Shown here: one piece after another, positions 1 through 64,000 of the stretch
Numbering within the stretch: the first letter of the stretch is position 1
Layout of the letters: each line of letters starts with the position of its first letter
NCBI GenBank assembly: GCA_964510025.1
Contig: CAZDZV010000006.1
Span: 11,143-75,142, forward strand
From: an uncultured Methanosarcinales archaeon
GTDB lineage: Archaea; Nanobdellota; Nanobdellia; Woesearchaeales; DATDXC01
Length of the DNA stretch: 64,000 nucleotides
Direction of reading: 5' to 3'
The notes under the pieces: generated by a model
Seen by the model: the letters and a program-made list of their open reading frames with translations, nothing else
Databases searched by the model: none
Told to the model about the DNA's origin: nothing
Made by a program: the position numbers and the translations under genes

Positions 1-227
1 CACCCTTCTTTTTGACAGGTCTGCCACAGCAAATATCAGAAATAAAACTAGCAAAAACCCTATTATAGGAAATATTCTACCCTTCACCACTTTTTTATCT
101 AAATTGAAGTTCTAGTCTTAAATAGTTTTCGGTTATATATGCTACACAAAAGGTAGTTAAAAACCGCTTGCCTTAAAATAAAAAAGTTTAAAAACAAGTA
201 GGTAATTACCTATTTCTAGGTGGTAAA

Positions 228-2774
228 ATGAACAAACTAGCTTTGATAAGTTTATTCTGTGTTATAGTCCTTGTGACTGGTGTTTATGGAATTGGCTATC
301 CTGTTCGTGGTAAAGTTAATGATGCCATTGATTGCGCAGATGGGGGGGCCAGAAGAGTGATACATGTTTACGTAACAGGGGATCCAGATAACTACGACAC
401 ATGTTACACCACGTCATATTTAGACAATAATAATTACGAATGTGATACTGAAAATATACCTGGGCATACTGTCGAAATTGGAAGCAGTATCACGGTTGAG
501 GTTATAGACAAAGGGGATGGTTATTATTCTGAACCTATATCTGTATTAGTTGATACGGTAACAAATGTACCTGATCTGCAACTAATTAAAGAAGGGATAA
601 TAGAACACCCAGATTATCCAACATGCCAGGGAGACACTGATGGTGATTATATAAATCAGGTTAGCGACAACTGTCCTTCTGTTTTCAACTGGGAGCAATA
701 CAATGCAGACAACGATGGCAGCGGCGATGCCTGCGATTGCGACAGCAGCGATGATACTGTTTACCATAACGCTCCTGAAATATGCGATGGCCAGGATAAC
801 CAGTGCGATGGGGATATTGGCTTTGGTGAGGTTGATGAAGGATGCGACGATGATTCAGATGATTATTGCGACCAGGCTATGACCACAGTTGGAACTCCTG
901 CTGTCTGCCCAAACGGTGGCGATGACTGTGATGATACAAATTCAGCTGTTAATCCAGGGGCATCAGAATCATGCAATGGATTAGATGACAATTGCGATGA
1001 TGTTATTGATGAAGGAGGAGATGCTCTTTGCAATCCTGGAGAGACCTGCACTGGTGAAGATGGCTGTATTGCTTCATCTTTCACATTATCATGGGAAGTT
1101 GTATTTGAGTCTACTTTGTTAACATATACAGATAGCTTCAATGCTGGTGTCGGTACAGGAGCATCAGATGGGTATGGTTCTGAAGATATCCTTCAGCCGC
1201 CTCCAAGCCCCAGTGGGATTGAGATGAAAACCATTGTGGATCTGGTGGCTCTGACAAAAGACTACAGACTAGATGATTCTGCAACGAAAATCTGGGAGAT
1301 AAAGTTGAAAGCGCAGGACCAGACAGGGGTCGGGTTTACTGGAAAGAATACGATATCCTGGTTCTTAGCTGATATACCTGATGATGTCAGACTTCTGATG
1401 ATAGACTACGGGACTGACAGTGCAAAGACCAATGTTGTAAATACTATTGACCTAAAGGTTGATCCTGACAACAAATATAGATTTGAGGTTTCAGGGGCAG
1501 ATGGGACCTATAGGTATCTGGAACTGATAGCAAGGCAGGTATCACCATCTGACAATATCGCTTACTATCCCTTTGACTCTGATTTCCTGGATGCTTCAGG
1601 AAACTTCCATGACGGAATTTCTCATGGGGACATCCAGTTTATCCCGGGGGTGATTAATGATGCAGCACTGTTCGATGGAGATGGAGATTACCTTGATATA
1701 GGCCTTTTTGTGCCCACTGACTCATTTAGCGTATCAGCCTGGGTAAAGAAAGCTGCTACCGCAAACGAGGACCAGGCCATCTTTGGCTATGGCACAGACG
1801 ATTATTTTGGTTACATGGGATTGATGAATATAGACCACAGCGGCTATAAGATGCCTTGGGGATCCATGTATACGACTGAAAGCCTGGATGACCAGTGGAC
1901 TTTCGTCACATGGGTAAGGGAGAGCACAGATAATCATTTCAGGGTTTATGTAGACGGTGAGATTTTTGCGCATATATATGGTACATGGACAGGATTGCTT
2001 CTGCCGCCTGCAAATAATACGCAATCAATAGGGGTCTCGCTAAACCATGCAAGCCCTATGGCAGACACATATTTCAGCGGCTATCTTGATGAGCTAAGAT
2101 TCTACGACAGGGTTCTGACAGAGCAGGAGATAGTAAATATGTGCAATGCAGACCAGGCAGCATCTGGCATTATCCCGGCAGACCAATGCTATAATATGAT
2201 GCCGCTTTCATCAGGATGGAATCTTGTTTCTATGCCGATCGTACCAACTGAATTCAACAAAGACAGGGAGATTTCCCTAAAGCAGGGCTGGAATCTTTTT
2301 GGGCATGTTTCCAAGGCTCCATTCTATTGGCTTGATGCAAAGATACGAAAAGCAGGGGAGACAAAAACAATAGAAGAAGCGCATTCAGATGTGTGGGTCC
2401 AGTCTACTATATACCATTTTGACCCTGGACAACAGGTCTATACCTTTGTGCCTGGAGACACTGACTACCTGGAGCCAAGCAAAGGCTACTGGCTGTATGC
2501 GTTCGAAGATGATCTGACCCTGATACTGGAAAACGCAGGTGGAGCAGCTATGGAAAACGACTTCTTGTGGACAGACGCTGAAATAAGCGATGGAACAGAG
2601 ACAAAAACACTTGAAGAGGCAAACCAGGCCGGATGGCTGCAATCGACAGTCTATTATTATGACGCAGAAGAGCAGGTTTACAAATTCGTGCCTGGAGACG
2701 ATGACTACACTTATCCATGGAAAGGCTACTGGATCTACTGCAACATAGATGACCTGACCCTGACTATCAGCTAA
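228..2774 (+). CDS. Secreted surface protein with Cys/Asp-rich repeats and a LamG (concanavalin A-like lectin) domain; two C-terminal ~75-aa tandem repeats
   Basis: N-terminal signal peptide (MNKLALISLFCVIVLVTGVYG). Repeated CDxxDxxNPGAxExCNGxDDNCD modules resemble the putative metal-binding Cys repeat family. Central DGDGDYLDIG ... FSVSAWVK ... YLDELRFYDRVLT is typical of a LamG/pentraxin-like fold. C-terminal repeats KTIEEAHSDVWVQSTIYHFDPGQQVYTFVPGDTDY and KTLEEANQAGWLQSTVYYYDAEEQVYKFVPGDDDY. Confidence 0.5.
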   Translation: MNKLALISLFCVIVLVTGVYGIGYPVRGKVNDAIDCADGGARRVIHVYVTGDPDNYDTCYTTSYLDNNNYECDTENIPGHTVEIGSSITVEVIDKGDGYYSEPISVLVDTVTNVPDLQLIKEGIIEHPDYPTCQGDTDGDYINQVSDNCPSVFNWEQYNADNDGSGDACDCDSSDDTVYHNAPEICDGQDNQCDGDIGFGEVDEGCDDDSDDYCDQAMTTVGTPAVCPNGGDDCDDTNSAVNPGASESCNGLDDNCDDVIDEGGDALCNPGETCTGEDGCIASSFTLSWEVVFESTLLTYTDSFNAGVGTGASDGYGSEDILQPPPSPSGIEMKTIVDLVALTKDYRLDDSATKIWEIKLKAQDQTGVGFTGKNTISWFLADIPDDVRLLMIDYGTDSAKTNVVNTIDLKVDPDNKYRFEVSGADGTYRYLELIARQVSPSDNIAYYPFDSDFLDASGNFHDGISHGDIQFIPGVINDAALFDGDGDYLDIGLFVPTDSFSVSAWVKKAATANEDQAIFGYGTDDYFGYMGLMNIDHSGYKMPWGSMYTTESLDDQWTFVTWVRESTDNHFRVYVDGEIFAHIYGTWTGLLLPPANNTQSIGVSLNHASPMADTYFSGYLDELRFYDRVLTEQEIVNMCNADQAASGIIPADQCYNMMPLSSGWNLVSMPIVPTEFNKDREISLKQGWNLFGHVSKAPFYWLDAKIRKAGETKTIEEAHSDVWVQSTIYHFDPGQQVYTFVPGDTDYLEPSKGYWLYAFEDDLTLILENAGGAAMENDFLWTDAEISDGTETKTLEEANQAGWLQSTVYYYDAEEQVYKFVPGDDDYTYPWKGYWIYCNIDDLTLTIS

Positions 2775-4134
2775 ACATTATTTTTTTCTTGTTTCTTTGC
2801 GTCATTATGCATAGTAATATTAGTATGAATACCAGAACTGACAGTGCTACCAAAGCAATGTCTTTTGCGGACTTTTTTTGCGATTGGAGTATTATCTCCT
2901 GCATAATCTCTTCCTCGGTGATTCCGCTGATAGCAACATTTTCTAGATTATAGCCTTCTGCTTTAAAGTACACAAATTTTTCATCTTCATCGACCTTAAT
3001 GGTATTTAGCTTTTCCCACTGGTTTGTTTTCTGAATCCTGTTGTATAGGTATACGTCGTTTTCAGTGAGTTGATTGGTTTGCAGCCATGTTTTCTCCACC
3101 TTAAAGGTAAACACCACTTTCTCAACATCATCATCATCCATATTTCTTTTGACTATCTCAAACTGGCTATATGCTATGCCAGGTGGTTCGCTTGCAGCGA
3201 AAGCCGGTAGCACGCTTTTCACAGCCATGCCTACATTCTTGACTTTCTTTTTCGTAAAGATGGAGATGCTTTCTATAGCCATGCCATCCAGTACAACATT
3301 GACCGGCTTATCAGGGGTAATCTCCTGGTATCTGATCTTTTTCTGAATGATCTCCACAGGTGCTACCGCAACTGGCTGATCGGCGGTGGGAGCAGCGCTT
3401 CCTGCCCCGCCACCGCCGCCTCCGCCGCTGCATACCCCGCAATCCTGGGGGCAAGTCGAGCATGTTTCATCCGGACTGCAAGTCCCATCACCGCAGTCAG
3501 AGACAGCATCGACAGTAAAATAGGCATAGTTTGTCCTTACATTGTTTTCTGAATCATTTGCATAGATCTGGATTAGATATTCGCCATCCGCCAGGTCTTC
3601 GATATTTATTTCGCTGAAATTGCATTCCCTGCATAAGGTGATATTTGCTCCGCCATCAAAGCTATACCAGATTGTATCATTGTAATCCCTTATGGTTGTT
3701 GCATTCACCACAACAGAATCCTCGTCATAAGCTGTAGTTGACGGCGCATCGATTGAGACGATTGCCAGCAATTGCATTACCGGAGCTACGTTATAGGCAC
3801 CATAATCAGTAGTTAAGCTCACAGAATTAGATACATAGTTACCTTCATTATCCACCATCTTTGCATGCAAAATATCACCAGCATTCCAATCATAACTAGG
3901 TATCAAATCAGGATCGCAACAGTAAACATTGTCCCATGCATTTACAATACAGGAATCATTATTCGGTTCAGTATTCTCTGTGTAGATTACTACCTCTCTC
4001 CAAGCTGGTTCAGTTCCATCATAGGCGTTGCTGATTTCCCCACAGATTAAGGGAGCCCCAATAGCATTTATGCTCAGTAAAAAAAATACGGATATGTACA
4101 GTAGCACAAATTTATTCTTGTTGCCAGTTAACAT
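2767..4134 (-). CDS. Secreted cell-surface protein with Gly-rich linker and C-terminal TM anchor plus Lys-rich tail
   Basis: Signal peptide, many N-x-S/T sequons, Cys-rich stretch CGDGTCSPDETCSTCPQDCGVCSGGGGGGGAG, C-terminal hydrophobic helix IALVALSVLVFILILLCIM followed by QRNKKK. The 3' end overlaps the 3' end of the convergent gene by 8 nt. Confidence 0.45.
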   Translation of the reverse strand: MLTGNKNKFVLLYISVFFLLSINAIGAPLICGEISNAYDGTEPAWREVVIYTENTEPNNDSCIVNAWDNVYCCDPDLIPSYDWNAGDILHAKMVDNEGNYVSNSVSLTTDYGAYNVAPVMQLLAIVSIDAPSTTAYDEDSVVVNATTIRDYNDTIWYSFDGGANITLCRECNFSEINIEDLADGEYLIQIYANDSENNVRTNYAYFTVDAVSDCGDGTCSPDETCSTCPQDCGVCSGGGGGGGAGSAAPTADQPVAVAPVEIIQKKIRYQEITPDKPVNVVLDGMAIESISIFTKKKVKNVGMAVKSVLPAFAASEPPGIAYSQFEIVKRNMDDDDVEKVVFTFKVEKTWLQTNQLTENDVYLYNRIQKTNQWEKLNTIKVDEDEKFVYFKAEGYNLENVAISGITEEEIMQEIILQSQKKSAKDIALVALSVLVFILILLCIMTQRNKKKIMFS

Positions 4135-5581
4135 CGTCTGTTATGAATACACTATATGCTTCCTCCAAAGCTATTTCAAAATTTCCAATCTTAAAGGGCC
4201 CAATGTCAATAGAGCCATCCCATTCTTGTGTTGTTGCATCCCAGCGATTTACACTATTACTGGTTGGGATGCTGTCCATCAAATCATGAGCATCAGTATA
4301 AGTTGTATTACCATACAATGATACAAAATGTCTACCATTATGTTTGTTTTTATCTTCCACATAATTCATCGATATACTTTGGTTTTCAATGAGGCTGCCC
4401 GCCCAGCTCCACTCCATTGATATAGGGCTATCTGTCTTAAGATATACATATACAGCTGATGCTGTCTTATTGATATTAAAATTGCACGGTTCTGCACTGC
4501 AAAAAGCTGGAGGGGGGCAAGAGAATTCTGTACAAACCCAGTAATCTACTGTCGGATCTTCCGGTTGATAAATATAGAATCTCACACTATCAAACTCCTG
4601 AGAAAGCTCTAGCAAATCTTCAGCATCACTTATATATGATGCATTGAGATAAAGACCTAGATAATTCTTGGCAGAATCACCACTTTTCCTCGCAAACGTA
4701 AAATTCTGCTTTCCGACTATGTCAATTGTCTTGTTCAGGCCTCTGTCATTGACAGCAAAAACCCTGTAGTACACTCTTCTGTTCTGCAGCGCTGCTGCAT
4801 CCAGGAATGATTCTTCACCAACACCTATCGTAACGCAGTTGCTCCATCCAGACTGCAGGGAGGTTGTATTGCATATCATAATGTCCTTTGTGTAGTTAGT
4901 GTCGGCAACATCCCATGTCAAGGTGACACCCTCAGCTTCATCGAGGCTTATGTTGAGCCCCATAGGACCCAAAGGATACTTGCTGTAATTAACATCAACA
5001 TAGCTTGAGTTAACTGCTGTGCCGTTATCAGTGCCGTCGAAGGCCACAGCTTCGCATGTCCAGTTTGCCCCTATTGTGACATTTCCGTCCAATATGAGGC
5101 TGATGTTGTCAAACTCAGGCTTATGGGTGCCGTTTACGAACCATTTATAATAATACGAGAGATTATCATAGTTATCGTCAGAGCCGGTTGCAGTGCAGTT
5201 CAGATCGCTCGTCTCGTTTGGATTGGCGGGAAGAACCTCTACAGTCAGCACAGCTGGTGCTGTGTTGTCGACGCTCACATTCGCAAATGTGCTCAGGCTG
5301 TAATACCCTGTCAGGCTTGGGGCACCTAGATAGGTCAAGATTCCTGTTATGCTTAATATGACTGTTATCATGCTTATCGTCAGAAGAATATTTGTTTTTT
5401 CAAGCCTTCTTTGTTCAAGCTGCCTTATCTCTGACGTTATCTGCCTGACGCGGGCCTCGTAGCCCTCTATCCTCTCAGCATAATAACGCTTCAGCTCCCC
5501 ATCGACCATTGACCTATACCTGTCGGCAAGATGGATATAGCCTACAAGCTCTGCTCTTTTCTTCCTAAGTCTGTCGATCAT
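4112..5581 (-). CDS. Type II-like membrane protein with large sequon-rich extracellular domain (putative S-layer/surface glycoprotein)
   Basis: Charged N-terminal cytoplasmic segment with coiled-coil character, one TM helix (ILLTISMITVILSITGILTYL), then ~400 aa with >15 N-x-S/T sequons (NVSV, NETSD, NCTAT, NLSYYY, NGTHK, NVTIG, NWTC, NGTAV, NSSY). Confidence 0.4.
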   Translation of the reverse strand: MIDRLRKKRAELVGYIHLADRYRSMVDGELKRYYAERIEGYEARVRQITSEIRQLEQRRLEKTNILLTISMITVILSITGILTYLGAPSLTGYYSLSTFANVSVDNTAPAVLTVEVLPANPNETSDLNCTATGSDDNYDNLSYYYKWFVNGTHKPEFDNISLILDGNVTIGANWTCEAVAFDGTDNGTAVNSSYVDVNYSKYPLGPMGLNISLDEAEGVTLTWDVADTNYTKDIMICNTTSLQSGWSNCVTIGVGEESFLDAAALQNRRVYYRVFAVNDRGLNKTIDIVGKQNFTFARKSGDSAKNYLGLYLNASYISDAEDLLELSQEFDSVRFYIYQPEDPTVDYWVCTEFSCPPPAFCSAEPCNFNINKTASAVYVYLKTDSPISMEWSWAGSLIENQSISMNYVEDKNKHNGRHFVSLYGNTTYTDAHDLMDSIPTSNSVNRWDATTQEWDGSIDIGPFKIGNFEIALEEAYSVFITDDVNWQQE

Positions 5582-6036
5582 TTTGTTCTGTTGTATACTG
5601 TCCAGATTGTCTTTTCATTTCTGTGCAGCAACTCCCCTATATCATGATAGCTGATTTCGAAATTATCCTTGATAAAAACAACAATTGCGCCTAGCAGGCT
5701 TGATCCTGATTTCAAAGCGTCAAAAGGGATGTCATACTTTGAATAGCTGTAGCTGTAGCTTCTTGGATACTTTCTCTTAGAGTTCCTGTAAGCAAGCCAG
5801 CAAGAAGAAACCTCTTTATCCAGCAAACCCGCTATCTCCTTAAAAGACTTGTCCATATTCTCCCGCAGAAACTTAACAACTGTCTCAAGTGGGCTTAGCT
5901 TATCATTGAAGATAGAAACAGGCAATTTGTCTTCACCTTCCAGCAAGCCAAAAACCTCTTCAGCGCTAAGGTCATACTTAGCCCTAAACCTGTCAAACCT
6001 TTCCTGCAATTGCACTAAATCAGTTTCCTGAATCAT
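5578..6036 (-). CDS. Small putative DNA-binding protein with two HTH-like segments
   Basis: 152-aa ORF 4-nt coupled to the downstream gene. Segments LSPLETVVKFLRENMDKSFKEIAGLLDK and ISYHDIGELLHRNEKTIWTVYNR resemble sigma-70 region-4/HTH motifs. Sits immediately next to the repeat array. Confidence 0.3.
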   Translation of the reverse strand: MIQETDLVQLQERFDRFRAKYDLSAEEVFGLLEGEDKLPVSIFNDKLSPLETVVKFLRENMDKSFKEIAGLLDKEVSSCWLAYRNSKRKYPRSYSYSYSKYDIPFDALKSGSSLLGAIVVFIKDNFEISYHDIGELLHRNEKTIWTVYNRTK

Positions 6037-6290
6037 ATAAATAAGTATTAAAATTATATTTGTAAGTATATAAATCTTTTTATTTTATATTTGTAAGTTT
6101 CATTAAAATTTAAGTAAGTATTATCTTTTTATTTGTAAGTAATTTTATATATTTATAAGTATTTAATTTTATAAATAAGCAATAAAACAATATTTGTAAG
6201 CTTATATATTATATAAATAAGTAATTAATAAATATTTAAAAGTATAAATTTATATTAATAAGTAATAAATATTTATTTGTAAGAACTATT
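6037..6290. repeat. AT-rich iteron-like array: 5 exact TTTGTAAG copies plus ~6 degenerate (A/T)TAAGTA copies in ~250 bp
   Basis: Exact TTTGTAAG at 6058, 6090, 6132, 6193, 6275. Variants ATAAGTA/TTATAAGT at ~6041, 6113, 6163, 6217, 6259. Spacing 30-80 bp. Intergenic between two minus-strand genes. Essentially no G+C. Confidence 0.6.
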
Positions 6291-7362
6291 TCTTGACAGG
6301 TTTCATATCTTTTGTCTTTTCCTTGTCAGGCTTGTCATCCTTCTTCTCTTTATCGTTCTTCTCTTCTTTTTTCTCTGATTTGACTTCAGCTGAAGCTTCA
6401 GCTGGCTTGCCTTCCAGATGCTTATTGAGGTATTCCTGAAGCTTTAGTCCCTGTGCAAACAAGGGATTGTCCTTGAGCAGATCTTCAAAGGCCTTTGACA
6501 TTATCTCTGCTTTCTCTATCTTAAATTCAAACTCGCCCCTTAGCTTGCCTTCCATCTCCTTGAACCTGTCTGCAAGCTTCCTGAAATATTCCTCAACCTC
6601 GGCAAGTACCTTCTTAACCTTCTTATCGTGTTTCTCTATCTTCTCTATCTTTGTCTCAAACTCCTTCTTCTTCAGGAATGTGCCGGAAGAGACCTCCAGC
6701 TTATCCACCTTGGCAGTAAGCTCCTTAAGCTCGCCTTTGAGGCTTTCAAGCTTGTCTGCAAATGTGTTAAACGCTTCAAAGCTTTTCTGCGCTTCTATGA
6801 AAACATTGTCCACCCTGTCAGCATGCCTCTCTACCTCGGCAGTTATCTTCTTCACGGTCATTATCTCTGTCTTGACCTCCTCATTGAGCTTTATGACCTG
6901 CTCTATGCCCCTGAAAACATTTACCTGGTCCCTTATTTTCCTCAGCTGGTCCATTATGTTCTTCATCATCTCTTCTTTAGCTTCCAGAATTCCCCGTAAC
7001 CCTTCTATCTTTCCATCCTCTTTCTGGACCTGGATCATCAGCTTGTCTGGATGCACGCTCTCTACCAGGTCAGCTGCCTTTGTGGCCTTAACCTCGATCA
7101 TTCCGACTGTCCTTTGAGTATCATTAATCTGCCCCCTTATCTCCCCTATCTGTTCGTTCATGGTGGCAAACCTTTCGCCTGTAGATTTCCTCATCTCTTT
7201 CAGGCTTTCCAGGGTGCCGTTTATCTTCGTAAGGTCTGCCTGGATCATCTCTACTTTCTGAGAAACATTCGCATCTGCAGGAATCTCTTTGTTCTCCTCT
7301 TCCTCTTCGTCATCAGATTCCTCTTCTTGCTTCTTTTTTTTCTTTTTAAAAGGCCACATCAC
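6286..7362 (-). CDS. Long coiled-coil protein with polylysine/acidic N-terminus and K/E/D-rich C-terminal tail
   Basis: MMWPFKKKKKKQEEESDDEEEEENKE... Heptad-rich, highly charged throughout (KLEVSSGTFLKKKEFETKIEKIEKHDKK...). C-terminus KSEKKEEKNDKEKKDDKPDKEKTKDMKPVKK. No catalytic motif recognised. Confidence 0.4.
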   Translation of the reverse strand: MMWPFKKKKKKQEEESDDEEEEENKEIPADANVSQKVEMIQADLTKINGTLESLKEMRKSTGERFATMNEQIGEIRGQINDTQRTVGMIEVKATKAADLVESVHPDKLMIQVQKEDGKIEGLRGILEAKEEMMKNIMDQLRKIRDQVNVFRGIEQVIKLNEEVKTEIMTVKKITAEVERHADRVDNVFIEAQKSFEAFNTFADKLESLKGELKELTAKVDKLEVSSGTFLKKKEFETKIEKIEKHDKKVKKVLAEVEEYFRKLADRFKEMEGKLRGEFEFKIEKAEIMSKAFEDLLKDNPLFAQGLKLQEYLNKHLEGKPAEASAEVKSEKKEEKNDKEKKDDKPDKEKTKDMKPVKK

Positions 7363-7395
7363 ACCAAATAATTAATAGACTACTATATTAAACTT

Positions 7396-7929
7396 TTGCA
7401 TAAAAGAAAACTTTATATATGTATTAAACGAATATTGGCCAAAAGGGGTGATAAATTGAAGAAGGTTTCTCATATTGATGACTTTAGGACTCCTAACTAC
7501 AGGGTTTTCTATGCAGGACCTTATTTCAATCTTGATCTGTGGTATGAGATCACATGGAACAAGAAACATCTTAAAAAGCTGAAAAAACATGCGCAAAACC
7601 CCCATCTCTTCCATAAGCAGTTCCACGATAAGAAGTCAGACGATGCAAAGAAGAGGCATTTCAGGGAGCATGTGATTGACAGCATCCCTTTTCATGAAAA
7701 GATACTGGATGAGCATCAAAGAAGGCTTGACACTATCTTAGAGCTGATGCCTTTGCGAAAATACAAGAAGATCGTAGGCATCTCCATCAAACACGGCGGC
7801 ACGCCAGAATTTTTTGTCTATGACAAAATCAACAAGGAGGTATTTTTTGTTGTAGAGCATCTCACAGACGAAAGGAAAAAATGGATTAAGCTTGTCAGGA
7901 AATTATGTGATGTAATAATATTAAAATGA
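7396..7929 (+). CDS. Hypothetical basic protein; real start probably TTG at 7456
   Basis: A BRE/TATA-like AAAACTTTATATA (7409-7421) lies inside the ORF, followed by GGGGTG and an in-frame TTG at 7456 (LKKVSHIDDF...). The C-terminal FFVVEHLTDERKKWIKL could be a degenerate nuclease-like D...E.K motif. No confident family. Confidence 0.3.
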   Translation: MHKRKLYICIKRILAKRGDKLKKVSHIDDFRTPNYRVFYAGPYFNLDLWYEITWNKKHLKKLKKHAQNPHLFHKQFHDKKSDDAKKRHFREHVIDSIPFHEKILDEHQRRLDTILELMPLRKYKKIVGISIKHGGTPEFFVYDKINKEVFFVVEHLTDERKKWIKLVRKLCDVIILK

Positions 7930-8004
7930 TTATATTTAATACTTTTTAGCACTATGTTTATATATTTTTTAGGAAGGGGAAAAATCAATGCAAGGGGGTA
8001 GTAC

Positions 8005-9669
8005 ATGAAAAAAGGAACTGTACTGCTACTAATCTTGATAGTAAGCTCTTTTGCTAGCTTGGCAGATGAAGTCCTCATAAATTCCAAAGACTGGAAAGAT
8101 GTATACTCGGGCATGCAGTACGGATTTCTTTCCGGCAAAACGCCAAAATTCATAACAGGAGAAAAGCATGCCACCGTAATACTTAATGAGATCCGAAAGC
8201 AGGGCAACTTCATTGAGGTATACAGCTCACGGGACAAGCCTTTTATTATCGGTTATGAGTCGCTGCTTCTGTCAGAAGGCTATGATGCAGCCGAGACTAC
8301 ATCAAGATCATTGAGTATAGAACTCGCAAAAAAGCTTACGAATGTCACACGATTCATAATCATAGACGATTCCTACGGCTATAATGCAGTCGCAGCTTCT
8401 CCTTATGCGATGGTCACAGATGCGTATGTTCTTTTTGCAGACCGTAGCAACATTGGAGAGATTGTCAATTTCCTCGAAAGCCGTACTGTATCTTATCTAA
8501 TGATCTACGGGCACGTGGATAGGGAAGTCAGGGAAAGGCTTGCGAAGTTTAATCCTGAAGTGATAAACAATGACGGCGACAGGTTTGAGAATAATATTGA
8601 CATTGTAGAAAAATACAAGGAAGTTGAATCTACCAGGCAGGTTATCCTTACAAACGGTGAGTTCCTGGAAGGGGAGATACTGTCTGGAAACTTCCCGGTG
8701 CTGTTCATAGGGCAGAACAATGTGCCTGAAAAGATAAGGGAATATATCGTCAATAGTGATATAGAGGTCGGTGTCCTGATAGGGAACGATCTTGTTGGCA
8801 CAGCGAGCGTGGTAAGGAGACAGACAGGCATCAGCACATTTGTTAAATTTGCAAGGTCAGCCAGGCAACCACAGGGTGCAATCTCCCAGGTTGAGGGCCT
8901 GGACATATTCAGGGTTCCCAGATATGAGCTAAGCCTGAGCATCGATTCAGTAAGGTATAATGCAGCCGCAAGGCAGCTTGAGGTTTCGATAAAGAATGAT
9001 GTGGACCTTTCGACGTATCTGAGGGGGACATACACTCTCACCAGCGGAGACCAGGAGCAGACTGTAGGGGATGTCGATCCTGTTTTCTTGGAAGGCCAAG
9101 ATACAAAGACAGTTGTCTATGATATTGATCCGATAGCTGGTGAAGAGGACATAACAGCAAGAGTTTTCATAATCTATGGGGAATCCAAAGGTTCTCTAGA
9201 AAGGATATTGGAAGGGACCTACCCTGTAGACAGGATAGATGTGCTTGATGACACCTCTGTCACCATACAAAAAGTAGTCTACAACAAAGGGAACGACAAG
9301 TTCCATATCTATCTCACAAATGCTGGGGATATACCAGCTTACGCAGATACCGAGATCATAGACCTCCTTATAATAGATGAAAGGCAGACTTTTGGCTCAG
9401 ATGAAGTGATAAAGATAATGCCTGGAAGAACCAGGGCTTCTACAATTAAGGTTGAGCTGGCAGATGAGGACTTGGAGAACAATGAGATAGTGAGAGCCAG
9501 AGCTTATTACGGCCAGAGGGAGGATGCTCTTGTCAAGATCGTTGAAGGTGATTTTGAGCTGGTTATAAAAGCCTTTGATATAATGACATACTTGCCAGTA
9601 GCCCTCATCCTAGTGCTACTAATCTTGATATTGCTGGCCAGAAAGAAAAAGAAGAAAAAGAAATTCTAA
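8005..9669 (+). CDS. Secreted surface protein with C-terminal TM anchor and polylysine tail
   Basis: Signal peptide MKKGTVLLLILIVSSFASLA. C-terminal LPVALILVLLILILLA then RKKKKKKKF, the same architecture as 2767-4134. Confidence 0.45.
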   Translation: MKKGTVLLLILIVSSFASLADEVLINSKDWKDVYSGMQYGFLSGKTPKFITGEKHATVILNEIRKQGNFIEVYSSRDKPFIIGYESLLLSEGYDAAETTSRSLSIELAKKLTNVTRFIIIDDSYGYNAVAASPYAMVTDAYVLFADRSNIGEIVNFLESRTVSYLMIYGHVDREVRERLAKFNPEVINNDGDRFENNIDIVEKYKEVESTRQVILTNGEFLEGEILSGNFPVLFIGQNNVPEKIREYIVNSDIEVGVLIGNDLVGTASVVRRQTGISTFVKFARSARQPQGAISQVEGLDIFRVPRYELSLSIDSVRYNAAARQLEVSIKNDVDLSTYLRGTYTLTSGDQEQTVGDVDPVFLEGQDTKTVVYDIDPIAGEEDITARVFIIYGESKGSLERILEGTYPVDRIDVLDDTSVTIQKVVYNKGNDKFHIYLTNAGDIPAYADTEIIDLLIIDERQTFGSDEVIKIMPGRTRASTIKVELADEDLENNEIVRARAYYGQREDALVKIVEGDFELVIKAFDIMTYLPVALILVLLILILLARKKKKKKKF

Positions 9670-9710
9670 AAAGGTAAACTATTTAAACATATCAGCAACT
9701 TTAGAGGTAG

Positions 9711-9986
9711 GTGAAGACTATGGCAAAGAAAAAGAAAGAAAACGCCCCCCAGAGTGTTAGCAAAGAGGAGCAGATCGGTTTTCATAAGGGCGCTTTATCC
9801 ACATTAGCTAAAGAAAGGGAAGAGATGATGAGGATATTGCAGATTGTTGAGCAGCTTATGCAGATGCACATTAAAGGGTTGAAGGATTTGGGAATAGACT
9901 TAGAGGCAGCTGCAAAAAAAAACCAGAAACAGTCTGAAAAGAAGCCAAAGGAGCCTAAGAAACCCATAGAGGATATGCTTAGATGA
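9711..9986 (+). CDS. Small charged coiled-coil protein, unknown function
   Basis: 91 aa, Lys-rich termini, central amphipathic helix (EREEMMRILQIVEQLMQMHIKGLKDLG). Overlaps the next gene by 4 nt. Confidence 0.3.
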   Translation: MKTMAKKKKENAPQSVSKEEQIGFHKGALSTLAKEREEMMRILQIVEQLMQMHIKGLKDLGIDLEAAAKKNQKQSEKKPKEPKKPIEDMLR

Positions 9987-10378
9987 TTTTTTATGCATTT
10001 GGCCATCCAAAAATTAGCGCTAAGCATAGGACCACCCTGGAGTTCACCAAAAGCCCAAGCCTGACAAAAGCAGGAGACTGTATTCTTGGGGTAAATTCTG
10101 ATTTTGACCCAGATAGCTTAATAAGATTCATCCAGAACAGAAAAATCCTAAGCATGGCTATATCTGCTGGCCAGATATCTGATGAGCTTACTTTCACCGT
10201 AAACCCAGGTTTTAGAAGCAGAGAAGAGCTGGTAATAAGGAAAAGTGATTTTATCTCAGAACGGACCTTAGGCACCAATGCCGATAAAGCCTGCACCGAT
10301 ATAAACAGGGATTTGATCAAAAAATTAAGGAATAAAGAAAAAATCAAGATACAGCTGTATGAAAAAGACGCTAAGTAA
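9983..10378 (+). CDS. DUF371-like archaeal protein
   Basis: N-terminal FGHPKISAKHRTTLEFTKS matches the conserved GHPN(I/V)xATH(K/R)TT(L/F)E(I/F)T signature recalled for DUF371. Operon position next to a PUA protein. Confidence 0.4.
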   Translation: MIFYAFGHPKISAKHRTTLEFTKSPSLTKAGDCILGVNSDFDPDSLIRFIQNRKILSMAISAGQISDELTFTVNPGFRSREELVIRKSDFISERTLGTNADKACTDINRDLIKKLRNKEKIKIQLYEKDAK

Positions 10379-10811
10379 AAAAGATAAAAAAGAGATAAAT
10401 GAGAGGATAAGACAGTACAATTACCAGATAGACAAGAAACAGAAAGCTGATATTCTAGATGACAGGATCCTGGTCGAAGATGAGGCTTTGCTCTTTCGCA
10501 AAGACAGCGATATTTACCCCACCTTAAGGCTGATCCTCAAACAGGATACAAAGCTGAAGAAGATTACAGTGGATATGGGCGCTATCAGGTTTATCGCAGA
10601 TGGTGCAGATATCATGCGTCCCGGAATCGTGCATATTGAACCAGGAATCCAGAAAGGGGATCCTGTCGTTATAGTGGACATCGAACATGAGAAGCCATTT
10701 GCGCTTGGGATCTCTCTTCATAGTTCAGAGGATATGCAGAAAACGCAATCCGGAAAAGCGATCAAAAATATCCATTATGTGGGAGACGATATCTGGAACA
10801 CTAGTCACTAG
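10359..10811 (+). CDS. PUA-domain RNA-binding protein (MCT-1/Tma20-like, DUF1947+PUA)
   Basis: C-terminal IRFIADGADIMRPGIVHIEPGIQKGDPVVIVDIEHEKPFALGISL is a canonical PUA fold signature. Size and N-terminal region are consistent with the archaeal MCT-1 homolog. Confidence 0.55.
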   Translation: MKKTLSKKDKKEINERIRQYNYQIDKKQKADILDDRILVEDEALLFRKDSDIYPTLRLILKQDTKLKKITVDMGAIRFIADGADIMRPGIVHIEPGIQKGDPVVIVDIEHEKPFALGISLHSSEDMQKTQSGKAIKNIHYVGDDIWNTSH

Positions 10812-11262
10812 CTTTTATTCTTCTTGTTTTGGGGACATAGTTCAGCAGTTTATCTCCCGCAATCTTGCCGCACCCTAGGAAGTCATCCTTGTTTCTAACC
10901 AGCACGAATCCTGTCAGGCTGCCTTTATATTCCAGGTCATAGCCTTTGAGCCATTCTCGGGACTTTTTCTCATCCAGTTCAAGAATATTTTTGCATGCGC
11001 ATGGGCCTATGAGCTGGCTTCCTTCTATGCTAAGCCTTACCTGATCTTCTCTAAGTTCTGCGATATATAGTCCATAAGAATTTACTCTTAGTTTAGACAG
11101 ATCAATTTTTTTTACGTCCTCATTCACGATATATATCTTGTCCTTCTGGCTCAGCAGGAAGACATAATCAAGATCCTCCTCGAAGCCAAATTGCCTCCTG
11201 AATATCCCTAGAATGCCCTGTTTTTCCTTGTTGTTGAGTATCTTAAGCTTCATATTCCCCAT
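10801..11262 (-). CDS. NIP7-like ribosome-biogenesis factor (PUA-like)
   Basis: 153 aa. C-terminal GSLTGFVLVRNKDDFLGCGKIAGDKLLNY parallels NIP7's GVVVYSMADIPLGFGVAAK region. Overlaps aIF5B by 13 nt. Confidence 0.45.
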   Translation of the reverse strand: MGNMKLKILNNKEKQGILGIFRRQFGFEEDLDYVFLLSQKDKIYIVNEDVKKIDLSKLRVNSYGLYIAELREDQVRLSIEGSQLIGPCACKNILELDEKKSREWLKGYDLEYKGSLTGFVLVRNKDDFLGCGKIAGDKLLNYVPKTRRIKASD

Positions 11263-13007
11263 ACAGGATTGTTCTTTCTCTTCATCTGCGAGATTTCCTT
11301 CAGCAGCTCGATCTCTTCCTTGGACAAGTACTGCTTCAGCTCCTTCATCTTTCTGAAATCGTCTTCAGGTATGTCTGAATAGAGGATATCCCCCTCATTG
11401 ATCTGCCTTCCTACTGTAACTCCGTCCACAGATATGGCTATCTGCTGGTTCCTCTCTGCCACCCTTATGTTTTCCTGGTCTTTCTGCATGGCTTTTATCT
11501 CTCCGATGGTCCGCCCGTCCTCTTTCATTATGGGGGTGCCTATTCTAAGCTTGCCCGCTATGATATCTACCCCGCATATTGCTGGGTTGGACTGTCTGAA
11601 TACATAGCCTTTCATCAGCTGTAGCTTGGCAGGCCTTACCAGCTCATCAAGCTGTCCGGCCTCTAATCTTGTCTTTTCTTGCTGCTGCCATTTTTCTAGA
11701 TCTTCGATAAGCTTGTAGATTACGTCATTTGTGATTACCTTTACATTCTCCTTGCATATTCCTGAACTGTCTTCGACATTAAAGCCGAGCACGACAGAAT
11801 ACAGCGGATTTGACTCATAATTCGCCTCAGCATCTGCAAGCTCTTTTTTCTTAATAGTGCCGATGGTGGCCTTTTTTATCGGAACATCTTTGTCCCTTAG
11901 CAGTTTTATCAGCGCTTCCAGGGATCCCAGAGTATCTGCCTTGATGACAACCCCTTCCTTGTCTGTTTCAATGACAACCTCCTCAATTTCTTTTTGGACC
12001 TCCTCTTTTGCTTTATCTATGTTATCCGAAGCAGCTCTTATCGGCATTCCGGCTACTACAGCCTCCACACCAGGCGCAATTATCCTTACACCTGTAGCAG
12101 CGACCACCTCCTTCACAGGCTTGAACCTGCTTTTCCTGTCCCTCATCTCAGCCAGTGCTGCTGGCTCAAAAAGCCCCCTTACCTTGGTCACTATAGGTTC
12201 ACCCAGCGACCCGATAACGATAGTATCGTTCTTCTTCAGCGTTCCATCGTAGATTATGACATCCAGACAGGTGCCAAGCCCTTTCTGCTCTTTTACTTCC
12301 ATTATAGTGCCTTTTGCTTTGCCGCTGACATCGCACTTAAGGCAGCTCTCCAGAAATTTCTGTGCCAGTCCTGTGAGGACCATCAGAAGCTCAGCTATAC
12401 CTTCGCCTGTGTGCGCTGATGTAGGCACTATGGCTATCTGCTTGGTATAGTCATCAATCCTATCAAACCTTTCTGAGTTGAATCCAAGCTCAGATAATTT
12501 CCCCACAAGAGTGTAGATCTTGTTGTCCAGCTGCTGACGCACAGACTCTGCCTGGCTGCCTATGTTTTCAATCAAAAAATCCTTTTTTTTCTGCCAACCC
12601 GAAACAAGGTCAATCTTGTTCGCGGCGATGACAAAGGGGGTCTTATAGTTCTTCAATATCTCAATGGATTCCATTGTCTGGGGCTTGACGCCTTCATTGA
12701 TATCTACAACTAAGATAGCAATATCTGCCAGATTTCCCCCTCTTTTTCGAAGATTTGTAAAAGCTGCATGCCCCGGCGTATCGATAAACAGCAATCCCGG
12801 GATAGTAAGCTCCATCTTTAGCGAGGTCAGCAGTTTTCCGCAGATCTTTCTTATAACGTCCAAAGGGATTATGGAAGCGCCAATAGCCTGTGTGATTGCT
12901 CCTGCCTCTGCTTTTACAATAGCTGTCCCCCTGATCTGATCAAGGATGCTTGATTTTCCGTTGTCTACATGGCCCAATGTGGTGCATATTAAGCTTCTTG
13001 TTACCAT
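11250..13007 (-). CDS. infB: Translation initiation factor aIF5B (IF-2 homolog) GTPase
   Basis: G1 motif LGHVDNGKSSILD, G3 motif IDTPGHAAF, NKID, and full-length ~585 aa with beta-barrel domains. Confidence 0.9.
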   Translation of the reverse strand: MVTRSLICTTLGHVDNGKSSILDQIRGTAIVKAEAGAITQAIGASIIPLDVIRKICGKLLTSLKMELTIPGLLFIDTPGHAAFTNLRKRGGNLADIAILVVDINEGVKPQTMESIEILKNYKTPFVIAANKIDLVSGWQKKKDFLIENIGSQAESVRQQLDNKIYTLVGKLSELGFNSERFDRIDDYTKQIAIVPTSAHTGEGIAELLMVLTGLAQKFLESCLKCDVSGKAKGTIMEVKEQKGLGTCLDVIIYDGTLKKNDTIVIGSLGEPIVTKVRGLFEPAALAEMRDRKSRFKPVKEVVAATGVRIIAPGVEAVVAGMPIRAASDNIDKAKEEVQKEIEEVVIETDKEGVVIKADTLGSLEALIKLLRDKDVPIKKATIGTIKKKELADAEANYESNPLYSVVLGFNVEDSSGICKENVKVITNDVIYKLIEDLEKWQQQEKTRLEAGQLDELVRPAKLQLMKGYVFRQSNPAICGVDIIAGKLRIGTPIMKEDGRTIGEIKAMQKDQENIRVAERNQQIAISVDGVTVGRQINEGDILYSDIPEDDFRKMKELKQYLSKEEIELLKEISQMKRKNNPVWGI

Positions 13008-13025
13008 GATTTTTGGATTTTTTGG

Positions 13026-13454
13026 TTGTTTTTAAATGTTGCTACTTTTTCCGAACATAAATCATTATATATTCAGATGCATTCGAAATATAGAGTGGTT
13101 TGCATGCATTGGAAGCAGATAGCTCTTTTGGTTATGTTCGGGGTTGTAGGTGTTAATTTACTTGGAAGATCCTATATCCCCCCATTGGAAGCTGGCCAGG
13201 AGATGGAAATGTTTTTTACAGTGCGCAATCCGACAAAGTATGATCTTGAGGATCTAAATGTCAAGGTGCACATCTATGATCTAGGGTTGACGCTTTTTTC
13301 AAATGAATTTCACTTAAATGACGAAACGCATAAGCTTGTCAGGATCAGCTGGATAGCACCCTCAAGGCTTGGCAAAGGCAGCTACCTTGCTAGAATTTCC
13401 GTTGGAAATGACCATCTTAAGGATATAAACCATGTCTCCCTTACTGCAAATTGA
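13026..13454 (+). CDS. Hypothetical membrane-anchored beta-rich protein
   Basis: N-terminal TM (IALLVMFGVVGVNLL), no recognisable catalytic motif. Confidence 0.3.
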   Translation: MFLNVATFSEHKSLYIQMHSKYRVVCMHWKQIALLVMFGVVGVNLLGRSYIPPLEAGQEMEMFFTVRNPTKYDLEDLNVKVHIYDLGLTLFSNEFHLNDETHKLVRISWIAPSRLGKGSYLARISVGNDHLKDINHVSLTAN

Positions 13455-13489
13455 AAAGTTTTTTATTGTGATTTCTTTTTCTGGTTTTT

Positions 13490-14488
13490 ATGCAGGAAGG
13501 AAAGGCAAAGATCTCCTATAAGCCTGGAAAGATAAGCAAAGCAATGGAAGTGTTCTATAACCCTGTTATGAGACTAAATAGGGACATAACCATTTTGCTG
13601 CTTAGCTGCATCAAAGAAAGCAACCTTGCTGTCGCAGACCCCTTGGCAGGAACAGGAATACGGAGTATAAGGCTCATGTTGGAGCTGAAAAGAAAGATCA
13701 AAAGCATCTTTATAAATGATAATTCAGAAAAAGCTGTAAGATGCATAAGAAAAAACCTTAAAATAAATAAAATTAAGGAGGGTGTGGTTGTGTCAAACCA
13801 GGACGCAAACCTTTTTCTGCTGAATTCACAAGGATTTGACTTTATTGATATAGACCCCTTCGGAACGCCTAACCCTTATCTTGATTCGGCAGTTAAGAGA
13901 ATATCAAGAAAAGGCATCATGGCTGTGACTGCAACTGATACCTCAGCTCTTGCAGGGACATACCCCAAGGCATGCCTTAGAAAATATTGGGCGCATCCCT
14001 TGAGAAATGAGCTTATGCATGAGGTTGGCATTAGGATACTGATAAGAAAAGTGCAGCTGGTTGGCGCCCAGTATGATAAGGCCATGATACCTATTTTCTC
14101 CTATTCCAAGGACCATTATATGAGGATATTTCTTCGGTGCAATAAAGGAAAGGGCCACGTGGATAGCCTTCTTAGTGAGCATGGACTCTTCAGAAAGGCA
14201 GGGCCATTGTGGCTTGGTAAGCTTTGGGACAGCAGGCTGGCATCAAAGATGTACAGGAACAATAGTGTTGATGAAAATAAGAGGTTCCTTGGGATAATCA
14301 AAGACGAGAGCAGAATTGACACTGTTGGATTCATTGATACCCATAGGATCGCTAAGCAGGTACCTAGGAAATCAGAGATGATCAATAAGATAAAGGGCCT
14401 TGGCTTCAAAGCTTCTGAAACACATTTTAGCGATACAGGGATAAGGACAGATATCGATTTTGACAGGATTATCCAACTGCTCTCCTGA
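13490..14488 (+). CDS. trm1: tRNA (guanine26-N2)-dimethyltransferase Trm1
   Basis: FYNPVMRLNRDI, ADPLAGTGIRSIR and DIDPFGTP are Trm1 signature blocks. Length 332 aa. Confidence 0.85.
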   Translation: MQEGKAKISYKPGKISKAMEVFYNPVMRLNRDITILLLSCIKESNLAVADPLAGTGIRSIRLMLELKRKIKSIFINDNSEKAVRCIRKNLKINKIKEGVVVSNQDANLFLLNSQGFDFIDIDPFGTPNPYLDSAVKRISRKGIMAVTATDTSALAGTYPKACLRKYWAHPLRNELMHEVGIRILIRKVQLVGAQYDKAMIPIFSYSKDHYMRIFLRCNKGKGHVDSLLSEHGLFRKAGPLWLGKLWDSRLASKMYRNNSVDENKRFLGIIKDESRIDTVGFIDTHRIAKQVPRKSEMINKIKGLGFKASETHFSDTGIRTDIDFDRIIQLLS

Positions 14489-14747
14489 CATCGATAATCT
14501 CTGCAGAATTAACTCCCTCTAAATCTGAGATCTGTTCTGCAACAGGGTCGGGGCTTCCTTTCTGCTCATCCATCACAAAGAAAATCTTCAAAGCCTTAAG
14601 ACCGAAAGCAACCGGTTCTATCTCTGTTTTTGTCTCCCCTTCACCTGCAAATTCAGCAATCTTGGCCTTTGCTTTGGTCTCAACCTTAGAAAGATCGATT
14701 TCAGGTGACTGGGGCATTATCTTGACAGTTACAATCGCATTTGCCAT
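14469..14747 (-). CDS. Elongation factor 1-beta (aEF-1beta)
   Basis: 92 aa. IVTVKIMPQSPEIDL ... VAFGLKALKIFFVMDE ... DLEGVNSAEIIDV matches archaeal EF-1beta. Confidence 0.8.
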   Translation of the reverse strand: MANAIVTVKIMPQSPEIDLSKVETKAKAKIAEFAGEGETKTEIEPVAFGLKALKIFFVMDEQKGSPDPVAEQISDLEGVNSAEIIDVRRAVG

Positions 14748-14748
14748 C

Positions 14749-14916
14749 TTAGTTCGGACCAGTAAAGCCGCAAGAAGGGCATGTATATTTAGCAGATATG
14801 GATCTGCAGTGCTTGCACCTTATTACCTCATGCTTGCCGCATTTAGGGCAGGGAAACCTTGCTGTGCCTTCAAGATTGGTGATTCTCACCCTGCATGAAG
14901 AGCATTTTAATTCCAT
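14749..14916 (-). CDS. 55-aa four-cysteine-pair Zn-ribbon protein, conserved partner of aEF-1beta; absent from the ORF track
   Basis: Manual minus-strand translation: MELKCSSCRVRITNLEGTARFPCPKCGKHEVIRCKHCRSISAKYTCPSCGFTGPN. CxxC x4. The stop is 1 nt upstream of the EF-1beta ATG. It replaces the spurious plus-strand ORF 14662-14898. Confidence 0.7.
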   Translation of the reverse strand: MELKCSSCRVRITNLEGTARFPCPKCGKHEVIRCKHCRSISAKYTCPSCGFTGPN

Positions 14917-14939
14917 GATGCTTAGGACTCTGCCTCGCT

Positions 14940-15980
14940 TTAAAAAGGTTTTGTTTCGATAATATTTTCTTTTACAGAAATCTTTCTTCCCAAAAACCTT
15001 TCACAGACATATATGTTGGTAAGGGTATGGTCTGATACCTGTGATACCTTTATCCTTTGGCCTTTTAATGCCAAAAAAGGGATTAGGTTGTCTGCAAGAT
15101 GCTGATCAACCGGAGCTTTGCTCTCAATTTCTTTCAATAGCATCTCTGCAGCTTCCTTACCCACATCTTCAGCTCTCTTTCCCTTTTCACCCAGGGAATC
15201 TGACCCTATCCTGACAGGATTTTCATAGTCTATCTCTTCAGCATCTTTTGAGAAGATAGCCCATAGTGTGATGCCAGAGCCTGTAGACTCAGTGTTGCAG
15301 TATTCCGCCCTTATCTCCACAGGACATGACAGCTTGCTGAGCAGAAGCTTCGCAGTTCTTGCCTGCCTTTCGGCGACCTGTGCTTTTTGCAGTTCAAGCG
15401 AAGCATGAGATATGCCTTTTATCTGTATTAGCCTGCCCTGCTCTACTAGATCTATCTTTTTGTCTGACTCTTTTGGTTTTATCTTGAGGTCTATCCTGCC
15501 GCCTCCTTTCGGATAATACCCGCGTCTTATGATGCGGGAATCAATCGCTGCATATTTCAGCAGATGCACCAAAAAAACATTCTTGAAATAATCAAAAGGA
15601 ATGGCCCATCTTGTATCTGTGCCCCCGGTTATCTTGAGCCTGGATGGTCTTTTGGCTAGCACCAATGGCAGCACTATCGACTGGAGCAGAAGGCTTACCG
15701 AACCTGCAGTGCCGATATCAATAGACAAGTTTTGCGGCTTTATCGCCCCCGGTATATACCTTAATTTCAGGGACCCTACTTCTCCTCCCCCTGCCTTGGC
15801 TCCGGCAAGCATTTCAAGGGCTTTTATGCAATGGCTGTGCTGGGCCTTTAGCCCCGGGTTGGCCCTGCCCTGCCTTATGTTCTTTATCTCAAATGGTTTT
15901 CCGGTCATCGTAGACAATGCCAGCGCAGTCCTTACGATCTGCCCGCCTCCTTCGCCATAGCTGCCGTCTATTTCAATCAT
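14940..15980 (-). CDS. rtcA: RNA 3'-terminal phosphate cyclase RtcA
   Basis: MIEIDGSYGEGGGQIVRTALALS and the His-containing HSHCIKALE region are typical. Start moved to the internal ATG at 15980, because TATTTAAAT lies ~25 nt upstream, consistent with a leaderless mRNA. The ORF-track start at 16019 adds 13 unmatched aa. Confidence 0.85.
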   Translation of the reverse strand: MIEIDGSYGEGGGQIVRTALALSTMTGKPFEIKNIRQGRANPGLKAQHSHCIKALEMLAGAKAGGGEVGSLKLRYIPGAIKPQNLSIDIGTAGSVSLLLQSIVLPLVLAKRPSRLKITGGTDTRWAIPFDYFKNVFLVHLLKYAAIDSRIIRRGYYPKGGGRIDLKIKPKESDKKIDLVEQGRLIQIKGISHASLELQKAQVAERQARTAKLLLSKLSCPVEIRAEYCNTESTGSGITLWAIFSKDAEEIDYENPVRIGSDSLGEKGKRAEDVGKEAAEMLLKEIESKAPVDQHLADNLIPFLALKGQRIKVSQVSDHTLTNIYVCERFLGRKISVKENIIETKPF

Positions 15981-16107
15981 GCGAATATAGAATTGATAAG
16001 GATTTAAATATCTTGCCAATAAAAAAAATAAGAAAAAATAAAAAAAATCTATGTGAGGAACTTTGGTTCTCTCACCTCAGATAGCCAAATTTAGGTGTTA
16101 ATAGCTT

Positions 16108-16220
16108 AAAAAGCGTAGTTTATTTATAAATACGCTTATATTTGCCAAAATTTAAAGCTTTATATAGCCTCCTAAAGCTTTATAAAAGATAATTTAGCCC
16201 TTTAAAACTTTATATATGCA
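16108..16220. promoter_or_regulatory. Cluster of BRE/TATA-like AAAGCTTTATA(T/A)A elements plus inverted repeat AAGCGTA-N13-TACGCTT
   Basis: AAAGCTTTATATA at 16154, AAAGCTTTATAAAA at 16174, AAAACTTTATATAT at 16204. Inverted repeat at 16111-16138. All in the intergenic region between divergent rtcA and the 16287 gene. Confidence 0.35.
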
Positions 16221-16286
16221 TTATTGACCTATATCTCTTAAGCAATATTAGAAATCTTTTTAAAGAGTAGTCAGTTAGTAGAATCC

Positions 16287-16934
16287 ATGAAGAGAATAGC
16301 TGTTTTGGCGATGCTCATATTACTCTCGCAAATGTCTTTTGGCGCTATTCTTCATGGCACAATATACGACACGAAGTTCAATAAGCTAAACGATGTTATA
16401 GTTGAGATAAATTCAACTCCCCCCCAGATCTTTGTTTCTAAAGAAGGGCAATATTCTTTTGTTCTTGACCCAGGACCATATAAGATCACCGCTAAATACC
16501 AGCTCAGTGATGCAAACTACCTTTATTCAGAGTCAAACGTGACAATCGCCAGGAATGGCTACTTTCTGGTAGACCTGTTCCTTAGGCCTGCCAGGAAGAT
16601 TGAAATGCCGACAGGAGCTGTTGTCGGAACCAACGTATTCCTAAATTATTCGATACTCGCATCGGTTAGCGTAACTCTGCTTATAATTTTGGGATTCTCA
16701 GTCTACAAGCTTCGTTCCAGCAATCCTCAAGCCCCTGAATTTGATGACTATACAAACAAGGTCCTTAATGCTGTCAGGGAAGAGGGAGGTAGGACCACCC
16801 AGAAGGACATAAGGAAAAAGATAGCATTGTCTGAAGGAAAGATAAGCCTCATAATATCTGATTTAGAGAACAAAGGGATATTGAAGAGGATCAAAAAAGG
16901 AAGGGGAAACATCATTATCTTAAGCAAGAGATAG
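16287..16934 (+). CDS. Membrane-anchored protein with C-terminal winged-helix DNA-binding domain
   Basis: Signal/TM at the N-terminus, a second TM (LASVSVTLLIILGFSVY), and C-terminal TQKDIRKKIALSEGKISLIISDLENKGILKRIKKGRGNIIILS, which is wHTH-like. Confidence 0.4.
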   Translation: MKRIAVLAMLILLSQMSFGAILHGTIYDTKFNKLNDVIVEINSTPPQIFVSKEGQYSFVLDPGPYKITAKYQLSDANYLYSESNVTIARNGYFLVDLFLRPARKIEMPTGAVVGTNVFLNYSILASVSVTLLIILGFSVYKLRSSNPQAPEFDDYTNKVLNAVREEGGRTTQKDIRKKIALSEGKISLIISDLENKGILKRIKKGRGNIIILSKR

Positions 16935-17069
16935 TTCTATAGAAAAGTTTATAAACAATCTAAGCTAGAGCACTTCAGAAGGGGGTTGTTTAATATTGTT
17001 CAACCATTTAACAATATTCAACCATTTTACAATTAAACCACAGATTTATGGTTAAAAAAGTGGGTTTTT

Positions 17070-17882
17070 ATGGGCAGAATTCAGGAGAGATTAGAGCTAG
17101 CCTTGTCAGAATTCGCAGCTCAGGAAAAAAAGGAAAAAGAGAGTATACTATTTCTACCTTTGAGTGAAATAAAGCTTAATCCCAACAGGATAAGAAGAAA
17201 GATCAACAGAGAGGAGATTGCAGATATGGCTAACAACCTGAAGAAGTTTGGCATACTTCAGCCTCTTGAAATCAACGGAAAAAAAGAAGTGGTCCTGGGC
17301 AACAGGAGATTTGAGGCTGCAAAACTAGCTTCTTTGGAGAAGGTTCCTTGTGTAATACGCAACAGCTCAGACATCTTGGAGATGGAAAAACAGCTTGTTT
17401 CCGACCTTCACACAAAGCATCTAAGTGTGCTTGAGAGGGCAATAGCTTTTAGCACCCTTATGGAACTGAAGTCAATGACCAAATACGCGCTTGCAAAATA
17501 TCTAAATCTAAGCCACAACCTTGTATGCAGGACCTTGGCGCTGCTGAAAGCAAATGAGAATACCATGAGATTGATCAGGCTAGGCAGAATCAGCCAGAGA
17601 AAGGTAGCTATGGTTTTGTATAGGCTGAAAGACAAAAAAATGGAAGATTTCGTGATTCAGGAGATAATAGGCAGAAAGATGAATATAGTTCAGGCAGGAA
17701 ATTTCATAGCAGAGATAAATGATCCTGAGATATTCAAGAAGCATTTCTTGACAAGAATAAAGGCTTTCAAAACAACAGTGATGCACTTTAGGGAAAAGCT
17801 CGAAAAACTCAATCTTACCGAAGAGCAAAGAAAAGAGATTCTGGAAGAGCTAAGGTCCATTGATTTCAGTGAAATATTATGA
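17070..17882 (+). CDS. ParB/Srx-like N-terminal domain protein with HTH
   Basis: LPLSEIKLNPNRIRRKINREEIADMANNLKKFGILQPLEI ... GNRRFEAAKLA (ParB box II-like GxRRxxAA) and a downstream HTH (KYALAKYLNLSHNLVCRTLALL). Confidence 0.6.
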   Translation: MGRIQERLELALSEFAAQEKKEKESILFLPLSEIKLNPNRIRRKINREEIADMANNLKKFGILQPLEINGKKEVVLGNRRFEAAKLASLEKVPCVIRNSSDILEMEKQLVSDLHTKHLSVLERAIAFSTLMELKSMTKYALAKYLNLSHNLVCRTLALLKANENTMRLIRLGRISQRKVAMVLYRLKDKKMEDFVIQEIIGRKMNIVQAGNFIAEINDPEIFKKHFLTRIKAFKTTVMHFREKLEKLNLTEEQRKEILEELRSIDFSEIL

Positions 17883-18718
17883 AGGTTGATTTCGATTTCC
17901 ATACCCATACTGACGTATCTGATGGTAGCTTAAGCCCTTCTGCCCTGGTCAGAAAAGCCAAGCGTGAAGGATTGAGGCTTATTGCGATAACAGACCACGA
18001 CAATATTGACGGTATACCTGAAGCAGTTGAGACTGGCAGGAAGATAGGTATTGATGTCATTCCGGGTGTGGAGATTAGCATTGACTTCAAGGCTACGATG
18101 CATATGTGCGGCTACTTCATCGACATAACTGATACCCAGCTCAGAAAAGCCCTGAAGTTTGTGCAGGATGCTCGCAGAGACAGAAATCCTCAGATTATCG
18201 ATAAGCTGAACAAGCTGGGCATGGATGTGAGGATTGAAGATGTTAAGAAACATGCAGGCAGGGATCAGATTGGAAGGCCCCATTTCGCAAAAGCGCTTAT
18301 CGAGAAAGGCTATGTTACGACAAAAGAAGAGGCCTTTGAAAAATATCTGGCAAAAGGCAGGCCGGCGTATGTAGACAAGAAGCGGCTTGACAGGGAGAAA
18401 GCAGTGAAGACCATCCTGGATGCAGGAGGCACTGCTGTCCTTGCGCATCCCAAGCAGCTTCGCCTGGACACTGCCAAAGAATACAGGAAGCTTTTTATGG
18501 AGATGAAGGAATTGGGCGTCTCTGGCATCGAAGCATACTCAAGCTGCCATACAGAAGATGAAAATAAGATGTTCAGGGAGATCGCTGATGAGCTGGGGAT
18601 GCTTGTCACCGGAGGCAGCGACTTCCATGGTGACACAAAACAAGATGTTGAACTAGGGGAATTCGGAGAGAACATTGATATTGACGTGGATAAGTTGGTT
18701 GAAAAGATGAAAGCATGA
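17879..18718 (+). CDS. PHP-domain metal-dependent phosphoesterase (TrpH/YciV-like)
   Basis: FDFHTHTDVSDGSLSPSALV ... IAITDHDNIDG ... HPKQ, the PHP histidine/aspartate motifs. Overlaps the ParB-like gene by 4 nt. Confidence 0.75.
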   Translation: MKVDFDFHTHTDVSDGSLSPSALVRKAKREGLRLIAITDHDNIDGIPEAVETGRKIGIDVIPGVEISIDFKATMHMCGYFIDITDTQLRKALKFVQDARRDRNPQIIDKLNKLGMDVRIEDVKKHAGRDQIGRPHFAKALIEKGYVTTKEEAFEKYLAKGRPAYVDKKRLDREKAVKTILDAGGTAVLAHPKQLRLDTAKEYRKLFMEMKELGVSGIEAYSSCHTEDENKMFREIADELGMLVTGGSDFHGDTKQDVELGEFGENIDIDVDKLVEKMKA

Positions 18719-20118
18719 GAGAAAAGCACATTTTCTGGCTTCTGCTTGTTTTTATTGTATATATGCATTTTGAAGACCTGGTGAAGCTCTATTTCAATTA
18801 TCATCCGATAGCGCATGGGTTCAAGTATGTTTTTGCCCTGGTATTCTTCCTTATATGGATTTTTCAGATTGGGGTAGTTAATACAAGATTTACGATACCT
18901 CTGGCTGTTTATCTGTTCTTTGTATTTGTCCAGTTCATAAATCCCCTCATGTTTGGAAAACAGGGCTTTATGTTGTCGGTTATTGGGTCGCTTTACTATA
19001 TAGCATTTGTGCCCTTGTTTTTTGTTGCCCATCGGGTATTTGATATAGAAAGGCTGAAAAAGACACTATGGATTGTCTTAGGCTTGGCTTGCTTTTCAGC
19101 TCTGGCAGCGCATATACAGTTCTTCCTTGGCTGGCAGAGATACCTCCAGCTGATGCCTTACAGCCATGAGATGTTCCTGAGGACCAAAAACTTTGTTTTC
19201 CATGGGCCTTTGGCTTTCAGCGTAAAGCCCCCAAGATACTGGTATGTTGCAGGCATAATGATCAGCAGCATTTTTGTTCTTTCTGAAAAGAAAAAGCTCA
19301 TAGCTGGCTTTCTGGGCCTTAACTGCTTGCTTGCTTTGGCCCTTTCAGGAATGAGGTTTGCCATGGCAGCTTCTTTTTTTTCCCTGATGATAGTCTTTTT
19401 CTTTGGACTAAGAAAGCAGAAAATATCTAATGCGATGAGGATAGCTGCAGTTTTGATACTGCTATTGACTATGTTTTTCCCTTTCTCGATGCTTCCCAAG
19501 CAAAGGTACATTCAGTTCATCACAAATCCTGTTGGTACATATATCCAGCAAAGAGGGAGGATGTGGCCACAGTTTTTCAGGGATATCGTCAAATATCCGT
19601 TAGGCACAGGATTGAGGGCCGGAGGGCATATTGACACCGAAAGGTTTAAGGTACCTGATGTATCGATGCGTGCCGGAGAAAACTACATAGCAGTCATCGC
19701 TTCCCAGATTGGCATATTTGGGCTGATTGCAGTGCTTTGGCTATATGTTGCGATAGCCCGAAAATTCTATGAAAACTTGTCCCTGAGGAGATTCAGATAT
19801 TTTGTCAGTCTGGGCATATTTGCCCTGCTATTTTCCTTTATGTTTGAGGTGGGTTTTTTCCCGGGAGAAGGCCCGAGCTACTGGATGTTCTGGCTGTTTT
19901 CAGGTGTCTTGTTCAAAATAGATAAGATGGAGGTACAAAAGATGCGAAAAACATATTCTTTGGCTAGCGAAAGTTTTTTTCTCAGGGGAATTCCTGATGT
20001 AAGGGTATGGCTCTTACAAAGCAAATTTGTCAAGCTGGGCCATAGGATATTCTGTTGTTTCAGGAATTCAAGGTTTTTTAGGTTTATTGAGAATATAGTC
20101 AAGTATGCGGAAATTTAA
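18715..20118 (+). CDS. Polytopic membrane protein, O-antigen ligase/polymerase (Wzy_C)-like
   Basis: About 10-12 predicted TM helices with a large loop. First gene of the glycan locus; 4-nt overlap with the PHP gene. Confidence 0.5.
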   Translation: MREKHIFWLLLVFIVYMHFEDLVKLYFNYHPIAHGFKYVFALVFFLIWIFQIGVVNTRFTIPLAVYLFFVFVQFINPLMFGKQGFMLSVIGSLYYIAFVPLFFVAHRVFDIERLKKTLWIVLGLACFSALAAHIQFFLGWQRYLQLMPYSHEMFLRTKNFVFHGPLAFSVKPPRYWYVAGIMISSIFVLSEKKKLIAGFLGLNCLLALALSGMRFAMAASFFSLMIVFFFGLRKQKISNAMRIAAVLILLLTMFFPFSMLPKQRYIQFITNPVGTYIQQRGRMWPQFFRDIVKYPLGTGLRAGGHIDTERFKVPDVSMRAGENYIAVIASQIGIFGLIAVLWLYVAIARKFYENLSLRRFRYFVSLGIFALLFSFMFEVGFFPGEGPSYWMFWLFSGVLFKIDKMEVQKMRKTYSLASESFFLRGIPDVRVWLLQSKFVKLGHRIFCCFRNSRFFRFIENIVKYAEI

Positions 20119-20893
20119 GGTCCTGGTTGCCATACTATCGCTGATTGTCGTCGTGGAACTAGTTTTGAGGTTATTCGGTTTTGGGAACCCTGTGCTCTAC
20201 GTTGAGGACCCGGATATAGGGTATCTGCCGAAAGCCAATCAAAGCATATACAGGTTTGGCAACAAAATATACTACAATGAATATCATCAAAGGTCTGATG
20301 ACCTGATGGCAGATCCAGACTATAGGGTATTTATGTTGGGTGATTCTGTCCTGAATGGTGGGACCTTAATAGACCAGAAAGATACAATCAGTGAGATATT
20401 AGAGAGGCAGTTAAATTCATTCTGTAATTGTAAAGGCGAGGTCCTAAGCGCATCTGCCAAAGGATGGGCAATAGAAAATGAGTATGAATACCTTAGAAAA
20501 TTCGGCACTTTTAATTCAAGTCTGATTATATGGGTGATAAATGAAGGTGATTTGTACCAAAAAAAGAATTTGGGCCGAGACTATCCGTCAAAACCTTACT
20601 TATTTGCTTTGTCTAAGGTATTTTTCCACTATCTGCGCCCGAGAAAATCCGCTTCTGGATCCCAGAATCCGCCGTTGTCCTTTCTTTCACTTTTGAAGAC
20701 TGACTCTCAAGTCGTTATAGTGCAAATACCTAAAAGAAGATCTACTTCAGGAAAGCTGGATATTCAATTAGAAAGAATTGATATCAGGCTTAGTGACAAT
20801 GCGTACAGGGATGATATCCACCTTAACAGGCAAGGCAATTATATTGCCAGTGAAATTATATTTTCCACTATTAAGGACAAAATATTAGACTGA
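20105..20893 (+). CDS. SGNH/GDSL-like hydrolase (possible glycan O-acyl esterase/transferase)
   Basis: N-terminal TM anchor, then FMLGDSVLNGG (a GDSx block). Confidence 0.45.
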   Translation: MRKFKVLVAILSLIVVVELVLRLFGFGNPVLYVEDPDIGYLPKANQSIYRFGNKIYYNEYHQRSDDLMADPDYRVFMLGDSVLNGGTLIDQKDTISEILERQLNSFCNCKGEVLSASAKGWAIENEYEYLRKFGTFNSSLIIWVINEGDLYQKKNLGRDYPSKPYLFALSKVFFHYLRPRKSASGSQNPPLSFLSLLKTDSQVVIVQIPKRRSTSGKLDIQLERIDIRLSDNAYRDDIHLNRQGNYIASEIIFSTIKDKILD

Positions 20894-20937
20894 AAATCAG
20901 CCGATTATTGAAAAGTCTCTGCTAAAATAATCATAAG

Positions 20938-21762
20938 ATGGAAGGATATTTGATAATAGCAGCTTACCAACAAAAGTTCCTTGAGATGGCCTCGAATCTA
21001 GCACTATCGATAAGGTTGAAGGATGACAGGCCAATAGCAATCGCAGTTAAGGACATTAAGGTTGATCCAGGCTCTAAAAGAATATTTGATCACATAATTG
21101 AGATACCGCATGAAAAGTCCAGAAAGGCGCATCTTAATAAGTTTATTATGAATGAACTTACCCCTTTCAGCAAAACGATGTACATTGATGCAGATTGCCT
21201 AATGGTCAAGGATGATATTTCTATTATTTGGAAAAAGCTAAAGAAATACAATTTCACAGTACAGGGGACCAAGGTGGAATATGGAAACCATAGAGGGATT
21301 GACGTTTTAAATGTCAAAGACAAACTTGGCATTCCTTATTTTGTAAAGTCAAATAGCGGATTAATTTATTTTGATAAAACTAAAAAAACAAAGAAAGTTT
21401 TTGAGAAATTGAATTGGTATTTGTTGAAAGATGAAAAGATACTGCGTGTTCCATTTCGCGGTCAAATCAAAGATGAGACTTATATCGGTGCTGTAATGGG
21501 GCACCTTGAGCTTGAACCATTTCCAGTTGTATTTAGACATTATTTTCAGCTCAAGCAATGGATGCAGTGTGTATCAGCTAGGTATTGTGCAGAGATCGAT
21601 GTTTTGAAAGGAAAATCCAAGATAACCTTCCGAGATGGCCATACTGATAGCCCAACGGTCGCGCACTTTGTCGGCTTTGTAGGCAAAAGGCAGCTTTATT
21701 TAAGGGAATCGAATAGGCTAAGAAAAGAATTTGGATTTTCTAAAAATAAGATTTTATGCTGA
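20938..21762 (+). CDS. GT8-like DxD nucleotide-sugar transferase (paralog family 1 of 3)
   Basis: YLIIAAYQQKFLEMASNLALSI ... KTMYIDADCLMV. GT-A DxD architecture shared with 26088-26915 and 26912-27667. Confidence 0.35.
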   Translation: MEGYLIIAAYQQKFLEMASNLALSIRLKDDRPIAIAVKDIKVDPGSKRIFDHIIEIPHEKSRKAHLNKFIMNELTPFSKTMYIDADCLMVKDDISIIWKKLKKYNFTVQGTKVEYGNHRGIDVLNVKDKLGIPYFVKSNSGLIYFDKTKKTKKVFEKLNWYLLKDEKILRVPFRGQIKDETYIGAVMGHLELEPFPVVFRHYFQLKQWMQCVSARYCAEIDVLKGKSKITFRDGHTDSPTVAHFVGFVGKRQLYLRESNRLRKEFGFSKNKILC

Positions 21763-22667
21763 ATAGACCAAGTTGTACATTATCATTCTTCGTGGCAAGA
21801 ACAGATGTCTCATTTATGATGCATACCATACCCCATCTGGTGCGGATGGCTAATTATCCATTTAGTAAAAAAATTATTTTTGTAGATTCAAAGGATCTGA
21901 AAAGCGACAAGAAAAACCGGGCTAATATAGGGACACTAGAAGAAGTCAGAGATAAATGCAAGGAGCTGCAAGATCAGAATATAATTGATGAGATTATTGA
22001 CTTTGATTATACACATCCTATCGTAGCAGAGACATACAGAAAATATTTTGAAAAAAATTTGAGACATACCCATAATTGGAAAGGTTACCCGGTATATGGA
22101 AATCTTTTTGCAATTGAAAACTGCGATTCAGATTATTTATTGCATTTTGATAGCGACATACTAATGTATCAAGACAACAATTTTAGCTGGGTTGATGCGA
22201 GTATGAAGATAATGGGGGGTAATTGTAACATAGTTACGACCAGGCCCCTCGCAGGCCCATCTGAAAAATCTTCGCCAGGATATCACTTAAGCCAGACATT
22301 TGGAAGTCGATGCTATTTGATACATACTAAAAGACTTAAACAGATATTACCCCTGCCCCTTTTGGTAAGCTTCAGACGCACAAGAATACTGGATTCCTTT
22401 CCCCAGCGAATCAAAAAAAAGTTATATTTGAGTTTCGAAAAGGGCGAGCTGGATTCATGGGAATTGATGGTTGGAGCAGCGCTGAGGAAAAACAGGAAAT
22501 TTCGGGCAATACTATCTTCAGATAAGGCGTGGACTTTGCACCCAAAGGATCATGGTGAGCAATTTATTAGGTTGCTTCCCGAAATTATCCAGAGGATTGA
22601 GCATAAAGATTTTCCTTTGGAACAGGAAAAGAAATACGATCTTGATTTGAATTTATGGACTCGATAA
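21756..22667 (+). CDS. Hypothetical protein, possible glycosyltransferase (HFDSDILMY DxD-like)
   Basis: Embedded in the glycan locus with a DxD-like motif. No confident family. Confidence 0.25.
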   Translation: MLNRPSCTLSFFVARTDVSFMMHTIPHLVRMANYPFSKKIIFVDSKDLKSDKKNRANIGTLEEVRDKCKELQDQNIIDEIIDFDYTHPIVAETYRKYFEKNLRHTHNWKGYPVYGNLFAIENCDSDYLLHFDSDILMYQDNNFSWVDASMKIMGGNCNIVTTRPLAGPSEKSSPGYHLSQTFGSRCYLIHTKRLKQILPLPLLVSFRRTRILDSFPQRIKKKLYLSFEKGELDSWELMVGAALRKNRKFRAILSSDKAWTLHPKDHGEQFIRLLPEIIQRIEHKDFPLEQEKKYDLDLNLWTR

Positions 22668-23683
22668 GAAAGAAACCAAAAATATTTTTCTATTTGCCTG
22701 AGGAATATCTTCCGCAAGGCCAGATACCAGAGGATTATACAGAATTCTGGGACTACTGTGTAAAGAACTGGAATGGGTACTATGCGGGAATTCTAGTCTG
22801 GACCCTTAAGACGTACCTATTGCTTAAAGATTATGTTTCATGCAAATTAGTTACAAACATTCCTGAAAAAGGGATAATCATTGCTCATAGAAAATCCTTA
22901 CCTGCAAAACCGAAGCCGAAGCAGCTCTTTGTTTGCATCAAGGCAGATAAGTCAGTACACCCATATTCGCAGATCCATCTGGTGCAAAATTCTTGTGACT
23001 GTCTCTTCAAAAGGTCACCCGGACTGTGGCAGACATACTATGTCCCCCGTTGGCCCCAGGATAAATTGAAGCCAAGGTCAAAATCGAGAGGCACAAGACT
23101 AGAGAATGTTGGTTATTATGGGGTAAGACGGGAGCTGGCCAAAGAGTTACAGTCTAAAAAATTTGAGAGACTTATGCAATCGAACGGTTTTAAGTGGCAT
23201 ATTTTTTCCAATCCGAAGAAGTGGGTTGATTACAGCAAAACAGATGCTATTGTAGCGGTTAGGAGTTTTAAAAAACAGGGATTCAATAATAAGCTAGCGT
23301 CTAAACTATATAATGCGTGGCGAGCAGGTGTACCTGTATTATTGGGGCCAGAGACAGCTTATCAAAATGAGAAAAAAAGCCGGTTTGATTATATGGAAGT
23401 AAATTCAGCAAATGAAATAATCTCAGCACTTAAAAGCTTAAGAAAGAATCATAGGTTATACAAGCAAATGGTGAATAATGGAATTATCCGATCCAAAGAG
23501 GTCAGTCAGAATAAGATTATCGGTCTTTGGAAATCTTTTTTGGTGAATGTTGCAGTTCCTGCATATCGAAGGCACTGTAAAAATCGTATTTCCACTAACA
23601 TGTTCCTGCTGCAGAGATATTTTTATAACGTATATTATCAACTTCATTTTAAATTTAGGTCGAAAATTTTGTATGGCATATAA
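22655..23683 (+). CDS. Hypothetical glycan-locus protein
   Basis: 342 aa. C-terminal region vaguely GT-B-like (VPVLLGPETAYQNE). No confident family. Confidence 0.25.
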   Translation: MDSIRKKPKIFFYLPEEYLPQGQIPEDYTEFWDYCVKNWNGYYAGILVWTLKTYLLLKDYVSCKLVTNIPEKGIIIAHRKSLPAKPKPKQLFVCIKADKSVHPYSQIHLVQNSCDCLFKRSPGLWQTYYVPRWPQDKLKPRSKSRGTRLENVGYYGVRRELAKELQSKKFERLMQSNGFKWHIFSNPKKWVDYSKTDAIVAVRSFKKQGFNNKLASKLYNAWRAGVPVLLGPETAYQNEKKSRFDYMEVNSANEIISALKSLRKNHRLYKQMVNNGIIRSKEVSQNKIIGLWKSFLVNVAVPAYRRHCKNRISTNMFLLQRYFYNVYYQLHFKFRSKILYGI

Positions 23684-24194
23684 TAAAATATTTGGGATAG
23701 GTCTTTCAAAAACTGGGACTACATCTTTAGCTAGGGCCTTGGAGATTTTGGGATTTAGGACTGTTCACTCCCCTAGGAAGTCCTATTTATATGAGAAAAG
23801 AAGAGGCCTTCCATATTTCTCTACATTAGAAGAATATAGGGGTTTTACAGATTTTCCTTGTTGGGCAATATACAAAGAAGTGGATATTTTGTATCCGGGC
23901 AGCAAATTTATCCTAACTGTTCGAAATCCTCATGATTGGTACGTCAGCAGAAAGAAGCATTATAAAGCAAGACTGAAACAGGATATCAAACTTGATTGGG
24001 ATATGAGCAAAAAGTCAATGGATAAACTTCTGAAACATAACCAAGAAGTGATGGGGTATTTTAAGAGAAGAAAAAAAGATTTACTAGTGCTTGATATTGC
24101 AAAGGGAGAAGGTTGGGACAAGCTGTGCCGGTTCCTGCAGGTCCAAGAACCTTCCTTAACATTCCCCCACCTTAACAAGTCAGAATGTCTGTGA
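23673..24194 (+). CDS. Sulfotransferase-family protein (PAPS-dependent)
   Basis: 5'-PSB-like GLSKTGTTSL and 3'-PB-like VRNPHDWYVS. Start moved to ATG 23673 (MAYNKIFGIG...); the ORF-track start at 23547 lies inside the preceding gene. Confidence 0.6.
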   Translation: MAYNKIFGIGLSKTGTTSLARALEILGFRTVHSPRKSYLYEKRRGLPYFSTLEEYRGFTDFPCWAIYKEVDILYPGSKFILTVRNPHDWYVSRKKHYKARLKQDIKLDWDMSKKSMDKLLKHNQEVMGYFKRRKKDLLVLDIAKGEGWDKLCRFLQVQEPSLTFPHLNKSECL

Positions 24195-25051
24195 AACCTA
24201 TTGTTTCCGTGATTATACCTGTCTATAATGATTTCAGGATAGTAAAATGTCTAAAAGCTCTGAAGAATCAGACATATCCAAGAGAAAGATATGAGATCAT
24301 AGTAGTTGACAACAACTCTGACAAACACTTCCTGACAAATCTTAGGAAATATAAAATAAGATTATTGTCTGCAAAAGAAGGGACTTATGCAGCCAGAAAT
24401 AAGGGGATTAAGGCAGCCAAAGGGGATATATTAGCATTTACTGATGCTGACTGCATACCTGCAAAAGAGTGGATAGAAAAAGGGGTAGATGCTATTCGCA
24501 ATCAGGCAGCTGGATTAGTAGCAGGAAAAATTGAGTTGTTTCCAAAAGGAAACAGGCCGACCATTGCAGAGATGTTTGAAATCATTACTGGATTTAGGCA
24601 AGAACTTTATGTTAAAAAATGGCATTTTGGAGCTACAGCAAATGTCTTTACAAAGAAGCAAGTGATTAATAAGGTTGGGCCTTTTAATGATTACCTAATA
24701 TCTGGTGGTGACTTAGAATTCGGAAAAAGGATTTTTGAAGCAGGCTATATGCAAATCTATGCACCTGAAGTTATTGTCTGGCATCCGGCAAGAGGCTCTG
24801 TCTTGAAGATATTGGGAAAGCATCGCAGGGTAGTGAGGGGCATAAACTGCATACAAAAGACTAAATCCATAAAGAAATTATTGGTGGATATTAAGGATGA
24901 CTGGCCGCAGCTGGCAGATTTTAGAGAAATTTTAGGGGATCGACGCCTAAAAAAATTTAGGTTAAAGGCATCTATATTTTTTATTTTACTCCTTGTTCGT
25001 TTTGCACGAACATCACAAAGAATATTTTTTATAGACCGCAAAAATAGCTAA
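24185..25051 (+). CDS. Family 2 glycosyltransferase
   Basis: VSVIIPVYNDFRIVKCLKALKNQTYP ... YEIIVVDNNSD ... TDADCIP. Confidence 0.75.
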   Translation: MSVKPIVSVIIPVYNDFRIVKCLKALKNQTYPRERYEIIVVDNNSDKHFLTNLRKYKIRLLSAKEGTYAARNKGIKAAKGDILAFTDADCIPAKEWIEKGVDAIRNQAAGLVAGKIELFPKGNRPTIAEMFEIITGFRQELYVKKWHFGATANVFTKKQVINKVGPFNDYLISGGDLEFGKRIFEAGYMQIYAPEVIVWHPARGSVLKILGKHRRVVRGINCIQKTKSIKKLLVDIKDDWPQLADFREILGDRRLKKFRLKASIFFILLLVRFARTSQRIFFIDRKNS

Positions 25052-26091
25052 TGAGAAGGAAAGCAGCGCTTTTATTCCCAACATTCCATGGTGGAGGTGC
25101 GGAAGCAGTATGTGCCTGGATATTAGATGCTTTGAAAGGCAGATATGATATAGATTTATTCACCTGTCAAAAAATTACGGCAGAAGAACTTAACAGGTTT
25201 TATGGAACCAAATTATCCAGAAACTCGTTTAGGCTTATTTATAGCAAGCTATTCAATGCGCTTATCCGGATTAACAAAATTTTGCCTTTTGATCCTAATC
25301 TTAGAAGCAGACTGCTAAAAATTACCTTTGAAAAATTTAAGCAAGATTATGATCTTGTTATAAATGGGAAGGATGAAATAGACATCAGTGAAAAAAGTAT
25401 TCATTATATCCATTTTGCAGGCAATCTCATTAAGGGCAAACCATTGCATAAGCATCGTTACATAGCGAATTCCAGAAGTACGGCTAAGCGTGCTGGCTTT
25501 AGGGATATAGGGGTAGTCTATCCGCCCGTGTGTAAAAGGTTTAAAAAAGTTCCCTGGAAATCAAAAGAAGAAGGCTTCATAATAATAGGCAGGATTACAG
25601 AAGAAAAGGGTACACATAAGGCAATTCAAATACTGCAGAAAGTGAGGGCCAAAGGATATGAGGTTAACCTCCATATCGTAGGGACAGTTTATAATTGGCG
25701 CTATTTTGGTTTGGTGAAAAAGATGGCCAGGAAAAGGGATTGGGTGATCCTACATAAGTCAATTTCTAACTATCGGCTTAAAAAGTTGTTGGAAAAGAAT
25801 AAATATGGCATACATTGTAAAGGCGGTGAGCCCTTCGGTATCGATCCTGCGGAAGTGCTTTATTCAGGCGGCATACCGTTTGTACGTAATAAAGGGGGGC
25901 AGACTGAGATTGTCGGAGACAAAAGGCTGATATTCGGGTCCGAGGATGAGGCTGTAGAGAAGATATGCAAGGTGCTTAGCTCAAAAAAAATTCAGGCTCA
26001 TTTATTAAAAAAACTAAATAAAAGAAAAAAAATATTGGGATGCGACAGGTTTAGAGAGAATTTTTTGAAGGCTATCCACAAAATGCAATGA
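25051..26091 (+). CDS. Family 4 (GT-B) glycosyltransferase
   Basis: EX7E-type block EPFGIDPAEVLYSGGIPFV. Confidence 0.65.
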   Translation: MRRKAALLFPTFHGGGAEAVCAWILDALKGRYDIDLFTCQKITAEELNRFYGTKLSRNSFRLIYSKLFNALIRINKILPFDPNLRSRLLKITFEKFKQDYDLVINGKDEIDISEKSIHYIHFAGNLIKGKPLHKHRYIANSRSTAKRAGFRDIGVVYPPVCKRFKKVPWKSKEEGFIIIGRITEEKGTHKAIQILQKVRAKGYEVNLHIVGTVYNWRYFGLVKKMARKRDWVILHKSISNYRLKKLLEKNKYGIHCKGGEPFGIDPAEVLYSGGIPFVRNKGGQTEIVGDKRLIFGSEDEAVEKICKVLSSKKIQAHLLKKLNKRKKILGCDRFRENFLKAIHKMQ

Positions 26092-26915
26092 AGAGAGGCA
26101 TCTATCTCTTAGCAAATGACCAGGTCTTAGATAATACGCTCGCATTAATCAATAGCATACGTTTTTTTGATCCATATGCATCAATTATCATGATACCTTA
26201 CGATTGTCATGATGTCCGCATAACAACTATTCTGAGAGAGAAATATGGCATTCCGAAGTACCGGAATGATTCGCTGCTCAATAGAATTGACCTGAAAATT
26301 AAGGAGTTTTTTGGAAAGAAATTTTTTACCAGACCTAATCAGTTTAGGAAGCAAGCCTGTTGGTTTGGACCTTTTGATGAATTTCTTTATCTAGACACCG
26401 ACATTGTGGTTTTTGAAAGAATAATTAACAATCTAGAACATCTTAAAAACAAGGATTTTGTTTTTTGTGACTATCAGCACAAGAACGGAATAAAATATTT
26501 GTTTAATCCGCCAATCAAGAATGCCTTAGAAAAAGAGGATCTGAAATTTGTTTTTAACGCTGGTTTTTGGGGATCAAGAAAAGAACTGATAACAGAGCGC
26601 AAGCTATATGGCGCACTTGAAGAATGCGCCAAAAATATGAATTTTTTTGATTTTTCAGCAAAAGTTACTGATATGCCAATTTTTAATTATTTAGTTTTAA
26701 GGAAAATAAAAAAAAGAATCAATTTGGTAAGGGATCTAGAAAGAAAAGGACCAGGAAATTGGGCAGGGATGGATCATTTTATCAGAAAAGGGAACCGGCT
26801 TTTTGATCCAAATGTAAAGCAGTACCTCAAATACCTGCATTGGGCTGGGATTAATATCCAAAAAGGTTGTCCTTACTATGATGTATGGAATTACTATCGG
26901 AGATTGAATAAGTGA
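26088..26915 (+). CDS. GT8-like DxD nucleotide-sugar transferase (paralog 2)
   Basis: GIYLLANDQVLDNTLALINSI ... LYLDTDIVVFE. Confidence 0.35.
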   Translation: MKRGIYLLANDQVLDNTLALINSIRFFDPYASIIMIPYDCHDVRITTILREKYGIPKYRNDSLLNRIDLKIKEFFGKKFFTRPNQFRKQACWFGPFDEFLYLDTDIVVFERIINNLEHLKNKDFVFCDYQHKNGIKYLFNPPIKNALEKEDLKFVFNAGFWGSRKELITERKLYGALEECAKNMNFFDFSAKVTDMPIFNYLVLRKIKKRINLVRDLERKGPGNWAGMDHFIRKGNRLFDPNVKQYLKYLHWAGINIQKGCPYYDVWNYYRRLNK

Positions 26916-27667
26916 ATATCTGTTTTTCAACGCTCGCATTGGGAAAAAAGTACCAAGAAATGGCCAAGACCCTTGCCGCTGATATCAAAAAATTCAATCC
27001 AAAAATGAAGATAATTATTTTATCAGACGATACTAAGGTCTTTGAAGATATGGACAATGTGATGGCGATACATCATTGCCAGCAGGGAGTGATGTTCCCT
27101 TACCATGATAAAAGATTTGTTGTAGCTGAAGCGTTGAGACGATTTGACGCTACATTATTTGTAGATGCTGACAGCAGGTTGAACTCGTATGTTGATATAT
27201 CGGGCATATCAAGAGAGGATATATACTGTAACCAGACTGAAAATCTGATAGCTCACATTAAGAAATACAACCCAGATCGTTTATACCATGTAAACAAGAT
27301 AGCCAAGAAAATGTCAATTAATCCCGATAAGGTAACTTATATGGGAGAATCTTTTTTTTTTATCGGAACAAAAAAGATTCAGGATTTTATCTATTATTGG
27401 GGCAAGATAGTAGGATATTTGGAAATTCACAGGATTGTTGCAGGAGCAGGCATTTCGATGGGACTCGCTGCACATAAGGCAGGTATCAAAATATGTGAAT
27501 CAGACAGGTTGCTTACCGCTTCAAGATCCTTTGAACATATCAATATTGCCAAAAAAAAGAGTAAGCAGTCTCTTTACGAATCATTTAAGAACAGGTTCCT
27601 TTACCACTATAGGCTTAATAAAGCTAGGATAAAAGCTATATCAGATTTTGATTTTTACTACAGATAA
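26912..27667 (+). CDS. GT8-like DxD transferase (paralog 3); contains a T10 homopolymer
   Basis: NICFSTLALGKKYQEMAKTLAADI ... LFVDADSRL. Poly-T tract at 27352-27361 inside the CDS. Confidence 0.3.
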   Translation: MNICFSTLALGKKYQEMAKTLAADIKKFNPKMKIIILSDDTKVFEDMDNVMAIHHCQQGVMFPYHDKRFVVAEALRRFDATLFVDADSRLNSYVDISGISREDIYCNQTENLIAHIKKYNPDRLYHVNKIAKKMSINPDKVTYMGESFFFIGTKKIQDFIYYWGKIVGYLEIHRIVAGAGISMGLAAHKAGIKICESDRLLTASRSFEHINIAKKKSKQSLYESFKNRFLYHYRLNKARIKAISDFDFYYR

Positions 27668-28598
27668 TATGAATGAACCTAAGCCTTTTCTCTCAATCGT
27701 GACACCAACATTGGGAAGATTTTCAGAATATTGGCTAGAATCATTGCTGTCAATTGAAGGGGATGTTGAGTTTATCTTGGCATATCCACCACATTCCGAT
27801 ACCCTTACGATAAACGACCTTAGACTAAAGGTCATTATTAGCGATTTTATTGGGGAGGTCATGCAAAGAGCAGCTGGATTAAGGCATGCGAAAGGAAAAT
27901 ATGTTTTAGCATTGGATGACGATGATTATGTGCACCCCAATATAGTTGAATTGGCTAAGGATTATTTTGATAAATATCCCGGAAGCTGGCTTTTTAGGTT
28001 GCAGAAACATGGTATCGATTACAAGAATATGCAGGATATTCGAGCCCCGTGGAAACCTGTCAAAAAAGTCGAGAAGATGAAGCTCTTAGAAATACCCATT
28101 GCTCCCCTAAGAAAAAGGTTTGAACCGATGGCTTTATGGCCCCAGTATAGAAGAAAAGACCATCATGGCATTCATTCAGAAAATTTCGTAGATAGGATAT
28201 GGAGAAACGATTTGGTACAGCCTGCAGTAGATGATTTTTTTGACTGTTTGAAAATTTTTGGACAGGTCAGATATATCCCCCCGAAAAATTCATATGGATT
28301 TGACAGAGTTATGTCCCTTTTTCTGCAGGCCAAATACTTTGAGCCTGGAATAAAAATAGGGCATTGGATTAAAGATTCAGAAGCACAGATAAGAAAAGTA
28401 CATATGCCAAATGAGTTAAAGCCTGCTAGATTCCACTTTCTTTCCCATTTAGTTTTAGTGAAGAAATTTCCCCGATACGGCTACCTTTGGAACTTATTTT
28501 TTGAGACATTTTGGGATATACCCCGAAAAATTGGGAAGGCATTAAAGATCAGACAGCGGCAGAATCATAAACTGGGTAAGACGATTAAAATGAGGTAG
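27648..28598 (+). CDS. GT-A fold glycosyltransferase (GT2-like)
   Basis: LSIVTPTLGRFSEYWLESLLSI ... LALDDDDYVHPN. Confidence 0.45.
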   Translation: MIFTTDNMNEPKPFLSIVTPTLGRFSEYWLESLLSIEGDVEFILAYPPHSDTLTINDLRLKVIISDFIGEVMQRAAGLRHAKGKYVLALDDDDYVHPNIVELAKDYFDKYPGSWLFRLQKHGIDYKNMQDIRAPWKPVKKVEKMKLLEIPIAPLRKRFEPMALWPQYRRKDHHGIHSENFVDRIWRNDLVQPAVDDFFDCLKIFGQVRYIPPKNSYGFDRVMSLFLQAKYFEPGIKIGHWIKDSEAQIRKVHMPNELKPARFHFLSHLVLVKKFPRYGYLWNLFFETFWDIPRKIGKALKIRQRQNHKLGKTIKMR

Positions 28599-28612
28599 TC
28601 TGCAAGAAGAAA

Positions 28613-29476
28613 TTGGCTAACGAAACATATATTTCCGTGATTGTCCCCGTATATAACGGAGAGAAGACCATTGAGAGATGTTTATGCTCACTTGCAAATC
28701 AGCGCTATCCTAAAAAAAGATATGAAGTGATAATAGTCGACAATAATTCCACTGATGATACAAAAAAAATAATTGAGAAATATCCAGCTAAATATTTGTG
28801 TGAAAAAAAAAGAGGTTCTTATGCTGCAAGAAATAAAGGTATTAGATATGCTAAAGGCAGAATCTTGGCATTTACTGATGCAGACTGCATGGCTCATGTG
28901 AATTGGATAGCAGATGCTGTTAGGGAATTTTCAGACAAAAAAACCGGATGCGTCGCCGGAAGGATAGGTGCAGGTCAAAGAAATAGCCATATAGAAAGGT
29001 ATATTGCTAAAAAGAAGCTGCTTATACAAAAGAAAGAACCATGCGGTCTGCCGCTCCCCTATGCAAAGACAGCAAACGCTTTTTATAGAAAAGAAGTTTT
29101 TGACAAGATAGGATTGTTTGAAGAATGGATTTCCGGAGGAGATGCTGATCTCTGCTGGAGGATGCAGAAGAAAACAGAATATGGGCTGAAGTTTTCGCGT
29201 GCGCTAGTTATACATAAACATAGGACCTCAACAGCAGGATTGTTTAAGCAGTGCTTTAAGTGGGGTATAGGCAATGCCTTCTTGAAAAAAAAATACCGAG
29301 AAATGCCGCAAATATCATTTAGGGGCCGTTTGTGGATTATTTGCCGGATCCTCTTCGGTTTGCCCATGCTTTTTTATCTGATCCTAAAAAAGGACTCATC
29401 TGACAGATTATTTGATAGGCTAGCATTTATTGGATGGCATTTAGGAATGTTTATCGGATTTATAAAAAAAAGATGA
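28613..29476 (+). CDS. Family 2 glycosyltransferase (paralog of 24185-25051)
   Basis: ISVIVPVYNGEKTIERCLCSLANQRYP ... YEVIIVDNNSTDDT ... TDADCMA. Confidence 0.75.
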   Translation: MANETYISVIVPVYNGEKTIERCLCSLANQRYPKKRYEVIIVDNNSTDDTKKIIEKYPAKYLCEKKRGSYAARNKGIRYAKGRILAFTDADCMAHVNWIADAVREFSDKKTGCVAGRIGAGQRNSHIERYIAKKKLLIQKKEPCGLPLPYAKTANAFYRKEVFDKIGLFEEWISGGDADLCWRMQKKTEYGLKFSRALVIHKHRTSTAGLFKQCFKWGIGNAFLKKKYREMPQISFRGRLWIICRILFGLPMLFYLILKKDSSDRLFDRLAFIGWHLGMFIGFIKKR

Positions 29477-30303
29477 AAGGTCCAGATTTCATTGTCTTAG
29501 GAGCGGCAAAAGCAGGAACTACCTCTCTTTATCATTACTTAAAGCAGCATCCGGCAATTTTTATTCCAAGTAAAAAGGAATTAAGATTTTTTACTAACAG
29601 GACAGCTGATATTGACGAATATCTGAGGTTTTTCGTGGAGAAATCTGATAAAGTAGCCGGGGAAGTTTCAAGTGATTACTTGTATTCCGGACCCGATACT
29701 GCTAAAAGGATAAAGAAATATTTTCCAGGTGTAAAGCTTATAGCTATACTGCGAAATCCTATTGATAGGGCATATTCAGAATATTGTATGGATCTAAGAC
29801 TTGGAAAAGTCACAGGAAGTTTTGCTGATGAGTTGGGGGGGAAATTCAAAACAAGGTATCTTAATCAGGGATTTTATCATAAGCAGATAAAAAGATATTT
29901 AAAAATATTTGATGAGAAACAATTTAGGGTTTGGCTTTATGATGACCTGTGCCAGGATCCTATGAAGCTATTACAGGAAATTTTTAAATATATCCGTGTA
30001 GATACTAACTTTATACCCAATATCAAAATAAAACATAATAAAGGGGCTGTACCAAAAAATATTTTTGTTCAGGTTTTAGTCCAAAGACCTAATATATTAA
30101 GAAAAGTATTTAGAAATTTTTCAGCACTATTTTTTCCTTTACATATTAGACAAAGAATTCGTAATAGTATAATAAATCACAATTTAAGGAAAATTCTTCC
30201 TATGGATTCAGACATAAGAAGGTCTTTATTAGAGTTTTATAGATCTGACATAATTAAGTTACAGACCCTAATGAATCGTGATTTGTCTTCATGGTTGCGC
30301 TAA
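29473..30303 (+). CDS. Sulfotransferase-family protein (PAPS-dependent)
   Basis: 5'-PSB LGAAKAGTTSL and textbook 3'-PB ILRNPIDRAYSEY. Start moved to ATG 29473 (MKGPDFIVLG...). Confidence 0.7.
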   Translation: MKGPDFIVLGAAKAGTTSLYHYLKQHPAIFIPSKKELRFFTNRTADIDEYLRFFVEKSDKVAGEVSSDYLYSGPDTAKRIKKYFPGVKLIAILRNPIDRAYSEYCMDLRLGKVTGSFADELGGKFKTRYLNQGFYHKQIKRYLKIFDEKQFRVWLYDDLCQDPMKLLQEIFKYIRVDTNFIPNIKIKHNKGAVPKNIFVQVLVQRPNILRKVFRNFSALFFPLHIRQRIRNSIINHNLRKILPMDSDIRRSLLEFYRSDIIKLQTLMNRDLSSWLR

Positions 30304-30309
30304 CATAAT

Positions 30310-31218
30310 ATGCAAATCCAAATATCTGCCATAGTATGTACATATAACAGAAGCAATTATCTTAAGAGAACTTTGAAAAGCTTGATTAAACAGAGTTTAG
30401 ATAACCAGGTGTATGAAATAATTGTGGTAGATAACGCATCAACAGATAATACTAAGAAGATGGTTTCAGAATATTCAAGAATTAATTTTAAATACAGCTA
30501 TGAGAGCAAATTGGCTTTATCTATTGCTAGAAATACAGGTTTAGAAAAAGCAAAAGGTAAATATGTTGCATATATCGACGATGATGCAATAGCTGATGAA
30601 TATTGGTTACAGAATATTCTAAGTTCTTTTAAAAAAGAGAAGAATGTTGGCTGTATCGGAGGGAGGGTAAAACCAATTTGGGAAAGCAAAAAACCAGTAT
30701 GGTTGGATTACAACCTATACCCTTTTCTCAGCTTGCTGGATAAGGGAAAGAAAAGATATATCTTTTCGGAATCTGAGTGGTTCTCCGGGACCAATATGGC
30801 TTTCAGAAAGGATTTGTTAAGAAAAATAGGGGGGTTTCCCGTACATCTCGGTAGAAAAGGCAATTATCTTTTGTCCGGGGAAGAGGTTTATGTCAAGCAG
30901 AAAATCGAGAACCTAGGCTACTTAGCCCTCTATAATCCAGAAGCTCTTGTGCATCACAGTATACCTGGCAGTAGGCTTGCAAAGCAGTGGTTTATTGGAA
31001 GGTTGTTTTGGCAAGGCGTTACCAATGCCGTAATGGAGCCAAAAAAACCTTTTTTGCACCAGCTAAGATCGGGAATCGCTATGTCCCTGCCCGTTTTCTT
31101 CAACCTAGATTCACTTTCTGCCTTGTTCGACAGTTCAGATGATCCAAAGCTTTTCTATGAGAAATGCAGGGTGATTGGCAGATTTGGCTATAGCATGAAG
31201 ATGCTAAGATTGATATGA
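30310..31218 (+). CDS. Family 2 glycosyltransferase
   Basis: ISAIVCTYNRSNYLKRTLKSLIKQS ... YEIIVVDNASTDNT ... IDDDAIA. Confidence 0.75.
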   Translation: MQIQISAIVCTYNRSNYLKRTLKSLIKQSLDNQVYEIIVVDNASTDNTKKMVSEYSRINFKYSYESKLALSIARNTGLEKAKGKYVAYIDDDAIADEYWLQNILSSFKKEKNVGCIGGRVKPIWESKKPVWLDYNLYPFLSLLDKGKKRYIFSESEWFSGTNMAFRKDLLRKIGGFPVHLGRKGNYLLSGEEVYVKQKIENLGYLALYNPEALVHHSIPGSRLAKQWFIGRLFWQGVTNAVMEPKKPFLHQLRSGIAMSLPVFFNLDSLSALFDSSDDPKLFYEKCRVIGRFGYSMKMLRLI

Positions 31219-32231
31219 AAATCGCGTATCTATCAGACAACTGGCCATGGTTTGGTAGATATAGCTCATATTCTCGATTAATTCACTATATTAAGAAGCT
31301 TTCAGATGTTGATGTTGTAGAGACAAAATACACTTTACCCAGGAAGGTCATGGGAAAGATTTATTCTACTGTCCAGGGCGTCGGCAGAAAAGACTCAGTG
31401 TTTGCTGCATCTGAATTTCTGTTCAGGAAAAAAATAAACAGGGGACTGGCCCATGTCCTGTATTACGATACGCATTATCCGATGTGGAAAAAAGAGCTGA
31501 AAAATGTTGTTACCACCATACATCATCCGCCAGACAGGATGCTTCCGGCCCTTATGAAGATGAATCTTAGAAATGTTTCCAAAGCCATCGTACTATCTAG
31601 AAAAAATATTGAATTCTACAAAGAAGCTGTGGGTGAAAATAATGTTGTATTCATCCCTCATGGTGTAGACACTGAATTTTTCAGCCCTGCTGAAACCTGC
31701 GATGAACAAAGAATGCTTTTCGTAGGTCAAAATGGAAGGAATACTGTAATGTTTTCAAAAGTTGTAAAAAAATTGCTCAGACATAATCCTGATTTGATAT
31801 TTGATTTGCTAGTAGTAAAAGACAAGAGGACTGTCTCAGGATTGAAAGAACTTAGGCACCTTCCTAATGTTAACTGGCTTTCTACTAAGAGCAGCGAAGA
31901 GCTTAGAGATATTTACCAGAGAAGTTATCTGTTAGTGATGCCAATGGAAAGCTGCTCAGCCAACAACGCTATTGTTGAGTCTTTGGCATGCGGGCTGCCT
32001 GTAGTGACAACTGATGTTGGTGGTATCAGGGATTATGGTGGAGGAACTGTCTATAAGACAGCAGATAATGTTCAGGAGACTGTTGAACTTGTAGAAAAGT
32101 ATTTGGAAGATAGATCATTTCGGGATAAGATCGCAAAAGACTGCAGGTATTTTGCAGTTGAAATTCTGGATTGGAAGAAAATTGCAATATTGCATATGGA
32201 TTTTTACATTCAGATGGCCTATGAAAAATAG
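31215..32231 (+). CDS. Family 4 (GT-B) glycosyltransferase
   Basis: C-terminal ESLACGLPVVTTDVGG block of the EX7E region. Confidence 0.65.
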   Translation: MKIAYLSDNWPWFGRYSSYSRLIHYIKKLSDVDVVETKYTLPRKVMGKIYSTVQGVGRKDSVFAASEFLFRKKINRGLAHVLYYDTHYPMWKKELKNVVTTIHHPPDRMLPALMKMNLRNVSKAIVLSRKNIEFYKEAVGENNVVFIPHGVDTEFFSPAETCDEQRMLFVGQNGRNTVMFSKVVKKLLRHNPDLIFDLLVVKDKRTVSGLKELRHLPNVNWLSTKSSEELRDIYQRSYLLVMPMESCSANNAIVESLACGLPVVTTDVGGIRDYGGGTVYKTADNVQETVELVEKYLEDRSFRDKIAKDCRYFAVEILDWKKIAILHMDFYIQMAYEK

Positions 32232-33129
32232 TCTTGAAAAGAAAAAACCACTGGCGACAGTTATTGTACCCACATACAACCATGCCTGTTTCATCGAAGA
32301 TGCACTGGATAGCCTGCTGAATCAGAGCTATGAAGAAATTCAGATAATTGTCGTGGATGATGGCTCAACAGACCAGACAAGCAAGATTTTGACAAAATAC
32401 AAAAAAGACATTAAATATGTTTATCAAAAGAATTCAGGCCAGGCCGCTGCAATCAAAAAAGGCATAGGGTTGGCAAAAGGCACATATATCTTCATCTTAA
32501 ATGCTGATGATATGTTCATGGCAAATAAGATTGGCAAAGTTGTTTCAGTATTCGAATCCTGCCCGACGGTAACGCATGTCTCGCATCCTGTCCTGGAATG
32601 GGATGGAACATCTAGAAAAATAGAGCCTATACCCAGCCAGATATTGAATAAAGTAATCGATGGAAAAAGACTGTTAGAGTATTTTTACCTGAACAGGTTC
32701 TACGGCGGTGGATCTACCGTAGCTGGCAGAGCATCTATCTGGAAAGAAATCCATATTCCAAGGCAGGTTGATATGTTCATTGATGAATATCTGGCCATCT
32801 CATCTTTAAGAACCGGTTCAGGCTATTTTATAGGTACACCCCTCTCCATATACCGGATTCATGATTCCAACTATTCCAGAATCCCAATAGCCAGGAAGGC
32901 TCTAAGAAATATGAAGGCAAATAAGGCCATACTGGATCAGCTGGACGGTGAGATAAAAATAATGTATGAACTAAAAACAAGGATAGCATATCTGAAATAT
33001 AAGGAGATTATATGCAAAAAAGAGCTCGCGGATGTGATCTCTTTGTGGCAATTTCTATTTAGGCATAAGAGCCTGATGAGATGGAAGACAATCAAAAATT
33101 ATCGGATCCTGCATAGAACAGTCCTATGA
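32221..33129 (+). CDS. Family 2 glycosyltransferase
   Basis: ATVIVPTYNHACFIEDALDSLLNQSY ... IQIIVVDDGSTDQT ... NADD. Start moved to ATG 32221 (MKNSLEKKKPLATVIVP). Confidence 0.75.
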   Translation: MKNSLEKKKPLATVIVPTYNHACFIEDALDSLLNQSYEEIQIIVVDDGSTDQTSKILTKYKKDIKYVYQKNSGQAAAIKKGIGLAKGTYIFILNADDMFMANKIGKVVSVFESCPTVTHVSHPVLEWDGTSRKIEPIPSQILNKVIDGKRLLEYFYLNRFYGGGSTVAGRASIWKEIHIPRQVDMFIDEYLAISSLRTGSGYFIGTPLSIYRIHDSNYSRIPIARKALRNMKANKAILDQLDGEIKIMYELKTRIAYLKYKEIICKKELADVISLWQFLFRHKSLMRWKTIKNYRILHRTVL

Positions 33130-34034
33130 AAACCAGTGTAATCATCCCTAGCTATAGAAGACCGGCATGCCTGCAAAAATGCTTAAACGCATTGGAGAAC
33201 CAGTCAGTTGCGCCGGAAGAAATAATTGTGGTTCTCAGAAAAAATGATATAGAGACTGTCAGCATGGTAAAAAGAGAGAATTGCAGGGCTATTTATGTAA
33301 ATAGTCCTGGGCAGGTAGCTGCACTCAACACTGGATTAGATAATGCCTTAGGCGACATAATAGCGATTACAGACGATGATGCTGTACCCCACAAGGATTG
33401 GATTAAACTGATTGAAAGGCACTTTAGAAATGACAATGATTTGGCTGGACTCGGGGGGAAGGACAATCTTTACATCGATTACAGGTTGTTGAGGGGTAAA
33501 AAAAGGCTGGTTGGAAAGATCCGATGGTTTGGAAGCATAGTGGGAAATCACCATCTGGGATACGGGCGACCCAGGGAGGTGGACCATCTTAAAGGCGTCA
33601 ATATGAGTTTCCGCAAGGAAGCTATCAAAGATTTACGCTTCGATAAGCGGTTAAGGGGGCTGGGTGCCCAGGTTAGAAATGACACTGCCTTCTGCTTACA
33701 GCTCAAGAGAAAAGGCGCCAAGCTGGTATATGACCCAGAAGTTGTCGCTGACCATTTTCAGGCACCTAGATTTGAGAGGGATAAACGTGGAAATTTTGAC
33801 TATAGTGCTGTATTAGACGGTGCTTTTAACGAGACTCTTGTTCTATTAGAGTACCTCCCTTTCTTTGGAAAGATCTGCCACCTTTTTTTTGCCTTACTTA
33901 CGGGGAATATCTTCACCCCGGGCCTGATCCAGTTCATCCGAATCCTGCCAAGAGAAAAAAAAGATGCTGTTCATAGGTTTTTGGCTTCTTTGGAAGGCAG
34001 AAAGAAAGCCATTCTATTAACATGGATAAAGTAG
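33126..34034 (+). CDS. Family 2 glycosyltransferase
   Basis: TSVIIPSYRRPACLQKCLNALENQS ... ITDDDAVP. Confidence 0.7.
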   Translation: MKTSVIIPSYRRPACLQKCLNALENQSVAPEEIIVVLRKNDIETVSMVKRENCRAIYVNSPGQVAALNTGLDNALGDIIAITDDDAVPHKDWIKLIERHFRNDNDLAGLGGKDNLYIDYRLLRGKKRLVGKIRWFGSIVGNHHLGYGRPREVDHLKGVNMSFRKEAIKDLRFDKRLRGLGAQVRNDTAFCLQLKRKGAKLVYDPEVVADHFQAPRFERDKRGNFDYSAVLDGAFNETLVLLEYLPFFGKICHLFFALLTGNIFTPGLIQFIRILPREKKDAVHRFLASLEGRKKAILLTWIK

Positions 34035-35155
34035 CTTTCATAGTCAGCCACCCGATCCAGTATTTCTCTCCGCTATTTAGATTACTATCGAAAAAAATGG
34101 ACCTTACGGTCATTTATCTATCAGATGAAACATTGAAGACTTTCATGGATAAAGAATTTTCAGCAGCGATTAAGTGGGATATTCCTTTGTTAAAAGGGTA
34201 TAGGTACAAATTACTAAAAAATAATTCACCTGTCCATTCTGTTTCCAGGCCACCTTTTGGTTTATTAAATCTTGGGATTCTAAATGAGATAACCAATAAA
34301 AAATATGATTGCATAATAGTCCATGGGTGGCATTATGTAAGCCATTGGTTAGTCTACATCCTATGTATCCTTAGGCAGCTGCCTTTCTATATTAGGTCTG
34401 AATCTCCCCTAAACCAGGAAAAAACAAAGCCTGATTGGAAGATTTACATCAAAAAAATTTTACTTGGATATTTATTTCGTAGGGCAGCTGGTCTTCTGGC
34501 GATTGGAACTCAAAACAGGAGATTCTATGGGTTCTATGGGGTAGAAAATAAAAAAATCTTTTATGCACCTTATTCTGTCGATAATGATAGGCTTATGCCA
34601 AAAAAACGTAAAACTAAAAAAGACAAAATAGTAATCTTGTTTGTTGGGAAGCTTATAGAGAAAAAAAGGCCTATGGATCTGTTGCAGGCCTTTGAAAGGA
34701 TAAGTTATGAAACAAAAGCCCTGTATTTTGTAGGCGAAGGAAAAATGAAGAGACAGCTGCAAAAATATACGAAAAAAAATCATCTAAAAAACGTATTTTT
34801 CCCTGGATTTGTAAATCAGACAGCCCTCCCAGACTATTATAATATGGCGGATATATTTGTGCTTCCGTCTGGAATAGGAGAAACCTGGGGGCTGGTAGTA
34901 AACGAAGCAATGTGTTTTGGCCTCCCAGTTATAGTATCGGATATTTCAGGATGCAGCACAGATTTGGTAAAACAAGGCAAAAATGGCTACATATTTAAAA
35001 CAGGAGATATAGGACAATTGTCACGATATTTGAACATGCTTATAAAAAATAAGAAACTAAGAAACCAGATGGGATCTAGGTCTCTCAAAATCATAGGTCA
35101 ATTTAGCTGCAAAGCAGCAGCCGAAGGGATTGCTAAGGCTGTCAAGAGAAAATGA
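34022..35155 (+). CDS. Family 4 (GT-B) glycosyltransferase
   Basis: ADIFVLPSGIGETWGLVVNEAMCFGLPVIVSD (EX7E). Confidence 0.75.
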   Translation: MDKVAFIVSHPIQYFSPLFRLLSKKMDLTVIYLSDETLKTFMDKEFSAAIKWDIPLLKGYRYKLLKNNSPVHSVSRPPFGLLNLGILNEITNKKYDCIIVHGWHYVSHWLVYILCILRQLPFYIRSESPLNQEKTKPDWKIYIKKILLGYLFRRAAGLLAIGTQNRRFYGFYGVENKKIFYAPYSVDNDRLMPKKRKTKKDKIVILFVGKLIEKKRPMDLLQAFERISYETKALYFVGEGKMKRQLQKYTKKNHLKNVFFPGFVNQTALPDYYNMADIFVLPSGIGETWGLVVNEAMCFGLPVIVSDISGCSTDLVKQGKNGYIFKTGDIGQLSRYLNMLIKNKKLRNQMGSRSLKIIGQFSCKAAAEGIAKAVKRK

Positions 35156-36963
35156 AGCCATTTTTAAAAATAAGGAAAATTTTAGGACTTTTCAGAAAAC
35201 TCGAAATCCGCTTAGTTTACTTTGCGATCCCTATAGTTCTTTCGTTTCTAATAGCATTTTTTGAAGGCCTAAGCATCGGACTGCTAATACCCTTGGCTAA
35301 AGGGATTGTGGAGATGGAATTCAGTTTTGTGAGAAACCTTCCTTTTTTTAAGACAATCAATGACCTTTTCCCCCAGTTGCTAGCGCATAATAGGGCGATC
35401 TTTGTGACTCTTGTACTGATCATATTCATCTCAGCAGTCTTAAAAAATGTCTTCACCTATCTATCTTCCGTCATAGTAAGATATCAAATACGGCAAGCTG
35501 CGCATAAAGCAAGAAAGCACATATTCAATAGATATCTAAGTTTTGGCAAGCTTTTTTATGACAGGAATAATGAGGGCCATCTGCAAAGCATACTGCTCAG
35601 CTATACAAACTCGATCATAGGTCAGCTAGGCTCTATCTCCCACCTCATGAACGGCTCCGCTATGCTTCTTGTGTATTTTATTATGATGTTTTCCATATCC
35701 TGGAGATTGACTGTATTCATTCTGCTGATATTTCCGGTCCTGAACCTATCACTGAAATATCTGATTGCGAAGATAAAGAAAACCTCAAAGTTCTCGGCAG
35801 ATGCTAGGAAGAGGATGAACAGGGCAGTCTTCAACGTGCTTTCGTCTATACCGATTATAAAGGCATATACGAAAGAGGAGGAGGAAAAGAAGAACTTTGA
35901 CAAAATGAGCGAAGAAATGTCAAAATGGGACTTCAGTATGGATAAAAAATACGACCTGATAGGGCCAATGCAGGAAGTTATAACCTTGATAGCAGTACTG
36001 TTGGTAATCTCAGCCATGGCCTTCTTGTTTATAAAAACTAAGACAGGTGATATCTACGGGTTTGCCGTATTTTTTTATCTGTTGAAGAAATCCATGGGCA
36101 CGTTTGGTATCTTTAACAGCTTCAAGGGATCATTGGCAAAAGCCTCCGGACAGGTGCAAGAAATAATGCATATTCTCAGTGAGAAGAATAAGCATTATGT
36201 AAAAGGAGGAAGAAAAGAATTCAATGGATTGGAATCAGAGATTAAGCTGAGTAGGCTAAGCTTCCATTATGACTCAAAAGTTCCCATAATCAAGGACATA
36301 TCCTTCTCTATCAGAAAAGGAAAGATGACGGCTATTGTAGGGCCAACTGGCTCAGGTAAGACAACAATAATCAATCTTCTTCTGAGATTTTATGAATGCC
36401 CTGAAGGTTCTATATTTGTAGATGGGCGGGATATCAAGGAGTTCACGTTAAAATCGATAAGAAAGCATATGGCCCTTGTCAGCCAGGATACTATGCTTTT
36501 CAATGATACATTGAGAAAAAATATGACCTACGGAATAGACAGACAGGTGTCTCAGCAGGAGTTGGCTAGGATAGCAAAAAAGGCCCGGATCTATGACTAC
36601 ATCAAGAAGCTTCCGCGTGGCTTTGAAACGGTTATAGGTGATAGGGGAGTGCAGCTTTCTGGAGGTGAAAAGCAGAGGATATCGATTGCAAGAGCCCTCT
36701 TGAAGAACGCCGATATATTGATACTAGATGAAGCCACAAGCTCCCTGGACTCCAGAACAGAAAAGCTCATTCAGGAAGCTATCTACGAAGCTGTGAAGGG
36801 GAGAACCTCTATAGTCATCGCACACCGGCTTTCGACTATAAAGAACGCTGACAAGATTATCATCATTGAGAAAGGCAAGATAATTGAAAAAGGAAAACCC
36901 AAGGAACTGCTTGGAAAAAAAGGCAGATTCTATCAATATTGGCAGGAGCAGAAGTTTGAATAA
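35152..36963 (+). CDS. ABC exporter, fused permease-ATPase (MsbA/lipid-linked glycan flippase type)
   Basis: Six N-terminal TM helices. Walker A GPTGSGKTT, signature LSGGEKQRISIARAL, Walker B ILILDEATSSLD, H-loop IVIAHRLSTI. Confidence 0.8.
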   Translation: MKPFLKIRKILGLFRKLEIRLVYFAIPIVLSFLIAFFEGLSIGLLIPLAKGIVEMEFSFVRNLPFFKTINDLFPQLLAHNRAIFVTLVLIIFISAVLKNVFTYLSSVIVRYQIRQAAHKARKHIFNRYLSFGKLFYDRNNEGHLQSILLSYTNSIIGQLGSISHLMNGSAMLLVYFIMMFSISWRLTVFILLIFPVLNLSLKYLIAKIKKTSKFSADARKRMNRAVFNVLSSIPIIKAYTKEEEEKKNFDKMSEEMSKWDFSMDKKYDLIGPMQEVITLIAVLLVISAMAFLFIKTKTGDIYGFAVFFYLLKKSMGTFGIFNSFKGSLAKASGQVQEIMHILSEKNKHYVKGGRKEFNGLESEIKLSRLSFHYDSKVPIIKDISFSIRKGKMTAIVGPTGSGKTTIINLLLRFYECPEGSIFVDGRDIKEFTLKSIRKHMALVSQDTMLFNDTLRKNMTYGIDRQVSQQELARIAKKARIYDYIKKLPRGFETVIGDRGVQLSGGEKQRISIARALLKNADILILDEATSSLDSRTEKLIQEAIYEAVKGRTSIVIAHRLSTIKNADKIIIIEKGKIIEKGKPKELLGKKGRFYQYWQEQKFE

Positions 36964-38053
36964 TAAATTAAGAGTTCTCTTGATAGGCAATTATGCTGCC
37001 AATAATCAAAAAAGCATGCAAAGATTTGCCACTATGATGAAAAAAGGGCTGGAAAAAAGAGGGCATTATGCTATTTTAGCTATACCTACAGCGATTTTTG
37101 GAAAATTTTTTGCAGATACCAATAAGGGGCTCGGTAAATGGCTAGCATATATTGATAAGTTTATTGTTTATCCCTTCTATTTGATCAGACAAGCGAAAAA
37201 ATTCGACCTTGTGCATATTTGCGACCATGGTAATTCCATCTACTCGTTATTTACCGGAAGAACGCCGTGTGTGGTTACCTGCCACGACACAATGGCTATC
37301 AGATGCGCTTTAGGAAAGATAAAAGAAAATAAGCTTCATTTAACTGGAAGAATATTCCAGAAGCTGATAGCCTTCGGCATAAAAAAATCTGACTATGTCG
37401 TATGCATATCAAAAAAAACCAAATCGGATCTGCTAAAAATACTACGTATAGACAGGATTAGCTTGGTTTATAATGGACAGGTGTTTAAGCCGATGCCAAA
37501 AAAAGTATCAAAAAGATATCTCAGGAAGCTTAAAGTCAATATCCCTTACTTTCTGCATGTAGGCAATAACAATTGGTATAAGAACCGGATCGGCGTTTTA
37601 AAGATATTTAGCGATCTAGAACTGCCAGGTTACGGCTTGGTGATGGTGGGCGCTTCTTTTTCAAGGGGCATGAAGGATTTTGTAGCTAAACATAATTTAC
37701 CTGTAAGAGAAATCACATCAGCTGACGATAATGAGCTGGGGGCATTGTATTCTAATGCTGAAGCGCTGATATTTCCGTCTCTGGAAGAAGGTTTTGGTTG
37801 GCCTATAATTGAGGCCCAGGCATGCGGATGTCCTGTCTTCACCACTGACAGAAATCCGATGAAAGAGGTTGCAGGAGATGGCGCTATATATTTTCAGAAT
37901 CCCGAGAGCCACAGACAATGTGCGGATATTATTATCAATAATTTGGCGAAAGCAAGGAATAAAATAAAAAAAGGTTTAGAAAACGCTGCAAGTTTCAAAC
38001 CGAGTTACATGATAGATGGTTATATCAAAATCTACAAGTCATTGAAAAAATGA
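36884..38053 (+). CDS. Family 4 (GT-B) glycosyltransferase; start uncertain
   Basis: KLRVLLIGNY N-terminal beta1 strand and EGFGWPIIEAQACGCPVFTTD. The ORF-track ATG at 36884 overlaps the ABC gene by 80 nt. A TTG/TTA start near 36968-36982 or ATG 37016 is possible. Confidence 0.65.
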   Translation: MKKENPRNCLEKKADSINIGRSRSLNNKLRVLLIGNYAANNQKSMQRFATMMKKGLEKRGHYAILAIPTAIFGKFFADTNKGLGKWLAYIDKFIVYPFYLIRQAKKFDLVHICDHGNSIYSLFTGRTPCVVTCHDTMAIRCALGKIKENKLHLTGRIFQKLIAFGIKKSDYVVCISKKTKSDLLKILRIDRISLVYNGQVFKPMPKKVSKRYLRKLKVNIPYFLHVGNNNWYKNRIGVLKIFSDLELPGYGLVMVGASFSRGMKDFVAKHNLPVREITSADDNELGALYSNAEALIFPSLEEGFGWPIIEAQACGCPVFTTDRNPMKEVAGDGAIYFQNPESHRQCADIIINNLAKARNKIKKGLENAASFKPSYMIDGYIKIYKSLKK

Positions 38054-38170
38054 GGATTCTTTACATTGTCTAAATGAAGGATATAATAGCTCAAGCTACA
38101 ACAAGATGAAACTAAGTACGATACAAATTAAAGAAAGGATTGTAGGTTTGTTCAGTTTAGTAGGAACAAG

Positions 38171-38935
38171 ATGTTAATCAACATGCTAAAAAAGAGTGAA
38201 TATGTGCGAAAAAAATACCATGGCATAAAAGATTTTTTTTATGGCCTTAAATACTTTTCAGGAACTAAAAAAGGTCTAAAATACTTTATAGTTGTATGTC
38301 AAGCAAGGACAGGCAGTACATTATTGATGGACTTATTAGGTTCACACCCGAATATTAAAGTAGACCATCACAGCTTTTTTAAGATAGATAATTTGAAGCA
38401 TAAAATAACCCAGCAAAAAGCAAATACGCGTAAATTCTGCAGGGGATTCAAGTTTAGGTTGTACGATGATGGAAAGGAATATGATTTTAGCAAAATGTAT
38501 CAATTCTTTTGCTCTCTGGATAATGCAGATATTAAGATGATCCACCTAATCAGAAAAAACCAGCTAAGACAGTCCCTTTCCGCAGAAGTGGTAGACTATT
38601 ACAAGAAAATTGGATTGACAAGGCTTCATTCAAAAGATAAGAATCCTGAGATACCGAAAATAAAGGTAGATATCCAAAAGACGCTAAATCGGATTAATTA
38701 TTCAAGAAAGTTGCTAAAGGCAGAGAATGATCTGCTCAAGCATTTCCGCCATCATACAGTTAATTATGAAAAAGATCTTTTGCATTCAACCGACCATCAA
38801 AAAACATCAGACAAGATATTTGCATTTTTGGGCCTCCCCTCTGCTAAGGTCAGTTCAGATTATCGAAAGACAAGTATTGACAACCCATCAGAATATATTG
38901 ATAATTTTAATCAATTGAGGTTGCACTACGAATGA
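38171..38935 (+). CDS. Stf0-type sulfotransferase-like protein
   Basis: VVCQARTGSTLLMDLLGSHPNI (P-loop-like RxGSTxL) and IHLIRKNQLRQSLS resemble Stf0-family PAPS-binding blocks. Confidence 0.5.
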   Translation: MLINMLKKSEYVRKKYHGIKDFFYGLKYFSGTKKGLKYFIVVCQARTGSTLLMDLLGSHPNIKVDHHSFFKIDNLKHKITQQKANTRKFCRGFKFRLYDDGKEYDFSKMYQFFCSLDNADIKMIHLIRKNQLRQSLSAEVVDYYKKIGLTRLHSKDKNPEIPKIKVDIQKTLNRINYSRKLLKAENDLLKHFRHHTVNYEKDLLHSTDHQKTSDKIFAFLGLPSAKVSSDYRKTSIDNPSEYIDNFNQLRLHYE

Positions 38936-40059
38936 AAGTCCTGGAAGTGATATCATCACTGAATCCTAGAACAGGCGGCACTGCTGAATCCCTAAAGCAA
39001 CTGGAAAAGATACTGTCCAGCAAGCATACTATAGAAATACTCTGTCTTGATAAACCAAAATCTCCATGGCTAAGGGATTTCAAAAGCAAGATATATGCCT
39101 TGGGTCCAGCAATCACCAGATATGCATTTTCTAAAAGGCTTCTAGGTTGGCTAAGAAAGAATGCAGTCAGCTATGATTGCATTATAGTCAATGGCATATG
39201 GCAATATGTGGGTTTTGCTGTATGGCTCATCCTAAAAAATTCCGAAACACCGTATTTTATCTATGCACATGGAATGCTGGATCCTTGGTTTAAAAAAAAC
39301 TATCTTATCAAGCATTTAAAGAAGTCAATTTATTGGCCTATCCAATACAGAATACTAAAAGACGCAGAAGCGGTTGTTTTTAACTGCAAGGAAGAAGCCC
39401 GGTTAGCCTCAAAATCATTCTGGCCAAATAGATGGAATTCAAAAATAATTAGTCATGGCATCTTTAAGCCGCCTGTCAACAAATCTCATCTTGTTGCCGG
39501 CTTTTTGGACAGATACAAAATACCTAGAAACCAGAATTTAATCCTCTTTTTGGGACGCATACACGAAAAAAAAGGCATTGATAACCTGGTGAAATCATTC
39601 GCAGAACTTAGCTCCGATTACCGCTTAATCATTGCCGGTCCTGAGTCAGCCTACGGCAATAGGATGAAAAGGCTTGCAAAAAAACTCGGTATCAGCCACA
39701 AAATTACATGGACAGGGATGCTCGAAAACGACCTAAAATGGGGTGCTTTCTATGCATCAGATGCATTTATTCTTCCTTCTCATCAAGAAAACTTTGGGAT
39801 TGCAGTAGTAGAAGCTTTGGCATGTGGATTGCCTGTCTTGATTTCAGATAAGGTGAATATATGGAAGAAGATTTATGATTTCAGTGCGGGTTTTGTTGAG
39901 AATGATAGCCTTGAAGGAACTTCAAAATTGTTGAAAAGATGGCATCTAGCTAGTGAAGAGAAAAAGAAAAAGATGGCTAAGTCAGCGAAAATTTGTTTTG
40001 AGTCTAACTTTGATATAAACAAGAATATCAGCCAGTTGATTAGGCTTGTCAGTAAATGA
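38932..40059 (+). CDS. Family 4 (GT-B) glycosyltransferase
   Basis: ENFGIAVVEALACGLPVLISD. Confidence 0.7.
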   Translation: MKVLEVISSLNPRTGGTAESLKQLEKILSSKHTIEILCLDKPKSPWLRDFKSKIYALGPAITRYAFSKRLLGWLRKNAVSYDCIIVNGIWQYVGFAVWLILKNSETPYFIYAHGMLDPWFKKNYLIKHLKKSIYWPIQYRILKDAEAVVFNCKEEARLASKSFWPNRWNSKIISHGIFKPPVNKSHLVAGFLDRYKIPRNQNLILFLGRIHEKKGIDNLVKSFAELSSDYRLIIAGPESAYGNRMKRLAKKLGISHKITWTGMLENDLKWGAFYASDAFILPSHQENFGIAVVEALACGLPVLISDKVNIWKKIYDFSAGFVENDSLEGTSKLLKRWHLASEEKKKKMAKSAKICFESNFDINKNISQLIRLVSK

Positions 40060-41021
40060 ATGTGAAAAAAGACATCTCAATAGTCATCCCGACATATAAC
40101 GGCTCAAGGTACCTGCCCGAAGTGTTAAACGCTTTGAGGAATCAGGAAGGCCTAAAGGAGATATCCTGGGAGGTTATTGTCGTAGATAATAACAGCACAG
40201 ACACTACGCCGAAGATCGTCGAAGAATTTCAGAAAAAATGGGATATGGACAATAAATTAAGGTATCTTGTTGAAAAAAGACAAGGCGCAGCGTATGCGAG
40301 GGAAACTGGTGTAAGAAATGCAAAAAGCAAGATTATTGGGTTTCTTGATGATGATAATATTCCTGAGAAGAACTGGATCCTGGAAGCTTATAGATTTGGG
40401 TCTGAACATCATGAAGCAGGAGCATGGGGGAGTAGGATCAAAGCAAGATATGAAAAAATGCCGCCTGAAAATTTCGATAGCATAAAGATGTATTTTGCGA
40501 TTATGGAAAAAGGGGAAAATGCTTATTGTTCTGAAGCTAAAAAATTTGTCTTGCCCCCTAGTGCTGGTCTTGTGGTAAGAAAAGATATATGGCCCGCATC
40601 ACCTTTATTGCTAACTGGAAGAACAAAGGAAACATGGCTAGCTGGTGAAGATATAGAGCTATTAGTTAGAATACAGAATAAAGGCTATGGAATATGGTAC
40701 AATCCAAGGATGGAAATTACACATATAATACCTGCTGCAAGGCTTGAGCCAGAATATGCCATTAACTTGATGAAAGGGATTGGATTATGCAAATACATAA
40801 CCAGGATGTTGAGACAATATGTATTGGCTAGACCTGTGGCCATAGTGGGATATTGTATTTCAGATTTTTTAAAGATGATGAAATTTATGCTCAGGTTCCG
40901 AGCCAAAATAATAAAAGATGCTCTGCTGAAGGCTGAATTTTTTTTATATCTGTACAGTTTTTATAGCCCTTTTTATTTTTTATTTAGATACCCAAAAAAG
41001 TTTTTTCTGATAGGAAAATGA
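40056..41021 (+). CDS. Family 2 glycosyltransferase
   Basis: ISIVIPTYNGSRYLPEVLNALRNQE ... WEVIVVDNNSTDTT ... LDDDNIP. Confidence 0.75.
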   Translation: MNVKKDISIVIPTYNGSRYLPEVLNALRNQEGLKEISWEVIVVDNNSTDTTPKIVEEFQKKWDMDNKLRYLVEKRQGAAYARETGVRNAKSKIIGFLDDDNIPEKNWILEAYRFGSEHHEAGAWGSRIKARYEKMPPENFDSIKMYFAIMEKGENAYCSEAKKFVLPPSAGLVVRKDIWPASPLLLTGRTKETWLAGEDIELLVRIQNKGYGIWYNPRMEITHIIPAARLEPEYAINLMKGIGLCKYITRMLRQYVLARPVAIVGYCISDFLKMMKFMLRFRAKIIKDALLKAEFFLYLYSFYSPFYFLFRYPKKFFLIGK

Positions 41022-41833
41022 CAAAAATTAAAGATGCTGTTGATAAAGCATATATCATTTGTCATAGCTCATCCACTGAAGAATTATCCAAGAGTTTAAC
41101 AAAGAACAATTTAGATGTAGAAGAATTAAGACAAAAACCTAAAAAAAGTTGGAATAAATATTCAAACATATACAAATGCTTGCTTAATCACGAAAGGGCA
41201 TGGAAAAAAGCACTGAACAATGAATTTACATTGATAGTTGAAGAGGATTTTGTACCTGTTAGTAATTTTGGAGACTTTTCTTTACCATTTGATCCAAAAA
41301 AGGATTTTGGAATCTGCTGGATTTATTACTGCGGACCAAGGATTTATAGTGCTTCAGACACAGGCTATATAGAAGGTGGTGCAACTTCCCTAGTTGCATA
41401 TATAATAAACAAAAAAAGCGCAGCGCTTCTAATCGAATTTGCCAAAAAAATGAAAAAAACTATGAAGGGAAAGTATTATCCATTTGATTCAGATATAGAC
41501 GGTTATTTTATAAAGAAAGGATTGAAAAACTATATCGCTTTCAGAAACTATGGCGAGCATGGCGGGCTTCCGAATCCTGAACACAGGCAGAATAAAACAG
41601 GAAACCAAGGTATACACAGGGCTGATGTGTTGGCCGGAAAACTTGATTTTATGCCCCTTTATTCCAAGCACAATATCATTATATATATCGTTGTAAGGAT
41701 AAAGGCAAGAATCAAGGGACTAGTACGTTTATTCAGCGGAAGATATTTAAGGCCAAAGATCTTCTGCTCATCAAGCTTTCCGTTGAGGCTTTTGAAGTGT
41801 GCGATTAAAAGGCATTTGACATGGAACCTATGA
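41018..41833 (+). CDS. GT25-like (LPS-type) glycosyltransferase
   Basis: AYIICHSSST ... HERAWKKALNNEFTLIVEEDFVP parallels GT25 H..AW ... (I/L)EDD blocks. Confidence 0.4.
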   Translation: MTKIKDAVDKAYIICHSSSTEELSKSLTKNNLDVEELRQKPKKSWNKYSNIYKCLLNHERAWKKALNNEFTLIVEEDFVPVSNFGDFSLPFDPKKDFGICWIYYCGPRIYSASDTGYIEGGATSLVAYIINKKSAALLIEFAKKMKKTMKGKYYPFDSDIDGYFIKKGLKNYIAFRNYGEHGGLPNPEHRQNKTGNQGIHRADVLAGKLDFMPLYSKHNIIIYIVVRIKARIKGLVRLFSGRYLRPKIFCSSSFPLRLLKCAIKRHLTWNL

Positions 41834-42384
41834 AAGACTTGCTTAAAGGGACAGTTGCATCTGCCGGCCCAAGTTTTAGCTTGAGCAACAGGTTTAGAAG
41901 AGCTGTCTGGAATCTGGTATATCATGTTATGTTCAGGTTATCTCCGGTGTTTTTTCATGAGTGGCGCTCTATCCTGCTAAGGCTGTTCGGGGCAGAAATC
42001 GGCAAAGGCTGCCACATATACCCAAGAGCAGCAATATGGGCCCCGTGGAACCTTAAAACAGGTGATTTTGTAGGCATAGCCGATGATGTGAAGCTTTATA
42101 ACCAGGCAGAGATAGTCATAGGTGACCTCACAGTAATCTCACAAGGGTCCCATATATGTACCGGCACACATGATTATCAGAAAAAGGCGTTTCCGGTCAT
42201 CATCAAGCCAGTTACCATAGGAAAAAGGGCCTGGATATGCGCTGATGCATTCATACATCCGGGAGTCAGCATCGGCGAAGGGGCAGTTGTCGGAGCTAGA
42301 TCTGTTGTGACTAGAGATATTAAGAAATGGACAGTCTGCGCTGGAAATCCGTGCACTGAGATTAGGAAAAGAAATGTTATATAA
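41821..42384 (+). CDS. Hexapeptide-repeat acetyltransferase (WcaF/LbH family)
   Basis: Left-handed beta-helix repeats IGKGCHIYPRAAIWAPWNLKTGDFVGIADDVKLYN ... IGEGAVVGARSVV. Confidence 0.75.
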   Translation: MEPMKDLLKGTVASAGPSFSLSNRFRRAVWNLVYHVMFRLSPVFFHEWRSILLRLFGAEIGKGCHIYPRAAIWAPWNLKTGDFVGIADDVKLYNQAEIVIGDLTVISQGSHICTGTHDYQKKAFPVIIKPVTIGKRAWICADAFIHPGVSIGEGAVVGARSVVTRDIKKWTVCAGNPCTEIRKRNVI

Positions 42385-43222
42385 TCTTACTATAGTCATT
42401 CTCACATTCAATTCAGCAAGAACAATCAACGAAGTTGTTTCTTCATGCAGGCATTTGTCTGAAAAAATACTGGTTGTGGACTCATACAGCAAGGATGACA
42501 CTGTTAAGATTGCAAGGTCTCTCGGATGCAAAGTCCTGCAGCATACGTTCAAGGATTACTCGACGCAAAGGAACTGGGCGCAGCAGAAAGTAAGAACTCA
42601 ATGGGTTCTGCATCTCGATAGTGATGAGATAATCTCCAAGAAACTGGCTGACAGCATCCAGGCAGCTTTCTCAAAAAAATCAGATAATGACGGCTATCTT
42701 ATGAAAAGGCTTACTTATTTTATGGGCAAGCCAATCAGATTTGGCCACATGAACCCAAACTGGCACCTGAGGCTTTTTAAGGTCAAGACCGGATATTGTG
42801 AGGACAGGTTGTATGACCAGCATTTTATCGCAAAAGGCAATCTCGCAAGATTGGACGGCTACATATTGGATGTTCCCAAAAAATCTGTAGAAGAATGGAT
42901 AGATAATCATAATCGATGGTCGACAGCAGAAGCAGAGGAGCTCTTGTCTGGAAATTCTTTATGCAAGAGCCTGCCTGGGAAACTTAACAAGGATCCCAGA
43001 ATAAGGAAAAGGCTGATAAAGAATAATGTGTATTACAGGCTACCGCCGCTTGTCAGGCCTTTTATCTTCTTTGGTTACAGCTACATCGTGCGGCTGGGCT
43101 TTTTAGATGGACGGGCGGGATTTATATACAGCATACTCCAGTCTTTCTGGTTCCGGTTCCTGGTGGATGTGAAAATTCTAGAAAGGAAAATCTTTATAAA
43201 ATACGCTAGATTCAGGAGATAA
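42374..43222 (+). CDS. Family 2 glycosyltransferase
   Basis: LTIVILTFNSARTINEVVSSCRHLSEKILVVDSYSKDDT ... LDSDE. Confidence 0.7.
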   Translation: MLYNLTIVILTFNSARTINEVVSSCRHLSEKILVVDSYSKDDTVKIARSLGCKVLQHTFKDYSTQRNWAQQKVRTQWVLHLDSDEIISKKLADSIQAAFSKKSDNDGYLMKRLTYFMGKPIRFGHMNPNWHLRLFKVKTGYCEDRLYDQHFIAKGNLARLDGYILDVPKKSVEEWIDNHNRWSTAEAEELLSGNSLCKSLPGKLNKDPRIRKRLIKNNVYYRLPPLVRPFIFFGYSYIVRLGFLDGRAGFIYSILQSFWFRFLVDVKILERKIFIKYARFRR

Positions 43223-43223
43223 G

Positions 43224-44444
43224 ATGAAGTTAGTGGATGATAAAGGGAAAGTCTTGGGAAGGATAAACATATTTGATCTGATGATAGTCATACTGGTTTT
43301 TTTGCTTCTGTTGCAGGGGACTATCCATATAGCTAGGAACTGGACACTTTCCGAGCCTGAACAGGTTCTTGTTAAGATAAAAGGTGAGCTCTGCAATGTT
43401 GATTCCAGCCTGAAAACAAGAGATTGTGGCTCTTCATTGCCAGAATATTTTTACGACAATATCTACATCGGACAGGCTATGAGAAGCAAGGGCGAAATTA
43501 TAGCCAAGGTTGATAAGATAGAAGCCATAGGTGAAACAGAAGCCAAAAAGATTGTTCTCACGCTTGAGGTCAGGGCACAGCTTCAGGACAATGAGCTTAC
43601 CTTTCTGGGCCAAGAGCTGAAGATCAACAGAAGATTTGTATTCGCTACGCCGACGATTAATTTTGGGGTGAATGTCATATATCTTGACAGCAATATCATT
43701 GAGCAGGCAGCCGAGACCATAACCGATGCAACTGCAAACCGGCAAACCAGGATATATGATGGCTGGGATTCTGTCATAGGGGAGTTGTGCACTTTGGATG
43801 AGGCAGATCACGCAAAAGAATGTGGAATAGATATTCCGGACTGGTTTGTCAATCGTATCGAAAATCTGGGGACTATTGAAGATAAGAATGCGATTATCAA
43901 GGTTCAGGAGATAAGGCAGATGATGGTAGACCAGATGACAACTGTCATCATCCTTAACTTAACCACCTATGACAATGAAGCCAAAGAAAAGATGTTTCAG
44001 GGGGTACCTTTGAAGATAAACAATAGGCTGGTTGTAAAAAGTCCCCAAATTAATTTTGGGGTAAAGATATTGAATATCGGGACTGGGCTTCCTGAAGAAT
44101 CCAGGCTTCACGAAAAAACAATAATACTGAAAATAGAAAATCTGGAGCCGGAAATATTCAACAGTATACAGGAAGGCATGACAGAGAAAAACAACAACAA
44201 TGAAGTTATAGCTGAGATAGTTGGCAAGACAGTCCAGCCCCACATTTTGCTGTTGACTACAGAAGATGGCCAGCTGCTGACAGAAGAGCATCCGATAAAC
44301 AAGGATATCACCCTGGAGACCCTTATAAAAGCATCGAAATCCAGGGATTACTATTATAACGGGCAGCTCGTTAAGATCGGAAATCCCCTCACAGTAAAGA
44401 CCGATATTATGGATTTAAATGGAGAGATAATAGCGATATCTTGA
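43224..44444 (+). CDS. Hypothetical N-terminally membrane-anchored protein with internal duplication
   Basis: TM (IFDLMIVILVFLLLL). Repeated LKINRRFVFATPTINFGVNVIYL and LKINNRLVVKSPQINFGVKILNI modules. Confidence 0.3.
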   Translation: MKLVDDKGKVLGRINIFDLMIVILVFLLLLQGTIHIARNWTLSEPEQVLVKIKGELCNVDSSLKTRDCGSSLPEYFYDNIYIGQAMRSKGEIIAKVDKIEAIGETEAKKIVLTLEVRAQLQDNELTFLGQELKINRRFVFATPTINFGVNVIYLDSNIIEQAAETITDATANRQTRIYDGWDSVIGELCTLDEADHAKECGIDIPDWFVNRIENLGTIEDKNAIIKVQEIRQMMVDQMTTVIILNLTTYDNEAKEKMFQGVPLKINNRLVVKSPQINFGVKILNIGTGLPEESRLHEKTIILKIENLEPEIFNSIQEGMTEKNNNNEVIAEIVGKTVQPHILLLTTEDGQLLTEEHPINKDITLETLIKASKSRDYYYNGQLVKIGNPLTVKTDIMDLNGEIIAIS

Positions 44445-45595
44445 TTGAAGTGAATATTCTTACAAGGGATTTCTTCCCAGACTACAGTGCGGTGGCTAAA
44501 AAGATGACCGGGCTAGCAGAGGATCTTACAGCTGCCGGCATAGACGTTCAGGTATACACAGCTAATCCGCAGTATTACTGCAGAGAAAAGCCTGAAAAGC
44601 GCAGAAATATCAGAAGGGTTTTATGCACCTCGTTCGATAAGGATAATCTCTTATTGAGGGCCATTAATGAGGTTAGCTTTGGAATATCAATATTTGCTAT
44701 CTTGCTTTTTTCGAAAAAAAAGATGAATATAATCCCCTCTCTTCCATTTTCGCTTCAGCTCTCTGCTCTCCTTTTAAGGAAAATAAGAAACCAGGATTAC
44801 ATCATAATAAACTATGAGATTATGCCCGAACTTATGTGTTCCTCCGGTCTAATGTCATATGATGGCCCCTTCTTCCGGATGCTCAACAAGATAGCCAAGA
44901 AAGTGCTTGATAACGCCAGGTGCATTATTACTTTAACTGCATCTATGAGCAAAAAGCTGGAAAGCAAGGTCAGAAAAAAGATAGTGACTATCCCGAATTG
45001 GACTGACACAGATGTCTATTACCCCATCAAAAGAAAAGAAAACGAATTCTTGAGAAGAAACAAGCTTTCAGATAGCTTCGTTGTATCATACTCAGGTAAT
45101 TTCGGCAGGTACATGGATTTTGATACTGTACTTAAGGCTGCGGAGCTTTTGCCCCAGATAAGATTTCTTTTTATAGGTAATGGGGCGCAAAAGGGCAGAA
45201 TAACCAAGGCAGACAATATTTTTTATCATGATTATCTGCCAAACTCAAGGATCAATGAATCTCTGAATTCCGGAAATATAGCATTGGTGCTTACAAACCA
45301 GAAAGATGACGATTATGTTATGCCGAGCAAGATCCTTGACCTGATGGCTGCTGGAAGGCCAATAGTTGCTGTATCAAGAAATTCGGAGATTAAAAAGATA
45401 ATTGCCAGGTCAAGGAACGGGTTTGTTGTAAATCCTGGAGAACCAGATAGCCTAAAAAGAGCTATTCTGGCCCTGAAGAACGACAAAAAATTGCAGAAAG
45501 AAATGGGCAAAAACTCAAGGGATTATGCTGCTAGACATTTTTCCAGAAAGAAGATTACCGGGCAGTATGTTGAACTGCTGAAGAAAAATTTATAA
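44441..45595 (+). CDS. Family 4 (GT-B) glycosyltransferase
   Basis: GT-B C-terminal block ILDLMAAGRPIVAVSRNSEIKKII. Coupled to neighbours. Confidence 0.6.
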   Translation: MIEVNILTRDFFPDYSAVAKKMTGLAEDLTAAGIDVQVYTANPQYYCREKPEKRRNIRRVLCTSFDKDNLLLRAINEVSFGISIFAILLFSKKKMNIIPSLPFSLQLSALLLRKIRNQDYIIINYEIMPELMCSSGLMSYDGPFFRMLNKIAKKVLDNARCIITLTASMSKKLESKVRKKIVTIPNWTDTDVYYPIKRKENEFLRRNKLSDSFVVSYSGNFGRYMDFDTVLKAAELLPQIRFLFIGNGAQKGRITKADNIFYHDYLPNSRINESLNSGNIALVLTNQKDDDYVMPSKILDLMAAGRPIVAVSRNSEIKKIIARSRNGFVVNPGEPDSLKRAILALKNDKKLQKEMGKNSRDYAARHFSRKKITGQYVELLKKNL

Positions 45596-45617
45596 ACTAC
45601 CTGCCTAGGCGAAGATT

Positions 45618-46229
45618 ATGGGCATTCTGAAAAGGGTTTTGGATTTTGGGATAGCTGCCATAGCTTTAGCTGTTTCTCTGCCGGTCTTCATCACAATTTC
45701 GGCCCTTATAGTGGCAGATTCAGGCTTCCCTGTTTTTTTTAGTCAGCGGAGGGTAGGCCATAGGCAGAAAAAATTTACCCTGTATAAATTTCGCACAATG
45801 GTTAAAGATGCCGAAAAGATCAAGCACAGGTACAAGAAGCTTGATTATACTGACGGGCCTGTTTTTAAGATTAGAAAAGATCCAAGATACACAAAAATAG
45901 GGCTTTTCCTTGCAAAGACGAGCTTGGATGAGCTACCTCAGCTTTTCAACGTCCTGAAAGGTGACATGTTCATTGTTGGGTTTAGGCCGCCTACACCTGA
46001 AGAGGTAAAAGAGTATAAAGAATGGCAGCTTGAGCGTTTTAAGGGCTATCCTGGGATTACATCTCTTTGGGCCATATCGGGGATGCACAATATAAGGTTT
46101 GATGACTGGATAAAGATGGATATAAAATACAGCAAAAAAGCCAATTTTTTTCTGGATATGAAAATAGTTGCAAAAACAGTCACAAAAATCATAGAAAACA
46201 TATATGCTTCACTTAAACACGGTCTGTAG
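45618..46229 (+). CDS. Bacterial-type monotopic phosphoglycosyltransferase (PglC/WbaP C-terminal, Bac_transf)
   Basis: 203 aa, single N-terminal re-entrant helix. RRVG...FTLYKFRTM, MFIVGFRPPTPEE (VGPRP block) and KPGITSLWAISG match the sugar-transferase superfamily signature. Confidence 0.8.
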   Translation: MGILKRVLDFGIAAIALAVSLPVFITISALIVADSGFPVFFSQRRVGHRQKKFTLYKFRTMVKDAEKIKHRYKKLDYTDGPVFKIRKDPRYTKIGLFLAKTSLDELPQLFNVLKGDMFIVGFRPPTPEEVKEYKEWQLERFKGYPGITSLWAISGMHNIRFDDWIKMDIKYSKKANFFLDMKIVAKTVTKIIENIYASLKHGL

Positions 46230-46571
46230 TTTTCTCGTATATTTTATCGGATCCTTTTCCTTTAGGGTTTTTATTAGCTTGAAATAAGGGATAACCTCTG
46301 ATTCTATTTTTCTGAACAATCTCTCCCCCTTTGCAGTCAGCTTCAGCTCTTTGTTCTCATAGCTGACCAGTTTTTTTTTCTGCAGTATCTCTAGATTCTT
46401 ATATAATGCCCTCTCCTGTTTCTTCGCAATTTTAGCTTTCTTGACAATCTCAATAAAGCTGACCTTGTTAATCGAGACAACAAGGGGCCTGTCCTTTATC
46501 CTTTTATTGGCTTCCTGGAACCATTTGCCCAGTGCGTAAAGGATGTACTTTTGTACCTTGGTCATCTTCAT
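46209..46571 (-). CDS. Small basic winged-helix-like protein
   Basis: KYILYALGKWFQEANKRI ... LEILQKKKLVSYENKELKLTAKGERLF resembles an MarR/PadR-type wHTH. Convergent with the end of the glycan locus. Confidence 0.3.
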   Translation of the reverse strand: MKMTKVQKYILYALGKWFQEANKRIKDRPLVVSINKVSFIEIVKKAKIAKKQERALYKNLEILQKKKLVSYENKELKLTAKGERLFRKIESEVIPYFKLIKTLKEKDPIKYTRKLQTVFK

Positions 46572-46608
46572 ATTTCTTCAATATTGAAACCAAGATATAA
46601 AAATATTG

Positions 46609-47019
46609 CTATTTTAGCCTTCTTATCATCTTAAGCGCAGATTCAACGCTTCTTTTTGCATAGCTTTCTATTCTCTTTATGCCGTCTGCCCGGGTCATCT
46701 TGGGTCCTGAAATTCCCAAAGACACCGGTTTGCCTGACTGTACGCTTATGTCTGCGATCTTTCTTGCTGCGTTATTGGCCACGATCTGATCATGGTCTGT
46801 ATCTCCCTCTACAACCGCGCCTAAGCAGACTACCCCGTCAATTTCTTTCCTCTTGACAAGCTTGCTTACCGCGAGGGGTATATCAAAAGCTCCTGGCACC
46901 CTTATTGTCTTGGCTGCCGTTGCTCCCAAAAATCCCGCATGCTCTTGTGCAATCTTGCTCATAAGATGGGTTATATCTGCGTTGTAGTCTGAGACCACAA
47001 ATCCTAGCTTTTCGTTCAT
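46609..47019 (-). CDS. ribH: 6,7-dimethyl-8-ribityllumazine synthase
   Basis: 136 aa. VSDYNADIT ... VPGAFDIPLAV ... VCLGAVVEGDTDH are conserved lumazine synthase blocks. Confidence 0.75.
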   Translation of the reverse strand: MNEKLGFVVSDYNADITHLMSKIAQEHAGFLGATAAKTIRVPGAFDIPLAVSKLVKRKEIDGVVCLGAVVEGDTDHDQIVANNAARKIADISVQSGKPVSLGISGPKMTRADGIKRIESYAKRSVESALKMIRRLK

Positions 47020-47540
47020 TTTTTTGCCTCCACCTGATCTCTGAATTTGATCAGGTACTTATCATAATCATAAACCCTTGCACCCCTGACCCCGAAGATA
47101 TATGCTAAATTCACTTTCAAGAAATCAGTGACGTCGAATCCATTTCCGTCCCATCGGGTGAAGTATCTTCCGTCACGATAATAGAAAGACGCATAGCCGG
47201 CTTGGGCCAGAGCAGCCAGATTGCCGGGTGTCAGGTCGGTATTTGGCTGGGAATATGCCCTTACTAGAGCCGTTAGCTCCGTTTGATACACTCCAATATC
47301 GGCCTTAGGTAGCATTTCTGAAATTGCCTTTCTTAAAGCTTTGCGCTTTCTTGTTCTAACCAAGTTAGTTGCCATTGTTCTTCTTTGTAAAAAGTCTGAA
47401 TCTCTAGGTACCGGCTGTCTTCCTGTTCTGTAGGCTCTTTCTTCCGAATATAGACTGTCTATGTCATATCTCGCTATCTCCCTTTCTGCTAAGAAATTCC
47501 TGTTTCGGATTCTTCCTGTCAGCAGCTGCATCCTGGTCAT
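47016..47540 (-). CDS. Uncharacterised protein embedded in the riboflavin operon
   Basis: 174 aa, 4-nt overlaps on both sides (ribC upstream, ribH downstream). No recognised motif. Confidence 0.3.
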   Translation of the reverse strand: MTRMQLLTGRIRNRNFLAEREIARYDIDSLYSEERAYRTGRQPVPRDSDFLQRRTMATNLVRTRKRKALRKAISEMLPKADIGVYQTELTALVRAYSQPNTDLTPGNLAALAQAGYASFYYRDGRYFTRWDGNGFDVTDFLKVNLAYIFGVRGARVYDYDKYLIKFRDQVEAKK

Positions 47541-48004
47541 CTGATTCCACCTGCATCTGATTTGCCCTGCCTGACGCCCTTGCCTGCCTTCATCTTTAGC
47601 TTGTCCTTTCCTGTTGCAAGCGCTATTGTATTCAAGGCATGGTCATAGGTCCGGTTGTAGACAATATCATAAAGTTCCTTGTCGCCCTGTGCCTCATCCA
47701 GGTGCACAAAAACCTCGATTATGTGCTTGTTGGCCAGAAGCTGGACAGTGATTATGCCCTGAGAAGCCTCATGCGCGCATGTCTTGTCAACTGGCTTATC
47801 CCCTGGCATCCCCAAAGCCATACATATATCGCAGCTATGCTCTTCAAAAAGCTTCTTGCATGCGACAGGCAGATCTTTAACGCCCGGTACAGTATACCTC
47901 TCAATCTTGATTCCGCTTAGCATACTATCGTCTACAGCCTTCCTCACTATATGGTACATGTCCACCCTGGCGAACATTGTATCTGCTATGCCTATCTTAA
48001 TCAT
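47537..48004 (-). CDS. ribC: Archaeal-type riboflavin synthase (RibC, MJ1184-like)
   Basis: 155 aa. IGIADTMFARVDM ... VPGVKDLPVACKKL ... MALGMPG ... CAHEASQG ... NKHIIEVFVH closely parallels the archaeal riboflavin synthase family. Confidence 0.75.
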   Translation of the reverse strand: MIKIGIADTMFARVDMYHIVRKAVDDSMLSGIKIERYTVPGVKDLPVACKKLFEEHSCDICMALGMPGDKPVDKTCAHEASQGIITVQLLANKHIIEVFVHLDEAQGDKELYDIVYNRTYDHALNTIALATGKDKLKMKAGKGVRQGKSDAGGIR

Positions 48005-48018
48005 GCTGCACCCCCAGA

Positions 48019-48657
48019 TTATTTCGTTATAATGACAGTATCACTTTCATTGATCTTTAGGTATTTTCTAAGATTAACAGGCGAGATTATCTCAATAATA
48101 TCCTCGCCATGCCTGGTTCTTTCAGGAACAACTATAGCTGCTTGTTTCCCCCCTAGCTTTATCTTGTAGCATTTCAATGAACCGAATGTCCTCTCTTTTG
48201 TTTTAAACCCTGATATTTTTATTTCTTCTAGGTCAGATAAAAACAACAAAAGCGATTCCTTGTCTATCTTGACATTTAGTGTGCCTGGATAGGCCTCAAA
48301 CCCGAGTCTGCTGTTGAACTGCCTCTGATAATTTAATTGGGATACATAATATGACCCTTCTCCTATTCCTGATTTCACAGAACCTTCTAAAGAATCTTTA
48401 GCATCAAATAATTTTCTTATCCTGCAATAGTGTTCTTTTAAGAAGCTCCTGCCTTTTTCATCAATATTTAATACAACACCACTTGTAGATGCTAGCCGTC
48501 TTATGAGCCCAGACTGCTCCATTTCCCGCAATTTTCTGCTTATGGACTGTTGGGATAAACCAAATTTTTTGGCTAACTTAATAGTGGATGTTTCAAACTT
48601 GCCAAAAAATCCGCCTTTTTTCGCGATATGGACTAGTAGCTCCAGATATTCATACAT
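48019..48657 (-). CDS. ribK: CTP-dependent riboflavin kinase with N-terminal wHTH (RbkR-like)
   Basis: N-terminal LELLVHIAKKGG ... LAKKFGLSQQSISRKLREMEQSGLI (HTH). C-terminal GFEAYPGTLNVKI ... PERTRHGEDIIEIISP (archaeal RibK). Confidence 0.65.
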   Translation of the reverse strand: MYEYLELLVHIAKKGGFFGKFETSTIKLAKKFGLSQQSISRKLREMEQSGLIRRLASTSGVVLNIDEKGRSFLKEHYCRIRKLFDAKDSLEGSVKSGIGEGSYYVSQLNYQRQFNSRLGFEAYPGTLNVKIDKESLLLFLSDLEEIKISGFKTKERTFGSLKCYKIKLGGKQAAIVVPERTRHGEDIIEIISPVNLRKYLKINESDTVIITK

Positions 48658-48762
48658 ATCTTATAGGAATAAGTAGATACTTATAAATTTTATGATACTT
48701 ATAGATGAGTAATTAAAGATAAACAAAAAATATTATAAAACAAGCTGCAACATTGATCATAG

Positions 48763-49944
48763 ATGCAAAAAAAGCTGCTTATTGTTGGCATTGATCCTGG
48801 CACTACTCTAGCCTATGCAGCTATCGATACAGCGGGTAATCTGGTCAGAGTATTCTCAAAAAAAAATATTGATCTTAGCACCCTGATTGCTCACCTGATT
48901 GGTTTGGGCAAGCCGCTGGTTATTACCGGAGATAAAGAGCATACGCCGGAATTTGTGCAAAAGGTGGCTGTGAAGGTTGGTGCGAAGGTAGTGTCCCCAA
49001 GCTACGATCTCAAGGTAGAAGAGAAAAGGAGACTGGTAAAGGAATATGATACTAACAACCAGCATGAGATTGATGCCCTTGCATCTGCCTTCTTTGCTCT
49101 TAACAAGGTAAGCCCGTTGCTAAAAAAGATAGATATCTTCGTGAAACACTATGGCAAAGAGAAGATAAGGAACGAGCTTATAGAATTTGTGGTCGGAAAA
49201 GAGCTTAATATAAAAGATGCGGCCGATATCATCGAAGAGCCTGAAAAAGAGGAAGTGAAGATAATTAAGGATGTTGTTGATGAGAAAAAGTTGTCTGAAA
49301 AAGACTTCCTCCAGCTATACAGGAAATATAAGGATGCACTAGAAGATATTGAATTGCTGAGAAATCAGAATAACAAGCTAAGGGACAGGCTGAAACAGAT
49401 AAAGAAGGACTATACATATATGTTTCAGAAAGCCACAAGATCTCAGTTGGATGATAAGTTGCAGTCCTTATTGACCTTCAAGGAAAGAAGACTAAAGGTC
49501 TATGACAGCCAGATCAGGCAAAAGGAGAACGGAATAAAGGAAATGCAGGATGAGATAACTACCTTGATCTATTTCTTATCAAATGTAGGTTCAAATATCC
49601 TGTTGAAGAAATTAGACAATTTAGGTACCAAGGAATTTCAGAAAAAGGAGGAGATTCTGAATATATCCGAAGGTGATGTCCTGCTGGTTAAAGACCCGGA
49701 CATAATAAGCGACAGCGTGGTTGACAAAATAAGAGATAAGGTAAACTATATATTCTATAAGAAAAAGGTCAGTAGGAAAATAAAGGAAAAGCTGCCTTTT
49801 GTTTTTATTGACTCGGGGAAAATCAGGATCGAGGAAAACAGTTATTTTGCTATCACCGACAAAGACAGGTTTAATGCGCTAAAAGGCGATCAGGACCTGA
49901 TAAAGGATATTGTCAACAACTATCAGAAAAGCAGAAAAGTCTAA
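48763..49944 (+). CDS. DUF460 archaeal protein (RNase H-like fold)
   Basis: LLIVGIDPGTTLAYAAIDTAGNLV ... LVITGDKEHTPEFV N-terminal block characteristic of DUF460, plus a long coiled-coil C-terminus. Confidence 0.5.
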   Translation: MQKKLLIVGIDPGTTLAYAAIDTAGNLVRVFSKKNIDLSTLIAHLIGLGKPLVITGDKEHTPEFVQKVAVKVGAKVVSPSYDLKVEEKRRLVKEYDTNNQHEIDALASAFFALNKVSPLLKKIDIFVKHYGKEKIRNELIEFVVGKELNIKDAADIIEEPEKEEVKIIKDVVDEKKLSEKDFLQLYRKYKDALEDIELLRNQNNKLRDRLKQIKKDYTYMFQKATRSQLDDKLQSLLTFKERRLKVYDSQIRQKENGIKEMQDEITTLIYFLSNVGSNILLKKLDNLGTKEFQKKEEILNISEGDVLLVKDPDIISDSVVDKIRDKVNYIFYKKKVSRKIKEKLPFVFIDSGKIRIEENSYFAITDKDRFNALKGDQDLIKDIVNNYQKSRKV

Positions 49945-50240
49945 TAAAAACGGAACAAGACAGTTACTCTATATACTTGCCTGCTGGTAAGCCTGTTCTT
50001 TGAATGCAGTCTTCTCGAAATCTTCAGCTCTCCTTTAAAGCTTTTCTTCAGCTTCTTGCCCAGGGAAAGCAGAAATCTGTTCGAAGATATATAATAGTCC
50101 ACCCCTGTCTTCAGCTTCTCAACCTTGGCAATCCATGCTTTCTCGTTGTTCTTAAATTGGTTTTTGATAAACCTGAATGCTTCTTCATCAGGATTTCTTA
50201 GCTGCAGTATTCCCTCAAAATATTGCGGATTTTTTTCCAT
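49941..50240 (-). CDS. Hypothetical small basic protein
   Basis: 99 aa, no recognised motif. Divergent from the signal peptidase gene. Confidence 0.25.
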   Translation of the reverse strand: MEKNPQYFEGILQLRNPDEEAFRFIKNQFKNNEKAWIAKVEKLKTGVDYYISSNRFLLSLGKKLKKSFKGELKISRRLHSKNRLTSRQVYRVTVLFRFY

Positions 50241-50340
50241 GATATTGTTGATATATCTTTTTTTAAATAACTATCTATATTTTTAACTGAATCTCCCTAA
50301 ATAGAAAGCTTTTTATTTAGGCCGTGAACCAATCATAAGG

Positions 50341-50946
50341 ATGGGCAAAAAAAATAATTTTTTAAAAGGTGTCAAAAAAACCTGGAAGTTTATATGGGAG
50401 GATGACAGTCTCCTGAGCTGGATTCTGAACATAATCCTGGCCTTTGTACTCATCAAGTTTATTGTGTATCCCGGCCTGGGTTTTGTTCTTTCGACATCTC
50501 ATCCTATTGTTGCTGTTGTTTCAGGATCTATGGAACATGACCAGGCTTTTGACGGTTGGTGGGAATCAAATGGGGAATGGTATGTTAGTGCTGGGATCAC
50601 CAAAGAGCAGTTTGCAGGTTTCGATTTTCAAGATGGCTTTAATAAAGGCGACATAATGATACTTAGGGGCATAAAAACAAAAGATATAAAAATAGGGGAA
50701 GTGATTGTTTTTGAGAGCAAAAGACCTGACCCCATAATACATAGGGTAGTGAAGAAATGGGAGCAGGATAATGATTACCTGTTTCAGACAAAAGGGGATA
50801 ATAATATCGGCTCTATAAAATCGCCGTATCTGGATGAGACAACTATCGGAGAAGAACGGATCATCGGTAAGGCAGTATTTCGGGTTCCCCTGCTAGGCTA
50901 TATCAAGATATGGTTTGTGGAGCTTATCCAGTTGTTTACAAGGTGA
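50341..50946 (+). CDS. Signal peptidase I (archaeal/eukaryal S26B type)
   Basis: TM anchor, then AVVSGSMEHD (catalytic Ser box) and a DIMILRG-type box. Confidence 0.6.
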   Translation: MGKKNNFLKGVKKTWKFIWEDDSLLSWILNIILAFVLIKFIVYPGLGFVLSTSHPIVAVVSGSMEHDQAFDGWWESNGEWYVSAGITKEQFAGFDFQDGFNKGDIMILRGIKTKDIKIGEVIVFESKRPDPIIHRVVKKWEQDNDYLFQTKGDNNIGSIKSPYLDETTIGEERIIGKAVFRVPLLGYIKIWFVELIQLFTR

Positions 50947-50950
50947 GAAT

Positions 50951-51271
50951 ATGTTTTGTCCAAAATGCGGTTCAATATTGGTGCCAAAAAAAGAAGGTAA
51001 AAAGACAGTAGTTAAGTGCTCCTGCGGCTATAAGGCAAAAAACCAGGAATCTACCATAATCCGTGAGGAGGTGGTGGATAATACTAAAGAAGTAGAGCTT
51101 ATTGATGATGATAAAAGCCTTGAGACCCTGCCTAAGATGAAGGCAGAATGCCCAAAATGCCAGAACAATGAGGCTTATTTCTGGGAAGTGCAGACCAGAG
51201 CTTCAGATGAGCCCGCAACCAAATTTCTTAAGTGCACGAAATGCAAGCATGTGTGGCGGGACTATAATTAA
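50951..51271 (+). CDS. tfs: Transcription factor S / RNAP subunit M
   Basis: MFCPKCGS...CSCGY N-terminal Zn ribbon and C-terminal CPKCQNNEAYFWEVQTRASDEPATKFLKCTKCKHVW (TFIIS-type Zn ribbon with acidic hairpin DE). Start moved to ATG 50951. Confidence 0.8.
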   Translation: MFCPKCGSILVPKKEGKKTVVKCSCGYKAKNQESTIIREEVVDNTKEVELIDDDKSLETLPKMKAECPKCQNNEAYFWEVQTRASDEPATKFLKCTKCKHVWRDYN

Positions 51272-51813
51272 AGTATATAAGGGTTATTTCTAGCTTGCTC
51301 GAGAACACCTACTAGCTGCACCAGGCCCTCAGCTCCTGGAAACCCATTGCCTATATAGCCTCTTGCTCTAAGAATATCGCATGCGTCCCTGAATTCGTCC
51401 CCGCCGCCTGTCACCATCACAACAGCAATACGTTGGGTAGCAGCATCTCTCCCAAGCAAAGCCAGGGTTTCAATGCCTGATTCATCATGAGAATAAGACA
51501 GGGTGTTTCCTGTTCTTGGATGTACAATCTGGATTCTCCTGCTATCAACAGGCTCTCCTTGAACTAATCTTTTTGTGCTATAATTTACAGCTAAGAAAAC
51601 CATCAGTGGATCTAGTTCCCTTACCCTATCAGCTACAGACTCAGGGGTTGTTTCGGCTGAAACAGCTTCTGCAACAGCATCATAACCAGCATCCTTCAGC
51701 GTACTTATGTAAAGATCCGCTAACTCAGTTCTAGGATGAAACACTGCAATCTTATTTGGCATACAGGATATGTATAAAGCTTTACTATATAAATGTTTGT
51801 ATTTAGTTATCAC
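51268..51813 (-). CDS. Hypothetical Rossmann-like protein
   Basis: 181 aa, no confident family. Confidence 0.25.
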   Translation of the reverse strand: MITKYKHLYSKALYISCMPNKIAVFHPRTELADLYISTLKDAGYDAVAEAVSAETTPESVADRVRELDPLMVFLAVNYSTKRLVQGEPVDSRRIQIVHPRTGNTLSYSHDESGIETLALLGRDAATQRIAVVMVTGGGDEFRDACDILRARGYIGNGFPGAEGLVQLVGVLEQARNNPYIL

Positions 51814-52036
51814 TTTTAAGTGATGACTGCCCTACAAACCTAGAATTCTGCAATTTTAGGCTTTAATGCGTCTTTCATGCAAGACATGAATAACGACTCT
51901 GTGCTTCTCTTTGATCGGCCCACATCGGCTTTCTATTTTCATTGAGCCCATTTTATTTATATATAGGCAAGATAATGCTTTGATAATATATAAAAGCTGT
52001 GTTTATTTTGGGGAATTTGTGAGTCGACAAATCCCT

Positions 52037-52966
52037 CTAAATTATGATGTCTTTTAGGATTCCTTGTTTTACTAATTCGATATTTATCAAGTAATCATTA
52101 TGCAGAAAAGTTTCAAATAATGATTTCTTTGTTGTTTTCCATCCAAGACCATCGGTAATCCAAATTAAGTCGATTCCTTGTTTTCTTAAGAAGTCTGATA
52201 AGTACTGATATTCACCAGCTGTTGACTTTAATTTTGACCCACCGCCACTATAATAATTGGTTTCAATTACAAAAATCTTATTTTTTGATTTCTCAAATAC
52301 TGCAAAATCAAATATTCGATTGGTTTTATCAAGTTCAATATCAAAATTCCATTTCTCCTTGATCTTTTTTTGTGTTGCTTGCGGAATGTAGTCCAAGTTA
52401 TTTTTCTCTGAGAATTTCAGTATTATCTTCTCAACAATGCTCTCCATTGATTGACCTGTACGGTTTTTTCTTGCATTTGTATCCATTCCTACTTCGACAC
52501 CAAAGCAATAGTCAACAATATTCTTAACATTTTTATCTTTGAATATACTTTTTAATCCCGATTCCTTAAAGAAAATTAGTATGTCTTCTCTTATATCTGA
52601 AGTAAGCTCAACATCAGGATTAAATAATTCCAGTTTACTACCAGACTTTAGCTCTTCAAAATCATCAATGATGTTTACTGCCTTTAATTTGCTTTTTCTG
52701 ATAGCAATGAGAATTGGAAGAACCTTTCTTACATTTGGATATTCAGTAATAAGTTCAATGAATTCTTTTTCTATATCGCTTTTTCCAATTAACACATTAA
52801 GAAGATTTAGCTCTTTTTCAATTAAGTGAGTGTTATTCTTAACTTTCTCAAAATCAACAAAATAATCCCATGTAAATATGGAATCTGTCAAAGTTTGTAC
52901 AAGATAGTCAAATATCCCTTTCTCATCTTTTAGGTTTAATTTTTCATATGTTTGTAAGTATTTCAT
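52037..52966 (-). CDS. Putative type II restriction endonuclease (DpnII/MboI-like by context)
   Basis: 309 aa, 10 bp downstream of a Dam-class MTase in an operon with two MTases, the dpnM-dpnA-dpnB-like arrangement. Family assignment is contextual, not motif-based. Confidence 0.45.
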   Translation of the reverse strand: MKYLQTYEKLNLKDEKGIFDYLVQTLTDSIFTWDYFVDFEKVKNNTHLIEKELNLLNVLIGKSDIEKEFIELITEYPNVRKVLPILIAIRKSKLKAVNIIDDFEELKSGSKLELFNPDVELTSDIREDILIFFKESGLKSIFKDKNVKNIVDYCFGVEVGMDTNARKNRTGQSMESIVEKIILKFSEKNNLDYIPQATQKKIKEKWNFDIELDKTNRIFDFAVFEKSKNKIFVIETNYYSGGGSKLKSTAGEYQYLSDFLRKQGIDLIWITDGLGWKTTKKSLFETFLHNDYLINIELVKQGILKDIII

Positions 52967-52975
52967 TTCTTCACC

Positions 52976-53809
52976 TTAATAGTTTGTAACGACAACTTCA
53001 TTTATCTTTCCCCTTTTGTCCCCATTACAATTGATCATTCTTGTTGCCTGAACAAAATGGATTTCATAATTAGGATATAATTCTTTAATAAATTTTGTAT
53101 CGCTATTGCTTAACATCACAAGGCAACCATTATCATCCAGTTTTTTGAATACTTCAGCAAGCTGTTTCTGCTCTTCTTCTAAAAATGTGTCTTTTGTGTA
53201 GGTTGTAAAACTCTTTCCTTTTTTAAGTGGATAATAAGGAGGATCAAAATAAATAAAGTCTCCTTTATTTGCTAGATTAACAACCTTTTCGAAAGACATT
53301 ACTTTAATCGTAACATTTTTCAATAATTCTGAAACTAGTCTTAATCTATCTTCTTGGACAATATCTGGATTTTTGTAGGAACCCATCGGAACGTTGAATT
53401 TTCCCTTTGAGTTTACTCTATATAGTCCATTGAAGCAAGTCTTATTTAAATAAATGAATCGTGCTGCTCTTTCAAGAGAAGGTAATTCTTTTGGATTTGT
53501 TGCACGAATTGTTAAATAATATTTTTTGCCTTCAACCATATGATATTCCTTATGCTGTTTTAATTCAATTATTAATCTCTCTACATCACCCCTTATGGTT
53601 TCGTAAGCATTGATTAATTCTTCATTTATGTCTGAAATAATAATTTCAGAAGGATTAAACTTTTGAATTATATAGAAGAAAACTGCTCCGCTACCAACAA
53701 AAGGCTCTAAATAGCGATTAAACTTCTTTGGAAATAATGGCTCAAACTGTTCTAAAAGTTGACCTTTACCGCCTGCCCATTTAACAAATTTGGGGATTTG
53801 GATATTCAT
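52976..53809 (-). CDS. Dam-class (alpha) N6-adenine DNA methyltransferase
   Basis: KWAGGKGQLL (motif X), EPFVGSGAVFF (motif I), IYFDPPYY (motif IV), in alpha order. Confidence 0.85.
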   Translation of the reverse strand: MNIQIPKFVKWAGGKGQLLEQFEPLFPKKFNRYLEPFVGSGAVFFYIIQKFNPSEIIISDINEELINAYETIRGDVERLIIELKQHKEYHMVEGKKYYLTIRATNPKELPSLERAARFIYLNKTCFNGLYRVNSKGKFNVPMGSYKNPDIVQEDRLRLVSELLKNVTIKVMSFEKVVNLANKGDFIYFDPPYYPLKKGKSFTTYTKDTFLEEEQKQLAEVFKKLDDNGCLVMLSNSDTKFIKELYPNYEIHFVQATRMINCNGDKRGKINEVVVTNY

Positions 53810-55563
53810 TTTTTATTCTCCACCAATTCAGAAACAAATACTTTTAAATTGTCTGTTACCAAATAACTTTTTTCTAATAATTTTTCACATATCATCTTAC
53901 AAATATACTTTTTCAACCCTTCATCACAGAAATTAATCACTTCTTTATCTGAATTTTTACTTTTTATCTTTTCAGTTGCAAAATTCAAAATTTCACTATT
54001 ATTATATGCCTGATTTGTTCTTTCCTTAAATTCATCATAAGCCATAATAGTATAGTGGTTTCTTTTATCTTTTAAAAATTCATTAATTGTTTCTAAAATT
54101 AATTTTGGTTCAAAAATATCTTCAATCTCAAAATTAGCTACATTATTTTCATAATTATCAAAACGCTTAACATATTTACATTCTACACTAAAACAGTTAT
54201 ATGTTTTTGACTTTATTTGTTGAAATATACTTTTTCCAGCTGTATCAAAATCAAAAAGTGCGATAATTTTTGGCTTAAAAGATAGATTATTGCAAAACAA
54301 TTCTAGAAATTGTAGGTAACCTTTATATTTATCAACCCCTCCTGCAACAAGAATATTAGGTTTGATAATTTTTAGTTGTTCAAATAATGCAAATAAATAA
54401 TCTTTATCTTCCTGTCCTTCCACCAATAGATTGAAAGGCAAGATCTCCCAAGAATCATTCTTAGAAATTCCTAGGTGCTCTTTGACCATGTACACTTTTT
54501 CAATACCTGCAGCATTATTTATTCTTGTATTTACTTCATAGAATTTCTCGTCTTTTTTCCTGATGTATTCTTTTAATTGTATATCTGCTTCTAGCAAAAC
54601 TACTTCTTCCACTTTCTCAAGCCGTATAAAATTTGGAGAATGTGTATTAATAATGGTTTGATATTTTTTTGAAAGTTGAAACAAGATATCACTTACCCTT
54701 TTCTGAAGTGATGGTTGAAGAAATGCTTCTGGCTCGTCAAACCCCCAGATAATCTCTTTTCCAGTTTTATCAGATATATATTCGATTAAAGAGTATAAAA
54801 CAATTCTCTGAATTCCGCTCCCTTTTGTTTCAATTTTGTTTGAATTGCTATCAATCAGAGTAAAATCAATTAAATCAGATAAAACTTCTCGTAAGTTAAT
54901 GTATTTTGGGAATAGAATTTCTGCCCTCCATAATGAATTATCTATCCCATTAATTCCATTTGTATATTTTTTGATATTTTCAGTAAGTTCTTTTTTTATT
55001 TCTACTAATGCCTTTTCAGATTCTTCAATAAAAGTATTCAAATGTTCCATTGGTTTTGTTTTTCTTTTTCTCAGATTATCCAGGGGAGTTAATAATTCAT
55101 TACTAACAAACCTTGCAATCTCTTTAGAAGTGTCAATATTACTAGCTTCGACCATAATAAATTGATATTTATTTAGAACATTTTTACAATCTTTATCGCT
55201 CATTAGGGTTTCTTGTTTACCTTTTACTTTTATTTTGCCCTCTATCGTTAATGATTTGATTCCCTTTTTCTGCTCTTTATATGTTGTAGAAATAGTAATT
55301 CTATCTTGATTTTTATTAACAAATTCAGCTGTGATTTTTGTTCTGAATCCTGCTCCTCTTTTTCCATAGTAGATATGATGAGGAATATCCTCGTTAGCAT
55401 TAAATTTATTTTCGTCTAACGAGAAGAACAAATTTATAGCTCGTAATACATTTGTTTTACCAACATTATTTGAACCACAAATGATTTTATAGTTATCATT
55501 AGAGAAATCAATCTTTAACTTACTTATTGATCTGTAATTACTTATACTTATTTTCTTTAACAT
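53806..55563 (-). CDS. OLD-family ATP-dependent nuclease: ABC-type ATPase (AAA_15/21-like) fused to C-terminal Toprim
   Basis: Walker A ICGSNNVGKTNVLRAI, Walker B/D-loop IIWGFDEPEAFLQPS, Toprim glutamate LLVEGQEDKDYL and DxD LFDFDTAGKS. 4-nt overlap with the Dam gene start. Confidence 0.75.
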   Translation of the reverse strand: MLKKISISNYRSISKLKIDFSNDNYKIICGSNNVGKTNVLRAINLFFSLDENKFNANEDIPHHIYYGKRGAGFRTKITAEFVNKNQDRITISTTYKEQKKGIKSLTIEGKIKVKGKQETLMSDKDCKNVLNKYQFIMVEASNIDTSKEIARFVSNELLTPLDNLRKRKTKPMEHLNTFIEESEKALVEIKKELTENIKKYTNGINGIDNSLWRAEILFPKYINLREVLSDLIDFTLIDSNSNKIETKGSGIQRIVLYSLIEYISDKTGKEIIWGFDEPEAFLQPSLQKRVSDILFQLSKKYQTIINTHSPNFIRLEKVEEVVLLEADIQLKEYIRKKDEKFYEVNTRINNAAGIEKVYMVKEHLGISKNDSWEILPFNLLVEGQEDKDYLFALFEQLKIIKPNILVAGGVDKYKGYLQFLELFCNNLSFKPKIIALFDFDTAGKSIFQQIKSKTYNCFSVECKYVKRFDNYENNVANFEIEDIFEPKLILETINEFLKDKRNHYTIMAYDEFKERTNQAYNNSEILNFATEKIKSKNSDKEVINFCDEGLKKYICKMICEKLLEKSYLVTDNLKVFVSELVENKK

Positions 55564-55579
55564 TATTTCCCCAGTATAG

Positions 55580-56365
55580 TCAAATAAGCTTATTCTTTAT
55601 AGAGTTTATCCTTTTTATTGTGGTTTTTAAAAAATTCTCCTCTTTATCAATACCTATAAATTGTCGATTAAGCATACTTGATACAACCCCTGTAGTACCA
55701 GATCCATTAAATGGATCTAGTACAACGGCATTTTCTTTTGTTGAAGATGCGATAATTCTTCTCAATAATTCTATTGGCTTTTGAGTGGGATGCTTTCCAT
55801 GAGTCTTTTCGCTCATTGGAGTTAACGGAATATGCCAAATGCTCCTCATTTGTTTACCTTTTGGAGCAATATTATCATCCCATTCCCTCATTAAATCATA
55901 ATTAAAAACATGAGGAATCTTCCCATCTTTTCTTGCCCATAAAACAGTTTCATGTGCATGAGCAAAATACCTGCAGCTTAAATTTGGTGGTGCATTAGGT
56001 TTAAACCATGCAATTTCATTTAATAATTTGAAATTGAGCTTTTGTAACGCATATCCTACTTGGTATATATTATGCATTGTCCCAGAAATCCAAATAGTAC
56101 CATTATCTTTTAATACCTTACGACATGCATTTATCCATTCATAAGTGAATTTGAAATCTTTGTCTATTCCATTAGATTTATCCCAGTCTGCTTTATTAAC
56201 TGAGACCATTTTACCAGCCCTGCAAGAGATCCCTCCGTTAGATAGGAAATAAGGTGGATCTGCAAAAACCATATCAACAGATTTTTCAGGTAATGTGTTT
56301 AGAATACTAATACAATCATTATGGAAAAGTTGCACAGTTTCAGACTTGTAATAGGGTTTAATCAT
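55580..56365 (-). CDS. Beta-class N6-adenine/N4-cytosine DNA methyltransferase (DpnA-like)
   Basis: VFADPPYFLSNGG (motif IV) near the N-terminus and DPFNGSGTTG (motif I) near the C-terminus, the beta-class order. Confidence 0.8.
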   Translation of the reverse strand: MIKPYYKSETVQLFHNDCISILNTLPEKSVDMVFADPPYFLSNGGISCRAGKMVSVNKADWDKSNGIDKDFKFTYEWINACRKVLKDNGTIWISGTMHNIYQVGYALQKLNFKLLNEIAWFKPNAPPNLSCRYFAHAHETVLWARKDGKIPHVFNYDLMREWDDNIAPKGKQMRSIWHIPLTPMSEKTHGKHPTQKPIELLRRIIASSTKENAVVLDPFNGSGTTGVVSSMLNRQFIGIDKEENFLKTTIKRINSIKNKLI

Positions 56366-56495
56366 TTATAAATCTAATAAAGTCCTTTATTATAAACTTT
56401 GTTATTAAACTTTCGAAATATTACTATTTTCTTTGCAATGAGCCGTCTCATCGCCCCCTCTCTTCGCAGATCCTTCTATATACAATGCAAGCCTT

Positions 56496-57113
56496 ATGTA
56501 TTACATACTCCGAACGTTGCTTATAAACGATGGGAGCCTTAAATTAGGTGGTGATAAAATGACCTTGGAATATAAGCGTGAACCTCTAGAAGAGGATGAA
56601 GTGTTGGCTTTAAGGAGAGCATCTACTTTCTTTGAAGAAGAATTAGTTATAAACTGTCTGTTAGATACTGGCATGAGAGTATCAGAGCTTGCCAACCTAA
56701 GAGAAGAAAATATCTCCTGGCAAAGAAACTGTATCAGCTTGATAGGAAAAGGTAATAAGCGTAGGGTGATCCCAATGAGTAAAAGAGTAAGGCTACTCCT
56801 ATTAGACTGTTTTTCTCACAATAATACCAAATTTCCATTAGCCATGCGAACAATCCAAAAATATGTTAAAATCGTGGCAGACAAGGCAAGGATAAGAAAA
56901 ACTGTAAGCCCTCACGTGCTAAGACACACATTTGCAGTAACCTATCTTCACAGAGGAGGCAATTTAAGGGCATTACAGGCTATTCTAGGGCATAGTTCCA
57001 TAACAACTACTGATATTTACCTCAACTACTCAGGGAAGCGAGTTATTGATGATTTTCAAAGAATATGGAATGAGCCAGATACAAATAACAAGTTATTGAC
57101 GGGGTATTTTTAA
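56496..57113 (+). CDS. Short tyrosine recombinase (catalytic domain only)
   Basis: TGMRVSEL (Arg), HVLRHTFAVTYL (HxxR), GHSSITTTDIYLNY (catalytic Tyr). The likely true start is the internal ATG near 56559 (MTLEYK...). Confidence 0.7.
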   Translation: MYYILRTLLINDGSLKLGGDKMTLEYKREPLEEDEVLALRRASTFFEEELVINCLLDTGMRVSELANLREENISWQRNCISLIGKGNKRRVIPMSKRVRLLLLDCFSHNNTKFPLAMRTIQKYVKIVADKARIRKTVSPHVLRHTFAVTYLHRGGNLRALQAILGHSSITTTDIYLNYSGKRVIDDFQRIWNEPDTNNKLLTGYF

Positions 57114-57115
57114 AA

Positions 57116-58162
57116 ATGGCAAAAAACATCTTCTTTTTTATTATTAAGCATGGAGCTTTGCTTGGCATAGCATTTCCATTTATATTATCCATAAAAATAA
57201 GCACATCTCCTTTTGGTTTGGTACATTTAGTGTTAACCCTAATTATTTTGGAATACTATGCTTATTCCATACACCAGTTTTTATTTGATTTTCAGGATAA
57301 AAGAAGAAAGTTAAGAATAAAAAAATTTGAAGAGTCTAAACTGATTGATAAATTCCTAAATGCTAAATTAGATTACTCTAAATCTTCAGAACTATTAGAG
57401 TTAATTTCTATTATAAAGAATACAGAATTCTTGCCAAAATTAAAAGAAATGTATAATCAGAAAATCGAAGAAAAAATGATTTATGCTGAAAGACTACTTG
57501 AGAAATTACAGCACCAAGAAGAAATACAAGAACTTGAGCTGAAGAAAAGTCAACTTAATAACAACATTCAATATCTAATAAAGCAAGAAAAGGAGATGAC
57601 TCAAACAGAAGAAGAAAGGAAGGAAGATCTAAAGGGGGAGATGAATCTTGAAGAAAATAAGGTGTTTGAAGAGTCAGATCTTACTGATGAAAAAGCAAAT
57701 TTTCTTCTGGAAGAAGGATACGAACAAACCAATCAATATTCAATTATGGAAGAAGGAAATATCTCGGTTTATATCAAACCCGTACTTAATCATTCAAAAT
57801 CACATATGTTTTTGGTTTACGAATTAAAGCAGATTTTGGAACATTGGTATGAAGCTGAAAACATAGAAGAGCATCTAACAAAGGATGCAGACCTTACTTT
57901 CAAGTATAACAAGAAAATCTACGCTCTGGAAGTTGAGACAGGAACATTGCTGAAAAAGAAAGACCAAGCTAGAGATAAAGTAGAATATCTAAATAGGAAA
58001 TATCAAAACAGATGGATGTTCATAGTAACAAATAGAAACCAAGTGGCTAAATACAAGAAATTAGGAATAGTCAGTGAGAGAAAGCAGGTGACAAAAAATC
58101 TTGATAAGATGCTAAAACTCCGCACCCCCCTAGATCGGGTGTCTGAGGAATTTCCCGACTAA
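57116..58162 (+). CDS. Membrane-anchored coiled-coil protein with C-terminal PD-(D/E)xK/Hjc-like motif
   Basis: Two N-terminal TM helices, a ~150-aa coiled coil, then HMFLVYELKQ...DADLTFKYNKKIYALEVETGTLLKKK...RWMFIVTNRN, which fits a D...(E/D)xE...K restriction-endonuclease-like core. 3 nt after the integrase stop. Confidence 0.3.
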   Translation: MAKNIFFFIIKHGALLGIAFPFILSIKISTSPFGLVHLVLTLIILEYYAYSIHQFLFDFQDKRRKLRIKKFEESKLIDKFLNAKLDYSKSSELLELISIIKNTEFLPKLKEMYNQKIEEKMIYAERLLEKLQHQEEIQELELKKSQLNNNIQYLIKQEKEMTQTEEERKEDLKGEMNLEENKVFEESDLTDEKANFLLEEGYEQTNQYSIMEEGNISVYIKPVLNHSKSHMFLVYELKQILEHWYEAENIEEHLTKDADLTFKYNKKIYALEVETGTLLKKKDQARDKVEYLNRKYQNRWMFIVTNRNQVAKYKKLGIVSERKQVTKNLDKMLKLRTPLDRVSEEFPD

Positions 58163-58215
58163 AAAATCACTAAAATAGTCACTTATTCAATCTCCGTATA
58201 ATATCACTTCTTATA

Positions 58216-58977
58216 TTACATAAGGCTATTTTCCAGCTTCTCAATTTTTACAAGCATCTCGTACTTCTCTTTGAATTCTTCCATACTTAACTCTCCCTCC
58301 ACATACTTCATCTTGAGTGCTTCCAATGGTTCAATTGTAGATTCTTTTGTGGATTGCTTCGGCTCTCTCTTCGTACCAAAAGCCATGTTTATCTTGTTTT
58401 GTAAGTCTTTATTTGTAATGTAAGCATAGATTTGGGTAGTATGGATATCAACATGCCCAAGAGATCTCTGAACATAGTAGAGGTCGACTCCTTTTTCTAG
58501 TAGATAGGTTGCATAGGTATGTCTCAATGTATGAAAACTGTAAGCATACCTTTGCTGTCCAAGTTGTGTTTTGAAAGTCTCGATACTAAGCTTAGCTTTC
58601 AGAAGATATTTTCTAAAATGCTTGCTTAAAATGTTGTTAGCAAATGGTCTTCCAGAATAGTTTGAAATAAAATACTCTGATTCATCTGAAAGCCTGAACC
58701 ATTTCTCAATCAATGGTTTGACTTTTTCAGGTAGCATCACTACTCTGTCTTTGCTACCTTTTCCCTGTCTTACAATTACCCTTTCAGCTTCAAGATCAAC
58801 ATCTTGTTTTTTCAGATTGCAGACTTCACTTATACGCAGACCACAAAACAAGGCAATAATACAGCCCATAAATATATTTGCATCATCAATCTGCTCAAAA
58901 AGTGCCATTAATTGCTTTTTATTGAAAACATTAGGTAGTTTTCTTTTTGTATTTGGTCTCCCGAATCTCATCTTCAC
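58216..58977 (-). CDS. Tyrosine recombinase/integrase (XerC/D-like catalytic domain)
   Basis: GLRISEV (Arg), HTLRHTYATYLL (HxxR), GHVDIHTTQIYAYI (Tyr). Confidence 0.8.
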   Translation of the reverse strand: MKMRFGRPNTKRKLPNVFNKKQLMALFEQIDDANIFMGCIIALFCGLRISEVCNLKKQDVDLEAERVIVRQGKGSKDRVVMLPEKVKPLIEKWFRLSDESEYFISNYSGRPFANNILSKHFRKYLLKAKLSIETFKTQLGQQRYAYSFHTLRHTYATYLLEKGVDLYYVQRSLGHVDIHTTQIYAYITNKDLQNKINMAFGTKREPKQSTKESTIEPLEALKMKYVEGELSMEEFKEKYEMLVKIEKLENSLM

Positions 58978-59381
58978 ATCCTCGCAATAAGGTTTAATCC
59001 ATGATCCCTGATCACTTGGGTTACATCTTCAAACCTTTCCTGTCTTCGCTTTAAAGCCTCAGAAACCGCTTTTTTCTGCGATATAGTCCTCTGCTTGATC
59101 TGGAACTTGATGTCAATCGGAATCTTTTCTAAAAGCAACCATCTGTAAACCGTAAAGGGGTTATAGCTACTTTTGATAAGAAAATCATACAACTCCTTCT
59201 CTAGCCCAAGAACTAGAAACTTCTTCCTATTATAATGAAAATGAGCTAATTTACCCATAATCTGCAAGAAATCACGACTCTCTAGCTGAGGAAGACGACT
59301 ATATACCAATTTCCTCAAGCATTCTAGCTTCTGGACAAAATTTTTCTGCATATCTGCTTGTTTCACGACCGACACCCCCAT
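58974..59381 (-). CDS. Hypothetical protein 4-nt coupled upstream of the integrase (possible detached N-terminal core-binding domain)
   Basis: 135 aa, basic and helical. 135+253 aa equals the usual full-length integrase size. Confidence 0.3.
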   Translation of the reverse strand: MGVSVVKQADMQKNFVQKLECLRKLVYSRLPQLESRDFLQIMGKLAHFHYNRKKFLVLGLEKELYDFLIKSSYNPFTVYRWLLLEKIPIDIKFQIKQRTISQKKAVSEALKRRQERFEDVTQVIRDHGLNLIARM

Positions 59382-59507
59382 GTCAGCTCAATAAGAAAGA
59401 AAAGACCGACGTGAACTCACAAGATGCAGAATCTATAAATCTTTCTATTATTTACTATTAATTAGTAATAACATATCCTTAAAAATATTGGATTATCTAT
59501 ACAATAT

Positions 59508-59738
59508 ATGGATATCGAAGGGCCTGTATTCAGGATTATCGTAAAGCCGAGCAGTCCAAATAATAAGGTGCTTGGCTATGATAAGGCTAAAAAAGCATAT
59601 AAGGTACAGATAAAAGCAAAACCAGAAAAAGATAAGGCTAACATTGAAACAGTAAAATTTTTGTCCAGATTGCTTAAGAGAAAGGTAAAGATAATAAAAG
59701 GCTTCAGGAGTAAGCAGAAGATACTATCTTTTGAATAA
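59508..59738 (+). CDS. DUF167 (YggU/UPF0235) family protein
   Basis: 76 aa. IIVKPSSPNNKV ... AKPEKDKANIETVKFLSRLLKRKVKIIKGFRSKQK matches the DUF167 consensus (pattern ...G(K/R)AN..l...l...v.i..G..s..K). Confidence 0.55.
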   Translation: MDIEGPVFRIIVKPSSPNNKVLGYDKAKKAYKVQIKAKPEKDKANIETVKFLSRLLKRKVKIIKGFRSKQKILSFE

Positions 59739-61688
59739 TTTTCGCCTAACCAGGACCACCAAGATAATAAGGATACCGAAGATAGTCAGGAGGCCGCCTA
59801 AAATGTCAGCAAAAGTCTTTCCATAATAAAGCCTGACATGCTCTGATTCTGGATATACAAGCATAAAGCTTGGGCTAACCAGGTATACCTTATCCGCTCC
59901 TTGCACCTTCCAGTTAGGGAAGTAGGAAACCTTGATTACATGCGGTTTGCCTGTGCAGTCTGTCCTGAATATGATTTCTTCGTCGCTAATTAGCTCTTCG
60001 TTTATTTCACATGCATTATCGATCTTTTTTATGGCCATATTTTCAGCTGAATTCTCAAAGACAACATAATAGCTCAGATTAGACTGCTCAAACCATATCA
60101 TGGAATTTTTTTTCCAGTTCCTCCTCGGATATGTCAGTGGACGATATTTTGGAACTTCGATATATCCTGTCTGGCTGATTTCATATATCTCAATATTTTC
60201 TATCTTCTCCAAAAGCCGGAAACCTGGATGATTCCTAGCCTTGAATTTTACAGAATCAGAGGTAGCTAAGAAATATCTTATGTTGAATAGTCCCATATGT
60301 TTCAGGCCCCTGTCAATATCGACATCAGGGCAGCTCAGGCCCATGATAGGGCAGGAAGCATTTTCAGATAGCTCTGCCTGCATTATGAAATGGAAAGGTG
60401 CTGTGATAGATGAGTCTACAAACAGCCCGGTGATTACTGGTTTATTCGCAAAAACAGGTATAGTCTCAAATGCTCTTGGACTCCCGAATCTGTCATGAGA
60501 GTCGCTGTATTCGTAGAAAATCCTTCCATCAGGCAGATTCTTGAGATAATGTGTTAGTTCAAAGAAAGAACCTTCTTTTTTTTCCAAACCTTCATAGTTC
60601 CATTTTATCCAGCTGGGGGTGTACGCTGTTGTCAGGTTGGCGTATACTAGGACAAGAAGGACAAATAATACGATAAAAATCTCAGTATATTTGGTCTTTT
60701 CTAGAAGATTCTTTATCGGTATAGCGGCCAGAAGCAGCATGAACAGGTAAACAAAAGGTAAAAATCTCACGTTCCATATATGGCCATCTGGCAGTGCAAA
60801 AAAGACAACAAGGGACACAAAGACTATATACATAAAGAAACGTATACGCTCATCCTTGAAGTATAGGATAGCCCCTAAGATTGCGACTGCATAGAAGACA
60901 ATAAGTGTGGGCGGAACTAGAAGCATGATGTTATGCAGCTGGTTCCAGTTGTAGGAGGTTGTATAGCCTATCTTAGCCATGAATGGAACTGACCAGAAAG
61001 CAGAAAGCGAAAAAGCCAGCAGTCCAATTTTCGTAAGATAGACAGAATTATGCTTCAACCTCCTTTGTAGTAAAAAAAAGACCGAGCCTAACGCCGCTAT
61101 CACTGCAACAAAAACATGCGTTAAGGCTATGGAAGCCAGCAACACCGAGTTCAAAATGATATGCTTCCTATGCTTAATGCCATAGTAGAGAAAACCGAAA
61201 TACACCAGCAGTAGTGAAATTGCAATGCTGTGACAAAACTCGCCTGCTAAAGTGCTGGCAATATTACCCCCATACATAGAATGGCTCTCTAAAAAAAGGA
61301 AAGGCAGCACCAGGACAGAGGCTATGACTGGCTTTCTTATGCCCATAAGCTTGAACATCAGATAGGCTGAAGCTGGTAAGGAAAATATTCCTATGACTGT
61401 AATGATCCTAAATGCCAGCTCCAGCGGGATTACATAGGACAAGCCGGCAATTAGTAGAAAAGGCAGCTGGAAATAAAACTGAAACATTGGCAGCCCTGCA
61501 AACCAGGACAAAGAAAAACCTGAAATCCTGCCTTTACCCAGGCTCTCCCTCATAAATCCTGCTGCATGATAATGTGATATAGTGTCTCCTCCAGCCACAG
61601 CCTCAGACTGAAAAACCAGCTGCGGGCTGAAGTAAGCAAATAAGAAAGAGTAGATTATAACCAAAATCAGCATATCTATGTATTTCAT
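59724..61688 (-). CDS. Large polytopic membrane protein with C-terminal soluble domain (possible ArnT/PMT-like glycosyltransferase-C fold)
   Basis: About 13 TM helices in the first ~400 aa, a ~230-aa extracytoplasmic C-terminal domain, and a final TM. No WWDYG (AglB) motif seen. Confidence 0.3.
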   Translation of the reverse strand: MKYIDMLILVIIYSFLFAYFSPQLVFQSEAVAGGDTISHYHAAGFMRESLGKGRISGFSLSWFAGLPMFQFYFQLPFLLIAGLSYVIPLELAFRIITVIGIFSLPASAYLMFKLMGIRKPVIASVLVLPFLFLESHSMYGGNIASTLAGEFCHSIAISLLLVYFGFLYYGIKHRKHIILNSVLLASIALTHVFVAVIAALGSVFFLLQRRLKHNSVYLTKIGLLAFSLSAFWSVPFMAKIGYTTSYNWNQLHNIMLLVPPTLIVFYAVAILGAILYFKDERIRFFMYIVFVSLVVFFALPDGHIWNVRFLPFVYLFMLLLAAIPIKNLLEKTKYTEIFIVLFVLLVLVYANLTTAYTPSWIKWNYEGLEKKEGSFFELTHYLKNLPDGRIFYEYSDSHDRFGSPRAFETIPVFANKPVITGLFVDSSITAPFHFIMQAELSENASCPIMGLSCPDVDIDRGLKHMGLFNIRYFLATSDSVKFKARNHPGFRLLEKIENIEIYEISQTGYIEVPKYRPLTYPRRNWKKNSMIWFEQSNLSYYVVFENSAENMAIKKIDNACEINEELISDEEIIFRTDCTGKPHVIKVSYFPNWKVQGADKVYLVSPSFMLVYPESEHVRLYYGKTFADILGGLLTIFGILIILVVLVRRKLFKR

Positions 61689-61689
61689 C

Positions 61690-62868
61690 TCAGATATTCA
61701 AAATTCTTGAAACGTTCTCCTTGATTCTTTTTTCAAAATCTGAAACCTTCTCGCCCTCATTTCTTCCGGTAGAAAGCACCTTCATAAGTTCTTTTGTAAT
61801 CTCCAGATTGCCTGCATTTTCCCTGATAAGCTTATCCTCAATATCCTCGACACTGTCAGCATCTATCTTAATCTCATCAAACTCCTTGGTTGTTAAGGAT
61901 ACGGTATTTTTCATGACAAAATATGCTCCTTTATCATATATCATCTGGATGATGCTCTTAAAGTCGATATCAGAAGGTTTCCCTGTCTCCAGCACGCCGC
62001 CTAACCTTATGGTCACGATTGTATTGATAAACTCCTTATCCTTGATTTCGTCCTTAAGCATCGATTCCACCTGCTCCACGGTCCTGTGGTCGCATTCCAG
62101 CTTTATAGGATAGGTGTTGTAGATCTGCACAGGTTCCCAGCTAAGCTGGCCTTCTTCGTAAATATAGAAGCCGCCGTTTCCTAGTTTTTCCAGCTCCGAG
62201 AAGTTGTTTGGAAAAAGCGGCCCTGGATATGAGATCATACCATAGCCTTGCTCAGCCTTATTGTAGACAAAATGTGGATGTCCGCCAGCGTAGTAATTGA
62301 AATTCCTTGGAAGCAGGGAGATGGGTTGCGAATCTGCATTTTGCATCTCCTTTGGCTTTAGCTCTGTCAGCAATGAGTGGAACATGAAAATTTTGAAGCC
62401 ACCTTCCTTTTCCAGAGGATCCCGGTTAAGTTCTTCATAAAAACCCTTTTCAAGGCCCCCTCTTTTGCCCACCAGCCCTGTAATCTTTGCTCCTGTAATC
62501 TCATCTATGGTGAACTGCAGGTCCAGCTTCCCGTCCTTTACCTTGCCTCTAGCTACGTTTATGCATAAACCAGCATTTTCGAGCACATCCAGCATAGTCT
62601 TTCCAGAAGGTGAAAAATCGTGGCTGCCTGCAATTATATAGAAAGGGATTCCTTTGTCCTTGATCTCCTTGAGCTTTTTTGTGACCGCTTTAAGCTTGTC
62701 GATGGCTGGCAAAGAAGTATTGAAAAGGTCACCTGAAACTATGATAAAGTCGACTTTTTTGCTTGCTGCAAGGTCAATTGCCTTTTGGAATGCCTGCAGG
62801 CTTATGTTGTTTAGCTTAGGGTCTCTCCAGCTGCCAATATGGCAGTCTGCCAGATGAGCGAATTTCAT
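61690..62868 (-). CDS. mre11: Mre11 DNA double-strand-break repair nuclease
   Basis: Phosphoesterase motifs HLADCHIG (I), GDLFN (II), IIAGSHD (III), and downstream His motifs (HSLL, GGHPH). Confidence 0.85.
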   Translation of the reverse strand: MKFAHLADCHIGSWRDPKLNNISLQAFQKAIDLAASKKVDFIIVSGDLFNTSLPAIDKLKAVTKKLKEIKDKGIPFYIIAGSHDFSPSGKTMLDVLENAGLCINVARGKVKDGKLDLQFTIDEITGAKITGLVGKRGGLEKGFYEELNRDPLEKEGGFKIFMFHSLLTELKPKEMQNADSQPISLLPRNFNYYAGGHPHFVYNKAEQGYGMISYPGPLFPNNFSELEKLGNGGFYIYEEGQLSWEPVQIYNTYPIKLECDHRTVEQVESMLKDEIKDKEFINTIVTIRLGGVLETGKPSDIDFKSIIQMIYDKGAYFVMKNTVSLTTKEFDEIKIDADSVEDIEDKLIRENAGNLEITKELMKVLSTGRNEGEKVSDFEKRIKENVSRILNI

Positions 62869-62901
62869 ATTAGCAGGTAATCGACAAATATATATAAAGA
62901 T

Positions 62902-64000
62902 TTATGATAATTTGATGCCGCTAAAATCTCTTGGGCTATCAGATTTATCTTTCCTGGAAAAATTATCGAAGAGGCTGATCTTTATAGGCGTGGCGAACCT
63001 AGCGAAGTTGCTTGAAAGGATAGCTTCGCCCACATCTAGCGAAGCGATGTTCCTGTCGTCCTCGCTAAGATCCTGGGCTGCTGAATCTATGATGGCCTGT
63101 CTTTCAGGCTTCATCTCTATGCCCAAGATTATCTTAGTATTTATATTTGCCAGTATCTGCCTCGGTATCAGAGAGGGCAGCTGCGTTATGGCTGTCAGAC
63201 CAACTTTAAATTTCCTTCCTTCCCTAGCGATCGTGGAAAATATATTTGGACCTTTTTCCAGGACTTCCTTGCCTAGCACTCTGGGTGCTTCTTCTAATAT
63301 TATTGAAATAACAGGCTTGTCCCGTAAAGTCCCTTCTGTTTTGTAATGCTTGTATTTGTTAAAGACCTCTGTGCTAATGAGGCTGCCGATCAGGATCTCT
63401 ATTTCACCAGCATATCCTGAAGTGTCTATTATTACTGTTTTGCTTGCTTCAAGCTCTTGGCCTATATCCCTTAATGTCGAAATCCCGCTCTTAAGCTGGA
63501 AGATACCGTTAAAAAATAGCTGGTTATCTGCAAAATCAATATCCAACAGCCTGAGCATCCTTCTTCTTAGGACAGCAAGTGTAGCTTCATTGAACCCATC
63601 CACTGGTTTCTCCAGGATTATGGCTTCGATCCATTTTTTTTGGTATTTGTGATAAAAGGCAGCCAGGCCTTCCCTTTGGGCCTGCGACCAGTCAACGACC
63701 CCGTTGAAATGTGCAGGTCTGATGAGCTCCAGGTTTATCCTAAGGGTTTTGCCCCCGGGAGGGGCATCTTTTGGCCGGTAATATACGATATTATTCTTAG
63801 TAGGGTGGTTCTTTATCCTACCATAGTACTCATCATGAGGATCAAGGACAAGTATGCCGCAGTAATCCTTGTCGATGCTGTCCCAGAGCATGCATGACAT
63901 AAGGTTAGATTTTCCTTTTCCTGTTGTTGCAGGAATAAGGATATGATGTGAGAAAGCCTTTACACCATCCAGGTATATGCCTACATCCAACACCTTGCTG
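62902..64000 (-). CDS. herA: HerA-type FtsK/HerA-superfamily ATPase, 5'-truncated by the window edge
   Basis: Walker [13 protein letters not shown], Walker [11 protein letters not shown], and a C-terminal arginine-finger region. Immediately upstream of mre11, as in archaeal herA-mre11 operons. The N-terminal HAS-barrel region must lie beyond 64000. Confidence 0.7.

Follow-up and report, generated by a model that had tools for sequence, protein, structure and literature searches.

The spacer upstream of a small helix-turn-helix (HTH) gene in this archaeal genome is filled with short direct repeats, which raises the question of whether these repeats serve as operator sites for a regulator, as stacked promoters, as part of a replication origin or partition site, or have no role at all. 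We examined the repeats within the window, by which we mean the whole 64-kb stretch of DNA analyzed here, and upstream of homologous genes in other genomes. The window is chromosomal, as is evident from a gene content that includes aIF5B, Trm1, RtcA, a PUA protein, a glycosyltransferase cluster of ~30 kb, an Mre11-like phosphoesterase, and HerA.

A 12-unit array precedes a three-gene operon

As originally described, the spacer lies between two minus-strand genes (ORFs 6286-7362 and 5578-6036). The HTH gene is followed by two surface-protein genes, so that the spacer constitutes the upstream region of a three-gene operon. The locus is organized as follows:

6286-7362, minus strand: upstream gene, encoding a 358-aa coiled-coil protein
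6036..6285, minus strand: the whole array of 12 direct units, extending from the stop codon of the upstream gene (6286-6288) to the A of the HTH-gene ATG (6036)
5578..6036, minus strand: HTH gene, whose 152-aa product has tandem sigma-region-4-like HTH domains and is presumed to bind the array; its stop codon and the start codon of the following gene overlap (ATGA)
4112..5581, minus strand: operon gene 2, encoding a 489-aa protein that has a cytoplasmic coiled coil at its N-terminus, a single transmembrane helix, and an extracellular domain
2767..4134, minus strand: operon gene 3, encoding a secreted protein of 455 aa that has a PGF-pre-PGF domain and is anchored in the membrane at its C-terminus

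The 254 bp of the spacer (6037-6290) comprise 111 A, 118 T, 18 G, and 7 C (9.8% G+C). Its earlier description as GC-free is thus an approximation that holds for the 90% A+T content and not for the G and C residues that are present. All 18 of the plus-strand G residues fall inside motif copies. Read on the gene (minus) strand, the array consists of 12 same-strand units of a 12-bp motif, tACTTAYwwATA:

6274..6285, minus strand: unit 1, farthest from the HTH gene, TTCTTACAAATA
6253..6264, minus strand: unit 2, TACTTATTAATA
6233..6244, minus strand: unit 3, degenerate, TACTTTTAAATA, with the lowest score of all units (13.0 bits)
6212..6223, minus strand: unit 4, TACTTATTTATA
6191..6202, minus strand: unit 5, AGCTTACAAATA
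6170..6181, minus strand: unit 6, TGCTTATTTATA
6150..6161, minus strand: unit 7, TACTTATAAATA
6130..6141, minus strand: unit 8, TACTTACAAATA
6109..6120, minus strand: unit 9, TACTTACTTAAA, with a second, overlapping CTTA 4 nt downstream
6088..6099, minus strand: unit 10, AACTTACAAATA, after which comes the sole 31-bp (three-turn) interval
6057..6068, minus strand: unit 11, TACTTACAAATA, with its C at -30 from the ATG, directly downstream of the candidate TATA box
6036..6047, minus strand: unit 12, nearest the HTH gene, TACTTATTTATA, with its C at -9 and its final base forming the A of the start codon

On the plus strand, the units are anchored by AAG at 6043, 6064, 6095, 6116, 6137, 6157, 6177, 6198, 6219, 6240, 6260, and 6281, with an additional overlapping AAG copy at 6112. 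From the first of these anchors to the last, the successive spacings are 21, 31, 21, 21, 20, 20, 21, 21, 21, 20, and 21 bp; ten of the 11 intervals therefore measure 20-21 bp, and the remaining one is exactly one helical turn longer. The five exact copies of TTTGTAAG reported in the original prediction are all present on the plus strand (at 6059, 6090, 6132, 6193, and 6276), and the shorter word WTAAGTA likewise has five exact copies inside the spacer. Their proposed separation of 30-80 bp does not hold, as the exact and degenerate copies together form one 12-unit array with steps of 20-31 bp.

Sequence information within the units peaks at positions -2..+4 and +7..+9 relative to the C, while the other ~9 bp resemble the local A/T background. 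The C-T-T core is kept in all 12 units and the A-T-A at +7..+9 in 11 of them. Tandem Repeats Finder reports a 41-bp period (6149-6283, 72% matches), perceiving the distal half of the array as pairs of units. A strict alternation of two unit types was considered and is only partial, the order from distal to proximal being C T t T C T T C C C C T.

The repeats exceed chance expectation and lie on one face of the helix

In 2000 dinucleotide-preserving shuffles of the spacer, TTTGTAAG occurs a mean of 0.02 times and at most twice (five observed), and TAAG a mean of 3.0 times and at most nine (12 observed). The repeats are also strongly biased in orientation, with 13 occurrences of AAG on the plus strand and three of CTT. 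Across the entire window, TTTGTAAG is found 11 times compared to 3.4 expected, and all six copies outside the spacer reside within ORFs. When the 64 kb were scanned with a matrix derived from the units, the top 11 matches and 12 of the best 14 fell in the spacer, with degenerate unit 3 ranking 14th (13.0 bits). The top match elsewhere (52947-52964, 14.8 bits) falls within the opening codons of an ORF. Within the 64 kb of the genome, the motif clusters at the spacer alone. Two objections raised in the original prediction itself, that the repeats might reflect local base composition or that the same word might be common in other intergenic DNA, are both answered by these counts, and the regulatory reading withstands them.

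The 12 anchors fit a helical phase of 10.35 bp with a Rayleigh R of 0.975, a value reached by none of 20,000 random placements of the fixed 12 sites. The maximum Rayleigh R obtained from shuffles (15-30 bp) was uninformative, the shuffles having fewer sites. Phasing at this period places all copies on one face of B-DNA, in two-turn steps with a single three-turn step. Together, these results confirm that the observed array is real and that it is stronger than first described.

Two units separate a candidate TATA box from the start codon

The putative promoter of the HTH gene would overlap the proximal end of the array:

6067..6074, minus strand: candidate TATA box TTTATATA, at -38..-31 from the ATG

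Elsewhere in the window, the TATA 8-mer of first genes lies at about -30..-23 from the ATG, a distance that indicates leaderless mRNAs. The candidate box of the HTH gene lies 8 nt farther from its ATG than this norm, and the units at -30 and -9 sit between it and the start codon. As the spacer contains several further TATA-like words, the promoter assignment is uncertain. A role for the motif as a general promoter element was rejected, since it is absent from the other promoters of the window and its best outside match is coding.

Neither Rfam (at gathering thresholds) nor ARAGORN returned a match anywhere in the window, and the predicted fold of the spacer transcript is poorer than that of shuffled versions (z=+1.49), which excludes a structured RNA element. 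The sole spacer ORF of ≥20 aa is a 26-aa ORF with a TTG start, and a small-protein reading was dropped.

The operon begins with a tandem sigma-region-4-like HTH protein

The proposal that the gene at 5578-6036 encodes a double-HTH protein is borne out by an AlphaFold2 model (pLDDT 87, pTM 0.71; nine homologues as input), in which an N-terminal helical hairpin is followed by two confidently predicted tri-helical HTH domains. Foldseek comparison with the PDB superposes each HTH domain on region 4 of ECF sigma factors to within 0.6-1.3 Å over 42-48 residues, with weak E-values (0.6-1.5). Among these region-4 matches are 2h27, 1rio, 3vep, and 8jzt (E-values of 0.6-1.1), and they include chains solved on -35 DNA. 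No good whole-chain match was found among PDB structures with Foldseek. At the sequence level, Pfam Sigma70_r4_2 scores 17.8 bits, below its cutoff of 25.7; NCBIfam SigX4 and SigJ match weakly, over region 4 only; and a sequence-profile search of the PDB gave only marginal matches. No Pfam or NCBIfam family matches the protein above threshold, and neither collection detects a sigma-2 domain or an Lrp-type HTH plus RAM architecture in it. The model is likewise without an alpha-beta RAM domain.

A profile search places the protein in a large family (2214 clusters at 50% identity with E≤1e-3; 1974 with E≤1e-10) that is carried by Woesearchaeota and Nanoarchaeota MAGs and by some TPA bins labeled otherwise, often in several copies per genome. 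We found no relatives in viral contigs, and literature searches yielded no description of a tandem sigma-4-like HTH family. The best-conserved segment of the family is the second recognition helix, RNEKTIWT. In some members, a pair of modules serves as the cytoplasmic tail of a giant surface protein (1,700-5,900 aa) and comes after a short hydrophobic segment and a Lys/Arg cluster. These predicted fusions suggest that the function of the module is coupled to surface proteins. In other genomes, including the present one, the module is free and co-translated with surface proteins anchored in the membrane. A conserved anti-regulator partner was considered and rejected, as the proteins encoded downstream at family loci fall into four or more classes that are unrelated to each other. 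Nor does the 489-aa protein resemble a giant fused protein at the N-terminus, although the topology of the two is similar there.

The motif recurs upstream of homologous genes

We collected 83 loci and, leaving out the window, analyzed 300 bp of upstream sequence for each of 58 non-redundant homologue instances. TACTTAC in the sense orientation occurs 1.59 times per kb in these upstream regions and 0.07 times per kb elsewhere in the loci, an approximately 23-fold difference in density. Orientation is equally skewed: ACTTACAT is found 25 times in sense and never in antisense, and CTTACA 43 times in sense versus nine in antisense (binomial p=1e-6). An unbiased search for repeated 10-mers recovered the CTTAC/CTTAT core in 13 of 24 upstream regions. 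At least one sense CTTAC[AT] lies within 300 bp upstream in only 20 of the 58 instances; many of the homologues that lack the motif occupy a later place in their operon or form part of giant fusion proteins. The family consensus is TACTTACATA, with 3′ flanks that are lineage-specific and sometimes palindromic, such as TACTTACATAGTAAGTA in locus L013. One genome (L003) carries the identical core TACTTACA upstream of two paralogues.

The spacing of the copies is also shared in part. A distance of 20-21 bp is the commonest in the other loci (10 of 29 intervals), and outside such pairs helical phasing is modest (R=0.445). Upstream of homologues, the core is usually present as a promoter-proximal pair of copies 21 bp apart, close to the start codon, and pairs with exactly this distance are found at the following loci (position of the C relative to the ATG; identity to the window protein in parentheses):

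Window: -30 and -9
L038 (40%): -30 and -9
L083 (48%): -28 and -7
L081 (56%): -39 and -18
L003 (34%) and L024 (32%): -45 and -24
L003, second paralogue: copies 21 bp apart upstream

Across loci, the proximal copy lies from 7 to 47 nt and more from the ATG, so its position relative to the promoter is not uniform. Most homologues have just 2-4 copies. Longer series occur in L030, with four copies at steps of 20-21 bp, and in L004, with eight copies at listed intervals of 21, 21, 30, 21, 21, and 51 bp, and tandem duplications containing the motif are present in L004 (72-bp units) and L005 (79-bp units). Among the 59 non-redundant instances examined, the window array is the longest and best phased. 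The upstream neighbor gene differs from locus to locus, which indicates that the motif travels with the HTH gene. In nearly all loci the downstream gene encodes a secreted or membrane-anchored surface protein, drawn from the at least four classes noted above. The recurrence of the motif upstream of HTH-gene homologues supports the original preference for an autoregulatory operator array over an origin or iterons.

The array as a probable operator of its own operon

The array most likely represents the binding sites through which the two-HTH regulator controls its own surface-protein operon, a reading to which we assign a probability of about 65%. The 152-aa protein is the probable binder, as judged from the array, the HTH fold, and the conservation of the motif upstream of homologues. 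Each unit would present a 12-bp contact surface, tACTTAY..ATA, and all of these surfaces would point to one side of the helix, two turns apart. This geometry makes head-to-tail cooperative loading possible, and regulator molecules may bind in such a manner along about 250 bp. Each regulator molecule has two sigma-4-like HTH domains and could self-associate through its N-terminal helical hairpin.

Units 11 and 12 (C at -30 and -9) would be flanked by the candidate TATA box and the 5′ end of an mRNA with little or no leader. When occupied, they could block the recruitment of TFB and RNA polymerase, as archaeal repressors usually do, and thereby produce negative autoregulation, and the ten units upstream would raise local occupancy and cooperativity to yield a steep, switch-like response. 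The negative sign of this regulation is itself conjectural, and activation from the upstream sites is also possible.

Alternative explanations

If the functional operator were the proximal pair (-30, -9) alone, the ten upstream units could be roleless minisatellite leftovers of a 21/42-bp tandem duplication. The 41-bp period detected over 6149-6283 (72% matches), the clearly recent motif-containing duplications of relatives (72 bp in L004, 79 bp in L005), and the 2-4 copies typical of most homologues are what such a history would leave. Neutral decay, however, would erode cores and phase along with the flanks, whereas here the flanks are at background while C-T-T is retained in 12 of 12 units and A-T-A in 11 of 12, and ten of 11 intervals still measure 20-21 bp with the last exactly one turn longer. 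We consider this account unlikely. It is very unlikely that the motif is bound by another factor, such as a family paralogue or a global regulator of surface operons, with the HTH gene merely the first gene that it regulates. Such a factor would fit a family that is large and frequently multi-copy, a core (TACTTACA) common to the two L003 paralogues, and the constancy of that core across proteins of only 34-56% identity. Against it, the motif clusters within 64 kb at the HTH gene alone and is linked to no further candidate regulator, and the best-conserved segment of the protein, the recognition helix RNEKTIWT, agrees with an invariant DNA core.

Transcription might also be raised without any dedicated binder, by stacked TATA-like core promoters or by curved DNA, given that TACTTATTTATA-type units embed a consensus TATA word and that a spacer of 90% A+T holds its repeats in strict helical phase. 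This is highly improbable: the invariant C, T, and T fall outside the BRE/TATA consensus, the motif occurs without an adjacent TATA-like word in L007 and at the -30 copy of L038, the other promoters of the window lack it, and transcripts from the distal units would have long AT-rich leaders. The most improbable of the alternatives is that the array holds the iterons of a replication origin or acts as a centromere-like partition site. The array does consist of direct repeats in helical phase within the ~17-22 bp pitch typical of iterons, and phased repeats of ~21 bp in AT-rich DNA recall both plasmid iterons and parC-type centromeres. The proteins that would act on such elements (Rep, Orc1/Cdc6, ParA, ParM, and TubZ) are, however, neither adjacent to the array nor among the scanned ORFs. 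The absence of Orc1/Cdc6 from the window had been part of the original prediction, and none was found among the scanned ORFs of 340-470 aa. Pfam and NCBIfam give no Rep-family match among the flanking genes, and no partition NTPase (ParA, ParM, or TubZ) adjoins the array, the neighbors being surface proteins and the coiled-coil protein, which has weak coiled-coil-type matches. The repeats all point the same way, in contrast to ORB elements, which lie on either side of an unwinding region; no inverted ORB repeats were found, the inverted repeats detected being low-complexity AT matches. The cumulative GC skew has a broad minimum at 7-16 kb that tracks gene orientation, in a window too short to decide the matter. 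A chromosomal location, a family without viral relatives, and motif clusters upstream of several paralogues per genome, always beside surface-protein genes, also argue against a role in replication or partition.

Comparison with known systems

The locus is of a known kind, an autoregulated HTH regulator with an operator array. What is new is the protein family, the candidate recognition sequence, the long 12-repeat array on one face, and the link to surface proteins. So far the family has turned up in DPANN-type genomes, and the curated libraries searched do not contain it. Archaeal Lrp-type regulators, among them Ss-LrpB and Ptr2, are the closest functional counterpart. Such regulators act at phased site clusters with two- or three-turn spacing, bind cooperatively, and exert concentration-dependent, dual positive and negative autoregulation (PMC2995911). 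The likeness extends to imperfect sites that lie upstream of the regulator’s own gene on one DNA face, two or three turns apart. Lrp-type sites, however, are ~15-bp palindromes, typically in two or three boxes, bound by HTH plus RAM dimers, whereas the present array has 12 direct-repeat half-sites and is associated with a tandem sigma-4-like HTH protein without a RAM domain.

Plasmid iterons of the RepE, π, and TrfA class consist of phased direct repeats of ~21-22 bp beside an autoregulated gene, whose product is a two-domain DNA-binding monomer. The present array differs in being chromosomal, in lacking a Rep-family protein, and in the fold of its presumed binder, which belongs to a multi-copy family that is always linked to surface-protein genes; no pointers to replication were found at the array locus. 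ECF sigma factors resemble the 152-aa protein in that each of its HTH domains superposes on sigma-4, and the operon recalls sigma/anti-sigma operons in that the HTH gene is translationally coupled to a gene for a single-pass membrane protein with a cytoplasmic N-terminal domain and appears to be autoregulated. It departs from the former in having two tandem sigma-4-like domains, no sigma-2, and an archaeal host that uses TBP and TFB, and from the latter in that the membrane partner encoded downstream varies across the HTH family.

Bacterial regulators offer further parallels in geometry. MarA, SoxS, and Rob carry two HTH motifs per polypeptide and can cover ~20 bp on one DNA face, while PhoB/OmpR and ToxR bind direct repeats head to tail. 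Membrane-tethered relatives, as in the case of ToxR, find a counterpart in the giant-protein fusions of the HTH family, although these have the opposite topology, their HTH lying in a cytoplasmic tail at the C-terminus. None of these regulators is related to the 152-aa protein by sequence or family, and the array described here is much longer. Among archaeal proteins, Cbp1 from Sulfolobus (PDB 2lvs) also has tandem HTH units and binds CRISPR direct-repeat arrays. It ranks second in the whole-chain Foldseek comparison with the 152-aa model, in a weak match (E=0.18), and differs in its setting, as the present locus has no CRISPR array and its repeats are 12 bp long at a 21-bp pitch.

Implications for DPANN archaea

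A far-reaching extension of these findings, which we regard as distinctly unlikely, is that a DPANN-specific surface-to-chromosome system uses the tandem sigma-4-like module as its DNA-binding output. The array would then nucleate a cooperative filament that acts as an ultrasensitive, phase-variation-like switch for host-attachment proteins or that tethers the locus to the membrane. An even bolder version would treat the -30/-9 pair as a sigma-like, promoter-specifying element in an archaeon.

The regulation of transcription in DPANN archaea is almost unexplored, as these organisms are mostly uncultured and their small genomes contain few recognizable regulators. The locus described here offers TACTTAC(A) as a candidate recognition sequence, preferentially arranged in pairs 21 bp apart, together with a consistent genetic link, sometimes a fusion, to surface proteins that are thought to mediate host contact. 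As the longest and best-phased example, the array in the window would be a good substrate for work on binding and cooperativity.

Array-motif matches and genomic surroundings in the window

A position matrix built from the motif units of the AT-rich spacer (6037-6290) was used to scan the window for further copies of the array motif. The top match outside the spacer scores 14.8 bits and coincides with the first codons of an open reading frame within a low-GC island; it is probably a chance occurrence. A weaker match (12.7 bits) lies in a divergent intergenic region, alongside three ATAAGTA/TACTTAT words of mixed orientation. This region may represent one weak site at which the same regulator acts, or merely AT-rich promoter DNA. 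The features concerned, together with the upstream neighbour of the spacer, are as follows.

6286-7362, minus strand: 358-aa coiled-coil protein with Lys/Glu-rich tails, upstream neighbour of the spacer
48657-48763: divergent intergenic region, with the weak match at 48674-48691
52947-52964, minus strand: top match outside the spacer, GAAATACTTACAAACATA
52037-52966: open reading frame whose first codons contain the top match
53806-55563: 585-aa AAA_15/AAA_21 (AbiEii-like) ATPase, within the low-GC island

The low-GC island spans 52000-58000 (28-30% G+C versus about 40% elsewhere) and could be a defence island gained horizontally. Some 30 genes follow one another in the same orientation on the plus strand at 17000-46000, rich in GT4-family glycosyltransferases and including a protein with a Wzy-like O-antigen ligase domain and an ABC exporter; the stretch resembles a large gene cluster for surface-glycan biosynthesis, and this run of genes explains the steady positive GC skew there. 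The 358-aa neighbour gives only weak matches of coiled-coil type (BLOC1_2, SMC-like) and is not conserved beside the helix-turn-helix (HTH) gene in other homologue loci.

Repeats, fusions and duplications among homologues

Upstream of the homologues at two of the collected loci lie long tandem repeats, each of about four nearly identical copies (72 bp at L004, 2630-2860; 79 bp at L005, about 2690-2946). Every repeat contains a TACTTAC/TACTTAT motif, which indicates that tandem duplication expands these control regions.

Many relatives carry a fused rather than a free-standing double-HTH module. Giant proteins of 1,704-5,919 aa (P0015, P0023, P0025, P0031, and P0034; loci L008, L010-L012, L034, L041, L042, L049, L055, L056, L060-L062, L064, and L076) carry two tandem modules at their extreme C-terminus, directly preceded by a Lys/Arg cluster and a short hydrophobic stretch. 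The DNA immediately downstream of the fused giant genes showed no TACTTAC motif. The position of the modules directly after these elements suggests a cytoplasmic DNA-binding tail, tethered to the membrane, on a giant surface protein.

A frequent family variant of about 320-370 aa (P0010, P0011, and many others) combines two complete modules, and thus four HTH domains, in one polypeptide. Its architecture hints that the window's single-module protein works as a dimer or a larger assembly, in keeping with the conserved paired motif copies 21 bp apart near the start codon of homologues.

Follow-up and report, generated by a model that had tools for sequence, protein, structure and literature searches.

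The pgl pathway of Campylobacter jejuni (PglC; the GT4 enzymes PglA/J/H; PglK) combines a small monotopic phosphoglycosyl transferase (PGT) of the Bac_transf type, glycan extension by GT-B enzymes on the cytoplasmic side and, as flippase, a fused TMD-NBD ABC half-transporter. The Wzy_C family is shared by the WaaL ligase of the ABC-dependent O-antigen pathway and the PglL-type O-oligosaccharyltransferases of Neisseria and Acinetobacter, and cyanobacterial HepA-type envelope/EPS clusters contain a fused ABC exporter together with GT4s. The xss cluster of Synechocystis reportedly makes the sulfated exopolysaccharide synechan, a result attributed to Maeda et al. in 2021. In the archaeon Halobacterium salinarum, glycan sulfation by Agl30/Agl31 was argued to act on the dolichol-phosphate-linked tetrasaccharide (PMC11980604), and PAPS-type sulfotransferases in archaea are still uncharacterised (PMC11625862). 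Here we describe a locus found in a 64-kb stretch of DNA (the window, to which all coordinates refer), which we read, with about as much confidence as doubt, as a 31-gene operon of a tiny-celled, Woesearchaeota-like DPANN archaeon for a large sulfated and acylated heteroglycan, built on polyprenyl/dolichyl-phosphate, flipped by an ABC exporter and transferred en bloc by a WaaL-like enzyme. The overall design is familiar; some parts are unusual for archaea, and the enzymes are mostly of bacterial type.

The plus strand, which carries all features of the locus listed below, shows an unbroken gene array over 18715–46229 with a coding fraction of 99.3% in the ORF map of the window. A preliminary description had placed 31 genes in this interval; the ORF count is 29, and 31 is reached only from position 17070, where the overlapping block begins with a ParB-like gene (17070–17882) and a PHP-family gene (17879–18718). 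The latter overlaps by 4 nt on either side and is translationally coupled to both neighbours, so that the upstream pair joins the block. With refined start codons 24 of the 30 junctions in 17070–46229 overlap, by 1–20 nt, in agreement with the head-to-tail, single-strand packing described earlier, and the remaining gaps measure only 1, 6, 14, 22, 44 and 117 nt, the last being the sole sizeable one and lying before the third sulfotransferase gene (38171). From the overlaps only, we infer that these ~29 kb probably form one operon.

The first gene of the block encodes an orphan ParB/Noc-type protein (Pfam ParB_N and HTH_ParB), which matches Spo0J/Noc in the PDB with E values of 1e-24 to 1e-21 and keeps the GNRRFEAA arginine patch, with a diverged box III. 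Homologues of 56–76% identity head glycan/ABC operons in the relatives L082–85, L089 and L090, and L087 retains just the last 48 residues (46% identical), which suggests a role as regulator of the locus. Beyond the window, the module of ParB-like, WaaL-like, SGNH and DUF4330 genes was seen on just a few metagenome contigs of low GC, where it adjoins Wzm/Wzt ABC exporters. A 135-nt gap separates the ParB-like gene from a gene for a membrane-anchored winged-helix protein (16287–16934; signal/TM, CarboxypepD_reg-like ectodomain, TM, DUF7343/HTH_24; Pfam DUF7343 54.7 bits, plus HTH_24; TM segments at residues 3 and 116), an upstream neighbour and possible sensor-regulator of uncertain membership in the locus. 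This gap contains a tandem direct repeat (16992–17027, strand not assigned) with TTCAACCATTT twice, 18 nt apart. The motif occurs exactly twice in the whole window and is not conserved upstream of the ParB-like genes in L082/L090; the repeat is a candidate operator.

About 19 glycosyltransferases had been described earlier. In the present analysis 15 are solid (8 GT2, 6 GT4 and one GT-B recognised by structure alone), and five more GT-A-like ORFs (GT8-like, GT25-like or DxD-only) are putative only. Seven GT2 enzymes were assigned by Pfam, at 24185–25051 (Glycos_transf_2, 96.6 bits), 28613–29476 (124.5 bits), 30310–31218 (120.8 bits), 32221–33129 (110 bits; start refined from 32152), 33126–34034 (66.8 bits), 40056–41021 (106.5 bits) and 42374–43222 (59.1 bits). 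The eighth is a divergent GT2 at 27648–28598 (Pfam GT2 28 bits, E 2.4e-6; hhalign against the GT2 profile of the window 94.8%); the earlier figure was about 9. Pfam backs 6 GT4 enzymes, the number given previously, located at 25051–26091 (GT-B; Glycos_transf_1 60.3 bits), 31215–32231 (Glycos_transf_1 53.3 bits), 34022–35155 (136.8 bits), 36956–38053 (Glycos_transf_1 68.2 and Glyco_transf_4 52.3 bits; start refined to TTG at 36956), 38932–40059 (109.6 bits) and 44441–45595 (57.4 bits). The GT-B fold enzyme at 22655–23683 has no Pfam family. The three GT8-like and one GT25-like genes of the earlier count reach Pfam E values of only 0.02–0.09 or nothing and are kept as candidates only. Among them are a GT8-like GT-A candidate at 20938–21762 (DxD motif DADC; Glyco_transf_8 E 0.022 and Nucleotid_trans E 0.079, both below threshold), a GT8-like candidate of the Npun_R2821/R2822 family at 26088–26915 (DTD motif; NCBIfam NF045582 263.8 bits, passing the cutoff of 250; Pfam GT8 E 0.056) and a GT25-like candidate at 41018–41833 (EED motif; only Pfam Glyco_transf_25, E 0.087). 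Two further ORFs are possible GT-A enzymes: 21756–22667 (DSD motif) has no match in Pfam or NCBIfam and no support from hhalign, and 26912–27667 (DAD motif) no significant match in Pfam, NCBIfam or hhalign.

At the family level the initiating enzyme is a small monotopic PGT of the PglC/WbaP catalytic-domain type (45618–46229; Pfam Bac_transf 196.8 bits), with PDB matches to WbaP (115 bits) and PglC (101 bits) and a SLDELPQLFNVLKGDM block identical to WbaP. Its best 80 genomic relatives are all bacterial (38–51% identity), as expected from the bacterial-type, PglC-like PGT noted before. A fused TMD-NBD ABC exporter of the MsbA/ABCB fold (35152–36963; Pfam ABC_membrane 79.9 and ABC_tran 122.6 bits) has MsbA as its top half-transporter in the PDB (302 bits) and shares 33% identity across 546 aa with its counterpart in the Coleofasciculus EPS-type cluster L092; its family and that of the GT-B at 22655–23683 are found together in bacterial EPS-type clusters. 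We propose it as the flippase for the lipid-linked glycan. No Wzx was found in the window or among the 31 ORFs, only two of which encode polytopic proteins.

A divergent polytopic membrane glycosyltransferase of the Wzy_C/WaaL fold (18715–20118; Pfam Wzy_C) could be a ligase, an O-OTase or a polymerase; the fold alone does not separate ligase from polymerase. When its structural model, which is of moderate quality (pLDDT 67.9), was compared with known structures, WaaL ranked first, followed by the polymerases FtsW/RodA. No sequence-level alignment to WaaL exists, and catalytic residues are therefore not mappable. The subfamily is tiny (8 representatives) and shows [DE]N where the 'HN' motif of WaaL is expected, a correspondence that is our own reading only. 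In L082–85 and L087 the Wzy_C-like gene directly follows Wzm/Wzt(Wzt_C), a pathway requiring a ligase and not a polymerase, which favours a ligase-type role. Because of this neighbourhood, and because Wzx is missing, we consider the role of a Wzy polymerase no more likely than that of a WaaL/PglL-like en-bloc transferase. The adjacent gene encodes an N-terminally anchored SGNH/GDSL hydrolase (20105–20893; GDS and DDIH (DxxH) motifs, one TM segment). It has no direct Pfam match; homologues in L082/L083 (36% identity over ~270 aa) carry Lipase_GDSL, and shorter N-terminal matches in L084/L085/L087 reach 57–61% identity, with Lipase_GDSL likewise present in L087. The protein may act as an extracytoplasmic glycan esterase or acyl-transfer enzyme. 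The protein encoded at 43224–44444 crosses the membrane once and has a DUF4330 ectodomain in two copies (Pfam 75.1 bits, two stretches; TM segment at residue 8). In L086 and L088 its homologues directly precede the Wzy-like gene, and it is likely an accessory partner of the WaaL-like enzyme.

The predicted sulfation set, consisting of three PAPS-type sulfotransferases (assigned at the family level, none with TM segments) and a pAp-phosphatase homologue, is the most distinctive biochemistry of the locus. Sulfotransferase 1 (Sulfotransfer_4; 23673–24194; Pfam 113 bits) matches PDB sulfotransferases with E 4e-14 and contains the motifs KTGTTS and RNPHD..S. Sulfotransferase 2 (Sulfotransfer_1/3, carbohydrate type; 29473–30303; Pfam 56.4 and 55 bits; motifs KAGTTS and RNPIDRAYS) is closest to PDB 3rnl (E 8e-49), followed by heparan-sulfate NDST/3-OST (E 1e-9 to 1e-12), and sulfotransferase 3 (Sulfotransfer_3; 38171–38935; ARTGST motif) is marginal, with 29.1 bits against a Pfam cutoff of 27. 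The PHP-family phosphoesterase is a candidate 3',5'-adenosine bisphosphate (pAp) phosphatase, with 2yb1 (E 1.4e-38) and then RNase AM 7ug9 as PDB matches; its top NCBIfam match, NF041577 ('3',5'-nucleoside bisphosphate phosphatase'), reaches 240.7 bits, under the equivalog cutoff of 400. The family takes in RNase AM as well, which counts against the pAp-phosphatase reading. Against a sulfated glycan also count the metabolically reduced nature of DPANN genomes and the lack of PAPS-synthesis genes (sat, cysC, cysDN) in the 64-kb window. A hexapeptide-repeat (left-handed beta-helix) acyl/acetyltransferase is encoded at 41821–42384 (Pfam Hexapep 47 bits). This enzyme, the MsbA-type exporter, the Wzy/O-antigen-ligase-like protein and the SGNH hydrolase had all been correctly recognised in the preliminary description, which overlooked the sulfotransferases, the PHP pAp-phosphatase homologue, the DUF4330 protein and the orphan ParB-like gene.

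In the pathway that we propose, the PGT would prime the carrier lipid at the cytoplasmic face and the glycosyltransferases would lengthen the glycan to roughly 15–20 sugars, which the sulfotransferases and the acyltransferase would decorate on the cytoplasmic side while the PHP enzyme clears the inhibitory by-product pAp. The finished lipid-linked glycan would then be flipped by the ABC exporter and moved en bloc, without repeat-unit polymerisation, to an acceptor at the surface, either a protein or a lipid, by the WaaL-like enzyme, aided by the DUF4330 and SGNH proteins; the orphan ParB-like protein would regulate the locus.

Alternatively, the Wzy_C-like protein might build a long sulfated heteropolysaccharide, as capsule or exopolysaccharide, by polymerising repeat units after they have been flipped, with the ABC half-transporter replacing Wzx and the DUF4330 protein serving as co-polymerase/chain-length factor. 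This is essentially the view taken in the preliminary description, and we regard it as possible, though rather doubtful. The Pfam Wzy_C match, a PF01901 O_anti_polymase match in one homologue and the second-ranked FtsW/RodA structures point in this direction, as does the recurrence of a single-pass DUF4330 partner beside the Wzy_C-like gene, as Wzz with Wzy. However, neither a Wzx/MOP flippase nor a recognisable PCP is present among the locus ORFs, 15–20 glycosyltransferases far exceed the need of a usual repeat unit, the homologues accompany exporters of the Wzm/Wzt(Wzt_C) kind, whose substrates are completed polymers, and the first-ranked structure is a ligase and no polymerase. From the capsule/LPS-like pathway described earlier the bacterial-type logic (monotopic PGT, GT2/GT4, ABC half-transporter, Wzy_C fold) stands, while a capsule/LPS-like polymer is not established. 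It is unlikely, in our view, that the locus feeds a lipid-linked oligosaccharide to AglB N-glycosylation in a Campylobacter PglC/PglK-like manner, with AglB encoded elsewhere and the Wzy_C-like protein separate or accessory. The 64-kb window contains no AglB/STT3, consistent with the earlier statement that the locus is not AglB-centred, and the Wzy_C-like gene is translationally coupled within the operon and, in relatives, conserved together with exporters. In favour of this alternative, the set of PglC-type PGT, GT4s and ABC half-transporter follows the same logic as C. jejuni pgl, and N-glycosylation occurs in almost all archaea. Of the many sequon-rich surface proteins reported at 0.2–9.7 kb, only one was confirmed, a nearby secreted protein (4112–5581, minus strand; 20 sequons in 489 aa), which also speaks for this alternative and on which the earlier link to the neighbours' glycans hangs; most neighbouring surface proteins have 0–6 sequons, and secreted proteins of 848 aa and 554 aa one each.

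A chimeric join of a bacterial polysaccharide locus to archaeal DNA, through assembly or binning, is highly improbable. It would account for the exclusively bacterial best relatives of the PGT, the bacterial origin of the named GT-B relatives and the GC3 of the locus centre (0.26–0.40), which is below that of housekeeping genes (0.46–0.52). Yet archaeal genes flank the locus on the same contig (upstream aIF5B, Trm1 and RtcA; downstream CTP-dependent riboflavin kinase, DUF460 and HerA), GC3 is host-like at the locus ends, the GT4-PGT-HTH junction at the right-hand end was reproduced in the independent Logan contig L001, and the ParB/WaaL-like/SGNH module adjoins archaeal-type genes (MJ0711_N domain, Cdc48) on other low-GC contigs. 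Those aIF5B relatives (63–75% identity) that are named are labelled Nanoarchaeota/Woesearchaeota, one only 'archaeon', and judged by sequence the host is an archaeal, Woesearchaeota-like DPANN organism.

Compared with C. jejuni pgl, the locus shares the type of priming enzyme, the cytoplasmic extension and the flippase type, but has a WaaL-fold enzyme instead of PglB/AglB, 3–4 times more glycosyltransferases, sulfotransferases and an archaeal host. In contrast to the ABC-dependent O-antigen pathway the exporter is of the MsbA fold and not Wzm/Wzt, sequence-level similarity to WaaL is missing, and in an archaeal host a lipid A-core acceptor is not expected. The cyanobacterial HepA-type clusters are much smaller, and the stretches examined contain neither sulfotransferases nor a WaaL-like gene. 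The xss cluster presumably resembles the present locus in having several PAPS-type sulfotransferases among glycosyltransferases and a priming PGT, and we take it to differ in its Wzx/Wzy and PCP/OPX proteins, none of which were found here; to our knowledge xss has no pAp phosphatase or ParB-like gene. As with Agl30/Agl31 of H. salinarum, an archaeal glycan would be sulfated, but Agl30/31 have a sulfatase/alkaline-phosphatase fold and lie in an AglB-anchored cluster, whereas the enzymes predicted here are classical PAPS-type Sulfotransfer_1/3/4 proteins.

The plus strand carries an unbroken run of 29 ORFs between positions 18715 and 46229, counted after start-codon refinement at four genes and covering 99.3% of the bases. 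The preliminary description had placed 31 genes in this interval; its single-strand array holds, but 31 genes are reached only when counting from 17070. A ParB-like gene (17070–17882) and a PHP gene (17879–18718) each overlap their respective downstream neighbor by 4 nt, and the block thus starts upstream of 18715, forming a translationally coupled unit of 31 genes from 17070 to 46229. Overlaps of 1 to 20 nt were found at 24 of the 30 junctions, while the six gaps measure 1, 6, 14, 22, 44 and 117 nt. On the opposite strand, the block contains no sizeable ORF that could be assigned to a family. Neither tRNA genes nor Rfam elements were found across the window, and Rfam as well as bacterial promoter and terminator scans gave no signal above chance. 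At its right end, the junction GT4-PGT-HTH is also present in an independent Logan assembly (L001, a 1.7-kb contig, exact-match look-up). Regarding base composition, both ends of the locus are host-like (GC3 0.43–0.52), whereas most of 20.9–32 kb and 38–41.8 kb shows lower values (0.26–0.40), a mosaic as is typically seen in glycan loci whose central cassettes have been exchanged.

By gene content the flanks of the locus are archaeal, with aIF5B (carrying EFTU_D4), Trm1 and RtcA upstream and CTP-dependent riboflavin kinase, DUF460 and HerA downstream. Relatives of the aIF5B protein at 63–75% identity, as far as they bear names, are assigned to Nanoarchaeota, Nanoarchaeia or Woesearchaeota, except one labelled just 'archaeon', and the host is accordingly a Woesearchaeales-like DPANN archaeon. 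Clustered at 90% identity, every tested protein of the window remains a singleton. The aIF5B-Trm1 core is kept on three related Woesearchaeal contigs, and in the visible 10 kb of these the locus was not found at the same place; two of them show other genes or are cut at this position and the third ends too soon.

Several other features of the window were recorded. The segment 52037–58977 has a GC content of 0.29–0.33 compared to about 0.42 elsewhere and encodes a DpnII-type restriction-modification set (DpnII endonuclease, D12 Dam-like methylase and N6_N4 methylase) together with two tyrosine integrases and an AAA_15/DUF3226 ATPase. The segment resembles a mobile island of defence genes. At 46609–48657 on the minus strand two DMRL-synthase paralogues flank an unassigned 174-aa ORF and adjoin a MarR-HTH-fused CTP-dependent riboflavin kinase, so that part of riboflavin metabolism persists in this DPANN genome. 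A 654-aa polytopic PTPS_related protein (PF10131; 59724–61688, minus strand), possibly a GT-C-like glycosyltransferase, is the one further candidate for a large membrane enzyme that the window contains. Near aIF5B a small Sigma70_r4-like HTH gene (5578–6036, minus strand) lies upstream of secreted-protein genes (2767–5581, minus strand), and on two related Woesearchaeal contigs (L095, 13683–21758, and L096, 15992–21761) an equivalent HTH gene precedes giant ORFs of 3651 and 7336 residues; this may be a conserved pairing of regulator and surface protein. A link of the locus to sequon-rich surface proteins nearby, proposed earlier, proved weak, as only one neighboring protein is sequon-rich. The 489-aa ORF at 4112–5581 (minus strand) contains 20 sequons; the 848-aa secreted protein at 228–2774, with MopE-type Cu-binding motifs and Laminin_G_3, contains one.

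The last gene of the operon (45618–46229) encodes a monotopic phosphoglycosyl transferase (PGT) of the PglC/WbaP type, scoring 196.8 bits with Bac_transf against a Pfam gathering score of 27, and its SLDELPQ-type block with the Asp-Glu catalytic dyad, TSLDELPQLFNVLKGDM, aligns identically to WbaP (8t53). As a Bac_transf family member it would putatively transfer a sugar-1-phosphate to polyprenyl phosphate. The best 80 genomic relatives are all bacterial, from many phyla, at 38–51% identity. Shared synteny with the bacterial loci of the nearest PGTs was considered and rejected: their neighborhoods show no specific synteny with our locus, the resemblance being a generic 25–40% GT2/GT4 similarity, and hold no match to the window's sulfotransferases or Wzy-like gene. 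The exporter starting at 35152 is a half-transporter (Pfam ABC_membrane 79.9 and ABC_tran 122.6 bits) that matches MsbA in the PDB with 302 bits. A GT-B gene of the type found at 22655, whose name-bearing homologues are cyanobacterial or proteobacterial, adjoins a fused ABC exporter and GT4 genes in Coleofasciculus (L092) and in the metagenome loci L093/94, and the Coleofasciculus exporter is 33% identical to that of the window over 546 residues. This shared neighborhood ties the window exporter to glycan export, which it would serve rather than drug efflux. The PglC-like gene and the MsbA-type exporter of the preliminary description were thus recovered by family and structure searches, as was its hexapeptide acetyltransferase (Pfam Hexapep at 41821).

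Glycosyltransferases make up a large part of the plus-strand array. Pfam assigns seven clear GT2 genes (starts 24185, 28613, 30310, 32221, 33126, 40056 and 42374), a divergent GT2 (start 27648; hhalign 94.8% to the window's GT2 profile) and six GT4 genes (starts 25051, 31215, 34022, 36956, 38932 and 44441), while seven ORFs of the locus have no Pfam match. A GT8-like candidate at 20938–21762 (Pfam GT8, E 0.022) and a GT25-like candidate at 41018–41833 (Pfam GT25, E 0.087) both show a DxD-type motif; two further candidates (21756–22667 and 26912–27667) were picked by DxD-type motifs only. The protein at 26088–26915 belongs to the Npun_R2821/R2822 family (NCBIfam NF045582, 264 bits, cutoff 250), a model with no stated function, and its GT neighbors, DxD motif and weak GT8 match (E 0.056) suggest a glycosyltransferase family; literature searches on Npun_R2821 and on monoPGTs in archaea found nothing usable. 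Confirmation of the five GT-A candidates was sought with Pfam at E≤10, with NCBIfam, by hhalign comparison to the GT2 profile of the window and by tblastn against plasmids, and failed in each case. From the sequence alone about nine GT2, six GT4, three GT8-like and one GT25-like gene had been proposed: the six GT4 stand, the GT2 genes number eight including the divergent one, and the GT8- and GT25-like genes stay candidates (E 0.022–0.087). Recent duplication was ruled out as the source of the GTs, since the paralogues of the locus are only 20–44% identical to each other.

Absent from the preliminary account are three sulfotransferases, all on the plus strand: one at 23673–24194 (Sulfotransfer_4, 113.2 bits), one at 29473–30303 (Sulfotransfer_1/3, 56.4/55 bits; PDB 3rnl at E 8e-49, followed by heparan-sulfate NDST/3-OST) and one at 38171–38935 (Sulfotransfer_3, marginal with 29.1 vs 27 bits). 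The PAPS motif patterns K/R-x-G-T/S-T (5'-PSB) and R..S (3'-PB) were sought in all three and read directly as KTGTTS/RNPHDWYVS, KAGTTS/RNPIDRAYS and RTGSTL/RKNQLRQSLS, respectively; none of the three has TM segments. For PAPS supply, the ORFs found in the 64-kb window include neither an ATP sulfurylase nor an APS kinase. The PHP protein has as top NCBIfam model NF041577, '3',5'-nucleoside bisphosphate phosphatase', with 240.7 bits, below the equivalog cutoff of 400, and as closest solved homologue PDB 2yb1 (E 1.4e-38), the characterised pAp phosphatase Cv1693. RNase AM sits in the same family, and the specific activity as a pAp phosphatase is therefore put forward as a prediction; given the closest structure and the top model, a role in pAp recycling would fit the presence of three PAPS users.

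The Wzy/O-antigen-ligase-like protein (18715–20118) passes the Pfam Wzy_C gathering score marginally (32.3 vs 31.7 bits), with its relatives scoring a weak 19–54 bits, and its fold resembles solved WaaL, the top structural match; a profile-to-PDB sequence search for WaaL gave no matches. Besides itself four homologues were found among 5.8 billion proteins, and when 1.84 billion cluster representatives were searched with a profile, only eight matched at E≤1e-30, with bits falling from 236 to 105. By these searches the subfamily of this protein is very small. In the subfamily alignment (A3) H133, R214, R280, R301 and a PxGxGLRxG block are invariant, and the position that putatively corresponds to the WaaL 'HN' motif reads [DE]N[YW]. 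Two members, P0184 and P0185, are considerably longer (950 and 1139 aa): P0184 has three profile-matching and two Wzy_C stretches, suggesting tandem duplication, and P0185 an N-terminal extension of about 320 residues without family match. The adjacent plus-strand gene (20105–20893) encodes the SGNH hydrolase noted before, classified by transitive homology through 36–61% identical homologues in L082/L087 that carry Lipase_GDSL; the protein is anchored at its N-terminus and shows the motifs GDS and DxxH. A DUF4330 protein is encoded at 43224–44444 (plus strand; Pfam), and no literature on DUF4330 was found.

The ParB-like protein at the head of the operon shows ParB_N (59.5 bits) and HTH_ParB (44 bits) in Pfam and matches Spo0J/Noc in the PDB; the arginine patch GxRR is kept (GNRRFEAA) and the ENLQR box lost. 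No ParA partner was found in the window or in the related loci L082–L090. A search for a parS-like site upstream of the window gene yielded just a tandem TTCAACCATTT repeat that is not conserved in the other loci. In L082–85 a ParB-like gene, sharing 58% identity with that of the window, is followed by Wzm, Wzt with Wzt_C, a Wzy_C-like gene and one or two SGNH genes. The same arrangement is seen in L087, with the last 48 residues of a ParB-like protein on the contig (46% identical), a Wzt_C ATPase and, in the Wzm position, a 282-aa ORF without Pfam match, making it a partial fifth context for the head gene. The Wzy_C-like gene of L086 and L088 is directly preceded by one for a DUF4330 protein. 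While a metagenome scan with the lone ParB-like sequence returned nothing, three loci were recovered from metagenomes with a two-sequence alignment as query; the ParB-like search added L089 (76% identical, with an ABC ATPase next) and L090 (56% identical), where Cdc48, ParB-like, GT4, GT4, GT8 and GT4 follow each other on one strand. A full-length ParB-like gene thus stands first in glycan or export operons of four independent contexts. Relatives of the ParB-like and Wzy-like genes were not found in viral contigs, nor did we find papers that treat ParB-like genes of glycan loci. To our knowledge, control of glycan operons by ParB-type proteins has not been described, and the recurrence of this gene at the operon head hints at a role of the ParB fold that is yet to be explored.

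For a Wzx/Wzy system we would expect a flippase and a co-polymerase, and no Polysacc_synt/MOP match was found among the 31 ORFs and no Wzz match in the locus, where polytopic proteins are limited to the ABC exporter and the Wzy_C-like protein. The ABC2_membrane permease and Wzt_C ATPase pair is absent from the window as well, its exporter being of ABC_membrane type, and as previously stated the locus is not AglB-centred, since no window ORF of at least 300 aa matches AglB/STT3. For the 18715 protein we favor the role of an en-bloc transferase similar to WaaL/PglL over that of a Wzy polymerase, because Wzx is missing, an ABC flippase is present, homologues are linked to Wzm/Wzt and WaaL is the top structural match. 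Beyond the observed families and folds we infer the following course. In a crude hydropathy scan the sulfotransferases, the acyltransferase and the GTs have no TM segments or at most one to two hydrophobic stretches, which places them on the cytoplasmic side; the glycan would therefore be finished, and also receive its sulfate groups, while still on the carrier lipid and ahead of export, the PHP protein would recycle pAp from the three PAPS-using sulfotransferases, and the WaaL/PglL-like enzyme would transfer the exported glycan en bloc. The 15–20 GTs suggest one large non-repeating glycan and not a short repeat unit.

A further-reaching reading, which we consider unlikely, is that Woesearchaeota-like DPANN archaea possess a lineage-specific attachment system for surface glycans built on the WaaL-fold enzyme, DUF4330 and SGNH, with a ParB/Noc-type operon regulator. 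The rare, divergent WaaL-fold enzyme would then be an archaeal O-oligosaccharyltransferase or lipid ligase, fed with ABC-exported glycan that classical PAPS sulfotransferases would have sulfated, and an orphan ParB/Noc-type protein without ParA would have been recruited as dedicated regulator of very long operons. We know of no enzyme identified for archaeal O-glycosylation or glycan ligation.

The rare WaaL-fold subfamily provides a tangible candidate for an archaeal glycan-attaching enzyme that works independently of AglB. The locus would gain importance if the WaaL-like enzyme is an archaeal ligase or O-oligosaccharyltransferase, or the ParB-like protein its regulator. Genomes of DPANN archaea measure about 1 Mb, and as far as known these archaea need contact with a host cell; the aIF5B of one relative lies on a 1.0-Mb contig. 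An operon of 29 kb, about 3% of a genome of about 1 Mb, would be devoted to a single decorated surface glycan, a share that suggests a central role in attachment, recognition or protection.

With a PGT, GTs, an ABC flippase and a WaaL-like enzyme the locus follows the same logic as the bacterial pgl, O-antigen and EPS pathways, which is textbook bacterial glycobiology, probably acquired in part by gene transfer. Its three classical PAPS-type sulfotransferase candidates and the matched pAp-recycling enzyme can be tested in vitro. PAPS-type sulfotransferases of archaea are uncharacterised (PMC11625862), and among archaeal glycan sulfotransferases only Agl30/31 have been characterised to date (PMC11980604). 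In contrast to Agl30/31, which have a sulfatase fold and belong to an AglB cluster (PMC11980604), the enzymes of this locus are of the classical PAPS type and have a different fold.

Follow-up and report, generated by a model that had tools for sequence, protein, structure and literature searches.

Three candidate PAPS-type sulfotransferases in a bacterial-type glycan operon of a DPANN archaeon

A 29-gene operon in a DPANN archaeon encodes three intact candidate sulfotransferases, ST1, ST2 and ST3, which are predicted to be soluble, cytoplasmic and PAPS-dependent and to decorate the surface glycan that the operon would assemble. We put the probability of this reading at about 65%. The genes were examined in a 64-kb stretch of DNA, referred to here as the window. 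Judged from its genes, the uncultured organism probably makes a sulfated surface glycan; PAPS as the donor, a glycan as the acceptor, the order of the steps and the number of sulfates are what we infer from the same material, and the product may, as the initial annotation suggested, be multiply sulfated. Sulfated archaeal glycans are chemically documented, and to our knowledge the only enzymes assigned to their sulfation so far are Agl30 and Agl31. Under a wider and rather doubtful scenario set out below, the operon would give Archaea their first glycan sulfation system of PAPS type, separate from the sulfatase-fold Agl30/Agl31 route. All three proteins belong to large families that are annotated routinely, and are unexceptional within them. 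As intact candidates from three subfamilies in one defined operon, they offer targets for recombinant assays and for heterologous glycan production.

Organization of the glycan cluster

The cluster occupies 27.5 kb of the forward strand (18715-46229) and comprises 29 co-directional ORFs, mostly with overlapping stop and start codons; by gene spacing, the run of overlapping or closely packed genes spans 17070 to 46229. Pfam assigns 14 glycosyltransferases, all on the forward strand, with eight GT2 genes (at 24185, 27648, 28613, 30310, 32152/32218, 33126, 40056 and 42374) and six GT4 genes (at 25051, 31215, 34022, 36884, 38932 and 44441). These surround and separate the genes for ST1 (23673-24194), ST2 (29473-30303) and ST3 (38171-38935), all three likewise on the forward strand, in keeping with the interleaved arrangement first described. 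The start ATG of ST1 overlaps the stop of the preceding gene by 11 nt, and the 117-nt gap upstream of ST3 is the sole sizeable intergenic gap in the cluster. The remaining genes encode an ABC exporter, a Wzy_C protein, an acetyltransferase, a DUF4330 protein, a phosphoglycosyl transferase and seven products with no Pfam match. Gene content and spacing thus agree with the earlier placement of the sulfotransferases in one glycan operon.

The gene content suggests a five-step pathway. The presumed priming enzyme is a small polyprenyl-phosphate phosphoglycosyl transferase of the Bac_transf type (203 residues; 45618-46229, forward strand; PF02397, E 3e-58), which scores 230 bits against TIGR03025 (EPS_sugtrans), below the cut-off because only the catalytic domain is present. 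It would put a sugar-1-phosphate on polyprenyl or dolichyl phosphate, and the chain would be lengthened at the cytoplasmic face of the membrane by up to 14 or more glycosyltransferases. ST1-3 and a hexapeptide-repeat acyl/acetyltransferase (41821-42384, forward strand; PF00132, E 1.6e-12), the latter a second type of glycan decoration besides the sulfotransferases, would act at that same face, on the side where PAPS would be at hand, and modify particular hydroxyl or amino groups. The finished lipid-linked glycan would then be flipped by a fused TMD-NBD exporter of the MsbA/HepA/PglK type (35152-36963, forward strand; PF00664 and PF00005), the presumed flippase, whose NCBIfam scores of 504 bits for HepA_fam_ABC, 422 for MsbA and 246 for PglK all fall below the equivalog cut-offs. 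Polymerisation, or transfer to an acceptor, would fall to the product of the first cluster gene, a polytopic membrane protein of the Wzy_C (O-antigen ligase/polymerase/PglL) type (18715-20118, forward strand), borderline in its assignment at 32.3 bits against a PF04932 cut-off of 31.7. A Pfam scan of the cluster ORFs returned no Wzx/MOP, PCP or OPX family, and no AglB/STT3 was identified among the window ORFs scanned.

Three sulfotransferase subfamilies

The three ORFs lie where the initial annotation placed them, and every motif quoted there is found: GLSKTGTTSL and VRNPHDWYVS in ST1, GAAKAGTTSL and LRNPIDRAYSEY in ST2, and QARTGSTLL and IRKNQLRQSLS in ST3. All three carry a 5'-PSB loop of the form [KR]-x-G-[ST]-T after the first beta-strand (SKTGTTSL, AKAGTTSL and ARTGSTLL, respectively) and a 3'-PB Arg and Ser spaced by about eight residues that are invariant or almost so in the family alignments. 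In a six-frame regex scan of ORFs of at least 90 codons throughout the window, only these three combine a 5'-PSB-like with a 3'-PB-like motif, and the pairing is not a chance pattern. The predicted PAPS-contact residues (Lys/Arg, Thr/Ser, Arg and Ser) are family-invariant and are retained in ST1-3. In Pfam, each protein exceeds the gathering threshold of a Sulfotransfer family, with ST3 borderline. Hydropathy analysis, a crude test, reveals no long strongly hydrophobic stretch in any of the three, the highest 19-residue mean being 1.19, at the PSB strand of ST3. The enzymes had been described as paralogous or distinct; they belong to distinct subfamilies (ST1 to Sulfotransfer_4, ST2 to a heparan-sulfate-sulfotransferase/XssA-like group and ST3 to a NodH/Stf0/TPST-like group), and paralogy is not supported, as pairwise BLASTP aligns just the 21-24-residue PAPS loops.

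ST2 is a Sulfotransfer_1/_3-family protein of the heparan-sulfate-sulfotransferase-like (carbohydrate) type, 276 residues long when counted from the second ATG (the longest ORF begins at 29434). It scores 56.6 bits against Sulfotransfer_1 (PF00685, threshold 22) and 55.3 bits against Sulfotransfer_3 (PF13469, threshold 27). Its key residues are Lys13 and Thr16-Ser18 in the 5'-PSB loop, Glu64, and Arg94 and Ser102 in the 3'-PB motif. ST2 has 1082 homologues; in the family alignment, Gly10, Lys13 and Thr16 are invariant and Glu64, which aligns with the Glu of FEKS in NDST, is almost so. The best match in the PDB, 3rnl (8e-49), is an uncharacterised Alicyclobacillus sulfotransferase that aligns along the full length of ST2. 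NDST1 (4e-12), 3-OST-5 (4e-11), 3-OST-1 and 3-OST-3 align with residues 4-180, at E values from 4e-12 to 9e-7. Conserved in this comparison are the PSB Lys, the Glu within E-x-S, and Arg and Ser of the 3'-PB motif. In contrast to the heparan-sulfate enzymes, ST2 is prokaryotic and soluble, lacks a Golgi anchor and a deacetylase domain, and shares its C-terminal 100 residues with the bacterial family only.

ST1, a compact protein of 173 residues, belongs to Sulfotransfer_4 (PF17784, E 6e-33, 114.9 bits against a cut-off of 22.8). Its PDB sequence matches are exclusively sulfotransferases, namely 5tiz (4e-14), SgdX2 (8y9p, 1.5e-13) and 9kf1 (5e-10). Lys13 lies in the 5'-PSB loop GLSKTGTTSL, Asp60, conserved in the solved relatives and in a homologue on a metagenome contig, in a TDFP motif, and Arg84 and Ser92 in the 3'-PB motif; the C-terminal block reads GEGWDKLCxFL...FPHxN. 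The solved enzymes, among them a Schistosoma oxamniquine sulfotransferase (4mua/5tiz) and SgdX2, share the PSB loop, TDxP, the R-x(7)-S 3'-PB motif and a C-terminal G-W-x-x-L-C-x-F-L block with ST1, which is 40-85 residues shorter, with a reduced middle segment and no C-terminal extension. The metagenome homologue, 43-45% identical to ST1, has an equally short form. The acceptors of the solved Sulfotransfer_4 enzymes are, as far as is known, small molecules, and the solved relatives of ST1 include enzymes of small molecules and not of glycans; unlike them, ST1 is located in a glycan operon. A single-sequence AF2 model of ST1 reached a pLDDT of 36 and was unusable.

ST3 (254 residues) is a NodH/Stf0/TPST-like protein. 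Its 29.1-bit match to Sulfotransfer_3 (PF13469, threshold 27) covers only residues 40-87 and is borderline by itself; the same profile matches 56 of 58 relatives, and profile and fold evidence together confirm the assignment as a sulfotransferase. The best profile match of the family is NodH, an LPS/Nod-factor enzyme. ST3 had been called Stf0-like, which holds for membership of the wider NodH/Stf0/TPST-like group and not for a match to the Stf0 HMM (PF09037), whose threshold it does not reach. Identity to any solved member of the NodH/LpsS/Stf0 group of bacterial carbohydrate sulfotransferases (PDB 9vki, 1tex) is at most 19%. The 5'-PSB motif is Arg46-Thr-Gly-Ser-Thr, with Arg46 and Gly48 invariant in the family, and the 3'-PB residues are Arg128 and Ser137. 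ST3 departs from the family at three near-invariant columns: Cys64 and Trp121 are missing, and His66-His67 is atypical where the family has Gly-Glu, His67 standing in place of the Glu found in 55 of the 58 relatives. This replacement may have exchanged one functional residue for another, or may have inactivated the enzyme. Judging from SULT, NDST and 3-OST structures, the corresponding catalytic base is His in some sulfotransferase families and Glu in others, so His67 need not abolish activity.

The initial annotation had proposed that placement in P-loop kinase families would overturn its reading. A misreading of P-loop nucleotide kinases, or of P-loop NTPases of another kind, as sulfotransferases is effectively refuted: no kinase family occurs among the Pfam and NCBIfam matches of ST1-3, none of the three carries the Walker A motif GxxxxGK[ST] (the ABC transporter has the only one found in the window), their PDB sequence matches are all sulfotransferases, and both fold searches ranked every kinase below the sulfotransferases. 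These analyses instead assign ST1-3 the sulfotransferase fold with PAPS-binding motifs. Even if all three are genuine sulfotransferases, one or more might use an acceptor other than a glycan (a small metabolite, a lipid or a tyrosine in a protein, for instance), with the operon position reflecting co-regulation or chance. We consider this unlikely, given that translational coupling, or a distance of at most 117 nt, ties each of ST1-3 to glycosyltransferase genes of the same operon, that the characterised relatives of ST2 are carbohydrate sulfotransferases and ST2 is homologous to XssA, and that the ST3 family best resembles NodH.

Host, origin and PAPS supply

The archaeal nature of the host is confirmed by the NCBIfam equivalogs aIF-2, TFS, ribC_arch and sigpep_I_arch and by aIF5B, which is 63-75% identical to its best matches, the named ones all from Woesearchaeota or Nanoarchaeota. 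Archaeal housekeeping genes border the cluster at both ends. The archaeal glycan sulfation pathway envisaged at the outset is thus archaeal in its host and not in its type: with a Bac_transf enzyme, an ABC flippase, a Wzy_C protein and bacterial relatives of ST2, it looks bacterial in type and origin rather than like native Agl-type N-glycosylation. The relatives of ST2 that could be placed are bacterial: two of its closest metagenome homologues and its best 80 genome matches, all from Bacteria, with mostly cyanobacterial sequences as the best genome-level relatives. The plasmid-record relatives of ST1, ST2 and ST3 are bacterial as well. Because the placed relatives are bacterial, the cluster was likely acquired horizontally from Bacteria. 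In composition it resembles the host flanks (tetranucleotide r 0.88-0.96), which speaks for long residence under selection.

Could the same bacterial traits mean that a bacterial fragment became attached to an archaeal contig through mis-assembly or faulty binning, with no archaeal sulfation pathway at all? The bacterial-type parts and ST2 relatives would fit, as would a cluster GC of 38.6%, 2-3.5 points under the 40.6-42.1% of the flanks, and the lack of the cluster at the syntenic place in related Woesearchaeota. Such an error would nevertheless require two chimeric junctions, with archaeal equivalogs flanking both ends on one contig, and 4-nt overlaps join the first cluster gene to an upstream PHP gene and the PHP gene to a ParB-like gene. 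The tetranucleotide agreement with the flanks also exceeds that between the flanks and a mobile R-M island (r 0.73-0.78), and we regard mis-assembly as highly improbable. A different objection is that the genes are horizontally acquired passengers, non-functional since a reduced DPANN genome cannot supply PAPS, with ST3 especially at risk of being dead. The bacterial placement of the relatives is compatible with this, as are the three altered columns of ST3 and the apparent rarity of the donor pathway: sulfate-to-PAPS conversion is encoded in only two of 19 Woesearchaeota genomes in one survey, and genes for ATP sulfurylase, APS kinase or a sulfate transporter are missing from the window, as are sat/cysDN/cysC motifs. 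PAPS genes, however, are normally unlinked to sulfotransferase genes (the 1.3 Mb surrounding 80 bacterial ST2 homologues contain a single APS-kinase motif), so their absence from the window is uninformative. The intact ORFs with all PAPS-contact residues retained, the host-like composition of the cluster and a His67 that need not be inactivating make the passenger explanation quite unlikely, and functional enzymes remain our preferred reading.

The PHP gene (17879-18718, forward strand), which runs into the first cluster gene, encodes a phosphoesterase of the 3',5'-nucleoside bisphosphate (pAp) phosphatase/RNase AM family. It scores 240.7 bits against NF041577 (E 1.6e-71; cut-off 400) and 196.6 bits against RNase RNM, and matches PDB 2yb1 at 1.4e-38. 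Sulfotransferases are inhibited by pAp (PMC8268124), and the PHP protein may remove PAP, the sulfotransferase by-product. The gene is an uncertain member of the sulfation system; no PHP homologues were found near the 80 bacterial ST2 homologues.

Taken jointly, these features would describe a genome-reduced Woesearchaeota cell coated, through a horizontally acquired bacterial-type pathway, with a multiply sulfated, glycosaminoglycan- or synechan-like glycan that serves in host-cell attachment or recognition, the PAPS being self-made solely for this purpose or derived from a partner and the co-expressed PHP pAp phosphatase clearing the inhibitor. In its entirety this scenario is speculative and rather doubtful. 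The cluster suggests that DPANN archaea can take over entire surface-glycan pathways from Bacteria, decorations that add charge among them, a point of relevance to how these episymbionts interact with hosts.

Comparison with known sulfation systems

The xss (synechan) cluster of Synechocystis sp. PCC 6803 has two sulfotransferases, XssA and XssE, and eight glycosyltransferases (PMC8205485). As in the present cluster, PAPS-type sulfotransferases of different subfamilies lie amid glycosyltransferase genes (GT2, GT4 and GT25-like in xss). Homology links ST2, itself encoded inside a glycosyltransferase-rich cluster, to XssA (31% identity over 140 residues at E 4e-16 in blastp, 33.8% identity at E 7e-15 in tblastn); neither XssA nor XssE matches ST1 or ST3 significantly. 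The archaeal cluster differs in its DPANN host, in having three sulfotransferases rather than two, in lacking the XssQRS regulator and in being known from its genes alone. Export would also proceed through the MsbA/PglK-type ABC protein, with no Wzx flippase, PCP or OPX detected, unlike xss-type machinery.

The enzymes behind archaeal glycan sulfation had been thought essentially uncharacterised. This no longer holds overall, as Agl30 (VNG1056C) and Agl31 (VNG1057C) of Halobacterium salinarum were genetically proven to be N-glycan sulfotransferases in 2025 (PMC11980604); it does hold for PAPS-type carbohydrate sulfotransferases, none of which has so far been tested from archaea (PMC11625862). 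Both Agl proteins fall within the alkaline-phosphatase/sulfatase superfamily (IPR017850) and resemble the sulfatases 5G2U and 6HHM (PMC11980604). This sulfatase-type core contrasts with the PAPS-binding fold of ST1-3, which match sulfotransferase families only, and the Halobacterium cluster is anchored by AglB, for which no counterpart was identified among the window ORFs scanned. The two systems are alike in being archaeal, in being encoded within a glycan gene cluster and in having separate enzymes for separate positions, and in Hbt. salinarum the lipid-linked glycan is sulfated before flipping (PMC11980604).

Three sulfotransferase subfamilies in one glycan cluster

The 29 ORFs at 18715-46229 all run in one direction, and nearly all of their junctions are overlapping stop and start codons or gaps of at most 44 nt, the only larger gap being one of 117 nt upstream of ST3. 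Three predicted sulfotransferase genes lie on the + strand where the initial annotation had placed them, with every motif that it quoted: ST1 (23673-24194, 173 aa), whose ATG overlaps the stop of the preceding gene by 11 nt; ST2 (29473-30303, 276 aa), for which the longest ORF starts 39 nt further upstream, at 29434; and ST3 (38171-38935, 254 aa). A six-frame regular-expression scan of the 64-kb window, restricted to ORFs of at least 90 codons, finds motifs resembling the 5'-phosphosulfate-binding (PSB) and 3'-phosphate-binding (3'-PB) elements for PAPS together within one ORF only in these three. The proposed family assignment is borne out by Pfam, each protein exceeding curated thresholds: ST1 matches Sulfotransfer_4 (E 6e-33, 114.9 bits), ST2 both Sulfotransfer_1 (56.6 bits) and Sulfotransfer_3 (55.3 bits), and ST3 Sulfotransfer_3 (29.1 bits, cut-off 27) in an alignment of its N-terminal 48 residues only. 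No NCBIfam model was found for any of them. Pairwise BLASTP matches cover 21-24 residues over the PAPS loops only (E 1e-3 to 4e-3), so that, of the two relationships that had been offered, paralogous or distinct, paralogy is rejected and distinctness stands. None of the three contains a long, strongly hydrophobic stretch by a crude test (19-residue hydropathy mean at most 1.19), consistent with soluble cytoplasmic enzymes.

The surrounding genes, also on the + strand, are those of a glycan assembly system. Pfam and NCBIfam identify eight GT2 and six GT4 glycosyltransferases, a hexapeptide acetyltransferase (starting at 41821), a DUF4330 protein (43224) and, at the two ends, a Wzy_C membrane protein (18715), which is at threshold (32.3 bits, cut-off 31.7), and a 203-aa Bac_transf phosphoglycosyl transferase (45618, E 3e-58). 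A fused ABC exporter (35152-36963) has HepA, MsbA and PglK as its nearest models, all under the equivalog cut-offs. Searches of the same libraries found no Wzx, PCP, OPX or AglB/STT3 family member. Seven further ORFs on this strand (20105-23683, 26088-27667 and 41018-41833; 262, 274, 303, 342, 275, 251 and 271 aa) lack any Pfam match; several carry DxD-like motifs (YIDADC, YLDTDIV, FVDADS, FDSDIL) and one a GDS motif (MLGDSVLNGG). Their probable products are unclassified glycosyltransferases and an SGNH-type esterase or acyltransferase. In its longest form, the GT4 ORF at 36884-38053 begins at TTG and overlaps the exporter gene by 80 nt (36884-36963), far more than any other junction of the cluster, and its start is uncertain. 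Rfam and tRNA scans of the 64-kb window returned nothing.

Nearest structures and active-site residues

ST2 is the clearest of the three assignments. It aligns over its full length with PDB 3rnl, a solved but uncharacterised Alicyclobacillus sulfotransferase (E 8e-49), and its residues 4-180 align with the sulfotransferase domains of the heparan-sulfate enzymes NDST1 and 3-OST-1, -3 and -5 (E 4e-12 to 9e-7). When 38 family members are aligned, Lys13, Thr16, Arg94 and Arg99 are invariant and Gly15, Thr17, Ser18, Glu64, Ser66 and Ser102 nearly so. Glu64 aligns with the Glu of the NDST FEKS motif, which is the catalytic base in the NDST and 3-OST structures.

ST1 matches only sulfotransferases in the PDB, namely the schistosome oxamniquine sulfotransferases (4e-14 to 2e-12), SgdX2 (1.5e-13) and 9kf1 (5e-10), in three blocks comprising the PSB loop, the region from TDxP to the 3'-PB and a C-terminal GW..LC.FL...FPH.N. 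It is 40-85 residues shorter than these proteins. A homologue on a metagenome contig, L088, is equally compact (43-45% identity) and retains Lys13, Thr16/17, Asp60, Arg84 and Ser92, which makes the short form a conserved variant, not a truncated one. An AlphaFold model from the single ST1 sequence was unusable (pLDDT 36). The L088 locus, the only one returned by a metagenome scan, is outside any glycan cluster, with no glycosyltransferases around the ST1 homologue (688-7537), so enzymes of this type are not invariably glycan-linked. In the same interval, the homologue is surrounded by three ORFs that are paralogous to one another and about 400-455 aa long, two of them with an N-terminal hydrophobic segment, as well as FeoB, DtxR-like and Lrp-like genes.

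For ST3, a direct sequence search of the PDB gave no meaningful match and a word-indexed homologue search two relatives only; an exhaustive profile search recovered a sizeable family, with 6338 cluster representatives when E <= 1e-3 is required and 386 when the limit is 1e-30. Sulfotransfer_3 is assigned to 56 of 58 aligned members and Stf0 (PF09037) to 22. Against the PDB, the family profile matches 9vki, annotated as LPS sulfotransferase NodH, at 1.4e-8, tyrosylprotein sulfotransferases (TPST) at about 3e-3 and Stf0 (1tex) at 0.026. With three sequences as input, AlphaFold gave a model (pLDDT 71.9, pTM 0.74) whose top 28 Foldseek matches are all sulfotransferases, PAP-bound in nearly all cases. 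The initial description of ST3 as Stf0-like is thus fair for the predicted fold; ST3 falls outside PF09037 by its HMM and is nearer to NodH by profile. The prospect that the three proteins are P-loop kinases instead is rejected from the Pfam matches, the motif scan and fold comparison; in the Foldseek search with ST3, the first kinase appears at E 0.011.

Alone among the 58 aligned members, ST3 has a His (His67, following His66) in a column that is Glu in 55 of the 58 and that aligns with the Glu of CGEE in TPST and of HDEIF in NodH; the family Cys64 and Trp121 are replaced by Val and Ile. Depending on the sulfotransferase family, the catalytic base is a His or a Glu at a structurally equivalent position, and since both residues serve elsewhere, His67 may be a functional swap. 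Loss of activity through the Glu-to-His change is also possible. Together, the deviations suggest that the active site has diverged or that the acceptor differs. The initial observation is confirmed and, with the corrections given here, the core interpretation of the initial annotation, a candidate archaeal glycan-sulfation pathway, is sound, and we put the probability that ST1-3 are PAPS-dependent glycan-sulfation enzymes at roughly 0.65.

A proposed order of assembly, and the supply and fate of the sulfate donor

In the pathway envisaged, the Bac_transf enzyme would prime polyprenyl or dolichyl phosphate, the glycosyltransferases would lengthen the chain in the cytoplasm, and three position-specific sulfotransferases and the acetyltransferase would decorate it there before the ABC exporter flips the glycan and the Wzy_C protein polymerises or transfers it. 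Because PAPS is cytoplasmic, sulfation would have to precede flipping; this order agrees with Hbt. salinarum, in which the glycan is sulfated while linked to dolichol phosphate (PMC11980604). That the three sulfotransferases are unrelated suggests three different acceptor positions.

Neither a motif scan of the 64-kb window nor Pfam and NCBIfam searches of its scanned ORFs identified an ATP sulfurylase or APS kinase. Just one APS-kinase motif occurs in the 1.3 Mb that surrounds 80 bacterial homologues of ST2; bacterial PAPS genes therefore seldom adjoin sulfotransferase genes, and their absence from the window is uninformative. Conversion of sulfate to PAPS appears possible in only two of 19 surveyed Woesearchaeota genomes (PMC5994134), so the capacity is present in the phylum, though seldom.

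Directly upstream of the cluster, and overlapping its first gene by 4 nt, is a + strand gene for a PHP-domain phosphoesterase (17879-18718). Among NCBIfam models the protein scores highest with '3',5'-nucleoside bisphosphate phosphatase' (240.7 bits, E 1.6e-71, under the cut-off of 400), compared with 196.6 bits for the RNase RNM model, and its nearest solved relative is PDB 2yb1 (1.4e-38), the pAp phosphatase Cv1693. The PHP family also takes in 5'-3' exoribonucleases of the RNase AM type. Since pAp (PAP), the by-product of PAPS-dependent sulfotransfer, inhibits sulfotransferases (PMC8268124), the position of the gene is suggestive, and its product could clear the PAP made by ST1-3, a link that is a lead and not evidence. 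A PHP phosphatase as a general part of sulfotransferase clusters is rejected, as no PHP homologue occurs in the 1.3 Mb around the 80 bacterial ST2 homologues. A ParB/Noc-like gene (17070-17882, + strand; ParB_N and HTH_ParB domains, parB_part 90 bits) in turn shares 4 nt with the PHP gene and may thus open the same transcription unit. This ParB-PHP-cluster arrangement adjoining aIF5B was not found in related Woesearchaeota.

Host, origin and known counterparts

NCBIfam equivalogs over cut-off in the flanking genes include aIF-2 (807 bits), Trm1, RtcA, TFS, archaeal riboflavin synthase, archaeal signal peptidase I and a universal archaeal PUA protein; a CTP-dependent riboflavin-kinase match is under its cut-off. 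The best matches of the aIF5B protein are 63-75% identical, and all that carry a source name are Woesearchaeota, Nanoarchaeota/Nanoarchaeia or plain 'archaeon'. Together, these affinities identify the host as a DPANN archaeon. In two relatives sharing the Trm1-aIF5B-PUA synteny, the ParB-PHP-glycan cluster is not seen within 10 kb, which makes it lineage-specific.

Every relative of ST2 that can be placed is bacterial. Among species-representative genomes 567 were confirmed, and the best 80 of these are all from Bacteria, mostly Cyanobacteria (34-42% identity); two of the closest metagenome homologues (54% and 48%) neighbour SmpB or a DbpA-type helicase, taken as bacterial genes. Plasmid-borne relatives of all three sulfotransferases are likewise bacterial. 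In composition, the cluster resembles its flanks (tetranucleotide r 0.88-0.96; GC lower by just 2-3.5 points), the corresponding r between the flanks and a low-GC mobile restriction-modification island (52037-58977; GC 29.5%) being 0.73-0.78. Our reading is that bacterial-type genes were acquired horizontally long ago and have since settled in the host genome. Chimeric assembly is judged unlikely: with archaeal flanks it would call for false joins at two places, and these would have to break translationally coupled genes.

The nearest described system is the synechan (xss) cluster of Synechocystis, with two sulfotransferases of different subfamilies and eight glycosyltransferases (PMC8205485). 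Comparison with the xss sequence of pSYSM shows XssA to be a homologue of ST2 (E 4e-16; 31% identity across 140 residues) and gives no match of ST1 or ST3 to XssA or XssE. The present cluster differs in its archaeal host, an ABC exporter in place of Wzx/PCP/OPX and a third sulfotransferase. The only assigned archaeal glycan sulfotransferases, the N-glycan enzymes Agl30 and Agl31 of Hbt. salinarum, have an alkaline-phosphatase/sulfatase fold and are mechanistically unrelated to ST1-3 (PMC11980604); a 2024 review lists Pfam-predicted sulfotransferases in Woesearchaeota and Pacearchaeota, none of them characterised (PMC11625862). ST1-3 belong to large known families and are ordinary among them, and the cluster adds one more instance of a known design; it is of interest because its host is a DPANN archaeon, its origin is apparently bacterial, its three sulfotransferases are distinct and the haloarchaeal route, by contrast, uses the sulfatase fold.

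Elsewhere in the window, four large proteins at 228-5581 and 8005-9669 are predicted to be secreted or membrane-anchored. They are candidates for surface or S-layer proteins and may be acceptors of the glycan; that at 228-2774 contains Laminin_G_3 and MopE-type Cys-rich metal-binding repeats, and the other three have no family match. In the ORFs of the window that were scanned, no AglB/STT3 gene was recognised. A polytopic 654-aa membrane protein on the - strand (59724-61688; PTPS_related PF10131, E 1.4e-37) is a suspected GT-C-like glycosyltransferase. The mobile island encodes a DpnII restriction endonuclease, a D12-class N6-adenine methyltransferase, an AAA_15/AAA_21 ATPase, a second N6/N4 methyltransferase and two phage-integrase-family recombinases.
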